From: Azolla caroliniana
Taxonomy: Eukaryota; Plantae; Polypodiophyta
Assembly: GCA_043228905.1 (NCBI GenBank)
Contig: JBHGNT010000013.1
Location: 3,596,001 to 3,660,000, forward strand
DNA: 64,000 nucleotides
Reading direction: 5' to 3'
Numbering within the stretch: the stretch's first letter is position 1; every line of letters begins with the position of its first letter. Below the pieces are notes generated by a model. That model searched no databases. It had not been told where the DNA came from and worked only from the letters and a program-made list of their open reading frames with translations. Made by a program: the position numbers and the translations under genes. This document shows, in pieces, positions 1 through 64,000 of the stretch.

Positions 1-642
1 GATGGTTCGGGTGGAAAGAATGCATGTGCTCAAAATGGAGGACAAAGGCCACGCATGTGAGGCGCAAGAAAGAAAGAAATCAAAGGCCAATCACTCTTTT
101 CTTCTTGGCACATGCTGGAGGATGTGCGGTTTGGTGGGGGTGGATGTCGTGATGTTGCGTGTCCAATGGGAGAAATTGTGAAATAATGTAGTTCCACACA
201 CATTACACAAACAATTATAAATATGAAAATTATCCTAGGGCCTAGTGGCATTCGAGTGCATATAGAGGGGTGCAAGCAAGATTTGAACCTTGCACCTCCA
301 AGATGGGAGACATTTATCTTACTATTAGGGCTACTACCAAGTACTTTAAATGTTATGTATTTCTTTACATATTCAAAAGACATAGGAAAACAACCGCACA
401 AAACCGTGTGCCCAAAAACCATGGATCCAAGCCCATGGTTTTGTGCATGATAAAAGCATGGATAGACCTATAAAAACCCTCGTAAGGCTTGTGTAAGGGT
501 GGGGGGGGGGGGGGGTCAATTTGAAGATCATCATTATCATCACCATCATCATCAATAATAATATAATACTCTTCTTATTCTTCATCTTGACATCTATCTT
601 CTTCTCAAGTATAAAAAATTTTCGGTTTTCTCAAGTGTGACA
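1..642 (+). mobile_element. 3' end (internal tail, PPT, LTR from 145) of an LTR element related to T and J
   Basis: 106-150 (TTGGCACATGCTGGAGGATGTG..TTTGGTGGG..TGGA|TGTCGTG) matches 49127-49173. TATA at ~469. The LTR end GTGTGACA at 642 is tentative. Confidence 0.6.
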
Positions 643-926
643 TTAGTTTCCTCAACTCCTACATACACATTGTCATCTTTTCGACAATTTCGCGAACATC
701 CTCCTCGGTCCGAGACCCCGGTGGTCCCGCTCAAGTGAAGCACACACGCACGTGCATCTTCGCAACAACATCCGCGCGAGTACAACAAAAACTTAACCTC
801 CTAGAACCATCATCACATACGCACCGTCGAGAACATGAGCCCAGCCCCGCACCGCATTTTAGCACAACATGCAACAACCCAAACAATTCAAGAGCACACA
901 TGCGAAGACCCCCAACACCGTTGCGT

Positions 927-2760
927 ATGAACATGGCCTCTACACCCGACCCAACCACCTCAGCACTTCCTAATGCTGAACTCACATTGGCATTACAATC
1001 CATCCAAACCCTCGTGGCATTGATGGAAAAAGAACGAGCACCTGCGGAAAATTCAAGTTACCCCACAAACGACAGCAGGAAGAGTGCCACCATTCTAAGC
1101 TAGTACCTCGTTTCCTCGGTTTGGGTGACGCTTATGACAACGTAGAGAGGTTCAAACAAATATGTTGATCTTATGAACCCCTCACCAAGATCACCAAAGT
1201 AGCCGCATTTCGGCTTACGCTCGACGACCATGTCGGAATTTGGTTTGGGACTTTAAATGAAGACATCGTCGCAGACTTCGAGTATGTCATTGAAGATTTT
1301 TTAATCAACTTCGCTCGTAGAGGGAATAAATGGAATCCAGTCGACCAACTTTTGGCCCTCACGCAAGAGGCGAATGAGATGGTTAGGGATTATATCCGCT
1401 GCACGAAAAGCCTTCACCATCGGTGTAGCTCGAGTGATAAAATGTCAAATGAGAAATTGTTGAGCCGTTTCATTAATGGGTTGTTTGACCCCACACTCCA
1501 AAATTTCCTCATCGCCCGGATGTGCCGGTCATTCGTGGAAGCTTGCACCATAGTGATGACTTTCGAAGATTCAATGAGTGGGTTGCGGATACCCACAAAA
1601 GCACCTACAAACAACCGTGAGAAGACCTCGGAACCTGCTCCACCCACACCACTGAGACCACCCTACATGGAAAGACCCCATCCATATGCCTAAAGAGAAA
1701 ACGTAAGGTGCGTCGTGTGCCATGGCCATCACACTAGGCATGAGTTCCCTCTCCTCCACCAACGACGACCTCAATACTGTAAGTGGTGCAAAGCCTTCAT
1801 GATGCATTCTCAAGAGAACTGTTGGCAAGCCCCAAATGGAAGATATGGCCAAACACCAGTGGTTGAACACCCATGATTACCCCCACCACTTAGCCACCCA
1901 CAACTACCCGCAATACTTCCCCAAGAATCCCCACTACCTCGCGTTGGAGCCTGCCTTGCCGAACTAGAATACGCCTTAGATAACCAAGCCTAGGTTGGGG
2001 AGGGCACCTAAGAATATGAAGTCCCATACTGGGAGTATGCCGGTGAAGAAGAAGTGCTTTCTCACTTTATGGACTTCGAAGGCGACCAAATACCAGTCTA
2101 CATCTTACGAGGAGAACAGAGGGGCCCACCGATGGGATTTCGACAAAACAATAGTTTACGAAGGCTAGAATTGAAATGTTTCAATGGCCAAGGGCCACAC
2201 ATGGTAAGCGAGTGCCCAACTAAACATGAATACTATGACCGGATGGCACAACGACCACGACACACCCCACCGGAAGCACCCCCAAAACCACTGATACAAA
2301 TTCTCAACCAACAGTCACAAGACCTCATCGAGTGGTTCCAACATGAAGCATCATGCCTAGGGTGTGGTAAAGAACACTTGGTACTTGACTGCCCAGAGAA
2401 AAAGAAATGGATTAGCACCAACCTATTATCCATAGTACCATCAACGATTGGTGCCAACGTCATCACACGAGCCCAAAGAGTAGCTCATATCTTGAAGTAT
2501 CATGACCAAGGCCTTCCTACGAGCACACGGAAGAGGTGAAAATCTAAAAAGACCGCATCCACGAAAAACTCCAAGCAAGATCAAGAATCTCAAGGAGACG
2601 TAGACGTGATACCTATCAACCCTAACAAGGACTTACCCGCACACCTAGCAACGTACCCAAACCCAGTAGCCGAAAAACAAAAGGTCGAAGAATACATCAA
2701 ACTCGTACACCATGAACAGATCGAAGGGTCGCTTAGCCTCCCAAGTATAAACTTTGAGTA
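927..2760 (+). pseudogene. gag: Element A gag (disrupted), with several Cys/His knuckles
   Basis: Gag-like LTQEANEMVRDY..RFINGL; knuckles CKWC..H..C, CFNG..H..C and CLGCGKEHLVLDC; in-frame stops. Confidence 0.7.
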
Positions 2761-2867
2761 GCTAGAAGACTAGGTAAACCCGCCACCTCGATACGCTGAC
2801 ACCAACCAACACCTCCATCTCTTAATCTACTCTGATTCACGAAGTCAACACAGTCCTGCTCTAACAA

Positions 2868-3560
2868 ATGTTAAATCTAAAGTTCCGCCTAACATTACGT
2901 GAAGTACAAAGCTACATCGACACCTTCGTGATCGACAATCACCAGCTACAACCTCTACTCGCTAAAGAAGTCAAATTCACACTGGAAGAGCTACTCAAAC
3001 TCAACATTCAGCCATGGCATGATGTCCTCCGCCGTTTGAATGGAGGCTTGTCTGCAGGTTATGGGAAGAAGGTACACACCCACATCCCTCATACAACCAC
3101 ATTCCCCAACCAACCCAAAGAAATGCCGATAGATATCTGTGGAGCTCATTTCGAGAGTGACAACGCTAGTTTCACTCTCCCCGTGTGCGTTAATGGCACG
3201 ACTTGTGACGCGATTATTGACACCGGAGCAGGGGTAAGCATAGTTAGCTATGAATGTTGGTGCAATTGGGGCAACCCAAAAATGCTTCCTTCATATGTCA
3301 AGCTCCAAATGGCGGATGGTTCCATCCAATGGCCAGAAGGCATGATCCCGGCTCACAACTTCACTATCCATGAGGTCGACTTCAATCTTACTTTTGTTGT
3401 CACAAGATCATCTAATCAAGTGGCTTACGAGTGTTTACTAGGACAACCATTCCTAAGAGTAAGCCGCCTCGTGATGGACTTCGGGAACGTCACAATTTAC
3501 ATGTGGAAAAACAACAAAACATTTCGCATCAAGGCGAAAAGTCCACGAACAAGAAGGTAG
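2868..3560 (+). pseudogene. Element A aspartic protease (canonical position)
   Basis: AIIDTGAGVS and CLLGQPFL retropepsin motifs. Confidence 0.85.
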
Positions 3561-5234
3561 TCCCCTTGTCGACGACTGGTTAGAGACCACAGAGTTCGAG
3601 ACCAACCTCCTCGATTGCCACACCACAAGGGCAATCCAGATCTTGACCAGACGCCAACCCCTACCCCAAAGGCATACTACTCCCAAGGCAAAGAATGTGA
3701 GAGAAGACACATCCGTAGCCTCTGATTCGTCACAAATGAATTGGGTACACATCCTCGCCACGATCGATGCCATGTACCCCATCAGTACAAAGTGTTGTGA
3801 TGAAGACGGGGACACAATTTCGTGTTTCAATTTCACCATCCTCGCTCCAAAACAGAGACAAACCAATACAAAAGACAAATGCCAAGTGATGTAGACGACA
3901 CGAAGAGAAGAAAATTTGCCCAACGAGAAGACCCCTGAAGAAGTTGACTTCCCCGAGAAATTCAAAGTCTACGAACAAGGGAATGGAGTGGTGGCTTGTA
4001 AACGACCACAACGCACACCTAACACCTTAGGAGAAGCATGCGATGGTCCAGCTAGAGTTAAAGAAGTCAACCTAAGAAATGGACTGAACTCCAAACCGTT
4101 CATAGTTGTCATGATAACACTCACATCATGCATCGAAAGGATCATGACACTCACATTATTCGTCGAAAGCATTTGAACCCACGACCTTGTTGTACACATG
4201 TCAAAACCTTAACCATTGTATTAATATTCTTGTATGTATAGTTTTTAGAATATGAAATCTAATATCATAGGAATATTCTATATTACTCTACATTCTAGAA
4301 TGACCTAGAATATTCTAGAGTGTTCTATACACTAGAACCTTCTCGAATAATCTAGAGATTTTCTAGATTACTCTAGAGTGTTCTCTATTACTTATAAATT
4401 GGGATCTACCACTCATCCCAAACCTAAATTGGTGAGAAAACCCTAACAAGTTCTATTTTTCCTTCTCCTCTCCCCTCGTAAGCTATGCAGTCCATGAGAA
4501 AACAAGAATACATGCGTGTTCTTTCTGAGCTCGACATGCTCACGAATAAAATTTTGGCATTAGAGCATGAGAATCAAAGGCTACTTGGGGACCTACAACA
4601 AGTGAGCACCGAAAAAGCTCAATAGCATGAAGAGTTATCACAGTGGGTTCATCAACTCGAGGCGACTATATTGTCATTACGAGAACAAGTGTCGGGGGCT
4701 CAGAACTCCCCTAGAGAACTATTGAGAGACAAGCTCAACATCAGCCGGATCGGTTGAAGAAGCCGAGGACCCGATCGGTTAGGCCAAATGCGTAAACCGG
4801 TACGTAGACCGGTGCGTAGGTAGGGCCGGATCGGTGCGTAAACCGGGAGGCCGTTAGGAAAGATATTCCGTGAGGAATATATTTGGGAGTTAGTGTAGGA
4901 GCTCTTAATGAGCATTGAAGTACTGTCAGTACTTTTGTCAGTCCTTCTAGGACTTGTATAAAAGTGTTCATTGAACACACATATGTATAGAGTGTGGTGA
5001 ATAGAGATTGAGTATTTTTTTGAATATAGTTCTTGTGTTTTCTCACTCTCACTCTCTCTGTCTCTCCCGCGTATACTGCGTAAGCTCAAGCTCTCCATTA
5101 AACCTGAAATTTTCTTCCTTCTGTTCGGTCTTCATACTTTCTTCCGCACACTACTTTTTACATGGTATTAGAGCACGAGGGTTGAGAACCTCTTTGCAAC
5201 CGACACAGCTTGACGAAGAAGAACAAGAAAAACT

Positions 5235-5580
5235 ATGGATAGAGGCATGGCGAGCTCGCTTCCAACAGAGAAGCTCGACAAAACCAACTACGCGTCTTGG
5301 TCATACAAGATGCACCAGTACCTGCTCGAGCACGACTACAGGAGTTATGTCGAAGGAGCTAATGACGCGGCACCCGAATCGACACACAGAGACTTCCCGT
5401 CGTGGGAGCAATTGGCGAGAAGGGTATTATACTGCTTCGCGTCGTGTGTGGGCGAACAACTATTGTGCTATGTTCGGGATGCAAAGACGCCGAAGGGTGC
5501 GTGGGAAAATCTGAAGAAGATTTTCGCCGCGAGCACCACAGCCAGGAAGCTTCAGCTCCGACAGGAGTTGAGCAACCTAC
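5235..5580 (+). pseudogene. gag: Element D gag N-terminus (cut by C)
   Basis: KLDKTNYASWSYKM..AWENLKKIF Copia gag motif. Confidence 0.85.
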
Positions 5581-5959
5581 TATCAGGAATAGTACTAAGC
5601 AGAGATGGAATTAGTACTAAAGAAGAGCAGTACTATTAGTACTAAGAGGACGGGACTGCGTAAGACTCCCGAGAGAGAGAGAGAGAGAGAGAGAGAGAAG
5701 CGAAAAGAGAGATAGCGAGGATGAGAGAGAGAGAGAGATGATGATAACAACCAATATATTATGTGAAGGATAAGTACAAAATGGCTAAGTGGCTTAAGAC
5801 TGGCGTTGAACCAATTTGGTTCAACATAATGCCTAGTGCCCTCTTTTATAGTGTTCTCAGATATAATCCTGAAGCTTCTAGAATGTTCCAGAGAGATCTG
5901 GAATATACATCAATTTTCTATGATAAAGTATAAGTGAAAATAATATCCTATGTATTACA

Positions 5960-6022
5960 ATTCATAGTCTAATGGTAAGAGTTGGACCCATGTAGCATAA
6001 GGTCATGGGTTCGAGTCTTGCC
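5960..6022 (+). promoter_or_regulatory. tRNA-derived A/B-box module at the U3 edge of the C LTR (also 6490-6545, 11678-11729 and, on the minus strand, 43478-43537)
   Basis: TAGTCTAATGGTAAGA and GGTTCGAGTC at tRNA-like spacing. Confidence 0.65.
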
Positions 6023-6569
6023 ATATCATGACACTATCTCCCCCTTAAAGACGACGAGTGGAACAAGTCAGCGCTAATTGCGGACCGGGTTTGTCCGGAT
6101 AATATCCCGGTTGATGTCAGGAATAGTACTAAATAGAGAAAGAATTAGTACTAGAGAAGAGAAGTACTATTAGTACTAAGAGGACGGGACTGCGTAAGAT
6201 TCTCGAGAGAGGAAGATAGAAGAGGAGAGAGAGAGAGATAACGAGAATGAGAGAGAGAGAAAGATGATGACAACAACTAATATATTATGTGAAAGATAAG
6301 TACAAGTGGCTAAAAGGCTTAAGACTGGCGTTGAACCAATTTGGTTCAAAACAATGCCTTGTGCCTCCCTTTATAGTGTTTTTAGGAATAATCCTGAAGC
6401 TTCTAGAATGTTTCAGAGAGATTTAGAATATACATCAATTTTCTATGATAAAGCATAAATGAAAATAATATCCTACGTATTACAATTCATAGTCTAATGG
6501 TAAGAGTTGGACCCATGTAGCATAAGGTCATGGGTTCGAGTCTTGCCATATCATGACACTATCTCCCCC

Positions 6570-9500
6570 TTAAAGACGACGAGTGGAACAAGTCAGCGCT
6601 AATTGCGGACCGGGTTTGTCCGGATACTTTCGGTAGAAATCAGCAAGAAGATCTTGTGCATTGGCAACATGCTCGACGGGTTCCCAAGTACTTTCACTCG
6701 GACTATAACCGAGCCAATCGACCAAGTAATAAAGTTTGTTGCGAATAAGTTTGGAATCGAGGATGGTAGCAACTTCATACTTCGGGCCGGCGTCCAACTC
6801 CAGCGGGGGCGGCGGTGGTGTCACACAATCGGGAATGGTGTTTGCTTTATAAGGTTCAAGAAGAGAACAATGGAAAACCGGATGTATCTGAAGCTGCGGA
6901 GGGAGATCAAGGCGGAATGTGACATCATTAATCTTACCCGTAATACGGAAGGGACCGAGTCGTCGATAATCCAACTTGTCGCACGGTCGAGTAGTCTTGA
7001 TGTGACGACGTAAGAGCCATACTCGATCTCCGATGGCAAATGAGGAGGGAATCCGATGACGATCCGCATAAGTCTTCTGTGTGTGTTGAGCATGACGAAG
7101 GTGAGTAGAGAGATCCATCTGGAACTTGCGTAGCCTCTCCAAATGATCCTCGGCACGAGGGTTGGTAGGTAGCTCCAGGGTGTCGATCACCGACCAGCAA
7201 GGATGGAAACCGGTATAAACGAAAAATGGGGAGACCCGAGTCGAGGAGTGAATAGCATTATTATACGCAAACTCCGCAAAGTGGAGAATCTCGGCCCAAT
7301 CGTCCTATTGATAACTCAGGAAACACTGGAGATATTGCTCCAGCGTTTGGTTTGTTCGTTCCGCCTGCCCGTCGGTCTCAGGATGGTAGCCGGAGGAGAG
7401 TTTGCAGGAGACCTTGAGCATCTTGAAGAGATGCTGCCAAATTTTGGAGACAAATTCCGGTCCTCGATCACTGATAATACTGTCTGGGAGGCCATGATGC
7501 CGAAATACCTCACGCATAACGAGAGCGGCGGTTTCCTCGCTAGTGATGGCTTTAGTACATGGCACAAAATGTGCCATCTTCGTATATCGATCGACGACGG
7601 TTAGGATAGCATCGAACCCCTTCGAGACCGGCAGATCTGTGGTAAGGGTTCCAACAAGCCATATGGATGGTGTCGTGGCATCTTTGCTCGGCAGCAAGCA
7701 TCACAGGTCCGAACGTAGTCGTCGACAAAACGGCGCATGTGGGGCCACCAAAAAGATCGCTGCACTAGCTCCAACATCTTAGTACTACCGAAATGTCCCG
7801 CTGTATGGGTGTCGTGACAATGTTGGACGATTTGAAGGCGACAGGAGCAATCGGGGACATATGCGCGCTTTTTAAAGAATAACAAACCATCATGATATTC
7901 GAATTGTCGGTAGTCAATACCTGGTTGTTGAGACCAAGAACAGGATGCCCGAGAAGTATCAATGTGCGCCAGGATGTCTTGAGCAAAACTATCCGTCTTC
8001 AAGGTTGCACATATGTCATCGGTAATCCGTGAATCCATCGGGGTGTGAAAAATCCGCGTCGTGTGCAATCGTCTTGGTCCCAAGATTACTTGCTTTTGAT
8101 TATCAAATGTTGCGTCACCAGGACGAGGTGCAAGATATGAACGCCGTGATAGTGCATCTGCTTTTCCTTGCTGCTTCCCCGGTCGATATGTGATTTTGAA
8201 GTCGAAACGCGTGAGGAATTGCGCCCACCGAGCTTGCCGTCGATTTAGTACGCGAGCGTTCTGAAAATAAGCAAGATTTTTATGATCGCTAAAGACAATG
8301 ACCTGATGTGGAGAGCCCTCTAAGAAATGCCGCCATTGTACAAATGAATCCACGATGGCTAATAACTCCTTGTCATGTATTTCGTAGTTGATTTCTGCGA
8401 CATCGAATTTGCGCGAATGGGAAGCCACCGGATGCAACTCTCCTTTATCTCCTTGTTGAGAAAGGATGCTACCAAGGGCGAAATTTGATGCGTCGGCCTC
8501 CATGATGAATGGTTTGCTTGTATCCACATGAGCTAGAATCGGTGCTGATGTAAAGGCTTTCTTAAGATGCCGAAAAGCCATATTTGCTTCTATGGACCAA
8601 AGAAATGATTGGCCCTTCTTCGTAAGTTGTGTGAGAGGTAAAATAATCTTCGAGTAATCCTGTATAAACTTACGGTAGAAGTTAGCAAAACCTAGAAAAC
8701 ATTGTACATCTCGTACCGACTGTGGAATTTGCCACTCTAGTACAGTTTGGATTTTAGCTGGATCCATGGCGATGCCCTTTGAGGAGATGACGTAGCCTAG
8801 AAATTCCACTTGCTTGCAGTCAAAGCTACATTTTTCTAGCTTGGCATAAAGACCATTCTCGCGGAGTCGCTTTAGTACTAATAGTACATGAGAATCGTGC
8901 TCTTCCTGGGTCTTCGAATAAATCAATAGATCATCCAGATAAATGATCAAACAGATATCCAAGAGGTCTCTGAATATATCATTTGCCATGTGTTGGAAGA
9001 CTGCGGGTGCATTGGTTAGGCCAAACGGCATAACAGTATACTCGAAATGCCCATACCGCGTGCGAAAGGCGGTCTTCCACTCATCTCCTGGTCGGATCCG
9101 CACGAGGTTATACGCTCCTCGTAGGTCGATTTTAGTAAAAAACTTGGCACGGTCATTAACTCGCTCTAAAAGACTTGATATAAGAGGAAGTGCATACCTA
9201 TTCCGGATGGTGACTTTATTCAATCCGTGGTAATCAACGACAAGACTAAGTGAGCCATCTTTCTTCTTGACAAAGAAGATGGGTGCACCGTCCGGAGATT
9301 TCGAATGGCGGATGAACCCGCTTGCCAAGTTCTCCTCTATGTAGGCTCGAAGGACTTCTAACTCGGTGGGTGACAAGTTGTAAATTGGTCCCCATGGTGG
9401 CTCGATTCCTGGTTGTAAATCGATGGGACAGTCATAGGGACGGTGATGAGGAAGGGTACCGGCTTTTACCTTGTCAAATACATCGGCATAAGGATGATAT

Positions 9501-10105
9501 TTTGCTGGAAGTTGTACTGAGGAGTCCTTCTTAATAGTGCTGGAAGGATGTACTAATATTGCAAATAGGAACATTGCCTCCTTGGGTCCTTCTTCGCGTA
9601 GTTGATGGAGTGAAATGGTCGAAACTTGGTGAGTTGATTCTTGGGGTGGTCGATATCGGACTTCTCTTGTTCTCCAATCTATGGCTGGATTATGTAATTC
9701 AAACCAAGGTAATCCTAGGACAATGGGATGCTCTGGACTACTAATTATATTAAATGATATTACACACACAAAACTACCTTGGACAACTTGAATGGGTTCT
9801 GATTCTTCTACAATATTCCCGGAAGCAATGGGACGACCATCAATGACTACTACAGATGCGGGACAAGGAAGTTTTCTTAAGGATATCTGAGAAGCTTGGG
9901 CAAAATTTCAATCCATGAAACAGGAATTAGCTCCGGAATCTAAAAGTGCTAGGACGGGTACTGGGGGAGTACTTTTAGTACTAACAATGACTTGGGCTAG
10001 GAACACATTGCTAACTTGCTTGGAAGGAATGGAACCACTAATGGGCTGTACAGATCTAGGGCTGTTGTCCAACCAAACGGCTCCTATTTTGGCTGGACTC
10101 AATCG
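6570..10105 (-). pseudogene. pol: Element C pol (PR-RT-RH-INT-chromodomain), frameshifted
   Basis: LLDSGANSCF; YLDDLLIYS; ADASNFALG; SDRGPEF; chromodomain YEVATILDS..YLVDWLGYSPSESTWEP. Confidence 0.92.
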
Positions 10106-11256
10106 TTTAACTCTTCATCTAATTGACTAAGGATTTCAAATTTATTTGAGATACTTGGGCTATTAGTACTATGAATACTATCAAACACTCTATTAGTACT
10201 ATTAATACTATTAGACACTCCTAAGGGAAGAATTGACTCGGGTTTAGTACAAGCTACAATTTGATTTACCTACCTTCTTGGCCTATGGGGACAATTGATT
10301 GCAATATGCCCTGGTCCACCGCAATAAAGACATAATCGATTTGCATGTCGTCGTTGCTTTTCTTCTTCCGATAACGGGTCGTGTCGACGCATGGTATCGA
10401 TCTCCATCGGTGTCGAAGTATTTGCTTGAGGTATGTCTCGTGCAAACGGTTTGGCCGCGACTGCGACGTAAGTGGGCTCCGGCCTAGCGCGTGGTATCTG
10501 TAATTGACGTTCCGAACGCCGTTCGAAAAGGTGGTTGTCAAATCGGACCGCTCGACTGATTGCCTCTGTAAGAGACTTTGGTTCTTCGAGGAAGGTTAGA
10601 AGTAGATCTTTGACATCATTTCGCAGGCCATAGCGAAACTGCTCCATTAGTGCTTGATCATCCCAGGGTATGTCGGAAGCGAGTAGGCGGAAATCCGCCG
10701 CGTAGGCAGAGGCTGGACGATCGCCTTGACGCAATCGCCGGATCTTGTTGATCGCCGTCCTGATGCTGTCGGTGTCTCCAAAGCAGGCTTTGAACTCACT
10801 AATAAAATCTTCAAAGTTATTAAGCAAGGGCGAATGTTTTTCTAGAAGCGGAGCGAACCATGCTAAGGCTGAGCCGCTAAGCAACGTGCCTATTAAGCTG
10901 ACTCGGGATGCATCAATGGGGTATCGGGAAGGATGCATTTGGAGGACTAATCGTACCTGATTAAGGAATCCCCTGAATTGCGATCGCGTTCCATCAAATT
11001 TCACAGGAAGTTCAATCTTCGGCTCTTTATGAAATCCTTGGGGACTTGATCCTTGTTGTTGCAATGCCGCTTCGAGTTGTTGCACCCATAACGCTAACTC
11101 CCCATGCTGTTGTTGCGTTTGTTGCTTTTCTAGAGCGATTTGTTGCAGATCCCCTATAAGCCGTTACTTTTCTTGTTCCAAGGCAACAAATTTTTCTTTT
11201 AAGCATTGTAGCTCGGAGAAAACGGATTGATATTCTTGGGCGCTAATAGTAGCCAT
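10100..11256 (-). pseudogene. gag: Element C gag with premature stops
   Basis: EPKIELPVKFDG..LRQGDRPASAY..CLYCGGPGHIAINC; ATG at 11256. Confidence 0.9.
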
Positions 11257-11729
11257 AGTATAGGGAAAAGGGTAGGAGGAGGCAAATTGGTTCAAACGGT
11301 CAGGAATAGTACTAAGTAGAGATAGAATTAGTACTAAAGAAGCGCAGTACTATTAGTACTAAGAGGACGGGATTGCGTAAGACTCCCGAGAGAGAGAAAG
11401 AGAGAGAGAAGCGAAAAGAGAGATAGCGAGGATAAGAGAGAGAGAGAGAGATGATGATAACAACCAATATATTATGTGAAGGATAAGTACAAAATGGCTA
11501 AGAGGCTTAAGACTGGCGTTGAACCAATTTGGTTCAACATAATGCCTAGTGCCCTCTTTTATAGTGTTCTCAGGAATAATCCTGAAGCTTCTAGAATGTT
11601 CCAGAGAGATCTGGAATATACATCAATTTTCTATGATAAAGCATAAATGAAAATAATATCCTACGTATTACAATTCATAGTCTAATGGTAAGAGCTCGAC
11701 CCATGTAGCATAAGGTCATGGGTTCGAGT

Positions 11730-14700
11730 TGAAGTTCGGAGCGTTCCGAACGGCTGTGTGTACCCGGGAGAATACGTCGTCCTTTTTCGACTTACAGTCA
11801 ATGCTCCTGGTAGAGGAGAACCACGCGGGTGCGTCTACAAGCACGCACACCGACAACAGAATGTTGTACACGGAGGGAGATAGGTCCCGTGGACGTGGAG
11901 GACGAGGCGAGTCGGCGCGCAATGGAGGCGGCCGACGAGATCAAGGAAGAGGGCACCGAAGTGATGCCGACAACAACTTCGGACCCTCCGGAAACGGGGG
12001 GAGTCGAAACGATGAGAATCGGCAAGGGAAGTCCATCGCGGAGTCCTGGTATTGTGGCAAGAAAGGCCACAAGGAAAGTGAGTGCTGGAAGAAGCGCGCC
12101 GATTCGGAAAGAACCGGTTCTAGAAACGACTCCGGACATACCGACAAGGGAAATCGGCAGCGATCGCACTACACCGAAGACTCCGGGAGAGCCGGAGAAG
12201 GGTCTGCCTTCGTGATGAGACACGAAGCAAACTCAATGAAACAGACCACCCCGAGATCGGACGAGGTGTGGTACGTAGACTCTGGCGCGTCAAACCACAT
12301 GACGAGCCATAAGGAGTGGTTCTCGTACCTTGAAAAACCGATACAACCTGGAGTAGTCGCAACTAGAGATGACACTGCGCATCCGATCGCGAATGTCGGA
12401 GAAGTTCCCCTTAGCCATGTCGGGCAGAAAGGGAAACTCATGAACGTGCTGCACGTTCCGACAATCACGAAGAACTTGGTCTCGGTCGGACAGATTGTCG
12501 ACCAAGGGATGGAGGTTCTCGGTTTACACACCTCGGGTGCTTCATTGAGGAAGTAGGCCGTGTGATTGCGCAAGGGCGCAGAGATGGGAGGATGTTCATC
12601 CTCGACTCCACTGACGGCGGCACCGCAATGTTCGCGAAGGGACAAAAATCTGAGTCGGACATCGACTTGTGCCACAAACGGATAGGCCACGTCAACTACC
12701 AGCGGCTTCAAGATCTGCAATTGAAACAGGTAGTGTTTGGATTGCCCAAATTTAGTGGCCGAAAGGCACAAATTTGTGAAGCCTGCCAGCTTGGGAAGCA
12801 ACACTGACTTCCTTTCCCCAACAAGTGAAACCGGAGCTGGAACAAGCTCGACCTTATACACTCCGATGTGTGGGGGCCGGCACAAAACGTTAGTCTTGGC
12901 GGGAGCCGATATTTTGTCTCCTTCATCGACGACTACACGCGGCACACATGGATCTACCTCATTGAGAGGAAGAGCGAAGTCTTCGACGGTTTTCGGGACC
13001 TCAAAGGGTTCGTGGAAACGGAAACGGGACAAAAGATCAAGTGCCTGCGGTCGGATGGCAGGAAAGAGTACTTTTCCGGTCAATTCAACGGTTATCTACA
13101 ACAAATGGGAATTCAACACGAATTCAGTTGTAGATACACGCCGGAGCAGAACGGCGTGGTTGAGAGGAAGAATCGGTCAGTTGTGGAAGCAGCACGGGCA
13201 ATGCTGGAGGAGAAGAGCTTGGCCAAGTTCTATTGGGCCGAGGCGGTAAGGACCGCGGTATACATCCAGAACCGGATTGGAGACAAAGTGTCGGCGCACG
13301 AGCTATATTTCGGAACGAAGCCGAACTTGCGACACTTGAGGGTGTTCGGTAGCATTGCGTATGTGCATGTACTGAAGGAGAAAAGGAGGAAGCTGGACGC
13401 AAAGGCCGAGAAATGCATCTTGGTCAGTTACTCGGACGAGCAGAAGGGTTATAAGTGCTATAACCCTCGCACCAAACAAGTGTGTGTTAGCAACGACATT
13501 GTGTTTGACGAGTCCGTGTCCTGGTACCAGCCCCCGACTCCGAAGCCCAACTCCAATCCGAGCTCTGACGATGAGATCAGCGAGGCCGAGATGCCTCCGG
13601 ATGAGCCCGAAATCGAGACCCGCGAAGAGAGTTAGATTGGACTCCGTTTAAGTGGACCGATTGGACGACTGAGTCGGTACAACCAGTCCGATGGAGAGCC
13701 GGCGAGTAGTGGAGACTCGGCCGTGCATTCCCCGCGCAGGAAATCGAGGAGACGGCTCACGCGCAAAGAGAAAGGGAAGAAGAAGGTGTTAGATTCCGGC
13801 ACGGATAGGAACAAGTCAGACCGACGCGAGTCCGACTCTGAGGGAACCGGTGACGGGTCTTTAAAGGTGAAGTCCGCGTCGACCGAGAAGGCCTCGACAT
13901 CGGCTAATGTGAAATTACACCGATCTACCCGCCAGAAGAATCTTGTTTTGCGGTTCGGATACAACAAGTACATGGCGCATCATTATGCATACATGACCCG
14001 TGTAGCGGAAGTACGTGAGCCGGAGAGCTACGCAGAAGCGGCTAAAGACGCGAATTGGCGTGCTATGATGGAGGAAGAGATGCATGCATTGGCGGAGAAC
14101 GAGACCTGGGACCTGGTTGACGCACCAAGAGGGGTAAAACCGATCGGGTGTAGGTGGGTGTACAAGGTCAAGTTCAACACCGATGGCTCGGTCAACCGGT
14201 ACAAGGCTCGGCTAGTGGCAAAGGGGTACGCGCAGAAACACGGCATCGACTACGATGAGATGTTTGCGCCGGTCGCAAAAATGACAACCATCCGTGTTTT
14301 GCTTGCAGTAGCCGCGGCCAAGGGGTGGCACCTACATCAGATGGATGTAAAGAATGCGTTCCTGCAAGGTGACCTTGAGAAACAGGTGTACATGGTACAG
14401 CCCCCCGGATTTCACTTCGGAACGAACTCCTCGGTAGTATGCCAACTAAAGAAGTCCCTTTACGGACTGAAGCAAGCCCCGCGTGCCTGGAACGCGAAGA
14501 TTACACAACAACTGCGTCGGATGGGCTTCGTCACGTCAAAATCGGACTCTTCCCTGTTCATCCGGAAAGGTCGACTCGGACCAGTTAGTATTTTACTATA
14601 TGTTGATGACTTGGTCATCACCGGCGCCGACCTAGGTGAAATCGACCGCGTGAAGCTCCAGCTTGCGGCATCATTCGACATGAAGGATCTGGGGGACCTT

Positions 14701-16095
14701 CATTACTTCCTCGGAATCGAAGTGATCTGTACCCCCGAAGGCATATTGATTAGCCAACGACATTACGTGCTGAGTATGCTTTTCAAATTCAGGATGGCCG
14801 ACTGTAAGTCCGTCTCGACTCCTCTGGACAAAACCGTCAAGCTTCGTCACGATACGGGAAAGGTATGCGACCCGACGAGGTTCCGACAAATTGTCAGAAG
14901 CCTCATATACTTGACCATCACCCGACCCGACCTCAGTTATCCGGTCGGAGTGATCAATCAGTTCATGGCGTGACCTACCGAGGAGCACCTTCAGTGTGCG
15001 CAACGCATACTTCGGTATGTCAACGGCACTAAGGACCGGGGACTTCTATATCGGACCGGTGCAGCCGCACAGTTAGTCAGCTACACTGATGTTGATTGGG
15101 CTGGCAACGCCGCCGATCGCCGATCCACGTCCGGATACGCGTTCTCCCTCGGGAGTGCCGCGATCGCGTGGAGCAGTAAGAAGCAGCCGACAATTGCACT
15201 GTCGAGCACCGAAGCTGAGTACCGAGGAGCGGTTGTCGCGACATGCGAAGCCATATGGTTGAAGCGGCTACTTAAGGACCTGCAAGAGGAGGTGTCAGAT
15301 CCAACGACGATCTACTGCGACAACCTCAGCAACATCCAGCTTGCGAAAAACCCTGTTTTCCACGCACGGACCAAGCACATTGAGGTGCACTACCATTTCG
15401 TCCGTGAGCGTGTCCTTTCCGGTGAAGTCGAACTTCAGTACGTTCTGACGGATCGGCAGACTGCCGACATCTTCACCAAGCCTCTTGGTCTGGACAAGTT
15501 GCGGCAATTCTCAGGTGCGCTCGGATTGCGTGACCTCGACGTGCCAAACTTGAGGTGGAGAACAGTCCTGAACGACCAAGCAAGGCAGCAGGAAAGGAGC
15601 AGAGACCGCGACACCGAGTCGGTTGACTCGATTGTCAAGTTCGACTTCGGATCGGCTGAAGAAGCCGAGGGCGGACCCGCGGAAAAGTCCGGAACCGGAC
15701 AGAAGGGGAGCAGCCGAAGGAGAGAGCCGAAGCCAACCACGCATGGGGAAGATGACACCATCGAGGGCGAGAAGACCGAAGACAAGTTGGAGACAGCCAA
15801 CTCGGACGAGAGCGAAAACCGATCGGAGGTAGCTGAGTCGGTTCGGATGTTTGATTTAGATACGCTGAATCAACCAAGGCCCAAGCGGAAGAAAAGGCAG
15901 CAGGAGAAGCGTCAACACCGCAACAGCAGAAGAGCTGATAAGGGCCACATGAGAAGACAAGCCGATCGGAAGGGTCGAAGCGCGCGGAGTCGAACAGGTC
16001 GAGGAGCGCGAGTGAGGCGTGAAGCCAGGAGGAACCGGAGCTGTGAGCCTGAAGATCCCGAAGAGCCTCAAGTTGAGCTTGAGGGGGAGTGTTGA
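11730..16095 (+). pseudogene. pol: Element D gag C-terminus and pol (PR-INT-RT-RH) with charged 3' extension
   Basis: WYVDSGASNHM; FIDDYTRHTW; YKARLVAKGY; LYVDDL; HARTKHIEVHYHF; several stops. Confidence 0.92.
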
Positions 16096-16544
16096 GAGAC
16101 AAGCTCAACATCGGCCGAATCGGCTGAAGAAGCCGAGGACCGGATCGGTTGGGACCGATCGGTTAGGCCGAATGCGTAAACCGGTACGCAGACCGGTGCA
16201 TAGGTAGGGCCGAATAGGTGCATAAACCGGGAGGCCGTTAGGAAAGATATTCCGTGAGGAATATATTTGGGAGTTAGTGTAGGATCTCTTAATGAGCATT
16301 GAAGTGCTGTCAGTACTTCTGTCAGTCCTTCTAGGACTTGTATAAAAGTGTTCATTGAACACACATATGTATAGAGTGTGGTGAATAGAGATTGAGTATT
16401 TTTTTGAATATAGTCCTTGTGTTTTCTCTCTCACTCTCTCTGTCTCTCCTGCGTATACTGCGTAAGCTCAAACTCTCCATTAAACCTGAGTTTTTCTTCC
16501 TTCTGTTCGGTCTTCATACTTGCTTCCGCACGCTACTTTTTACA

Positions 16545-19500
16545 AGAACCAAAGATCAGCCTCCACGCCAATTTTGATGGTACGAGGTCTTTATTTCGAG
16601 GCTTTTTGAATCATGTTCGTCTAGTTATTCAGCTACATCCCAATCGGTATCCAACTGATGTTGCTCGTGTGGAATTAGTGGGAACTTTGCTATGCGGTCC
16701 GACGTTAGCATGGTTCACACCACTTCTCGAGAAGAAATCACCATTGCTGGAGGATTTCGAGGCATTTGTTAAAGAGTTTCAAGCTAGTTTCGGGGATACT
16801 GACAACACTAAGACAACGATAAACAAGATTCGAAGGCTCCGACAAGGAGATCATCCCACATCGTCTTACGCAGCCGATTTCCGTCTCTTGGCATGCGATA
16901 TCCCTTGGGATGAGGCGGCTTTAATGGATCAATTCCGTCAAGGTTTGCGAAATGATGTCAAAGATCTTCTTCTTACTTTCCCTGAAGATCCGAAGTCACT
17001 TACAAAAGCCATTAGTCAAGCCGTGCGATGTGATAATCGCCTATTTGAGCGACGTTCTGAGTGCCAACAAATGTTACGCTGCCAACCTAAACAGACTTAC
17101 GCTTTTGTAGTCGCAACGCCTCCACAAGTTTCTAGACCCATTACAAGGGATGACCCAATTCCAATGGAAATAGAGTCAACACAACACAAGTTTCCAGACC
17201 CATTACAAGGGATGACCCAATTCCAATGGAAATAGAGTCAACACAACGATGTGGGCCATTATCAGATGATGAGAAGCAACGACGTCGAGCACATCGCCCC
17301 TGCCTGTAGTGTGGTGGTCCAAGACATATAGTTGTAAATTGTCCACAAAAACCTAGGCGTCAAGTATACCAAGTAAGTGCCCATGAAAACAATACATCGA
17401 GTTCCATTGTTACTACTAATAACATAAGTAAGCCTCATAGTCCATGCCATGAGAATAGATTCGATGTCTTGAGCCAATTAGAGGATGTGTTAAACGAGTA
17501 AGTCCGGCCAGAATAGGAGTCATTTGGCTGGACCATCCTAGCTATGTAGAGTTAGTTCCTAGTCGTGGCTCCATTTCATCAAATCATGTGAGTAGAGTTC
17601 TTTCTGCACAAGTTGTGCTTACCACATCTACATGTCATCGAGTCCTAGCCTCTGCCCTCCTAGATTCTGGAGCCAACTCTTGTTTCATGGATCGTGAATT
17701 TGCCTTGTCACAAAACATCCTCTTGAATAAGCTTCCCAACCCAGTAGCCGAAGGAATCATTGATGGATGTCCCATAGCATCAAGAGATATAGTCGAGTTT
17801 GAGCCAATTAGGATAGTCCTTGGTGATTTGGCAAGCACAATCTCTTTCAACATTATTCGTAGTCCAGAACACCCAATAGTTCTAGGTCTCCCTTGGTTTG
17901 AACTCCATAACCCGAAGATTGATTGGATGAAAAGAACAATTGAGGAAACCCAGGAAAAAAGCACAAATCCCGCATCCCTCTCTCCTACATGTGATAATAG
18001 ATCCCCGGAGTTATCGACCATCTCTTTACGACAGTTGCGGGAGGAAGGGGGAAACGAGGCCATGTTCGTCTTCGCAATAGTAGCAACTCCATCATCCACT
18101 TCACATGAAGCAGACATTAAACTACTAGAGAAATACAAGGAGCTCTCAGATGTCTTTGATAAGGTGAAGGCCAATACATTGCCGGAGCATCGGTCATACA
18201 ACTGCCCTATTGACTTACAACCAGAGAAAGAACCTCCATGGGGCCCAATTTATAATCTCTCCCCTGTAGAGCTAGAGACTTTGTGGGAATATATTGATGA
18301 GAATTTGGCAAACGGATTCATTCGGCATTCTAGATCCCTTGTTGGTGCACCTATCTTCTTTATTAAGAAGAAGAATGGGACTCTTCGGTTGGTCGTGGAT
18401 TATCGAGGGCTAAACAAAATGACTCTCCGGAATAGATATGCTCTACCATTAATCCTGAATCTTTTGGAACGTCTCAATGGTGCAAAATATTTCACGAAGT
18501 TGGACCTTCGTGGAGCATATAATCTAGTTCGGATTCGCCCGGGGGATGAATGGAAGACAACTTTTCGCACTCGCTATGGACATTTTGAGTATACTGTGAT
18601 GCCATTCGGTCTCACGAATGCACCTACTGTTTTCCAACATATGGCGAATGATATTTTTCGAGATTTTCTTGATATCTTCACTATAGTTTACCTAGATGAT
18701 ATTTTAATCTACTCGAAGACCCAAGAGGAGCATGACGAACATGTTCGTCAGGTACTGCGTTGACTCTAAGAATATGGTCTCTACGCAAAATTAGAAAAGT
18801 GTAGTTTCGGCCAGAATCAAGTGGAATTTTTGGGGTATATTGTATCATCAGATGGTATTGCTATGGACCCCATGAAGGTACAAGCAATTTTAGAGTGGCA
18901 AATGCCCCTTTCAGTGCGTGATGTGCAATGTTTTCTCGGGTTTGCAAATTTTTATCAAAAATTTATTAAAGATTATTCCAAGGTGGTGCTTCCGCTTACT
19001 CAACTCACACATAAAAATCAGCCATTTATATGGAGTTCAGATGCAGTCAAGGCATTCAAAAGCTTCGAACGAGCATTTACAACGGCACGTATCTTAGCAC
19101 ATGTCGACCCAACAAAACGCTTCATCCTCGAAGTCGATGCATCCGATTTTGCACTAGGGAGTGTCCTCTTGCAGACTGGAGATGATGGACAACTACGCCC
19201 TGACACCTTTCATTCACGAAAGTTTGACGCTGCAGAGATCAACTACGAGATCCATGACAAAGAGCTTCTTGCAATTGTGGATTCGTTTCAACAATGGAGA
19301 CATTTTCTAGAAGATTCTTCTCAGCAGATCATTGTCTACAATTGATCATAAGAACTTGACTTATTTCCAAAATGCTCGAGTCTTGAGTCGGAGAGAAGCC
19401 CGGTGGGCGCAATTTTTTACTCACTTCGACTTTATCATCATATATCACCTTGTGATGCAGCAATGCAAAGTAGATGCTCTTTCGTGGCGCTCTTATATGG

Positions 19501-21106
19501 AGCTTCGTCCAGGGGAACCTACATTTGAGCATCAAAAACAAATCCTTTTGGGTCCTAATCACTTACGATTAATGGTAGTTAATGCCATAACAACTCTTGA
19601 AGATTCCACTCTTGTTTATTCCATTCGAGATCATATGGCCACTGATGATTTCGCCAAGGATGTTTTGGATCATATTGTCCCAAATCATGCTTCTTCCTCA
19701 TGGTCGAAAAATCCTCATAATGACTATCGTCAGTTCTATTTTCATGGTGGTTTTCTGTTTCGACAAAACCTATTGTATGTTTCGTGATGGTCCCCCATGG
19801 CTACAAGTTTTACAACATTGCCATGACTCACCAATGGCTGGTCATTTTGGAGTTCACAAGACTCTAGAATTAATTTCTCGACGCTATTGGTGGCCTCGCC
19901 TTCGTCATTTTGTTGAGGTGTATGTTCGCAGCTATGATATATGTTGTCGATCAAAGAGTCCTCGTCACCGATCCTATGGCTTACTACAAACACTTCCCAT
20001 TTCGGAAAATCCTTGGATTTCATTACTGATCTCCCAATTTCAAAAGGTTTTGATGCAATTCTCACAGTAGTTGATCGATTTACCAAAATGGCACATTTCT
20101 TGCCATGTATGAAATCAATTACTAGTCGAGAGGTGGCCAATCTCGTTATGCGGGAGGTATTTGAGCATCATGGTCTACTAGATGATATTATTAGTGATCG
20201 TGGTCCACAATTCATCTCAAAGTTTTGGAAGCACATGTTCAAACTTCTCCACATTTCGGTTAAGCTTTCTTCGGGCTATCATCCCGAAACAAATGGCCAA
20301 ACTGAGCATACCAACTAGACATTGGAGCAATATCTTCATTTTTTCATCAACTATCAACAAGATGATTGGGTTGATTTTTTGCACTTGGTGGAATTCGCTT
20401 ACAACAACTTAGCCCATTCTTCTACAAGATATTCCCCATTTTTCGCAAATACGGGCTGTCATCCTCGGTGGATGATGAATGCGCACCCAGACGTTCCTAC
20501 CAACCCTACTGCCGGGGATCGTCTTAGTCGCCTCCAAGAAATTCACGCTACCATTCTCCACAATTTGCACGATGCTCAAGTTACACACAGGAGGCTTTCC
20601 GATCGTCATCAAAAAAGTTCCATGTTGGGGATCATGTATGGTTTCTCCAACACAACATCAAAACCACTCGACCTTGCAGTAGATTGGATTACCAACGTTA
20701 TGGCCCTTACATGATCACTGGTAAGATAAGTGATGTTGCATTTCGTCTTGGCCTCCCTCGACACATGCATCTTCATCCAGTGTTTCATGTATCCCTTTTG
20801 GAACCTTATACTACAAGTTCAATTCCGGGCCGTCTTACGATACCCCCACCACCTGTTGAGTTCTTGGACGGACCCGAATATCAAGTTGTTGCCATTCTCG
20901 ATTCTAAAATCGTGCGCAACAAGCTGTATTACTTAGTCGATTGGCTAGGCTATAACCCCAATGATCGAACTTGGGAACTTGCTGCAAATCTTTCCAATGT
21001 TGCGGAACTCGTCACTACATTTCATCACCAATATCCTCATAAACCAGGTCCTAATACAAACCCTACGACACGACCTGTGAGATGTGTCGTCGAAGAAAGG
21101 GGATAG
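16545..21106 (+). pseudogene. pol: Element B gag remainder and pol (PR-RT-RH-INT-chromodomain)
   Basis: EPKISL..; LLDSGANSCF; YLDDILIYS; YYLVDWLGY chromodomain; stops and frameshifts, including a ~62-bp tandem duplication near 17125-17250. Confidence 0.92.
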
Positions 21107-21164
21107 TGTCACGAAAACACTCACATCATGCATTGAAAGGATCATGATACTCATATTATGCCTC

Positions 21165-21225
21165 AAAAGGATTTGAACCCACGACCTTGTTGTACACATG
21201 TCAAATCCTTAGCCATTGTATTAAT
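21165..21225 (-). promoter_or_regulatory. tRNA-derived A/B-box module in the B LTR (also 4165-4225)
   Basis: Minus strand TAATACAATGGCTAAGG and AAGGTCGTGGGTTCAAATCC; the A box is degenerate. Confidence 0.55.
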
Positions 21226-21553
21226 ATTTTTGTATGTATAGTTTTTAGAATATGAAATCTAATATCATAGGAATATTCTATTTTACTCTACATTCTAGAA
21301 TGACCTAGAATATTCTAGAATGTTCTATACACTAGAACCTTCTAGAATACTCTAGAGATCTTCTAGATTACTCTACATTCTAGGATAACCTAGAATATTT
21401 TAGAATGTTCTCTATTACTTATAAATTGGGATCTACCACTCATCCCAAACCTAAATTGGTTCAACACCATTTTGTAGTACTCTGTTGCCTACTCTATCCA
21501 TTTACTCTTCAATATAATAATTCTTTTTCAATTATCTCTCTATCTTCTTTCTT

Positions 21554-21603
<50 letters not shown>

Positions 21604-21607
21604 GACA

Positions 21608-24090
21608 ATAGCCGCAAATCTCCAGCCGGATGAAGAGACATCCTTAATTATCCTCCTCGCAGAATTTAGAGACGTGTTCGCATGGACGTATGCAGATATG
21701 AAAGGCGTACCGGCCGAAGTAGTCACCCATAGCATCCCCATGCAAGCCGATGCCCGCCCAATCCGACAACGACCACGCCCAATGAACCCTAACTAGTCTC
21801 AACAAGTAAAAGCCGAAATCGATAAAATGCTACACGCTGGCATCATCTTCCCAATTGAGCTTACGACTCGGGTCTCTCTGATAGTAGTCGTCACAAAGAA
21901 GAAGCATATGTGTCTACTACCGGCAAGTCAACGATGCTACTATCAAGGACAACTACCCGGTACCCTACATTGAGCACTTACTCGAAAGAGTTGCAGGGGC
22001 GGAAGCCTATAGCTTCATTGATGGCTTCTCGGGGTACAACCAAATCTCGGTGGTTCCTGAAGATCAACACAAGACGGCCTTTGCAACCGAATTTGGTACG
22101 TTCGCTTACAAATAGATGCCTTTCGGGCTCACAAGTGCCCTAAGCACCTATGAAAGGGCAGCGGACCACATCTTCGTGACAAGGTTACGACAAGGAGTGG
22201 AGTCTTACATCGATGATTTATGCTGCCATTCGAAATGGCATGACCACCTTGCACTACTCCGCTTAACGTTCGAAAAATGTAGGGAGTACCAACTCTCTCT
22301 CAACCCTCTCAAGTGTCAATTTTGGGTTAAACACGAACTCATACTAGGTCATGTGGTGTCCCGACATGGGATCTCAACCGATGAGGTGAAAGTAAACCTC
22401 ATCCTTGACATGCCATCACCCACGAACGAAAAACAACTACAAGGTTTCATGGGGTATGCGAGTTACTATAGACGGTTCATTAAGATGTTCGTAGAGAAAG
22501 CGAGACCACTCTACGCGTTACTAAAGCAGTACACATAGAGTGAAGACTGCACTCATTCGTTCAAGCTCTTGAAGGAGTGCGTAACCAAAGCCCCCATCCT
22601 CCGATCTCCAGACTATAGTAAAGGATTACATGTTCACATTGATGCTTTCGCCTTCATGATCGGGGCAGTACTCGCTCAACTTGGTGAAGGAGCACTTGAT
22701 CTACCGATTACCTTTGCTAGTCGTCAACTGAACTGTGTGGAACAATATTACTCTACAACAGAAGGAGAAGCTTTAGCAATGGTTTACAACGTGAAGAAGT
22801 TCTGACATTACCTATTGGCGTCACATTTCTCATTTTTCGTAGATCATCAAGACCTCCTCTACTTGGTAAACAAGACTCATGCCATAGGACGCATATCCCG
22901 ATGGCGCGTAACTCTACTCGACTTTGACTTCAAAGTGGTAGTGAGAAAAGGAAAGCACCATGTACTCGCTAATCATTTCTCGCGAATACCAAATGGAGAG
23001 GAAGCCACTGAAGTCGACGACGAAACGCCAGATGCTGCGTTATTCACGATCGATACTGTACCGTCATGGGCATCAGACATCGTTCGCGTCTTAACTGAAG
23101 GAGCCTTCTTCTTAAAACAACTAAGTCATGCCCAAGCATGTGTCTTGTTGAAGAAGTGTGGCCCCTTCACGATTCTCAGAGGCAACTTGTATCGATGAGG
23201 CAACGACGATGTAGTCTGAAGGTGTGTAGCAGACTATGATGTCATCGCTGTCATTGAACAAGCTCATTGCAGAAGCGGAAGCAGTCATTTCAATCAAGAG
23301 TCCACCGCACACAAGGTCCTTCAGTCAGGCTTATGGTGGTCGACACTATTCAAAGACACATATGAGTATGTACTTCGGTGTGATGAATGCCAACGTTTCA
23401 AGCACCCACAAAAAGAGGATTTCAACACATTAAACCCAGTAGTTGCTTGGCAACCATTCGAGAAATGGGGTATTGATTTTATCAGCCCAATTAGCCTAGC
23501 TTCCAATCTCAACCGATACATAATCACTGCCATGGATTATGCTACCCAGTGGGCCGAAGCCAAAGCCTGTGTTAATGCCGATGCACACACGACTGCCAAA
23601 TTCCTATACGAAAATGTCATCACGGTTCGGATGCCCACTCAAAATAATCAACGACCAAGGCTCTCATTTCCTCAATCAGGTGGTAGCACACCTACTAGGC
23701 AAGTTTATGGTGACACATCACAAGAGCTCCCTTTATTACTCCCGGTGCAATGGACAAGCGGAAAGCACTAATAATGTGTTATGTACAGTGCTCACGAAGA
23801 TAATCGCAGCCTCTCAGTCTTATTGGAGCATCAAACTCCAAGCCTCATTGTGGGCCTTGCGCACCTCCTACAAAGTAACAACTCGCCACACGCCGTTTAA
23901 ACTAGTATACGGACAAGAGGCAGTACTACCCATTGAGTTCCTCATCCCTAGCCTCAAGATAGCCATCCAAGAATGATTGGATGGGAACCCCCTCCCATCA
24001 CGTCTAGAGAACTTGGAACGACTAACAGAAACTCGACTACTCGCATTCCAGGCACTCCTCGCAGAGAAAGCGAACAGAAACTCGAAACCA
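21608..24090 (+). pseudogene. pol: Element A RT-RNase H-integrase (disrupted)
   Basis: EFRDVFAW; MPFGL..YIDDL; VHIDAFAF; FEKWGIDF; YKVTTRHTPFKLVYGQEAVLPIEF. No additional RNase H and no chromodomain seen. Confidence 0.9.
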
Positions 24091-24096
24091 ACCTCG

Positions 24097-24432
24097 ATGG
24101 ACCCTAATGTCATGAAAACACACTTACCATGCTTCGCCAATGGCATACCTATAAAAGCAGTAATCGACACTGGAGCCTCACGGACCCTCTTCTCCTTCGA
24201 AACATGGGAACATCTAGGGTTCCCAAACCTCGAACTGTGCCACGACAATTTCCTTGGCTTCGATGGCTCCACATCAGGCTGCTTTAGAACCTTCGAGTGT
24301 GCAATCAAGACACAATATAGCGCTCATTCAATTCGAGTTCGGGTCCTTCCTCCGAAAGTGTTGTATACACCTTGCCTCCTCGGTTTGGATTGGTGTCACC
24401 AAGCCAGAACACCGTCTCCTTCCAAACTGTGA
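24097..24432 (+). CDS. Second retropepsin-like aspartic protease domain, downstream of A integrase
   Basis: NGIPIKAVIDTGASRTLFS...FLGFDGS...CLLGLDW, in frame with the integrase C-terminal helix. Confidence 0.75.
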   Translation: MDPNVMKTHLPCFANGIPIKAVIDTGASRTLFSFETWEHLGFPNLELCHDNFLGFDGSTSGCFRTFECAIKTQYSAHSIRVRVLPPKVLYTPCLLGLDWCHQARTPSPSKL

Positions 24433-24861
24433 ATGGTGTGAAGTCAAAAAAACTTGTCGCAACAATAATCCAACCACCTCCAGCCAATCTCGACAAACCC
24501 CAAACCATGAAAACGTCCAAAAATACAAACTCCTACAACCACCAATCACCCAAGATCAAAGTAATGCTAACATCGAAAGAAGGAAAGGCACACCGCATAA
24601 GTGGGTGAATGCCCATGCGACTTATGCCGAAGGACTACACCAAGGGGAATGTACCGTTTGGTGTGCCCGAAAAGGGCTCGCAAATGCCCAAGGTTGGCAC
24701 AAAGGTGCCACCCGATTCTGGGTCCCTAAACGAAGTCGGCTCCCCACCCGCGACCACACCACGATCGCACGAAATACTCAACGACTCCGCACATCAACCA
24801 AACACCCCGCCCAAGTTAAGTCGATAGGCACTAGCCAGATTCCATCCATCTGGTGGAGGTG

Positions 24862-25128
24862 CCCCCCTTTATCCCCATCATCATACCCGCAACCTACACC
24901 GAGTATTCTGGACGAGAAGGTTGGCATTTCACCGAAGTCCCCCTTCCCCTCCACGACCGTTGTAACGTCATCGCTCAAATCAAAATGCACAAGGACCTAC
25001 CTCCCGAGCCCCCCTTTATCCCCATCATCATACCCGCAACCTACAACGAGTATTCTGGATGAGAAGGTTGGCATTTCACCGAAGTCCCCCTTCCCCTCCC
25101 CGACCGTTGTAGCGTCATCGCTCAAATT
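24862..25128 (+). repeat. 147-bp-period tandem duplication in the A 3' region
   Basis: PPLSPSSYPQPT.SILDEKVGISPKSPFPS.TVV occurs twice. Confidence 0.9.
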
Positions 25129-25298
25129 GGTGACACCGCCTCCACTGACGCCATCTCCCGCATCACTGGCGATTATCAAGTGAGCACATGATCCTCACCC
25201 GGTCCTGTGGGCCCATGAGTTCATTCGACGCATCAAGGAATGGCAAACATGACCTAAATCAGTAGCCAATTTCGCGTGGTTCCTCACTTGTTGCTTGT

Positions 25299-27179
25299 GT
25301 GCAAAGTTCAATATCGGCCTTCCAACCCAGCTCTTTCATACACTGCAAGGAACGATGCCGCAAGGTAGCCATACAAGGTCAGACCGAGCGCCTCCGTATT
25401 CCAGAACGTGACCACTTAAGACAAGTCCACCAAGGCCAGCGTGATCGCCCGCCAGCACACAAGCAACCACAAATCACCCACGGGGCGGTCGAGGATACCC
25501 TCGACATAGCCGAGGATATCACTCTACGCTCAAAAGAATTCCAGACACGCGAATTCACACCTGCGAAGATCCAAGAATTGTCATCGACATTCTATCACGT
25601 GTCCCATCATACCATGACGATGACCACTCATACACGTAGTTGCACCATCGAAACGATCCTCCACATCCCTCCGGACCCTCAGGACTTACCTCTTCCACCC
25701 TCGACAACCTCTCTTCTCGGTGAAACCCCGCCATCCCCATTTGGCACAACCACCCAACCCTCCCCTCCCATGGTTGCTGATGACATTCTGCAACCTCGAA
25801 CCCATAAAATCGCTCACCCCAACCCACCTTCCGTCGACGATAGGGAACTTGAAACCCCGCTTCCCCCTCCTGAGAAACCTCACCCCCCACAGTCTCCACT
25901 CCTGGTTGTTGGCTCCCAACCACTTCCCAATACCATCTTGACCACCACCTCAACCAGACCCATACTAGCCGCCGTTCCCAATTCCCAGCTATTATAGATC
26001 TAGGTACTAAAGTAAGCTTAAGATAAGGATAAAGCAATGAAAGATAGAAAGGAGAAAGAGAAAGAAGGGTGCCGATCCACCCGACCACCCCCGAGCGAAG
26101 GGATCGAGACGGACTCAAGCCTCGATCGGCGTCCCATACCACCGCCGTGGCGTCAGGTCGTACCTGGTGCTGGCGCGCTCGCTACAAGAGTTGACCCACC
26201 ACACGAGCAGAGTCTCGATGTAGTCAAAAGATGATCAAATGAGGGTAGCTAGACCTCTTATTTATAGCGATACTCAAGGCCCCCAGGCAAGTTCACACTT
26301 GACCTAATGGGTTGTCTCAATCCCGAGGATTAAAAGTAATCCTCCCCTTCTTTACACTCTCATTTAACCCTCACACTTATCCACGTGTATAGATTACTAC
26401 GGTAAATTCTTACCACGGGATATTATATGGTCATGCCCGTAACACCAGCCCCCCACTACCACAATCGCCCACACTATCGCGACACACTCTACCACCCACA
26501 AAACCTTAGACGATATGGTGATAGAAATCCTCAAGATGAATTCCATCGTGCATCGATGCCTCCTCCAAGTCCATGTGCGGGCCCAAGAGATAGCCATCAA
26601 ACAGGAGGATGCCCACACAAGGAACGAAGTCTTACCCGCGGAAGTACGACATGCTCATCATACCAACGTGTGCCAAGCTGCTACCTCGACCTGCTCAAGA
26701 TGGAACTACTTGCTGAACAAACCCGACGCCATGAACTCACCGAAGAGCTCCACCGAACCCAGACAACGTAGCAACACGACCAAGCACAAGCAGCGCAAGC
26801 CCACGCCAACCTCTCTGCCGAGTACGTGCATCTCACCACATAACACCAACTGACCGAAACACAACTTGCGGCTATGACTGTTGACCTCTCTGCAAGGTCT
26901 GAGGCCTTGGCCAACGCCATGGCCACGAATCACATACTCACAAATGAGATTACCGCACTCAAAACTGAAAACGATGCTATGTCTCAACAAGTGGAGGATG
27001 CAAACGAGAGGAATCATTGCCTCCTCATACAACACCATTGCTATTGCACCGAGCTCAAGAAGGACATCACCCAACTTTGTACGACCAAAGCCGCCCTCGA
27101 GCACGCCCTCCTCTCAGTCACGTCCGGTACCTCCACCGTCTCGACCACCCTGTCCACTTGCGTGTTCCCCCGAACATGA
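25299..27179 (+). pseudogene. Element A extra ORF: Pro-rich then coiled-coil protein, split by the solo LTR
   Basis: Removing the solo LTR joins ..AAVPNSQ in frame to PPTTTIAH..MVIEILK; heptad-like segment ~26690-27120 with stops and a frameshift. Confidence 0.6.
25990..26444 (-). mobile_element. Solo LTR related to element I LTRs
   Basis: T(A)TTA...TAACA ends; perfect TSD CCAGC; shares TCCACCCGACCACCCCCGAGC, CGTCCCATACC and ATGAGGGTAGCTA..TATTTATA with the LTR at 57702. Confidence 0.88.
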
Positions 27180-27266
27180 CTTGCGCGCTCTTGGTGTACG
27201 TCACCTTGACATCCCAACTCTCTAAACTCTTCACCACACCACGTACGCCGTGAAATCTTCTCACTC

Positions 27267-27938
27267 ATGCCACGTGCAGGCTTCGGTCGTTATCAGCTAC
27301 ACATCGCATGCTCTTCGATGAACCAACCCCCCCCTGATCGAAAGGTGTTCGTCCGTGTGCTCCCGGAAAACAACCATGCCTTGGCACTATTTATGTTGTA
27401 CCCAAAGTTCACAGATGACCCCCCACCACCAGCAAGTGACCTCTTCCCCGAACCCCTCCCCGCTTTATTTCTCGAAGGCATGTCATACCTTCATACAACC
27501 ATCACACCAGACTTAGAAGTCACTGACTTGGTATGCTTTGCTTACCCTTCTGATGTCACGATGCAAGTCAACGAGGACCGATGGGCTCAACTCTTCACCA
27601 CGCTCTTGCGCCTACACCGAATTGCAGACACCCTAGCTCGTGTCGTGCTTGAGGGCGATACAACCTATGTTCCTCCTTTGGGGTTCCTTTGGTTAATCCG
27701 TGCTTGGCAGAACGCTTGGGATGTTGCAGCCCGTACCCACATATTTAGTATCGAATGTGCCGCATTCAACTGGCCCATAGAACTCGAGGCAAACAACTCA
27801 GAAGGGTTAGACCTGTACCTCGACATCTCTCGTGAGTACCAGCTTATGTCTTTTGACGAGGCCCGCGCACGCGTGCTACTACCCCCAAATCCCACCCACT
27901 CACCATCCGCTTTCAACTCGGAGTGGGACCCTGACTAA
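27267..27938 (+). CDS. Uncharacterised 223-aa extra ORF of element A
   Basis: ATG-initiated, stop-free and of globular composition; lies between INT and the PPT. No family recognised. Confidence 0.55.
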   Translation: MPRAGFGRYQLHIACSSMNQPPPDRKVFVRVLPENNHALALFMLYPKFTDDPPPPASDLFPEPLPALFLEGMSYLHTTITPDLEVTDLVCFAYPSDVTMQVNEDRWAQLFTTLLRLHRIADTLARVVLEGDTTYVPPLGFLWLIRAWQNAWDVAARTHIFSIECAAFNWPIELEANNSEGLDLYLDISREYQLMSFDEARARVLLPPNPTHSPSAFNSEWDPD

Positions 27939-28386
27939 CCCGATGATACCGACCACCACCCATCACCCACCACCCACCCCCTCCCCCACACCACACCCCA
28001 TCCTCACCGCCACCTCCCCCACCTCCCCCCTTCCTCAATACTTCCCCCCTGCCACCTCACACCTCAACAAACACCATGTACCCGATCATGCTCACCTCAT
28101 GTTCGGCTACAACCCCTTCCACACACCACCCCTTGCCCAACCACACTCCCCCCTACCACCCACATATCCCACCTCCCCACCAGTCGATCCTTTCCCATTA
28201 CACACAAGGGTCGTCACACACCCGGGTCGGGCATTCACGGACACCATATTCCGCAAAGCCCTTCCTTTCAACCACCCCCTCGCCCACCTCATGCTCCACC
28301 AATAACTCCCACCTCTCGTCTTCACTACCCCCCCACTGCTCCATGAAACGAGCTCTCGATTCAACGTTGCAACGTTCTATACCGAC

Positions 28387-29004
28387 TTGGTAGACCACTA
28401 CCAACTCACCCATGGCCTCCAAGCCGCTCTCGACTACATCGAACACGGTGAGGGTTGGGACACCTGCCTCGATAGCCAATCTGCAATGCCCATCCCTTGG
28501 GAGTTTGATTTCTGCGACCTTCCCCTCCTACTTACACGTCTCTACACCTATTACCCTGAAGTCGCCACCGAACCCCAAATCAACATCTTCCTTTACCCGC
28601 ATCTTTACCGGGATAATATGTCCACTTGGGCAAATGCTAACCCCCCATCAACTCGAGGTTGGCACCAATCGGTCGTTGCCCCACAGCTTGAGCCACTAGG
28701 GATCCAGCCACCGTGGCGGCTCCCGTGGTTCGAGAAACCGTCATTCCGCGAGTGGATTGCCCTCCATCCTCCAGAAATGCGAACAAACCCCTTTTTCCCA
28801 CTACTACGACATTGGTCATGGCATGAATTTCAGGCAGCTCAAGAACGTTTACCTACCCTACAATTCAACTGGCCCATGTTCCCACGACCCCTTACAACCT
28901 CTTCGATAGAAGCTGGGAAGATCCGTGTCATGCGGCATTTCCTACGTTCATACCTAGACGTCCCTAACCCAACCATCCAAGCCAGTATTTTTTTTTTGCA
29001 ATAG
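28387..29004 (+). CDS. Uncharacterised Trp/Pro-rich extra ORF fragment of element A
   Basis: 205 open codons with protein-like composition; no ATG at the ORF start, so probably part of a longer disrupted ORF. Confidence 0.45.
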   Translation: MVDHYQLTHGLQAALDYIEHGEGWDTCLDSQSAMPIPWEFDFCDLPLLLTRLYTYYPEVATEPQINIFLYPHLYRDNMSTWANANPPSTRGWHQSVVAPQLEPLGIQPPWRLPWFEKPSFREWIALHPPEMRTNPFFPLLRHWSWHEFQAAQERLPTLQFNWPMFPRPLTTSSIEAGKIRVMRHFLRSYLDVPNPTIQASIFFLQ

Positions 29005-29470
29005 TTGTTAATTCTCCTCGACTCCCCTCCTTATGAGACCCCCCGCATTCAAGTAGTGCCACCACCCATCGTGGGGTCTCGCCTTCGATTTGAATAAAGG
29101 CTCAACACGTCGTCAACTGGTTGGTCTCTGGACCCGTGTCAACATTCTCCCCACCATCTATGAACAAGATTTTGAAACAATGATTGACACACATTTCTTT
29201 CCTGCTTACATTAGTTTTGGTAGGAACCCCACCTCCCCTCTTCCTTCGCCAGCTACAACACTTCAACGTGGCTCGTCGGTCCCAATAAGGATTTCTTCAC
29301 GACGACTAATCAAATGCAAGAGATTCTCTTAACATCCGTTGTCTTCACTACCATCTTTGCCACCGACCACCCCCCGACGAACCACCCTACTCCATCCTTC
29401 TCGCCCTCGACGCCCCAAGCTCACCTCCCACAATGCATCCAGGAGTGTGCACTCATTAGGTTGGGGGGGA

Positions 29471-29913
29471 TGTTAAGTGTTTGGATTGCACCACGATCAG
29501 TCACGAAGAAGAGTGCATCAACAAAGTAGTACGGCTAAAGAAACTATGAAGAAGAAATGGCAAGAGACAAAGGAGCTAACTGGTAGCCAAGTGTGAAAGA
29601 GGCAAACCCTAAATGAAAATATTATATAAACCACATTGTGGTGGCTTTGTAGGGGTTCTTCCATTTTAGTAAAGTTCTCCCTATCGATTAAGAGCTAAAG
29701 CTTCCTCTCCTCCTTCTTGTATCCCTTAAGCTTAAGAGAGATTAGTGAAGTGTTTAGTTAGGGCACACTAATCTCTCTTCTTTGTTGGTGCTAGAACTCT
29801 TAGCAAAGAGGGTTAATAAACATATTCGTTATTCTTATTGTCTATATTCATTACTCTTATTGTCTATGAGAGAGAGTTTGAGAGAGTGAGAGAGATATCA
29901 TGCTTATTAATCA
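29471..29913 (+). repeat. 3' LTR of element A
   Basis: TGTTAA...TTAATCA after a G-rich PPT; TATAAA at ~29625. Confidence 0.75.
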
Positions 29914-29914
29914 A

Positions 29915-30450
29915 TTAATCTTTAAGCGAGTGTGAGGCTCGGAGGTGTCTGACAACCATCTCCTCCCAATTCGACATCAAAAGGATATACGTAGGTCCGA
30001 GCTCCGCAAACGACATCGAGGAGGGTTTAACTCCATCGATACATAGATCCAACACAGTCAATAATTCCACGGGCGGCGGTTGCGGAGGTTGTTGTCTTGG
30101 AATGTGAGAAGGATGGTAGGGTTCAAGGAGGGAGACGTGGAAAACATTGTGAAGCCAAAATGTGGGGGAAGCGCTAACCGGAGGGGCGACTGGGTTAACG
30201 CGCTCGAGGATACGGAAGCGGCCTAGCTTTTTGTAGTCGAGCTTCACACAGGTTGGAAATGCTGAAATGAGGGTGGAAACCATAGTTTGCAAAGAATGGG
30301 GGAACCTTAGTTGAGGCATGGATACTATTATTGTAGGCAAATTCCGCCATGGCAAGGAAGTCCACCCAATCATCTTGCTGGTAGTTGACTATACACTAGA
30401 GGTATTGTTCGAGGATTTGGTTGACTCTTTCAGTTTGGCCATCAGTTTGA
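29915..30450 (-). pseudogene. Chromovirus integrase C-terminal remnant
   Basis: KLDYKKLGRFRILERVN..HNVFHVSLLEPY (GPY/F module). Confidence 0.75.
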
Positions 30451-30779
30451 GGGTGGTGTGCGGTAGACAAGTTGACAGAAGTCCCGAATGTCTTTAGAAG
30501 TTGACGCCAGAAGTCGGAGATAAATTGAGGACCTCGATCAGAAGTGACATCCTCAGGGAAGCCGTGTAATCAGATGACATTTTTCAAAAAAAGATCAGCC
30601 GTCTCCCATTGAAATCTATATATACCTCATTGTATGTATTTTTGTATTTTGATGATGATAATGCTAATTTAATATAGTTACTCATCCCCCATCTTGTGTT
30701 GTTTATAAGTGTATCTCTCTCTCTCTCTCTTCCTCTCACACACATACACACACATATCACTTTATCTTCCACTTATCAA

Positions 30780-31811
30780 CTAATCACATAATTAGGTACT
30801 AATTAATCCTTGCTTAATTACTTACCTAATTCTTAACATTGCTTTATATTGAGACCAACATTCAACGTTGACATTTGCAATATAGTATTCTAGCCTTGCC
30901 CTCTTAACATCTTCCCACTTCATCCTTAATGATTCCACCAACCTTTCCTCAATCATTACATACTGCATAACATTGCCCGAAAGCTCTAAAAGATCATCCA
31001 AACCCCATCTTCTAAACCATTTCGTTATGTCAACAACCCCACTGGATGAGAGAATCTTTCTTTTATGGTTCTTTTGTAGCTTACATCCAACATTCCAAGC
31101 AAGATGTGGTAATCGATGATTCGACATATTCTTGACTTTTGTAATGTATTTATATACTCTTTGGAGTGCCAATAGGTCTATGGGTCAAACACCTGTTCCC
31201 AAGAGCATAACATGGTAAGAGGTAGTGCATTTAACTCCTAATTGCCTCCTTAAAAACATCTTTTGAATTTTCTCGATCTCATTCCATGCATTAAGAGAGA
31301 TGGTGTCACCCGATACTTGCTACTCCATAAAGCAATACTTGAGTTACCATGGCATTGAACAACATTAGTTTTACTTCCCATCCACAAGTATCACTTTGTT
31401 TGCATTGGTTCTCCAAAAGGTAATATGGTTTCTAACCGGCTTGTAGCCTAGAATCAAAGCACGCACTCCATTTATTTGTGGTACCAAGAAATTTAAAGCT
31501 TCGAACAAATTGTATATGTTCACCTCTATAGGGTAATGATGAGGTTGGATGGTTTGCACTACCATCAATTTTTGTTTTCTCCACATTCACTGCTAGTCCA
31601 CTACTATGGCAAAATTCTTCGAGTACGCCCAAGTAAAATTTTGCATACTATCAACATCATATGAGAAGAGTACGACATTATCCGGATATAGAAGCAATAA
31701 GATAACATGTTGCATCAATTTGGGGTGAGAGAGAGAGAGATGGGTCACATATATCATCATATTCGCCATTTGAATTGGTGTGTAGGGTGCCCTTGAGTTT
31801 GGAGTCGTGGT
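30780..31811 (-). mobile_element. 5'-truncated LINE reverse-transcriptase remnant
   Basis: LLLYPDNVVLFS (YADD-like); EEFCHSSGLAVNVEKTK; FKFLG; frameshifted. Confidence 0.8.
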
Positions 31812-32266
31812 TAACAATCGGCAACAATTTAGTTTGAACCGAGGTTTAACGGTTTAAGTTTTTATTAATGGTTGGGTTCGGTTTCAACAGTCAAAAATCG
31901 CGGTTTAAACGGTTTAACGGTTTTTTATTTTTTATTTTTAAAAATTTTAAAAGAATTCTAAAAATTGTTTTCAAACAATCTTTTCAGTTTTAAACCTCAT
32001 TCTCACATTTTAGGAGCATCTTAAAAACTTTAAAAAAAATTTAAAACTGAAATAGTATAAATTTTAAACAATTAAAAATTAAAAATTAAAAATTTGACGT
32101 ATGTTGAAAACCAGAACCTCGCTACGAAGCCGCGGTTTAATGGTGTAACGGTTTGAAAAATGTTTTAACGGTTTCGTGGTTCGGTTTATGTTTCAAAAAA
32201 TTTAAACGGTTCAATTTGGACTCTCTCAAACCGAATCGAACCGAACCGAACCGTTGCCGATTGTTA
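31812..32266. mobile_element. hAT-type MITE upstream of the EIN3-like gene
   Basis: Perfect 14-bp TIR TAACAATCGGCAAC; 8-bp TSD GTCGTGGT/GTTGTGGT; many subterminal AACCG/CGGTT motifs. Confidence 0.9.
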
Positions 32267-32299
32267 GTTGTGGTTGTCTTTAGATCCAATAGATAAAGA

Positions 32300-32470
32300 C
32301 AGATAGATAGATAGATAGATAGGTAGAAGGAGTTCTATACTTTGTAGTAAGTTAGTCATGGCGGTGTTTTTTTTTTTCTTTCGTAACGAAAGCCATCATT
32401 ATTTACGAAACGAAACGAAACGAAATGAAAAGAAAAGAAAGAAAAGAAAGAAAAGAAAGAAAGAAAGATT
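32300..32470 (+). repeat. (GATA)n, (GAAAC)n and (GAAA)n microsatellites in the promoter region
   Basis: Direct inspection. Confidence 0.85.
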
Positions 32471-32876
32471 AGAGTTGTGAGCCCCCACGTCTAGATTCTG
32501 ACCCACCCACCTCCACTTTGGATTCTGATTCCACCCAATCCCCAATCAATTTCTATAATGTCAACGCCATCAAACCTCTTCCATTTCCATTCCATTCCAT
32601 TTCCATTTCCATTTCCATTCAATTCCTTCTTTTCTCCTCTGATCTGATCTCTTCTTTCCCTCTCCTCATTTTCTGATTCCTCATATTCCCCCTGCTCTCT
32701 GATCTGCCCTCCCTTAGTTTTGTGTTTTTGCTTTTTGCTTCTTCTTCTTCTTTTTTGCTTTTGTTTTTTGTTTTTGAGCAACAGATCTTTCTCACCACTT
32801 CCCTAAATCAGATGTTCGTATCGTATCGAATCTCATCACTCTGGTTTACCATCAGTTCCTGCACTCAATCCAACAG

Positions 32877-32893
32877 GTATTCCTTCTACTGTC

Positions 32894-32924
<31 letters not shown>

Positions 32925-33825
32925 GCTACTTATCTATTTCCTGTTTTCATTTTGATTCCATCTCTTTGTTGCTTAACTTTCTTCAATTTATATATATATA
33001 TATACATATCTGTCATTCTCTCTCTTCTGGGTTTTTTCTTTCCTTCTCCTCCTCCTCCTCCTCCTCCTCTTCTAGGGTTTCTTCTTCTTCTCCCCAATTT
33101 TCAATGTTTTCTATTCCCCTTCTTGTTTCTTTCTCTCCCTTCATCATCTAGGGTTTCTTTCTTTCTTTCTTCTTCTACTAGAGTTTCCTTTCTTCTAGGT
33201 TTTTGTCGTTCTTTTAGGTCTTTTGTTTTCAATCTTCTAGGATTTCTTCTTCTTCTTCTTCTTCTTCTTCTAGCTATTTCTTTCCATCTTCCAGGGTTTT
33301 TCACCGTCTTCAAATTTTTTCTCTTCTTCTTCTTCTTCTTCCTCGGTTTCTTTTTCTCGGGGAACCTTTTGCCTGTTTAGTATATCAAATTTTCAGAGCT
33401 TTGTACATGACTTTGTTGGTTGTTGTTGCCTATATATATATATATATATAATATATATCTGTTATTTTTCGTTTTCCCTCAATGATTGACTTAATTTTTT
33501 ATGCTGATGCTGAGATTTTCGCTGTTTATTCACAAGAAAATCTATTGATATAATTGTGGCCAATCGCAAGAAAATGTGTGAATAAAGAGACATTTAATTT
33601 AAACAAAAGGCTTGTATTGGGGTCTTTTCTTTTATATGTCTGCCATGGAATATATAAATGCTACTCCAATTTGTATAGAGAAACATTTATTTTGGTGTGT
33701 TGTTTTTGCAACTGATTTATACATATGTTTCCTGGTGATAAGTTCTCAAATCACATGTATAACTGTGTTCTTTCTTATTGATGATATTACAAAGGTAGTT
33801 TCGAAACAAATCTCTGTACATTCAG
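32877..33825 (+). other. Probable 5' UTR intron of the EIN3-like gene
   Basis: CAG|GTATTC donor at 32877; long pyrimidine-rich body; candidate acceptor TTCAG at 33825 (alternative AG near 33794). Confidence 0.45.
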
Positions 33826-33831
33826 AAGAAG

Positions 33832-35496
33832 ATGATGGACCTGGACCAAAGAGCTCATCATAGAACTTTTGAGTTGGGTCTTGAAGATGAAGGTTCGAGT
33901 GAGAATATTCAGGGAATTGATGTAGAAGAAGAAGAAGAAGAAGATGATGATGATGAAGAAGAGGACATCGATGAGTTAACGAAACGGATATGGAGAGATC
34001 GAATCCGGCTCAAATGCCTGAAAGAGAAACAGAAGACAAAAGCTGATTCTGAGAAGAAACCACAAACATATATAAATCAACCTCAAGAGCAAGCCATGAG
34101 AAAAAAGATGTCTAGAGCACAGGATGGCATTCTCAAGTATATGCTCAAGATGATGGAAGTATGCAAAGCCCAAGGTTTTGTTTACGGTATAATACCCGAG
34201 AAAGGGAAGCCGGTCACTGGGGCCTCGGATAATCTCCGAGCCTGGTGGAAAGAGAAAGTTAAGTTCGATCGGAATGGGCCAGTAGAGATTGCCAAATATG
34301 AGACTGAACATGGACTCTCTAGAGATGTGGAGGGTTCCCTAGTGCCGGCCTCGACGCCCATAACACTTCAAGATCTTCAAGACACTACGCTAGGATCTCT
34401 TTTGTCGGCCCTAATGCCTCATTGTAAACCTCCACAGAGGAAATTCCCCCTAGAGAAGGGTATAGCACCCCCCTGGTGGCCCTCTGGGGATGAAGACTGG
34501 TGGGCCCAGATGGGTATGCAAATCGGCAAAGGAGCTCCACCTTATAGGAAACCCCATGATTTGAAGAAGTCATGGAAGGTTGGGGTGCTTATGGCTATCA
34601 TCAAACACATGCTTCCTGACATTGCGAAAATCCGCGCGGTCGTGAGGCAGTCGAAATGCTTACAAGATAAGATGACTGCGAAAGAGAACTCGACATGGAT
34701 GATGATTTTGAGCCGGGAGGAAGCGCAGCTGCAACTCGAAAGCAATGTGGGTAGTGTGGTCACAACTGAGGATAATGTTGAAGAAGCTTGTTGGGTTGGT
34801 TCAGATGATGCATCGACTTTCCATACGAGTGGACCTAGTAGCGAGGCACCGCATTGCATGGAACCAAATGCAGATCCCTCCACGTATACAAGAGAATTCG
34901 GGGCTTTTGAGACAATTCCTTCACAAATGCCGATTCACCCTCAAACAAGGAGTCATTTCCAAATGTCGAATCATGTACATGGAAACAGGGAACCTGGTAT
35001 GGTGACTATTGGAAAGAAGAGAAAGCAAGTAGGGGATGCTATGTTGGATGATGCATATGCAAAATGCTCATGGCCCTATTCAACAGATGGAAGAAGCCAA
35101 CCTGAAATTCAAAGATCAGAGACCCACTTTGTAGCGGAGCATCTATATGTCGAGAATTTGGGAAACCACTCAATAGTCCTAGGCAATAACAGTTGTGGAG
35201 GCTTGGATGCAAAACATATGGTTGATGCTCGACAAATCTCCGGGCCGAATATTACGTATGAACTAGGATATAATAGAGACATGAATGCTGAAAGGTTGCT
35301 AAATACTGACCTATTGACTTGTGATGGTAAAATGATCGATACACCCTTTAATCCTCCCCCTCATATGGAATCTCAAGGTGAGTTTGATTTTGCTTCGGAG
35401 TATGACACATGTATAAATAATAATCCTGGCTCTTTTGAAGGAGAACTCTATAGCCTCCCTTCCTATGAAGACTTTGTTTGGTTCTTTGGGTCATAA
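33832..35496 (+). CDS. EIN3/EIL: ETHYLENE INSENSITIVE 3-like transcription factor (554 aa, single coding exon)
   Basis: Acidic N-terminus; [61 protein letters not shown]; [14 protein letters not shown]; PPWWP; [11 protein letters not shown]; [14 protein letters not shown]; C-terminal ..WF. Confidence 0.97.
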
Positions 35497-36146
35497 TCAT
35501 GGATTGGTATGAGTTTATGTTGTTAAATTGTTTGATGTACAATACAATCCACTAGTTTGGATATACCAATCATGTATTCACAATCATTGGTTGGAGTCAA
35601 AAAAAGGCTCTTTTTGTGCTTTTCTTTAAGACCATATTGTCTTCATTGACCTGGACCATGCATATAAGTTCCAACATGTATCTTTTTGGTTGTAGTCCTT
35701 ATGGTATACAAGGAAGGCTGTAAAAGAAAATGTGAATGCTGAAGTGTTACAAAATGTCAGCCATCAGCTTATAAGGATGGTAAACTAATTGTTACACACT
35801 TTGATCCTTCAAAGGAGGAATTTGAATTTACTTCAAGGCATGCTATAGTCTATCAGGTACACTCTCTTGTTGGGTCTTTCAGAGACTTAGTACCTTGGCT
35901 ATTTGTTGGTTAGTACGGAACTAAATTCAATGTGTTGGATTGTATTGCTAACACTCCCACTTGGGTGGCTAGATTTGGAGCTGTGGAGTTTTGTGGTCCT
36001 TTCAAATCTCTTCATTTATGGGTCCTTTCTTGGAAAGTTTCCCGTCATTTTGTAGTCTATCGCATTAACTCATTCATTCCTTTAAATAATCCTTCATGCA
36101 TTTCGATTTAAAAATTTGGGTTGTTATCTCTGTTGTTTAAGGAAAA

Positions 36147-36297
36147 CTTGTTCTTGGTTATAATATTAAGGGGCAACACCGTATTTAGAATTGACATTTC
36201 ATACATTCTCATGTCCGTTATTTGATGGATACTTGTTCTTTGTGATAATATTAAGGGGCAACCCCTTAATTGGAATAGACATTTGATACATTCTCAA
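36147..36297 (+). repeat. ~65-bp imperfect direct repeat
   Basis: ACTTGTTCTT..ATAATATTAAGGGGCAAC..GACATTT.ATACATTCTCA occurs twice. Confidence 0.8.
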
Positions 36298-37899
36298 GGA
36301 TGAACCTATCAGTTCTTTCTTGGAGTGAACCTTGCAAAATTGCATGGATGTAGGTTTTATCGTCCCACGCTACAATGTTGCTAGGTAGAATACAAAGAGA
36401 CTACAACAAAATAAAAAGAGTAGATCTTATGGAGTAGCCAAAGAGTCTCTAATGAGAAAATTGGTAGGAAGTTGGAGATGGCGATGTTTCACGTTGATGT
36501 CTATGGAGCCTCTGTGATTAACAAAAGCCTAGGATGTATTTGATCGAGGCACTTACATTGTTCGATTTGGTTTATACAAAATTTGGTTTTTTTTAGGGTT
36601 ATTTTTGGGTTCTCTACAATATTTAGTGATCACTAAACACAACTATTACTTTACATTTGGTTTTAGAGAAGTAGGCTAATAGTAATAGTGATAATAAATG
36701 CATAAGTAATCAAATCAATCAATCAATCGGTAAGAATAATTAGATAAGTTACGATGTCATTAGTGAGTCTGAAGATATATTTGTTTCTCTCATGGTTTCA
36801 TGGACAGGAAGTTTTGGTCATTCCATAATGTCTATTTGAACCTCTTCCCCAAGGGAAAAAGCTCCTAGATCCTTAGGAGTCATTGATGGAGTTTGTAACT
36901 ACGTGGGTGAGGCCCATAACAAATCCACATGTAGCCAAGTTCTTATGTGGTCTTTCGTGAGTTGATTGTCTTCGTTTAGTCATGAACACTAGAAAACTAA
37001 ATCCTAGCAAACTTCTCCTCAAATAACCTATTCATGAAGTTATACTCTTGAGGCCTACTGATTTGGCGATCAAGTGGTGGTTGAGCGTCTTGATTTGGGT
37101 GGTGAGCTTTTTCCATGAAGTGAGCGATTCAACTGTGTTCACTTACGTTTGGATGATGACCATGGCCAACCCATCCATGACCCATGAATGAGACATCCTT
37201 GACATACCCATGGGCCATGGCCATCTATATCCTTATCCCAGGATCAACCATATGTTCTCCTAATCATACCATCACTTGTTTAGTAAAAGGTGAAGCATTT
37301 GTATCAATTACAAGACAAATTGGGCATTTAAATAGGTACAACAATGTTGTGCATTTTGGAAATACAAAAATTCTCATTTGTCACTACTAATTTCATACTT
37401 TTTTGGATGGGAAAAACTCGACGAACTCACGTTCCACATCAAATGATTTTTTTTTTAAATGACTAGAATACCGCTAAATCAAATGATTTTTTAATTTTAT
37501 GAGAAGAATAATACTTACTAGCTAAATCAATTTAACACTAACAAATGTTGTTAAACGATTAATAAAATTATTATTAGTATTCATTAGATCCCATAGTTCC
37601 ACTCATTATGCATTGCATTGTTAGCAACTTAGCTCATGTTAATATTTATAATTTGGTTATTGTAGTTATGCTATTGTGAGTGATAATTGTTGCTCATATA
37701 ACAAATAATAATAATTTATACACCCCTCCCATGGCCTCATGATGGAAGTTTTGTTTTTCCAAATGAGTAAATAAATAAATGAGAGGATAGGAAAAGATGG
37801 GGAAGTAGGGCCCTCGAAAAGGTATGACACCAAAGATGCTTGAAGGAGGGGCCAATCCTAGGGTTGTTGCACACCAAAGGGGAAAAGAGTAAGTAGCAA

Positions 37900-38830
37900 G
37901 GCCCCACTTTTAAGATTTGTGATGAGATATAACAGACAACAACCTCAAGGGGGTAATGAGGGAGATGATCCTTGATACCAGCATAGACTTCACTCTACGA
38001 GCGGTACTCGAAATTGCAGAGATGGAATTCAACAAAGTCATAATAGATTTGATGAAAAGAAAGCTCGGCACTCGACTGAGATGGAAGGGGTGAGGGCCAT
38101 GAAGGTGAATGTCATATCAATAGACGGGTTCAAGGCTGAAGAGAACTACATAGATATTCATTATTATATGAGGCCACATTGGGTAAGGGTGACAACGAAG
38201 ACTTTGGTGCGAATCAAGGATGTCAAAGAGCCAATGTTGGTGTTGATCTATCATGGATCCAAGGTCAAGTTAATTTCCATGGACTTCTACTAAAAAGGGA
38301 AATGGCCAATCATCACCAAGCATGGGAGGAAGATAAGGTCGGCTACCTAAGCGACAGAGGAGTTGCATGGTGTTTGTCCAAATGTGAAGGTGAAGGTCGT
38401 GAATGTGGAAATTGACCAACATTTCTTCGTGCAAGAGACATCTCTCACCCCGTCATATTGGAAGACAAATGTGCTAGATAACGGGTCAACATACACGATG
38501 GTAAAGAGGCAAGATGAGAAACGTTTGGTCCAGTTTGTGCAAGAGAAATCCTCTCACCCCGCCATATTGGAAGACAAATGTGCTAGATAACGGGTCAACA
38601 TACACAATGGTAAAGAGGCAAGATGAGAAACGTTTGGTCCAGTTTGTGCAAGAGACATCCTCTCACCTCGTCATATTGGGTAGCTCATATGGAGACAATG
38701 TGGTAGATAATGGGTCAACTGCATGAGGGTAAAGAGCCAAGATGGGAAGAGTTTAGTATAGTTCCTAACAATCAAGCCGAATCATGAGCATAATAAGGAC
38801 TCACTGAAAAGTGAAAGCTAGGAAGATTTT
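37900..38830 (+). pseudogene. Degenerate Gypsy gag/protease remnant with ~110-bp tandem triplication
   Basis: HW.R.TT.TLV...EP...LI(Y)HGS; CPNVKVK..EIDQHFFVQETS; unit repeated across 38428-38760. Confidence 0.7.
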
Positions 38831-38856
38831 TTATGCGGGTTATTAAATCATGGGAC

Positions 38857-39669
38857 CAAGGTTGTTAGGTACGTTAGATACGGTACAGATACCATACGTA
38901 TATAACATATTAATATGCATATAGTACCTCCCAATTTAAAAATACGTTAAATACGTTTTTTAATATGTTAAATACTTATAAAATACGTATTTTACGTATA
39001 ATATGTTAAATACTTCTAGAATTTGAAAATTATTTACCTTTCTAAAAAATCGTTGTAATATTGTAAAAAGCATCTATGTTTACACAATTTTGTGATGTAC
39101 ATTATAGTTCTACATCCTAAAATGCATATAAGACATTTGAACATTTCACATCCTAAAATACTTATAATATGGATGTCGGCATTCACTTATTCTATAAATT
39201 AGTGTAAGTGTGTATCACTATGTTCTATTTCAAATTGTAATTATTTATGATTATGGATTCATAGATTGAGTAATTGTCTACGATTATCACACTTAGGATA
39301 GGTTTCTCTCTTCTTCATCTTCTTCTTCTATCTTCTATGATTATCACAGTCAGAGTCAAGAGAGGTTTTTGTCTTTGTTTCTCTTCTTCTTCTTCTTCTT
39401 CTTCTTTGTTCGTCGTCATCTCTTTTGTTCTTCCTTCTTTTTGCTTCATTTTCACTCAAATCTTTTTTTTCTTTTGCTTTTTGTTGGGGTTTTACTTATA
39501 TTTTTTTATAAATACGTATTATACCTGTTTTTTCAATTGTACGTTAAATACCGTATTGGACAAATGTATATGATATTTGACTGAACAACGTTGAGGTATA
39601 GTGCACACTATACAAATTAAGAGGTACTATACGTATTTAAACGTTAATACAGGTACGTAAACAACCATG
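38857..39669. mobile_element. hAT-type MITE
   Basis: TIR CAAGGTTGTT/AACAACCATG; 8-bp TSD CATGGGAC/CATTGGAC; subterminal TACGT/ATACG motifs. Confidence 0.85.
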
Positions 39670-40030
39670 CATTGGACACAACAACTTGGGGCATATTAAG
39701 TCCCAAGATTTTTTATGATAATTTTTGTGGTCCTAAAGATTGTGTAAACAATTTTTGCTTTCCAAAACTGGGGCTCGTAAATTCTCTAGCGTTGATTGTA
39801 AAGCTTAGGGCAAGGTATCTAAAACAATGTAATATATTGGAAGAAGAAGAAGATATCATAAGCGGTTTTGTTCGATGAAACTCTCAAGAAGATAAGGAGT
39901 ATGGTCATTGTTGAACATTAATGAGGATAGGGTAATTTTAGTTAAGTAAGCTAACATGTATGATGCCATCGAAGAATTTGGGCGAAGGGTTGAGGAAAGG
40001 AAAACGGTCCAACTACATACATAATTTGCA

Positions 40031-40347
40031 GGGATATTGTGATGTAAACATGGCAGGTGACTTATATACCTGCTAGTAGACTTACGTGTATCCAAGTCAC
40101 CTGCCATGTTTGCATCACAATATCCCTCTAAACTTAATGCACCCTTCCCAAAGCATAAACATTTTCTCTGTGTACCTTTAAGATACCTGAAAGCACATTG
40201 GGAGGCTGTCAAGTGTGCTTTCAGGTATCTTAAAGGTACACAGAGAAAATGTTTATGCTTTGGGAAGGGCGCATTAAGTTTGCCGGGATATTGTGATGCA
40301 GACATGGCAAGTGACTTGGATACACATAAGTCTACTAGCGGGTATAT
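40031..40347. repeat. Copia-derived foldback: 134-bp inverted arms with a 16-nt loop, plus a 33-bp extra copy
   Basis: 40064-40197 is the near-perfect reverse complement of 40214-40347; homologous to 41035-41195. Confidence 0.92.
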
Positions 40348-40398
40348 ATTTATAGTTGCAATTTGGAGCACCACGAGGGAGCAACTATTGAGGGATGA

Positions 40399-43300
40399 TG
40401 TTTAGCAAACAAAGAGTAGAGACACAGATTTTTGGGTGTACGCAATCGCCTTGATTGGTACACAAGAAAAAAAAGGGTTATTATATTAGTTAACCCTACA
40501 AAGAAAGCGGTGTTGTGTTCACATTACAAAAGGAGGTGTCCTGTCCAAGTGAACAACGTGTTCATATATACGAATAATTACCTAATCTGTGAATTACAGG
40601 CCTTTACACCTAACAACCTCCCACTTACGGTCCAATGTGAACATTCAAGTAACTCCCACTAACTGTATACAATGCTCATGTTGAGCTTTGCAAGACTTTT
40701 AGTGAGAATATCTGCAGGATTGTCCTGTGTTTTGATCTTGGTCAATGTGACTAGACCATCCTCCAAAACTTGTCTAATAAAGTGATGTCACACATCAATG
40801 TGTTTAGTGCGCGAATGAAACATGGCATTCTTAGCCAGATACACAACACTCTGGCTATCACATCCTAATACAGGAGTACTAATAGACATGCCAAGATCTT
40901 CAACAAGTCTGCTGAGCCATATAGTTTCCTTTGAAGCTTCTGTAGCTGAAATATATTTAGCTTCAGTAGTATTCAATGCTACAATCTTTTGCAATTTGGA
41001 GCACCAAGACACTGCTCCACCAACAACTGTAAATATATACCCGCTAGTAGACTTATGTGTATCCAAGTCACCTGCCATGTCTCCATCAAAATATCCCTAC
41101 AAACTTAATGCACCCTTCCGAAAGAATAAACATTTTTTTTGTGTACCTTTAGGATACTTCAAAACACACTTGACAGCCTCCCAATGTGCTTTGCCGGGAT
41201 TAGACATATAACGACTGACAACTCCCACTGCATAAGCAATATCTAGACAAGTAGCTACCATAGCATACATTAAAGAACCACATGCTGATGCATAAGGAAT
41301 TCCCTTCATAACATTGACTTCCATCTCATCTTTTGGACAATCAACCTTGTTAAGTTTAAGATATGACGACAAAGGAACTCCAAGGGACTTTGCTTCTGCC
41401 ATATTAAATCTGTTAAGCACTTTTTCAATGTACTTTTCTTGTGACAAAAACAACAATTTGTCCTTTCTGTTTCTACCGATTCTCATGCCCAAAATATGCT
41501 TTGCATTTCCCAAATCTTTTGACATAGAGAAGACTGATTTCAGTTGATCTTTTAGAGCATCAAGACTAGTCTTTCTTTTCCCATCTTACAACATATCATC
41601 CGCATATAGAACAAGTATGATGGGACTGACATTGATATCTTTTTCATGTATAAACAATGATCAGCATAGCCACGATCAAAGCCTTGAGAAAGCATAAAAG
41701 TATCAAACTTCTTATACCACTGTCGTGGTGCTTGTTATAGGCCATACAAGCTATGTTTTAGTTTGCATACCAAATGCTCCTTGTTAGGGACTACAAAACC
41801 CTTACGTTGTTTCATGTAGATCTCTTCATCAATATCACCATGCAAAAAAGAGGTATTTACATCCATTTGGTACAACTCCAAATTAAGCATTGCATTGAGA
41901 GCAAATAGCACACGAAGTGTGGTCATCTTCAAAATAGGAGAGAAGACCCCTTGGAAGTCAATACCTTTCGTCTTTGCATAACCCTTGGCAACTAATCTTG
42001 CCTTGTATTTTGGTTTCCCTTCAATTTCTTTACTTTATAAACCCACTTATTCTGAAGAGCTTTCCTTCGTTTAGGTAAGGACACAAGATCTCAAGTATCA
42101 TTTGCATACAAAGATTTTATTTCTTCTTGCATTGCAAGCTCCCACTTACTACTAAGTTCACATGACATTGCCTCCTTATAGGTAAGAGGTTCACCTTCAT
42201 CTGCTAGCATGACATAATGCAAAGAGGGGTCATATCTATATACCTGCCTCCTTAAATGATTAGACCTACGTACCTAATGATCAGTATTTTCTGGGATTGG
42301 TTCTAAATCTGGAGGAAAATCAATTTCAACGCTTTCTGGCTGTTGCAAACCATGTCTACCATGTCGTTCAACATCTATATTTTGTTATTTAGTACCTTCA
42401 TCTCGTTGTCCAACACCTTCATGAGCATCTCTTTGTTGTCCAACTTCTTCTGGCTCAAAGATAACCGGTTGATCATCATATTCAACCTTTCGTATAGCAT
42501 CATGAGGTTTACTTTCAGATTTTGTGGATGGCTGTAATTGCTGAAATGTAACTCTCTTAGAGTTCTCAATAGAGGAACAAGCATTTTTCAACAAATTTTC
42601 TTCATTAAAAACAACATCCCTGCTAGGTACAATTTTTCTAGATGGAGTTAACCAAATCCTATAGACCATTTCACCTTCATCACCATTGCCCATAAAAATG
42701 CCCATGGTGAACTTAGCATCGAGATTGTTTCTCAGCTCGCTTCTAATGTGTACAAAAGCATCACAACTGAAAATTCGTAAATGGTAATATGAGGTTTGTT
42801 TGCCAAACCAAACCTCCTGAGGGATTCCATTCTTTAAGGACTTGTTGGGAGAACGATTACATATATGAACCACAGTTTTTAATGCTTCTCCCTAAAATTC
42901 ATGACGGAGATTAGTTGTGGACAACATGCACCGTACTCGCTCACACAAGGTCCTATTATACATTTCTTCCACCCCATTTTATGAAGGGTTATATGGAGCT
43001 GTAAGCTCTCTTTTAATACCATGTATGCCAGAAAAGGACTTAAATTCTGCAGATGTAAACTCACCCCCATTATCTGTTCTAAGACATTTCAATGCATGAA
43101 AAGATTTAAATGCAACACCTTTTTTTCCATCAAGTACACCCAAATCTTCCTAGAATAATCATTGATAAAGGAAAGAAAATATGCAGCACTGCCCAAAGAT
43201 TTTATAGGCCTGCATGCTACATACATTAGAATGCCCCAAATCTAGCACATTTGGTTTACAAGAGACATGAGAATAATAAGAATTTCTCACATGTTTGCCA

Positions 43301-43465
43301 AATAGAAAATCATTACAAAAAACCAGCTTTGATCCTTTAACATCAAGTCTTTTTAGAGCAAAAAGGACTTCAAGTCCTTTTTGGCTCATATGTCCTAATC
43401 TCTTATGCCAAAGCTCTAAACGAGAATCAAATTCAGCACTAGCAAGAAACTTTCCAAGTACAAAG
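40399..43465 (-). mobile_element. Element G: degenerate Ty1/Copia (INT-RT-RH and 3' LTR), cut by E
   Basis: 3' LTR 40399-40615; PPT AAGTGGGAGGT; FHSRTKHIDV, QMDVNTSFLHG and LWHKRLGHMS motifs. Confidence 0.88.
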
Positions 43466-43773
43466 TGTCATGATATGGCAAGACTCGAACCCATGACCTT
43501 ATGTTACATGGGTCAAGATCTTGACCATTAGACTATATGTTGTAATACAAAAAATATTATTTTCATCTAGGTTTTACTATAGAAAATTGATGTATATTCC
43601 AGATTTCTCTGGAACATTCTAGAAACTTCCGGAGTACTCCTGAGAACACTATAAAAGGAGGCACAAGGCATTATTTCGAACCAAATCAGTTCAACGCTAG
43701 TCTTAAGCCTCCTAGATACTATTGTATATTCCCTTAACATAATATATATCTTTTGTTATCCTGACTCACTCAC

Positions 43774-43815
<42 letters not shown>

Positions 43816-46800
43816 TCTCTCGAGAGTTCTACACCTCCCTTCGTACTAATCCTCATCTTTTAGTACTAATTCCTTCTCTGTTTTAGTACTGTTCCTGTCA
43901 GTACTTCTTTGTCTTAGTACTGCTTCCTTCTCTTCCTTTATCTTCTTACTTCTCCCTCCCTTCATACTAATCTCTTATTCCTCTTTTCTCTCATACTATG
44001 GACACTGTTAGCGCTCAAGAATATCAATCCGTTTTCTCAGAGCTGCAATGCTTGAAAGAGAAGTTCCTTGCTTTGGAACAAGAAAATCAACGGTTGTTGG
44101 GGGATCTTCAACAAATCTCCTTAGAAAAGCAACAGACGCAACAACATGGGGAACTAATGGTACGCGTGCAACAACTCGAGGCAACCTTAGTAGTGATGCA
44201 ACAACAAGGACCCAGTACGCAAGGGATTCATAAAGAACCCAAGATCGGCCTTCCCATGAAATTCGATGGAACATGATCGTAGTTGAGAGGATTCCTTAAT
44301 CAGGTACGATTAGTCATTCAGATACATCCTTCTCGATATCCCACCGATGCATCACGAGTGGGACTAGTAGGCACTCTACTTAGTGGCACGGCTTTGGCAT
44401 GGTTTGTCCCCCTGTTAGAAAAAAACTCTCCCTTGTTAAATAATTTCGAAGAGTTTATTACCGAGTTTAAAGCCTGTTTTGGAGATACCGACAGTGTTAG
44501 AACAACAATCAACAAAATCTGAAGATTGCGCCAAGGTGAGCGGCTGGCCTCAGCTTATGCTGCGGATTTTTGTCTTCTCGCCACCGATATTCCCTAGGAT
44601 GACGGAAATGACAATATTGTTCCTTAATCAGGTACGACAAAGTCATTGACAAACGCAATCAGTCGTGCGGTGCGATGAGATAATCGCGTCTTCAAACGAC
44701 GTTCGTAACGTCAGTTCCAAATGCCATGGACAAGATCGGAGCCACCGTACGCTTCAATCGTAGCAAAGCCTTTCCCAAGTGAGTCATTCAATACGTCTCC
44801 AACAAATACTCAGACTCCAATGGAAATCGACACCACACGTCGCCGCGGACCACTATCGTAAGAAGAAAAGCTGTGACGCAGGGCAAATCGATTATGTCTT
44901 TATTGCGGTGGACTGGGGCATATTGAAGTGAATTGCCCCCATCTGCTGAAAAGGCAGGTAAATCAAATAACCGCTAGTACTAATAGTACTAAACCCGAGT
45001 CTATTCCTCTAGGTGTGTCTGATAGTCCTAATAGCCCAAGCCTTTCAAACAAATTTGAAATCCTTAGTCAACTAGAAGAAGAGTTAAACGATTAAGTCCA
45101 ACCAAAATAGGAGTCGTTTGGTTGGACAACCCTAGATCTGTGCAGCCCATTAGTGGTTCCATTTTCTCTAAGCAAGTTAGCAATGTGTTCTTAGCTCAAG
45201 TAATGGTTAGTACTAAATGTACTCCTCCAGTACATGTCTTAGCACTCTTACATTCCGGAGCCAACTCTTGTTTCATGGATAAGAATTTTGCCCAAGCTCA
45301 TCAGATATCCCTAAAGAAACTCCCATGTCCAGCCTCTGCAGTAGCCATTGATGGTCGTCCCATTGCTTCCGAGAATATTATAGAAGAGTCAGAACCCGTT
45401 AATATTGTCCTAGATAACTTAGCATGTGTAGTATCATTTAATATAATTAGTATCCCAGAACATCCCATTGTTTTGGGATTACCATGGTTCGAATTACATA
45501 ACCCAACCATAGATTGGAGAACAAGAGAAATACGGTGTCGACAAACCCGAGGATCTACTCATAAGATTGCAACCATTTCGCTACATCAGTTGTGGGAGGA
45601 AGGACACAAGGAAGAAATGTTTCTCTTCGCAATATCAGTAAACCCCTCCAGTATCAATAAAGAGGAGTCCACCGTTCAACTTCTAGAGAAGTATCGTCAT
45701 TATGCCGATGTGTTCGATAAAGTATGAGCTAATACGCTTCCTTACCATCGACCGTATGATTGCCCCATCGATTTACAACCAGGAAAAGAGCCACCATGGG
45801 GACCGATCTACAATTTGTCACCAACCGAGCTAGAAGTCCTTCGAGCCTATATAGAGGAGAGTTTGGCAAATGGTTTCATTCGACATTCAAAATCTCCAGC
45901 CGGTGCACCCATTTTCTTCGTCAAGAAAAAGGATGGATCACTTCATCTTGTTGTAGATTACCATGGGTTGGATAAAGTCACCTTTAGGAATAGGTATGCA
46001 CTTCCTCTTATCTCAAGTCTTTTAGAATGAAACAATGGGGCAAGGTTCTTCACAAAGATCGACTTACGAGGAGCGTATAACCTCATACGAATCTGACCAG
46101 GAGATGAATGGAAGACTGCGTTTCGCACCAGATATGGGCACTTTGAGTATACTGTCATGCCATTCGGCCTCACTAATGCACCAATAGTCTTCCAGCACAT
46201 GGGAAATGATATATTCCGAGATCTCTTGGATAATTTTTTAATCATCTATTTGGATGATCTACTGGTTTATTCGAAGACCCAAGAAGAGCATGATTCTCAT
46301 GTACTATTAGTACTAAAACGACTTTAAGAACATGGTCTTTATGCAAAACTGGAAAAATGTAGTTTCGGGTGCAACTAGGTAAAATTTTTGGGCTATGTCA
46401 TTTCCTCGGAAATCATCTCCATGGATCCAGCTAAGGTCAAAACGGTGGTAGACTGGCAGACTCCGCATTCGTTGCGAGATGTGCAATGCTTTTTAGGCTT
46501 TGCCAATTTTTACCTAAAGTTCATACAGGATTACTCAAAGCTTGTTCTGCCTCTCACACAACTTACCAAGAAGGGAAAATCGTTCGTTTGGTTTGAAGAA
46601 GTGCACATTACTTTTGAGATTCTTAAGAAGACATTTACATCAGCTCCTATTTTAGCTCATGTTGATCCAGAAAAACCATTCATCATTGAAGTAGACGCGT
46701 CAGATTTCGCCTTGGGTAGCATTCTGTCTCAACAAGGCGATGATCAAAAGTTACATCGTGTGGCTTTCCATTCACGCAAGTTTGATGCCGCGGAAATCGA

Positions 46801-47977
46801 CTATGAAATTCATGATAAGGAGCTATTACCAATAGTGGACTCCTTTACGCAATGGAGGCATTTTCCAAAGGGGTCTTCTCATCAAGTCATCGTATTTAGT
46901 GATCACAAAAACCTTGCCTACTTTCAGAATGCTCGTGTGTTAAATCGACGTCAAGGTCGGTGGGCCCAATTCCTCACTCGTTTCGACTTCAAAATTACAT
47001 ATCGTCCAGGGAAGCAACAAGGGAAGGCAGATGCATTATCACGACTTTTGTATCTAGCACCGCACCCCTAGTGAGCCGGCTTTCGATAACCAAAAGCAAG
47101 TAATCTTGGAACCAACACAACTGCAAGCAACGCAGGTTTTCGGTATGCCCTTGGATTCCCACGTTATGGATACCATACGTGAGGACTTGAAGACAGATGT
47201 TTTCGCTCAAGCCATTCTAGCACAAATTAATCCCTCTCGAGCATCTTGTTCACAGTCGTAACAACCAGGTACGGACTATTGGCAATTCAAAGCAAGCCAT
47301 GCCAATCTATTGCCCTAGATTTCATCACAGATCTTCCGGTCTCTAAGGGATTCGATGCGATCTTAATAGTAGTAGATCGATATACGAAGATGACCCATTT
47401 CCTGCCATGTACTAAGGAAATCTCCAATGAAGAAACCGCTGAAATTGTCATGCGTGAAGTATCATCAGCGACCGTGGACCCTAGTTCGTCTCGAAGTCCA
47501 GGAAGCACCTCTTTAAAATGCTTAAGGTCACTTGTAGCCTCTCCTCCGGCTACCACCCACAAATAGACGGCCAAGCAGAACAAACAAATCAAACGCTGGA
47601 GCAGTATCTTCGGTGCTTTTTAACCTATCATCAAGATGACTAGGTGGATATTCTCCACTTTGCCGAATTTGAGTATAATAACGTTGTCCACTCATCGACA
47701 AAGGTGACACCATTTTTTGCTTACACGGGCTATCACCCCCGGTGGTGTGTATTTGAAACCCCAGAGTTTACCTACAAATCCTTGTGTAGAGGATTGTTTG
47801 GAGCAGCTATGTAAGGTACAAGCGGATTTATCTACTCATCTACAACAAGCTCAACAAACACACAAGGTTTACGTGGATTTTCATCGGCTTCCATCCAGTT
47901 TTGACATTCGAGATCGGGTGTGGCTACTACGACGACACATCAAGACTACTCGCCCATGCGAGAAGTTGGATTACCGG
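43466..47977 (+). mobile_element. Element E: Tcn1-like chromovirus (C family), cut by T in the integrase
   Basis: 5' LTR 43466-43900 homologous to the C LTRs; gag from 43998; PR, RT, RH and INT with many stops. Confidence 0.92.
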
Positions 47978-49471
47978 TGTCGTGGTGTGGCGTGTGTAGT
48001 GTGAGAAAAAGCGAAGCTTCACGCACATCTCATAAAGTATTATATGAATGAAAATATAATAAGAATAAAGTTGTAGTAGCTTAGTGGTTAGGGCTTATAA
48101 GTATACATGGGGAGGTGTAGAGTTCGAGTCTCTCCTGTGATGAATTAAGAAGTATTTTGCTCCTATTCCATTTTTGTGGTAAAGGAAAAAAAAAGCATGT
48201 AATGTTAAAATAGGCGCATCTTTCCTCTATAAGAGGGGAGGAATACGGCTTATTCTGGGGTCGCCCATTTTGCTTTAGGGGTGTACCACTAGGTTTTCAT
48301 CTTCTTCTTGGGTTAGGGTTTTGTAGTCTCCCTTTCTCCTCCTTTTTTTCTAGGGTTAGGGTTTGAGAGGTTCTACTTTTCTTCTTTTCTCCTTAACATA
48401 TTAGAGGACATATGATTTTAGGGTTTGTGAGTTTTGCTCCTATTCTACTTCTTACTCAAGATTTTAGGGTTTGGATTTCTTAAACCATGGCTTTTTCGGC
48501 ATCTTCGTGGTGGTGAACTCAGTGGACAAAAAGCGGAAGGGGGTTGTAGTGGCACGAGGGCTACTTCGAATCGAGGCAACATAGCCGTCGGAAGGAGTCG
48601 AGCTCGGAGCCCACTAGACTCGCCTTCGCTAGATTATTTTAGCCTTTGATTACTTCATAATTGATTGTTGTAAAAACCACCTAATTCGTGGTGTCAAGCC
48701 TATAAATTCTAAAGAATACAAAAACCCCTTTTAATTCATAGTTGTTTTTCTTAATCATGAAACTAATTCTATGTTAGAAAGAAAACCACCAAAATCGTGG
48801 TATTAAACTAATTATTGTTTAAACCGTATTTTATATACAAATTTATGTATATGTTCCCCATGTCATTGACATCATAAGCTCCCACTTCCTCACTAGTTTT
48901 GTCTCCCCAGTCCAAGGCCCTGGTGGTCCCGTTCGAACAACACACGCAAGCGAAACATAGCGACATTGGTGAAATGACGTAAAAGAGCGGTAGGGGAGGA
49001 CAAAGACAGACGAAGAAGATTTCATGGAGATGATGTTGAAGACGATGGTGGATTCACGCGGGCAAGGCGCAATGAAGGAAAAGAAAAGAAAAGTTGACAA
49101 CCTTTTGCCCCACCACATCACTTTTTTTGGCACATGCTGGAGGATGTGCCGTTTGGTGGGGATGGATGTCGTGGTGTGGCGTGTGTAGTGTGACAAAAAG
49201 TGAAGCTTCACGCACATCTCATAAAGTAATATATGAATGAAAATATAATAATAAGAATAAAGTTGTAGTAGCTTAGTGGTTAGGGCTTATAAGTATACAT
49301 GAGGAGGTGTAGAATTCGAGTCTCTCTTGTGATGAATTGAGTATTTTCTTCCCGTTTCATTTTTGTGGTAAAGGAAAAAAAAAGCATGTAATGTTAAAAT
49401 AGGCGCCTCTTTCCTTTATAAGAGGGGAGGAATAAGGGTTATTATGGGGTCACCCATTTTTCCTTAGGGAT
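47978..49471 (+). mobile_element. Element T: non-autonomous LTR element (988-bp LTR, ~200-bp internal region); second LTR cut by F
   Basis: LTR 47978-48965 (TGTCG..CGACA); degenerate Trp PBS at 48967; PPT ending 49166; LTR repeat from 49167. Confidence 0.85.
48071..48140 (+). promoter_or_regulatory. tRNA-derived Pol III A/B-box module in LTR T
   Basis: TAGCTTAGTGGTTAGGGC and AGAG-TTCGAGT-CTCT. Confidence 0.7.
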
Positions 49472-52400
49472 TGTTGAGCGAGGAAGCTCAACCGGATCCG
49501 GGTCGGCATCCAGAAGGATGAGCCGGATCGGTATCTGGAAACAACCGGTCGGATCGGGGAGATGGATTCGAGCGGGAACTGAAGGCCTAGTAGTAGCCTA
49601 GACTACTCGGTAATCATTGTCTCGTAGTTAGTGTCAGTCACCTATAGGAATATTGAATTACCTGTCAGTACTTCTGTTAGTCCTTTATGGACTTGTATAA
49701 ATAGTGTTGTTTAGCACGTTGTATGTACAGAGTTGTAGAGTTATTTTTTCAATCAACGTTTACGTTCTAGTCTCTCTATCTCTCATGTGTATACTCTCTG
49801 TGTGTATTAATCTTCTCCATTAAACCTTTTATTCTCTGTTGCTATCCGGCTGAGCCAGTTTTGTCTAATGCTTCTGCACGTTTACATTCACATGGTATCA
49901 GAGTGCGAGGGTTGAGAAACTCTACAGCCAACACTTGCTTCCGTAGACGAACCTAGAACGTGGTAACAATAGATAGAGAGAAGATATGGACAGAGGAATG
50001 GCGAGTTCACTTCTAATAGAGAAGCTCTACTGGAGCATCTACGCATCCTGGTCATACAAGATGCACCAGTACCTGCTAGGGCATGGATATTGGAGCTTCG
50101 TGGAAGGAACGAACGAGGTAGTGCCGAAGCCAACACACAATGACTTCCCGGTATGGGCGCAAGGAGCGAGCCGAGTATTGTGTTGCCTTGCGTCCTGTGT
50201 GCATGATCAGATGCTCGGCTACATCAAGGATGCAAAGACGCTGAAGGAGGCCTGGGGAAATCTGAGGAAGACTTTCGCCACGAGTACCATAACCTATATG
50301 TTGCAGCTCCGGCAAGAGTTGAAAACATTCAACAAAGAGACATGTTGGTTATGGATTACACCACCAAGATAAAGGAGATTTGCGACGCACTCGGGTCCAT
50401 CAACATGATAGTGGACGAAGACGAGATGGTACAAATCTTCCTCGGTGGTCTAGTGCAAAGGTACGGGCCAATCCGAACAATGATCTACACCCGAGAGAAA
50501 CTACCGTCTTTCTTCGACTTGCAATCGATGCTGATGGTCGAAGAAAACCACGCGAGTGGTTCAAGGACCACTCTATCGGACAACCGAATGTTGTACACGG
50601 AGACAGATCGGCCACATGGACGTGGTGGGTCAGCACGCAATGGAGGTGGCTGGCAAGAGTAGGACCGGAGGCACATAGCCAACAACAGTTCCAGACCCTC
50701 CAGAAGCAGGGCGAGTCAAAGTGGAGCCGGAAACCGGCAAGGAAAGGCCGACACAGAATGCTGGTACTGTGGCAAAAAGGGCCATAGGGAAAGCGAGTGT
50801 TGGAAGAAGTGCGCCGATTCGGACAAATCCGGATCCGGAAATACCGGTCGGGATAACTAGCAGAGCTCGCACTATGCGGAAGGATCGGAAGGATCTGGAA
50901 CCCGGAAAACCGGTTAAGGGCCAACCTTCGTGATGAAGGACAAGGCTAACTCGATGAAGAAGACTACTTCCAAATTGATTCCAGAGCGTCCAACCACATG
51001 ACGAGCCATAAAGAGTGGTTCTCTTTTTCGAAGACAACCGGGGATTGTCGAACTGGAGACGACACCCCTCACCCGATTGTGCATGTCGGAGAAGTCCCTT
51101 TAAGCCAGGTCAGACAAAAGGGGAAGTTGATAAACGTACTACAAGTTCCGACTATCACAAAGAACTTGGTGTCAGTTGGACAAATCGTTGACCAGGGGAT
51201 GTAGGTGTGGTTTACGCACCTAGGGTGCTTCATCGAGGAAGAAGGCCGGATAATTGCGCAAGGGCACAGAGAAGGGAAAATGTTCATCCTCAACACCAAT
51301 GACGTTGGCACCGCCATGTTTGCCAAAGGGCAGAAGGTCAAGTCGGACATCGACATGTGGCACAAGCGGATCTGCGACGTAAACTATCGGAGGCTTCCGG
51401 ACCTCCAATCGAAACTATCTTCGGTTTGCCAAAATTTAGCAGTCGGAAGGCCAAATTTTGTGAAGCCTGCCAACTTGGGAAGCAACACCGGCTTGCATTC
51501 TCCACCGAACGAAACTGGAGCCATAACAAGCTCGATTTAATCCATTCGGATGTATGGGGACCGACACAAAACGTTAGTCTTGGCAGGAGTCGGTATTTCT
51601 TCTCCTTCATCGACGACTACAACCGGCACACGTGGATCTACCTCATCGAGAGGAAGAGTGAAGTCTTCCAGTGTTCTCGGAACCTTCAAAGCTTGGTTGA
51701 ATGGGAAACAGAGAGGAAGATCAAGTGCCTGAGGTCGGATGGCGGGAAAGAATACTTTTCCGGCCAATTCAACAATTATTTGCAGTAGAACATAATTCGG
51801 AGAAAATTTAGCTGCAGGTACACACCGGAGAAAAACGGTGTGGCCGAAAGGAAGAACCGGTCGAATGCGACATGGCAAGGGCAATGCTGGAGGAAAAGAG
51901 CATGCCCCATTTCTACTGGGCTGAGGCGGTCCGGACGGCCGTCTACATCCAAAACCGGATCGGAGATAAGGCGTCATCACATGAGCTGTATTTCGGGCGG
52001 AAGCCGAATTTGAGACACCTTCGGATATTCGATAGCATAGCATATGTGCATGTACCGGATGAGAAACGAAAGAAGCTAGATCCGAAGTCGGAGAAGTGCA
52101 TCCTAGTCGGCTACTCGCACGGGCAGAAGGGGTATAAGTGCTATAACCCTCAAACTAAGCAGGTCCGAGGAAGCCGAGATGTCGAGTTTGATGAGACGGC
52201 ATAATGGTACTCCTTACCGACTCCGAAAGATGAGGCTAGTGAGCCCGAGGAGGTCTAGATAGAAGATGATGAGTTGGAGACTATAGAAGAGAGTCCGGAA
52301 TCGTTTCGGTTGAGCAGACCGAACGAGCAACTGGGTCAAAGTGACCAGTCGGATGAGGAACCGGCGAGTAGTGGAGACTCTACCATGCTCTCCCCGTGGA

Positions 52401-54985
52401 AGGAATTCAGGAGACGGTTCATGCGAAAAGAGAAGGGGAAGAAGAAGATGCCAGAATACGAAACTGGCAACGTTGAGTCGGCTCGGAGCGAATGTGACTC
52501 CGGAAAGGAAGAAGGTGAATCTTCAGAAAGGAAGTCTGAATCGGCCAAGAAGGGCCTCAAACCGGGTAACGACAAGTTACGCCGGTCATCTCGCCAGAAG
52601 AACCCCATTACGCGGTACGAGTACAATGAGTACATGGTGCATCACAAAAGTGGCGGAAGTGTGTGAGCCAGAGAGCTACGCAAAAGCGGCAAAGGATGCA
52701 AATTGGCATGCTGCTATGGAGGAAGAAGTGCAGGTACTCGATGCCAACGACATATGGGACCTCGCTGACCCTCCACGACATTGTAAACCGATCGGTTACA
52801 AATGGGTGTACAAGGTAAAGTACAATGCCGACGGTTCAGTTACCCAGTACAAGGTCCAGTTAGTGGCGAAAGGATACGCACAGGTATCAACGCAGAGTAC
52901 TGACGAGACCTTCGCTTTGGTACTGGCGGTTGCTGCGGCAAGGGGTTGGCATCTTCACCAGATGGACGTGAAGAATGTGTTTCTTCAAGGAGACCTTCAA
53001 GAAGAGGTCTTCATGATCCAACCCCCTGGTTTTCAGTCGGAGATGAACAAGTCGGCAAGTGTGCCGGCTTGAGAAGTCGCTTTACGATCTAAAACAAACC
53101 CCCCAGCTTGGAATGCGAAGATTACGCACGGGTTGCGTAAGATGGGGTTTGTGACCTCTAAACCCGACTCATCGTTGTTCATCCGGCAAGGTCCAGACAG
53201 TCCGGTTTGCATCCTACTTTATGTTGATGATTTAGTCATCACCGGACCCGGACTCAATGAAATCGGCCGAGTAAAGTCCCAACTGTCGGACGCATTTGAA
53301 ATGAAGGACCTGGGGGACCTTCATTATTTTCTTGGCATCGAGGTGATCCAAACCCCCGACGGCATATTGCTCTCACAACGACACTCTGTGTTGAATATGT
53401 TGTACAAGTTTGGCATGACGGAATGTCGACCTGTCTCTACACCCCTGGACTGGAACTAGAAGCTCCATCCCAACTCTGGATTGGCCTACGATGAGAAATG
53501 GTTCAGACAAATTATCGGAAGCGTCATATACTTGACAATCACTAGACCCGATCTCAATTACCCGGTTGGAGTGATCAACCAGTTCATGCAGAAGCCGACC
53601 GTCGAGCACCTTCAGTGCGCACACTAGATACTCTGGTATGTTAACGGCACGAAGGATCGGGGATTGTTATACCGTCACGGTATAGTTTGGAAGCTAGTTG
53701 GATATACTAATGCCGACTGGGCTGGTGATGCATCGGATCGCCGATTCACCTTTGGTTACATGTTTTCTCTAGGTAGCGCGGCTGTTGCGTGCAACAACAA
53801 GAAGCAGCCAACAGTGGCTACCAATGCCACCTGTGAAGACATCTGGCTTCAACGACTGCTGCAAGATCTGTGGATTGAGGTACTGACCCCGATCCTGATA
53901 TACTGTGACAACATGAGCAACATTCAGCTGGCCAGGAACCCCGTGTTCCATGCTCGGACGAAGCACATAGAAGTCCACAATCACTTTGTGCATGAGCGGG
54001 TTTTGAGCGGTGAAGTTGAACTTTAGTATGTTCAGACGGATCAGCAAGTTGCCGATATCTTCACCAAACCGCTCGAATTGGATAAGTTGCAGCACTTCAC
54101 CGAAATGCTTGGTGTTTAGCATCTCAATGTGGTGCACTTGAGGGGGAGAAAAGGAAAGGGAACGGATGGCACCGGACAAGGAGCCGGGGAGGAAGAAAGA
54201 ACCAACAAAGGGGGAGACAAAGGGAAAAAGGAAGCCGAGTCGATGAAGGAAGTCGGCACATCGGAACAAGTCGGAGCAAGTGGAAACGAAAGGAGAAGGC
54301 CAACACCCAAACATGGTCTGATGTGGTAAATGGCATGAAACCGAAAGACAAGTTGAAGAAGACCGACTCGGACAAGAGTCGGAACGAATCAGGAGCGACC
54401 ATTTTGGACAAGAGCTGGAACGAATCGAAGGAAACCGGATCCATTACAAAATTCAGAGAAGCCGAATCAACTAAAGGCCAAACGAACATGGACATAGCGG
54501 AAGTCGACGCCAACACAAAGGAACTGATGGGTCGACAAGCGTCGGAGTCACAGTAGCGAGGGAGCTGAAATGGGCCTATTGAGCAAACAAGCTAACCGAG
54601 GAGGTCGAGGTGCGCAGAACCAGAAGGGTCGCGGCAAACAGGACCGGACCGGACAAGGAGCGCGAGCAAGGCGGAGCAACGCCAGAAGGAGCCGGGTAGA
54701 AGAATCGGCTGCCACATACACTAACACCACGATCCGACCACAAGTTGAGCTTGAGGGGGAGTGTTGAGCAAGCAAACTCAACCGGATCCGGATCGGCATC
54801 TAGAAGGATGAGCCGGATTGGTCTCTGGAAACAACTGACCGGATTGGGGAGACGGATCAGAGAGCCGGATTCGACCAAGAACCTGAAGCCTAGTAGTAGC
54901 CTAGGCTACTAGGTAATCATTGTCTTGTAGTTAGTATCAGTCGCATGTAGGAATATTGAAGTACCTGTCAGTACTTTTACCAGTA
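49472..54985 (+). mobile_element. Element F: Ty1/Copia (relative of D), 3' LTR truncated
   Basis: 5' LTR 49472-49892; PBS TGGTATCAGAG; decayed gag-pol 49986-54150; PPT and 3' LTR from 54762. Confidence 0.92.
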
Positions 54986-55900
54986 CCGCGCGAATCCACC
55001 ATCGTCTTTGATATCATCTCCATGAAATCTTCTTCGTCTGTCTTTGTCCTCCCCTACCGCTCTTTCACGTTGGGTTCACCAATGTCACTATGTTTCGCTT
55101 GCGTGTGTCGTTCGAATGGGACTGCTGGGGCCTTGGACCGGGGAGACAAAAGCGGTGAGGAAGTGGGAGCATATGACGTCAATGACATGGGGGACATATA
55201 CGTAAATATTTATATAAAATAGGGTTTAAACAACAATTAGTTTCGGGTTTTCTTTCTTACAAAGAATTAGTTTCATGATTAAGAAAAAAAACTATGCATC
55301 AAAAGGGGTTTTTGTTTTCTTTAGAATTTATAGACTTGACACCACAAATAGGTGGTTTTTGTCTAGTGGGCTCTGAGCTCAACTACTTGCGACGGCTATG
55401 TTGCCTCGATTCGAAGTAGCCCTCGTGCCACTACAACCTCCCTTCTGCTTTTTGGCCACTCAGTTGACCACTACCGAGATGCCGAAAAAGCCCATTGTTT
55501 AGGAAATCCAAACCCTAAATCTCGAGTAAGAAGTATAATAGGAGCAAAACTCACAAACCCTAAATTCATATTTCCTCTAATATGTTCAGGAGGAAAGAAG
55601 AAATGTAGAACCTCTCAAACCCTAACACTAGAAAAAAAAGGAGGAGAAAGGGAGGCTACAAAACCCTAACCCAAGAAGAAGATGAGAAGATGAAAACCTA
55701 GTGGTACACCCCTAAGACAAAATGGGTGACCCCATAATAAGCCCTATTCCTGCCTTCTTATAGAGGAAAGAGGCGCCTATTTTAACATTACATGCTTTTT
55801 TTTTTTCTTTACGACAAAAATGGAACGGGAGCAAAATACTCCTTAATTCATCACACGAGAGACTCGAACTCTACACCTCCCCATGTATACTTATAAGCCC
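54986..55900 (-). mobile_element. Inverted, truncated copy of element T
   Basis: Reverse complement of ~48090-49061 with indels; PBS TGGTGAACCCAACGTGA at 55065-55081; LTR end at 55083. Confidence 0.9.
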
Positions 55901-56077
55901 CCACGAGAGATGAACAATTGGGGGTAACGAGATGGGGAAGTTGATGAGATAGGGAGATTGAGAAGTTCATGACAATGAGTAAAAATATCTATTCCATGAC
56001 TGGTGTTGATCTCCTTGATGTTAACAAGGGAGATCAACCCTTTTTATACATGTAGTGATGCATGATAAGCATGCTCA

Positions 56078-56210
56078 TGCCAAGTCTTACATACTATAAT
56101 ATCAAGCATACTAATTCTTGCATGCCAAGTCTTACATACTCACTCTTACATATTGAGTCTTACATATTGGTTCTTACATACTGAGTCTTACATACTAGGT
56201 CTTACATACC
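56078..56210. repeat. GTCTTACATACT short tandem array, probably in an LTR fragment
   Basis: About 6 copies of (G)TCTTACATA; minus-strand TATAAAAAG at ~56040. Confidence 0.6.
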
Positions 56211-58179
56211 ACTCTTTATACAAAGGTTTGAAGTCTAAATTTTGTCTAGGAAGAATATATATACAAGGGCCTGTTGGGAGACAAGTCCCTCCGGATGGGA
56301 AGGGAGAAGAACAGTGCTGATAAGCAAACTCGGCCGAGGCCGAAACCAGATGAGGAGTACCCGGCTACGGAGAGCCGGATGGTGCAGACCCAGTGAAGAC
56401 CGGATGAGGAGTACCCAGCTACGGAGAGCCGGATGGTGCAGACCCGGTGAAGACTGGATGAGGAGTACCCGGTTACGGAGAGCCGGATGGTGCAGACCCG
56501 GTGAGGAATGCTCACCGGATGAAGAGACATATTCGTAAATATGTTTTTGAGAGTCCATCGAGGCTATATTTGTAAATAGCCGAAAAGTCATATTAGTATA
56601 AATATGACTTAGGGCAAACTTTTAGATCACTGTTGTTGTTGTTGTCATTTTCTTGTTGGTGCAAGGAGATAGAGCGCGTAACTGTGTACAGAGAGAGAGA
56701 GAAAGAAAGAGGTCGTTGCCTCTGTTGTAACCGCCGCCTGTGGCGAAGATCGTGAGCGTGAGGTCGTTGCCTCCGTGAGCTCACTGTTTGTACATTCGTG
56801 ACATAGTGATAGTTAGCAAGCAGTGGACTGCTGTGGTTTTTTTCCCTCTCAGGGTTTTCCACGTTAAACATCCTGCGTACTCTTCTCTCCATTGGTTCGT
56901 GCATTTTATTTCCCGTTTTCTGTGTATGATTCTAAGCTCGGTTGTGGCCGAGCGTTGCGCATAAAGAGTGTTTTAGTTCCCGTCAAGTGGTATCAGAGCA
57001 AAACAACACAAAAAATGGACGAATCATTTGGCGGCATGTTCAAGCTCACCGGCTCCAACTATTCGGTAAGGAAATCGAAGATGAGGGACATGCTCGTGGT
57101 TAAAGATCTTTGTTTGCCGGTTCAGTTTGGGGACAAGAGACCGGACAAAATCGACGCCACGATATGGGAGGTGATGCACATGAAGACAACGGCTTACATA
57201 CGGTGCTTCATTGACATGAGCCTATACAACAACTTCAATGAAGAGAGCAAGGCTCATGAGCTCTGGGAGAAGATCGGCATAATGTTTCAAAACAAAAATG
57301 CCGTTAATCAGGTTTCAGTATTCCGGAAGCTAGTAAGACTCCGGTACCAAGATGGCTCCAACATGGCGGAGCACATGAATGCCTTCCAGGGGCTGATACA
57401 CCAAGCAACATCATTGGAAGTACCTCTCGCCAACGAGGTACTAGCACTACTCCTGCTCGGTTCCCTCCCGGATAGCTGGGAGACGTTGGTCGTCACTTTG
57501 GGCAACGCCGGGCCTGAAGGAAAACGGCTATCCCTAGCAAGAGTAAAGTCGAGCTTGCTAGATGAGGAGGCGCGTCGGAAAGATAAAGATACGAGCTCCG
57601 ACTCCAAAGCGCTACTTACCGAATCGGAACGTGGAAGACATAGGAACCGTAGCCCCCAGAACCGGGAAAAGTCGGGGACATGGTCAAAGTCAAGGGGGAG
57701 GTGTTAAGAGTCTATTACTAATCAATAGACCAAATCAAGTAAAAAGGAAGAAAATAGATTGGATAGAAGAACCCGTTCCACCCGACCACCCCCGAGCTAT
57801 GATCTAGACATAGCCAACCTACCACCGACGTCCCATACCGCCGGATATTAGGATGACTAATACCTTGGAAGAGATAAACACGATCGTCGAGACGAAAGCC
57901 TAGCCCGCACCACCGGTGTCTACGACAGCAGCCTTCCGACGTGATTCCTATGAGGGTAGCTAAGCCTCATATTTATACCTTTTCCTAGGCCCCTTGAATA
58001 GATGTGCCTTTCTAAAAGGCTCTCTATTCATTGGTTGTCTAAATCATGATAGTGCATGCACATATCATTCATTCTTTCCAATCATTAGTCCCCTTTTTAA
58101 TAATAGTGAACATACCCTTCACTAATGTAAATATTAGTGACCTACCCTCACCAACGTTATGTGTACATAACATACTCCC

Positions 58180-58980
58180 CTACTTCAAAAGATTGCACTC
58201 TTGCAATATAAAGTGAGGAAATTGTGCCTTAAGCGAATGCTCGCGTTCCCATGTGGCATCATCAATAGGTTTATCCATCCATTTGATCTTGAATAGCCGA
58301 ATCTCTTTAGAACGTAAACGTTTAGTACGAGAATCAAGAATTCGTTCAGGAACATGAGGTTTGTAAGAAAAATCCTCTAATGTTACAAGATCTTGGATTG
58401 TGATGGTGTTATCACCAGAGCCTAAAAATGGTTTTAGACGACTGACGTGAAAAACAGGATGAATACCAACGTTACGAGGTAAGGCAAGGTGATAAGCAGA
58501 TGACCCAACTCGCTTAAGGATTTCAAATGGGCCACAATATCGTGGGGCTAACTTAGCGCACTTGCCCGTAGATAATGACGTAGAATCAGTCGGGACACGC
58601 AAAAAAACTTTTTGACCAATAGTAAATGCACGAGGACGTCTATCCTGATCAGCATAAAATCGAGCACGATCTTGAGCTGTCTTGACATTTTCTTTGGCAA
58701 TATGCAACATTTGGTTCATGTCTTGCAAAAAATTGCGTGTACTGTCTAATGTATCACGATGAATCGTGACATCAACTGGGGCACGTGGCTGAAAACCATA
58801 CATCAACATAAAAGGACTATATCCAGTGGATGTATGTTTAGAGTTATTATAGGCAAATTCTAAGATAGGAAGGTATTGCTCCCACTTAGAAGGGGTTTTT
58901 GCTACATAAGCTCGAAGCATGTCCTCAATAATTTGATTAACTCGTTCAGTTTGTCCATCAGACTGAGGATGATCTGCGGA
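58180..58980 (-). pseudogene. Element I integrase C-terminal half with chromodomain
   Basis: HPQSDGQTER; EFAYNNS; KLAPRYCGPF; HPVFHVS; PERILD..KW..DATWE. Confidence 0.9.
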
Positions 58981-59794
58981 ACATAGCTAAGATGTATTTC
59001 TCGGATCTCTATCTTGAGTAATCATGGCGGCTCCCCGAGGCTCAACCATGGTTCTTACATCAATGAAATTTCCTAGATAGCCTTATATTAATGCCAACCC
59101 ATCATGTATTATATGGTCGAGAAAGTGTATTACGTGAAAAAACAAGTGCACTCACAAGTAATATTCTAGTCTTGCGAGCAATAAGCAAACGTGATGATAA
59201 AATGATAAAATAAGGCACTACTCATAAGAGTTAAGTAGTGACGAAAACAAGGGTAAAAAAAAAGAAAAAGAACCCATGTGTTACCTACGAAAAAAAAAAA
59301 CAATGTCACAAATAAATGGGAAGTGCAAGGTATGCACATATACATCCCAATATGATTGTTATAACTTGCACAATTGTGACATAAGCCACAAATTGATACA
59401 AGTGATGATGGTGTTGTGCGCAAAGATGTAATACTCAAATCCATGAGTAAAACATCAATAAGGGAACTCATATGGTTTTACTCGTTTTCTAAGGCTTGAT
59501 GATAAGAGTTAAACCTAGATGACCCGTTGAAAAAAAAATCGTTCAACAAGCCACTCCATACGAAAAAAATAGTCTACACGTAAAGGTTACATTAAAAATA
59601 AACGATGTAAATACTTTATACATGAAAAGGAAGTGGAAAAAGGAGAGTTAATTGTGGGCGGGTAAATAATAATTACTAGAAAATCATATAAGTGAAACAA
59701 TACTTATGAAATTAAAATTTAATTAGAATAATCAACAATTAGGTGTATGGAATCAAACATGCCCTAAGATACGAAACCCTAGGGTAGTTGACAT

Positions 59795-60110
59795 GCACCT
59801 CCTCAAGACCACCACATATCCCTAGAATCGGCCAAGTAATGGCTAATTAAAGAGGAAAGTGGCATAGGTAAGTGACATATACCTCGTCAAGGCCACATCA
59901 TCCCTTAGAATCGGCCAATTGATGGCTAATTAAAAAGGAAAGTGGCATATGTAAGCTACATATACCTTGTCAAGGCCACAACATCCCATAGAATCGGCCA
60001 ATTGATGGCTTAATAGAGAGTAGAGTGGCATAGGTAGGCAACATACACCTCGTCAAGGCCACATCATCCCTTAGAATCGGCCAAGTGATGGCTCAATAGA
60101 GGGGAAGAGT
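59795..60110. repeat. Four ~84-bp tandem repeats in the leader of element I
   Basis: TAGAATCGGCCAA..ATGGCT..AGTGGCATA..CAAGGCCAC repeated. Confidence 0.88.
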
Positions 60111-61646
60111 GGTATACTCAACATCATATGCAAAACGGCCATGAGATAAGCGTGTGCGATTAGAGCAAACACGCTCGACCCAATGCACAAGAATAATTAT
60201 TATCGTAAGAGTTCAAGAGAGGAGAGAGTGGGATATATATCGCAATATCCAAAAGGCCATGAGTTGAGCGTGTGCGATTAGTGCAAACACGCTCGGCCCG
60301 ATGCATAATAATAAGTAAAATCGTAGCGTAGTAGGAGGTAGAAAGAAAGAGAATAAAACGTAATACCAATTTGATTCGACCATAAAGAACGCATAATAGA
60401 AAAAGAGAAGAGATCAAAAAAGAAGAATACCGGGTTTAGAGTGTTGTTTTGATCCTGAGAAGAGCATGACGAACCTTGTTAGATCCCCCTCGCTCACACG
60501 CAAAAAACATCAAAACAACAAAAAAATTGTTAGTAAAAGCTCTGATACCACTGTTAAGAGTCTATTACTAATCAATAGACCAAATCAAGTAAAAACGAAG
60601 AAAATAGATTGGATAGAAGAACCCGTTCCACCCGACCACCCCCGAGCTATGATCTAGACATAGCCAACCTACCACCGACGTCGCATACCGCCGGATATTA
60701 GGATGACTAATACCTTGGAAGAGATAAACACGATCGTCGAGACGAAAGCCTAGCCCGCACCACCGGTGTCTACGACAGCAGCCTTCCGACGTGATTCCTA
60801 TGAGGGTAGCTAAGCCTCATATTTATACCTTTTCCTAGGCCCCTTGAATAGATGTGCCTTTCTAAAAGGCTCTCTATTCATTGGTTGTCTAAATCATGAT
60901 AGTGCATGCACATATCATTCATTCTATCCAATCATTAGTCCCCTTTTTAATAATAGTGAACATACCCTTCACTAATGTAAATATTAGTGACCTACCCTCA
61001 CCAACGTTATGTGTACATAACAGGAGGCCTACTTGCTTCTATTGCGGCAAGCCGGGACACTTCCAGAAGAACTGTCGGCATTTCCGGAAAGACAAGGAAA
61101 CCGACGGTACCGATTCGAAGCGGACACCGGACCGGAACGGTAAAGACCGGAAGAGGACGACGGCAATTGTGGCAAGTGAAGAAGAGTTGATGCTCATCAC
61201 CGAGGAAAGTGAGATAAACCTTGCCGGCGACGGGATGACCTAGGTGGTAGACTCCTGAGCGTCGTTCCACCTTACCCCGGACCGGAAATGCTTCTCATCC
61301 TACTCAGCCGGTGATCACGGCTGTGTCCGGATGGGGAATGAAGGTACATGCCGAATTGTCGGCATAGGAGACGTGTGGCTGACAACACCAACCGGATGCA
61401 AGTTCATGTTGAAGGATGTCTGACACGTTCCGGAGGTTCGTTTGAACCTGATATCAGCCGGTCGGCTAGATGATGAAGGCTACACGAGTAGCATCCGGAA
61501 CGGTGTCATGAAGTTTAGCAAAGGGAGCCTGATTGTGGCTCGGGCCCGGAAGGTCAACACACTGTACCTGATGAATGCCCGGTTATGTCCAGAAGAAGTG
61601 AACGTGGCATCCGACACTACCGGTGAGCTGTGGCACAAGAGGCTAT

Positions 61647-62229
61647 GTCATATGAGCGAGAAGGGGATGAAGAGGCTTGCAGACGACAACCTCATTCTAG
61701 TGAAGAACGTGCACTTGGAGAAGTGCACTGATTGTCTGGCCGGTAAGCAAAACCGGACCTCCTTCTGACCAAGGCCACCGATAAGACGTAATGCACCACT
61801 GGAGTTGGTGCATACGGATGTGTGTCAAGTAGACACCAAGTCCCATGCCGGAGCGCTGTACTTCGTGACGTTCATAGATGACCACAGCCGGAAGCTATGG
61901 GTCACACCGTTGAAGATGAAGGATCAGGTGTTATCCGTCATATGAGCGAGAAGGGGATGAAGAGGCTTGCAGACGACAACCTCATTCCAGTGAAGAACGT
62001 GCACTTGGAGAAGTGCACTGATTGTCTGGCTGGTAAGCAAAACCGGACCTCCTTCTGACCAAGGCCACTGATAAGACGTAATGCACCACTGGAGTTGGTG
62101 CATACAGATGTGTGTCAAGTAGACACGAAGTCACATGCCGGAGCGCAGTACTTCGTGACGTTCATAGATGACCACAGCCGGAAGCTGTGGGCCGCACCGT
62201 TGAAGACGAAGGATCAGGTGTTATCCGTC
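61647..62229 (+). repeat. ~290-bp tandem duplication in H integrase N-terminus
   Basis: GTCATATGAGCGAG...GGATCAGGTGTTATCCGTC occurs twice. Confidence 0.92.
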
Positions 62230-62877
62230 TTCAAAGAGCTCCACGCGAGAGTGGAAAGAGAAACCGGCCGGAAGCTGAAGGCGGTTCGAGCAGATAACGG
62301 AGGAGAATACCGGGGCCAGTTCGAGGAGTACTGCCGCTCGAAGGGGATCCGGCTCGAATTTAACATGCCGAAGACGCCGGAACTAAACGGACTGGCCGAG
62401 AGGATGAACCGGACCATAATGGAGAGGGTCCGGAGTATGCTAGCGCATGCAAAACTACCCAAGAAGTTTTGGGCTGAGGCATTGTCGACGACGACATATG
62501 TTGTGATAAATAGATCACCCTCAGTACCCTTGGACGGAGACACGCCACAGAGAGTATGGACCGGTAAGGAAGTATCTTACCGGCATTTGAAGGTGTTCGG
62601 GTGTCTCGCGTACGTGCATGTAGCTAAGGACCGGCAAGGAAAGTTAGATCCAAAGACCCGGCCATGCATATTCCTCGGTTACGGTGACGATGAGTTTGGC
62701 TACCGAGTGTGGGACCCAGTCGACAAGAAGCTATTCCAGAGTTGAGATATTATCTTCATGGAGGACAAGACGCTCGCCGACTGGGAGTCGGAGAAGAAGA
62801 TAATGAGCTCCGAGTCGACTGGTAAGGATAGACTCTACAATGAACAGACCCAACCGGCAAGAGACCGGTTAGCACGC

Positions 62878-64000
62878 TGTCGTGAAGATTTTCGGCAATA
62901 GTGTGAAAATCCTATAAAACGTACAAAATCGAGTATAAATCACATAATACAATAATTGTGAAGATAACATTTTTAATAAATTTAATATCTAAGTACAAAA
63001 TGATGGAGGTTTCAAATGCACTTTATTACACGAGAAACGGACAACTAAATGTCAAGATATGAGGGTATAAAGTTTGTGAAAGGAAAAGAGAAAATTGTGA
63101 GATATCCCACATAGGCACGACAAATACGGCTCTCATCATATATAAGGTGGAGCAAAAGATATTATCTTTGTGTCTATGTGTGGAGCATAGAGAGTTCAAG
63201 GTAACTTGAACTAAGAGTAGAGGTGGGCTAGCTACTCGTAAAGGGTTTTGGCCAACTAAAACCGGACCGGTGATGGAGCCGGTGATCCGGCGGCAATCCG
63301 GTGACGGTGAGACACCGGCATCTGACAGCAATTCGGCGACGACACCGGTAACCGACGGCATCCGGCGAGGCACCGATAACCGACGGCGGCACCGGTATCC
63401 GGCAACGGCATCCGACGACATCCGACTAACCGGCGTCCGGCGACTAGATAAATAAATATATAAATATATATACATATACAAGGAGGGCAAAGAAGGATTC
63501 GAACCTTGCACCTCCAAGCTAGGAATCAACTGGCTTACCATTAAGCCATGCTATTTAGTTCAATTTTTATTTCTATCATTATACTTTTACATGTAAATTC
63601 TCATACATGAGAGCTAAAATGAGTGACATGGTTATCATGCACCACATGTAATACATAAGTGCCAAATGGCAAACATGCAATTTATGCATGTCTTGTACCC
63701 TCACATGCATCATATGCATGAGAGCATCTATAAAAGAAGGAAGGGGGAGGAGAAAAAACACGGTTTTTTTATGAAAATTAAGAGGAAGAAATTCATTATG
63801 AAATTGATCGTGTAACTTGTTTCTTAAATCTAAAGTTAAAAGTTCAATCAATCTCTCTCAATCGTGTAATCTCAACTTCTCTCTTTCCCAATCTATCTTA
63901 AGTAGTTTCTCGCTAAAGCTTGCGCCAAAGCTTGTACCGACTTTGAATCCTTCCGGTCCAGAACCCCGACGGTTCCGCCTCACGATCCGCACGTAGTGAC
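62878..64000 (+). mobile_element. Element J: LTR of the TGTCGTG..TAGTGACA type
   Basis: Starts TGTCGTG, interrupting H; the window ends at ..GTAGTGAC, like the T LTR end; shares GAACCTTGCACCTCCAAG with the LTR at 145. Confidence 0.7.
63489..63555 (-). promoter_or_regulatory. tRNA-derived Pol III A/B-box module in LTR J
   Basis: TGGCTTAATGGTAAGC (A box, paired D stem) and GGTTCGAATCC (consensus B box, T stem). Confidence 0.75.

Follow-up and report, generated by a model that had tools for sequence, protein, structure and literature searches.

Several Ty3/gypsy retrotransposons in 64,000 nucleotides of Azolla caroliniana DNA (GCA_043228905.1, JBHGNT010000013.1, 3,596,001 to 3,660,000, forward strand; this whole stretch is called the window) carry in their LTRs a module of an A box and a B box, 32-33 nt apart. 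Our results support the module as an inherited, integral part of the LTR, and the sequence pattern suggests that the elements recruit the Pol III machinery for their own benefit.

Detection of the modules

The window was scanned for TRGYNNANNGG followed after 31-34 nt by GGTTCRANNCC, with up to 2 mismatches over both boxes, which gave 10 matches in the 64 kb against 0.66 expected (100 dinucleotide shuffles, maximum 3). Eight of the 10 were B1, B2, C1, C2, C3, E, T1, and J, and the other two, at 7608 and 11042 in the coding region of element C, look like chance matches. T2 was recovered at 3 mismatches, and the L145 module gave no match at up to 3 mismatches. Profile R1 was trained on 26 non-redundant relatives, with E outside the training set, and its top 11 matches in the window were the 11 LTR sites proposed in the initial annotation, all of which are present at their coordinates. 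Nine of the 11 were significant, whereas L145 (B-box half only) and the truncated T3 were not significant alone. The six chromovirus copies scored 52-64 bits (E reached 63 bits although the profile was not trained on it) and T1 scored 27 bits (E = 2e-7). The elements and modules are as follows (bits from profile R1 unless stated; mismatches given as A box + B box).

145..727 (+), L145, LTR of the large Ty3/gypsy element "A"; start TGTCGTGATG after a G-rich tract, PBS-like TGGTGGTCCCG at about 728; RVT_1, RNase H, and protease domains downstream
277..336 (-), L145 module, antisense; good B box, degenerate A box; aligns with J; 7.1 bits, E = 0.33
4107..4375 (+), element B 5' LTR, Ty3/gypsy chromovirus; start TGTCATGA; internal duplicate of its first ~35 nt
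4169..4223 (-), B1 module, A to B box, antisense to B; 1+1 mismatches, gap 33, 57 bits
5583..6033 (-), element C (chromovirus) 3' LTR, outer copy, in tandem with the inner copy; a repeat of the last ~66 nt of pol plus PPT lies between the two
5965..6018 (+), C1 module, antisense to C; 0+1 mismatches, gap 32, 62 bits; its B box ends ~15 nt from the outer end of the LTR
6115..6558 (-), element C 3' LTR, inner copy (TG...CA), directly after PPT AAGGGGGAGA and the stop codon of the chromodomain ORF; SH3_Tf2-1 and Chromo domains (Pfam) in the ORF region 6570-7190(-)
6490..6543 (+), C2 module, antisense to C; 0+1 mismatches, 62 bits
11299..11729 (-), element C 5' LTR; outer ~20 nt gone at the junction with the host copia element X
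11678..11729 (+), C3 module; truncation cuts the B box; 0+2 mismatches, 52 bits
21107..21375 (+), element B 3' LTR, polypurine tract GAAAGGGGATAG directly before it; 93% identity within the LTR pair; RVT_1 and protease domains (Pfam) in the internal ORFs of B
21169..21223 (-), B2 module, antisense to B; 1+0 mismatches, gap 33, 64 bits
43465..43900 (+), element E 5' LTR; E is related to C (~80% nucleotide identity)
43481..43535 (-), E module, antisense to E, 16 nt from the LTR start; 0+1 mismatches, gap 33, 63 bits
47978..48921 (+), element T 5' LTR, probably full; PBS-like TGGTGGTCCCG next, at about 48922; LTR start, PPT region, and leader of T colinear with L145
48077..48131 (+), T1 module, sense to T; 0+2 mismatches, 27 bits, 23 bits with the Rfam tRNA model; first T4 run ~25 nt past the B box
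49167..49469 (+), element T 3' LTR, cut at 49469 by the LTR of copia element X2 (Met PBS of X2 at 49893)
49269..49323 (+), T2 module, sense to T; 0+3 mismatches, 19 bits, E = 7e-5
55856..55900 (-), T3 partial module in an inverted truncated T copy; B-box half only, A box missing; 7.0 bits, E = 0.37
63495..63548 (-), J module, antisense, in a + strand LTR related to and colinear with L145, ~240 nt upstream of the LTR TATA box; 0+0 mismatches, gap 32, 16 bits, E = 4e-4

As claimed initially, both LTRs of a pair carry the module (both B LTRs, three of three C LTR copies, and both T repeats), and the LTRs of the four Met-primed elements (PBS 5163, 49893, 56988, 60539) have no box match. The initial annotation gave no orientation: relative to the element, the module of T is sense and those of C, E, B, J, and L145 are antisense.

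Position and inheritance in two gypsy lineages

C, E, and B are chromodomain Ty3/gypsy elements (integrase C-termini of B and C 53% identical). Their module faces out of the element, in antisense, and is set 4-60 nt in from the outer edge of the LTR. It was found in the same place in about 50 related loci from public assemblies, probably of the same fern or a close relative of it. In 64 LTR starts taken from public assemblies and the window, no best antisense A+B match had more than 3 mismatches in 52, and the spacing was 32-33 nt in all but one although 29-37 nt was permitted; in the controls (sense strand, reversed sequence, and 1280 shuffles) 2 or fewer mismatches never occurred and 3 or fewer occurred in 0.8%. 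In an IQ-TREE phylogeny of the integrase-chromodomain region the module-bearing elements form one clade (support 98/86), and the outgroups on the tree (moss-type, Ceratodon, and others) are without the module. One clade member, L036, has seemingly lost it, and the boxes are decayed in individual copies (L011, L043, L032, L062). No SINE body, tail, or target-site duplication was found at the modules, nor any presence/absence pattern among close relatives; fixed across the clade, they behave as inherited LTR sequence and not as SINE insertions, as first proposed.

A second gypsy lineage comprises J and L145, whose modules are antisense, and their non-autonomous relative T, whose module is sense. 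The claim of several families holds for at least two Ty3/gypsy lineages. The opposite orientation in T and the lack of a module in L084, a gag relative of L145, count against reading the module as a Pol III recruitment site.

Selective conservation and limited tRNA likeness

Conservation was measured in 26 representatives that share less than 85% identity and are phylogenetically related. The A box (1.14 bits per column), the B box (1.38), and the variable-loop motif AGGTC (1.56) are well conserved, and the anticodon arm (0.47), the acceptor (0.37 and 0.56), and the flanks (0.45-0.71) poorly. The initial annotation had proposed comparing boxes and stems with the flanks: both boxes and their spacing proved far better conserved than the surroundings, but the stems are unconserved, as is the sequence between the boxes. 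Position 59 of the B box, an N in the consensus, varies freely. The spacer from module to LTR end varies from 4 to 60 nt, whereas the box spacing is fixed, and boxes and spacing are kept between families with only 47-60% identity in the integrase C-terminus and with otherwise unalignable LTRs. Two features count against the recruitment-site reading, namely that A-box position G10 is unconserved and that the variable-loop motif, which is no classical promoter element, is the best-conserved block of all. A T4 run occurs within 40 nt past the B box in 14 of the 26 representatives (5.7 expected) and none is near the module in the remaining 12, C itself among them; this enrichment is soft, because five of the 14 runs are the mere complement of the A-run of the polypurine tract and because the representatives are related.

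The initial annotation saw no good acceptor stem, and indeed ARAGORN found no tRNA (J was reported at the 90% threshold only) and the Rfam tRNA model gave none at its gathering score (best site T1, 23 bits against 29), leaving J unreported even in a 251-nt search. That annotation had itself named background covariance-model scores as a point against its idea, and the module scores do lie near background, against 46-68 bits for true tRNA genes in the same loci. Cloverleaf cells were 48% paired against 46.5% in shuffles, and no cloverleaf is present. The tRNA likeness does not extend beyond boxes, variable loop, and spacing.

A candidate Pol III recruitment site and its alternatives

We give an about even chance to the reading that the module is a DNA-level TFIIIC/Pol III recruitment site serving as a short outward transcription unit, a chromatin boundary, or both. 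The module would descend from a tRNA gene or a tRNA-derived retro-copy and persist as a relic incorporated into the LTR U3, with a single gain in the chromodomain clade (C, E, B, and relatives) and probably a separate capture in the lineage of L145, J, and T. Since the gain, selection would have kept only the parts of a type-2 Pol III promoter, namely A box, B box, and 32-33 nt spacing; a point against this reading is that so strict a spacing exceeds the needs of a promoter alone, because TFIIIC tolerates variable distances between the boxes. We infer factor binding, transcription, and benefit to the element as follows. The module would act as DNA by binding TFIIIC, which would bring in TFIIIB and Pol III; one consequence would be a short outward transcript of about 75-115 nt, and the other a TFIIIC-dependent chromatin boundary at each element end. 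Such a boundary may shield the LTR Pol II promoter, 100-250 nt further in, and would take effect after chromodomain-guided insertion into silent chromatin. There are precedents for both parts of this reading: tDNAs and TFIIIC sites are known barriers to heterochromatin (PMC2040200, PMC3395662), and Helenus LTRs have kept promoter boxes of tRNA origin (PMC10886601).

RNA-level docking of a tRNA, whose D arm and T arm would pair with the antisense box segments of U3 during reverse transcription or packaging, is unlikely. In its favour, the primer tRNA of yeast Ty3 uses its T and D arms to base-pair with U3 sequences at the 3' end of the genome (PMC5371799), five of the six families have the module antisense in U3, and the blocks that are conserved coincide precisely with the D-loop and T-loop regions. 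However, the chromovirus clade has no PBS that matches the 3' end of a tRNA and bears the signature of Tf1-type self-priming: a stretch of 12-13 nt, 32-33 nt after the TATA box, is matched by an exact complement immediately beyond the LTR. C shows this, as do 12 of the 30 module-clade loci with enough downstream DNA for the comparison (0 matches with reversed uncomplemented copies). Moreover, conservation tracks the promoter consensus, with position 59 free and no contiguous pairing stretch, docking would not need the fixed spacing of 32-33 nt, and the module of T is sense.

Quite unlikely is a passive relic without function, left in the LTRs by an old tRNA or SINE insertion. The absent cloverleaf, the near-background covariance scores, the decayed boxes, the apparent loss in L036, and the module-free gag relative of L145 agree with it, but boxes and spacing persist across diverged families while the spacer beside them differs by tens of bases, and neither SINE hallmarks nor presence/absence differences among close relatives are seen. 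It is likewise quite improbable that the boxes are kept as binding sites for Pol II transcription factors or for proteins of the element itself, the likeness to a tRNA promoter being purely historical. The module does lie 100-250 nt upstream of the LTR TATA box, which is enhancer territory, and its orientation differs between T and L145/J as for an enhancer-like element; yet two blocks fit the A- and B-box consensus at canonical tRNA spacing in two lineages, which is hard to account for without Pol III factors, the readers of exactly that arrangement. Transcription of the element's own template RNA from the module, as in Cassandra or Helenus, is very improbable: T is non-autonomous with a sense module and Helenus TRIMs are known, one in Selaginella (PMC10886601), but in C, E, B, J, and L145 the module points outward and therefore cannot drive the element's own RNA, these are coding elements of at least 5 kb with many T runs, and T has a T4 run ~25 nt past the B box and an LTR of about 0.9 kb, well above TRIM size.

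Comparison with known systems

tRNA-derived SINEs inserted in LTRs share with the modules a tRNA-like head, A and B boxes, and degenerate stems, whereas the modules lack body, tail, target-site duplication, and insertion polymorphism and occupy a fixed LTR position across the whole clade. Cassandra TRIMs are non-autonomous elements under 1 kb with a 5S rRNA-derived (type 1) Pol III promoter in their LTRs, in sense orientation and with a conserved terminator, and their Pol III transcription has been demonstrated. As in Cassandra, a small-RNA-gene promoter is long conserved in both LTRs of a plant LTR retrotransposon; the analogy drawn initially is inexact, however, as the modules are tRNA-derived, mostly antisense, outward in five of six families, and hosted by protein-coding elements of at least 5 kb that are not miniature.

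The bipartite primer-binding site of Ty3 likewise involves antisense U3 copies of tRNA D-arm and T-arm regions (tRNAiMet in Ty3; PMC5371799), but a 5' PBS for that tRNA is present in Ty3 as well, whereas the chromovirus clade carries the self-priming signature and keeps full tRNA-length spacing and a promoter consensus instead of complementarity to one tRNA. Yeast tDNA and extra-TFIIIC (ETC) boundaries resemble the modules in candidate TFIIIC action without a useful RNA, and the border position would fit a barrier role (PMC2040200, PMC3395662); those boundaries are host loci, ETC sites often having a B box only, and the putative site here is carried at both ends of a mobile element.

The closest published case removes the novelty of a tRNA-based Cassandra analogue as such, since Helenus (TRIMp3; Kojima 2024) comprises miniature non-autonomous elements with tRNA-bearing LTRs (311-1263 bp, non-coding, with PBS and PPT, and including one family from a non-seed plant, Selaginella), in which A and B boxes are conserved, no credible tRNA is encoded any longer, and the element's own RNA is presumably transcribed from the promoter (PMC10886601). 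Shared with our elements are tRNA-derived sequence in both LTRs, conserved boxes, the lack of a credible tRNA, and the presence of PBS and PPT. Kojima expected autonomous partners to use Pol II promoters only (PMC10886601), whereas the hosts here are autonomous chromoviruses and a large gypsy element, with the module outward at the U3 edge in five of six families. Helenus having already been described, what our elements add is therefore a variant, and what is new here is a tRNA-promoter module in autonomous elements, facing outward.

LTR retrotransposons in the window

Self-comparison and domain scans showed that the window consists mostly of nested LTR retrotransposons, with the following features.

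145 (LTR start): element A, a large Ty3/gypsy element interrupted by B
4107-4375 and 21107-21375, plus strand: LTRs of element B, a gypsy chromovirus that hosts X
4722-5162 and 16092-16544: LTRs of element X, a copia element with a Met PBS at 5163, which hosts C
5583-11729, minus strand: element C, a gypsy chromovirus
33832-35496: EIN3-type gene (domain scan)
43465-47973, plus strand: element E, related to C at about 80% nucleotide identity
47978-49469: element T, a short non-autonomous element that is related to A and cut by the copia element X2
54986-55900: second copy of T, truncated and inverted
57702-61022, minus strand: short Met-primed gypsy remnant with 471-bp LTRs that are 99% identical
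around 63500: J, the 5' LTR of another A-like element

C has RVT_1, RT_RNaseH, Integrase_H2C2, SH3_Tf2-1 and Chromo domains (Pfam), which is the chromovirus order with a C-terminal chromodomain, and C, E and B code for gag, RT, RNase H, integrase and chromodomain. The LTR at 145 (L145) is part of a large gypsy element, and T is non-autonomous with an LTR of about 0.9 kb. In the remnant at 57702-61022 there is a perfect tRNA-iMet PBS at 60539-60550, and its integrase C-terminus shares 34% identity with that of C; neither a module nor boxes were present in its LTRs.

C ends in two tandem 3' LTR copies (window 5583-6626), between which the last ~66 nt of pol and the polypurine tract are repeated. 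The B LTR shows a tandem duplication of its initial ~35 nt (TGTCATGA...GAAAGGA; window 4107-4170), which adds about 50 nt to the distance between the module and the LTR end, and the related locus L029 has the same duplication. Tandem repeats within retrotransposon sequence were an 83-bp unit in at least three copies (59783-60116) and a 290-bp unit in two copies, 96% identical (61647-62229).

Detection and orientation of the modules

All 11 sites of the initial annotation were recovered in place, each with an A-box-like and a B-box-like block. The pattern scan of the window (at most 2 mismatches in total, gap 31-34 nt) gave 10 sites against 0.66 expected from dinucleotide shuffles, and 8 of the 10 were among these modules. 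Profile R1, trained on 26 non-redundant relatives, placed the 11 sites as its top 11 matches; nine were significant, while L145 (B-box half only) and the truncated T3, in the second T copy, were individually below significance. The boxes match those of a type-2 Pol III promoter, with a TRGCNNAGTGG-like A box and a GGTTCGANTCC-like B box in the same orientation.

On the coding strand of C, the end of the chromodomain ORF is followed by the polypurine tract and the LTR start TGTCATGA, and about 13 nt after TGTCATGA by a reverse-complement B box and then a reverse-complement A box. E has the same layout, and so has B after the 35-nt internal duplication of its LTR start; therefore, the module lies at the outer U3 edge in C, E and B and points out of the element. 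J and L145 also have an antisense module, about 190-240 nt upstream of the TATA box. The T module is sense-oriented, though the LTR start, PPT region and leader of T are colinear with those of L145, and a T4 run follows it after about 25 nt. In the L145 LTR a sense A-box-like GGGCCTAGTGG is located just upstream of the antisense module, and this region (window 243-300) forms a long imperfect palindrome around the T-loop, which may be the trace of an inversion separating L145 and J from T.

Conservation of the module among chromovirus relatives

Relatives were searched with an alignment of the integrase-chromodomain ORF of C and its homologues, and 80 loci were fetched from metagenome contigs, plus a few more by exact-protein look-up; this protein-based choice introduces no bias toward or against the module. 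In nearly all loci of one group of ENA assemblies the order 3' of the ORF was polypurine tract, TGTCATGA, a spacer of 4-60 nt, antisense B box and antisense A box. Among 64 LTR starts from the window and related loci, scored with A-B gaps of 29-37 allowed, an antisense A+B match was found in 43 with at most 2 mismatches and in 52 with at most 3, and the A-B spacing was 32-33 nt, within the range of tRNA genes, in all but one of these 52. The level of at most 2 mismatches was never reached in the 64 LTR starts by the sense strand, the reversed sequence or 1280 shuffles.

In the ML tree of the integrase-chromodomain protein region, all module-bearing elements formed one clade (support 98/86). 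Among members whose LTR start could be read, only two did not show the module at the shared LTR position: it is decayed in L043 and was apparently lost by deletion in L036. Distant chromovirus relatives, namely the Ceratodon locus L002, the moss-type Ga loci and L086-L088, had no module. The tree thus points to a single deep origin of the module within the chromovirus clade. Since the L029 family matches B about as closely as the two LTRs of B match each other, the ENA (ERZ) assemblies may come from the same species as the window or a close one, and the sampled loci document the depth of divergence between families and not the breadth across species.

Extra antisense A/B-box-like matches occur in the pol region of one family (L001:777-829, L013:5267-5319, L015:4958-5010 and L016:3231-3283, all on the minus strand), with a total compatible with chance. 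In distant relatives from other sources (L087:2019-2200, L088:1272-1400, L060, L064 and L080), what comes after the chromodomain ORF is not a recognisable LTR start but a short purine-rich stretch and then a new ATG-led ORF.

Conservation was calculated on 26 representatives with less than 85% mutual identity (alignment A4).

Information content in the module and its surroundings (bits per column, 26 representatives)
A box: 1.14
B box: 1.38
Variable-loop motif AGGTC: 1.56
Anticodon arm: 0.47
Acceptor strands: 0.37 and 0.56
Flanks: 0.45-0.71

Of the two kinds of conservation for which the initial annotation proposed a test, that of the boxes held, with values exceeding the flanks, and that of the stems did not (acceptor and anticodon arm). 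B-box position 59 is free in the consensus and equally free in the representatives, and G10 of the A box is not conserved. When a cloverleaf was imposed, its cells were 48% paired compared with 46.5% in shuffles (acceptor stem 36%, anticodon stem 39%). Because the boxes are high in information while cloverleaf pairing is about that of shuffles, the alignment indicates that selection preserved the two boxes and the distance between them and did not act on an RNA fold. The fixed spacing is not the mere result of a low indel rate, because the neighbouring spacer changed by tens of bases meanwhile. A T4 run was present within 40 nt after the B box in 14 of the 26 representatives (5.7 expected), but as a terminator signal this enrichment is only suggestive: the 26 sequences share ancestry, five of the runs are no more than the A-run of the PPT read on the opposite strand, and no T4 run occurs within 40 nt of the B box in C-type modules.

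The module is neither a tRNA gene nor a SINE

ARAGORN made no tRNA call for the modules in the window, which together with the low pairing of the acceptor stem agrees with the earlier remark that a good acceptor stem is lacking. The Rfam tRNA model (RF00005) was run on the window, 20 loci and a 251-nt stretch around J. No match in the window reached the gathering score of 29 bits, and the best module scores were 23.0 bits for T1, in the first T copy, and 21.4 bits for the module of the external locus L021, the only ones reported with E up to 10. The covariance-model check proposed in the initial annotation therefore went against a tRNA fold, with module scores near background. True tRNA genes in the fetched loci (Asp-GTC, Asn-GTT and Thr-AGT, at L021:128-201 and L041:552-627 and 831-906) scored 46-68 bits with the same model. 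These genes are 0.1-1.6 kb from 5'-truncated chromovirus copies, in 2 of about 85 short contigs, which may be coincidental or may hint at insertion near Pol III genes.

A tRNA gene with a cloverleaf is ruled out by the missing ARAGORN call, the near-background Rfam scores and the lack of cloverleaf covariation support. ARAGORN at a relaxed threshold gave mostly noise, including a false 'tRNA-Leu' in the box-less LTRs of the 57702-61022 element. A hairpin between GTCATG at the LTR start and CATGAC beside the B box was likewise rejected, as other families retain 4-5 of 6 pairs with no compensating changes. As first noted, there was no SINE tail and no clear target-site duplication around any module, and a SINE insertion is further contradicted by the fixed LTR position of the module in nearly all clade members.

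Priming of the module clade and the docking-site alternative

The main rival explanation is that the module could be a Ty3-like tRNA docking site in U3. The U3 region of yeast Ty3 base-pairs with both the T arm and the D arm of its primer tRNA (PMC5371799), and antisense D-loop and T-loop copies in U3 could do the same job as the Ty3 U3 segments. However, the bipartite PBS of Ty3 needs a 5' PBS for the same tRNA, and no tRNA-end PBS was found after the 5' LTRs of C, E and B, unlike L145 and T, which do have a tRNA-type PBS-like site. The module clade seemingly has no tRNA primer and shows a self-priming signature instead: a 13-nt stretch of C starting 32 nt after the TATA box is the exact complement of sequence 3 nt past the 5' LTR.

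11285-11300 and 11520-11535, minus strand: putative self-priming segments of C

A 12-mer 32-33 nt after the TATA box with its exact complement just past the LTR was found in 12 module-clade loci (L009, L012, L013, L015-L017, L019, L021, L024, L034, L035 and L044), and a control search with reversed uncomplemented copies gave 0 matches. The module clade thus looks like one with Tf1-type self-priming; a 2010 survey of Tcn1-like elements detected no PBS and no self-priming in the Selaginella member (PMC2864245). Moreover, conservation in the module tracks the promoter consensus and not a contiguous pairing stretch, and the T module is sense-oriented, both of which speak against docking. The lesser rivals considered were that the module is a passive relic, that it acts as a Pol II enhancer, and that it drives Cassandra-like self-transcription.

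Modules of the second lineage

A tRNA-type PBS-like site is common to J, L145 and T, whose shared LTR start is unlike that of the chromoviruses; L145 and T both carry the PBS-like TGGTGGTCCCG after their LTRs (window 728-745 and 48922-48940). With R1, J scored 16 bits and T2, in the other LTR of the first T copy, 19 bits, little above true tRNA genes (12-14), and T1 was clearly higher (27). These modules are tRNA-derived, and homology to the chromovirus module is not claimed because J and T2 barely exceed true tRNA genes; a separate capture in this lineage is likely. A gag-ORF search for relatives gave two matches, and the only locus with upstream DNA (L084) had an LTR without a module.

Possible function of the module

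The module is a real, conserved LTR feature, and a function for it is plausible. The chances appear evenly balanced that it is a DNA element read by TFIIIC, and hence by TFIIIB and Pol III, with two outcomes that would not exclude each other: a short outward transcript, and a boundary of the kind formed in yeasts by tDNAs and extra-TFIIIC sites (PMC2040200, PMC3395662). At the outer U3 edge, such a boundary would suit elements steered by their chromodomain into silent chromatin.

LTR retrotransposons are thought to depend on RNA polymerase II. To our knowledge, the Pol III promoters so far found in LTRs all belong to miniature non-coding elements (Cassandra, Helenus) and drive transcription of these elements themselves. 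We consider it rather doubtful, though conceivable, that an entire autonomous chromodomain clade has a Pol III/TFIIIC site of its own at each outer end, selected in its life cycle. In one version, the site would serve as a portable chromatin boundary, and the LTR promoter would thereby stay active once the element has inserted into heterochromatin. In a radical version, a short outward tRNA-like RNA would take part in replication or packaging, and such an RNA would be a perfect complement of the U3 copy that its own family's genomic RNA contains. If true, protein-coding elements bordered by a conserved outward Pol III promoter would put the tRNA transcription machinery to a different use, which could explain the continued expression of chromodomain-guided elements in silent chromatin, and a fern genome would be seeded with numerous TFIIIC sites that could shape chromatin domains.

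Comparison with known systems

The initial annotation had put forward a tRNA-based analogue of Cassandra. Such an analogue is already known, because Kojima (2024) described Helenus and grouped it with Cassandra and Ajax as TRIMp3 (PMC10886601). The same study reported that 'not a few' Repbase LTRs hold tRNA-like pieces and argued that autonomous partners must use Pol II promoters (PMC10886601). A full-text literature search for tRNA-like modules in chromoviruses, fern LTRs and autonomous elements returned nothing closer than Helenus. By description, the chromoviruses resemble Selaginella SM-Tcn1 in combining ~440-bp LTRs with a T/C-rich leader and in lacking a tRNA PBS (PMC2864245), which is only an indirect pointer to the Tcn1-like clade.

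As in Helenus (TRIMp3), tRNA-derived sequence is present in both LTRs. However, TRIMp3 are miniature non-autonomous elements of about 0.3-1.3 kb with no ORFs, which does not describe C, E, B or L145, and T, non-autonomous as well, is not miniature since its LTR alone is about 0.9 kb. Further, the Helenus promoter is presumed to transcribe the element, whereas in C, E, B, J and L145 the module runs antisense and points outward; only T has the Helenus orientation, but with the T4 run shortly after it. What is new here is therefore the autonomous hosts, the outward antisense placement at the U3 edge and, as the protein tree indicates, the single deep origin in the chromovirus clade.
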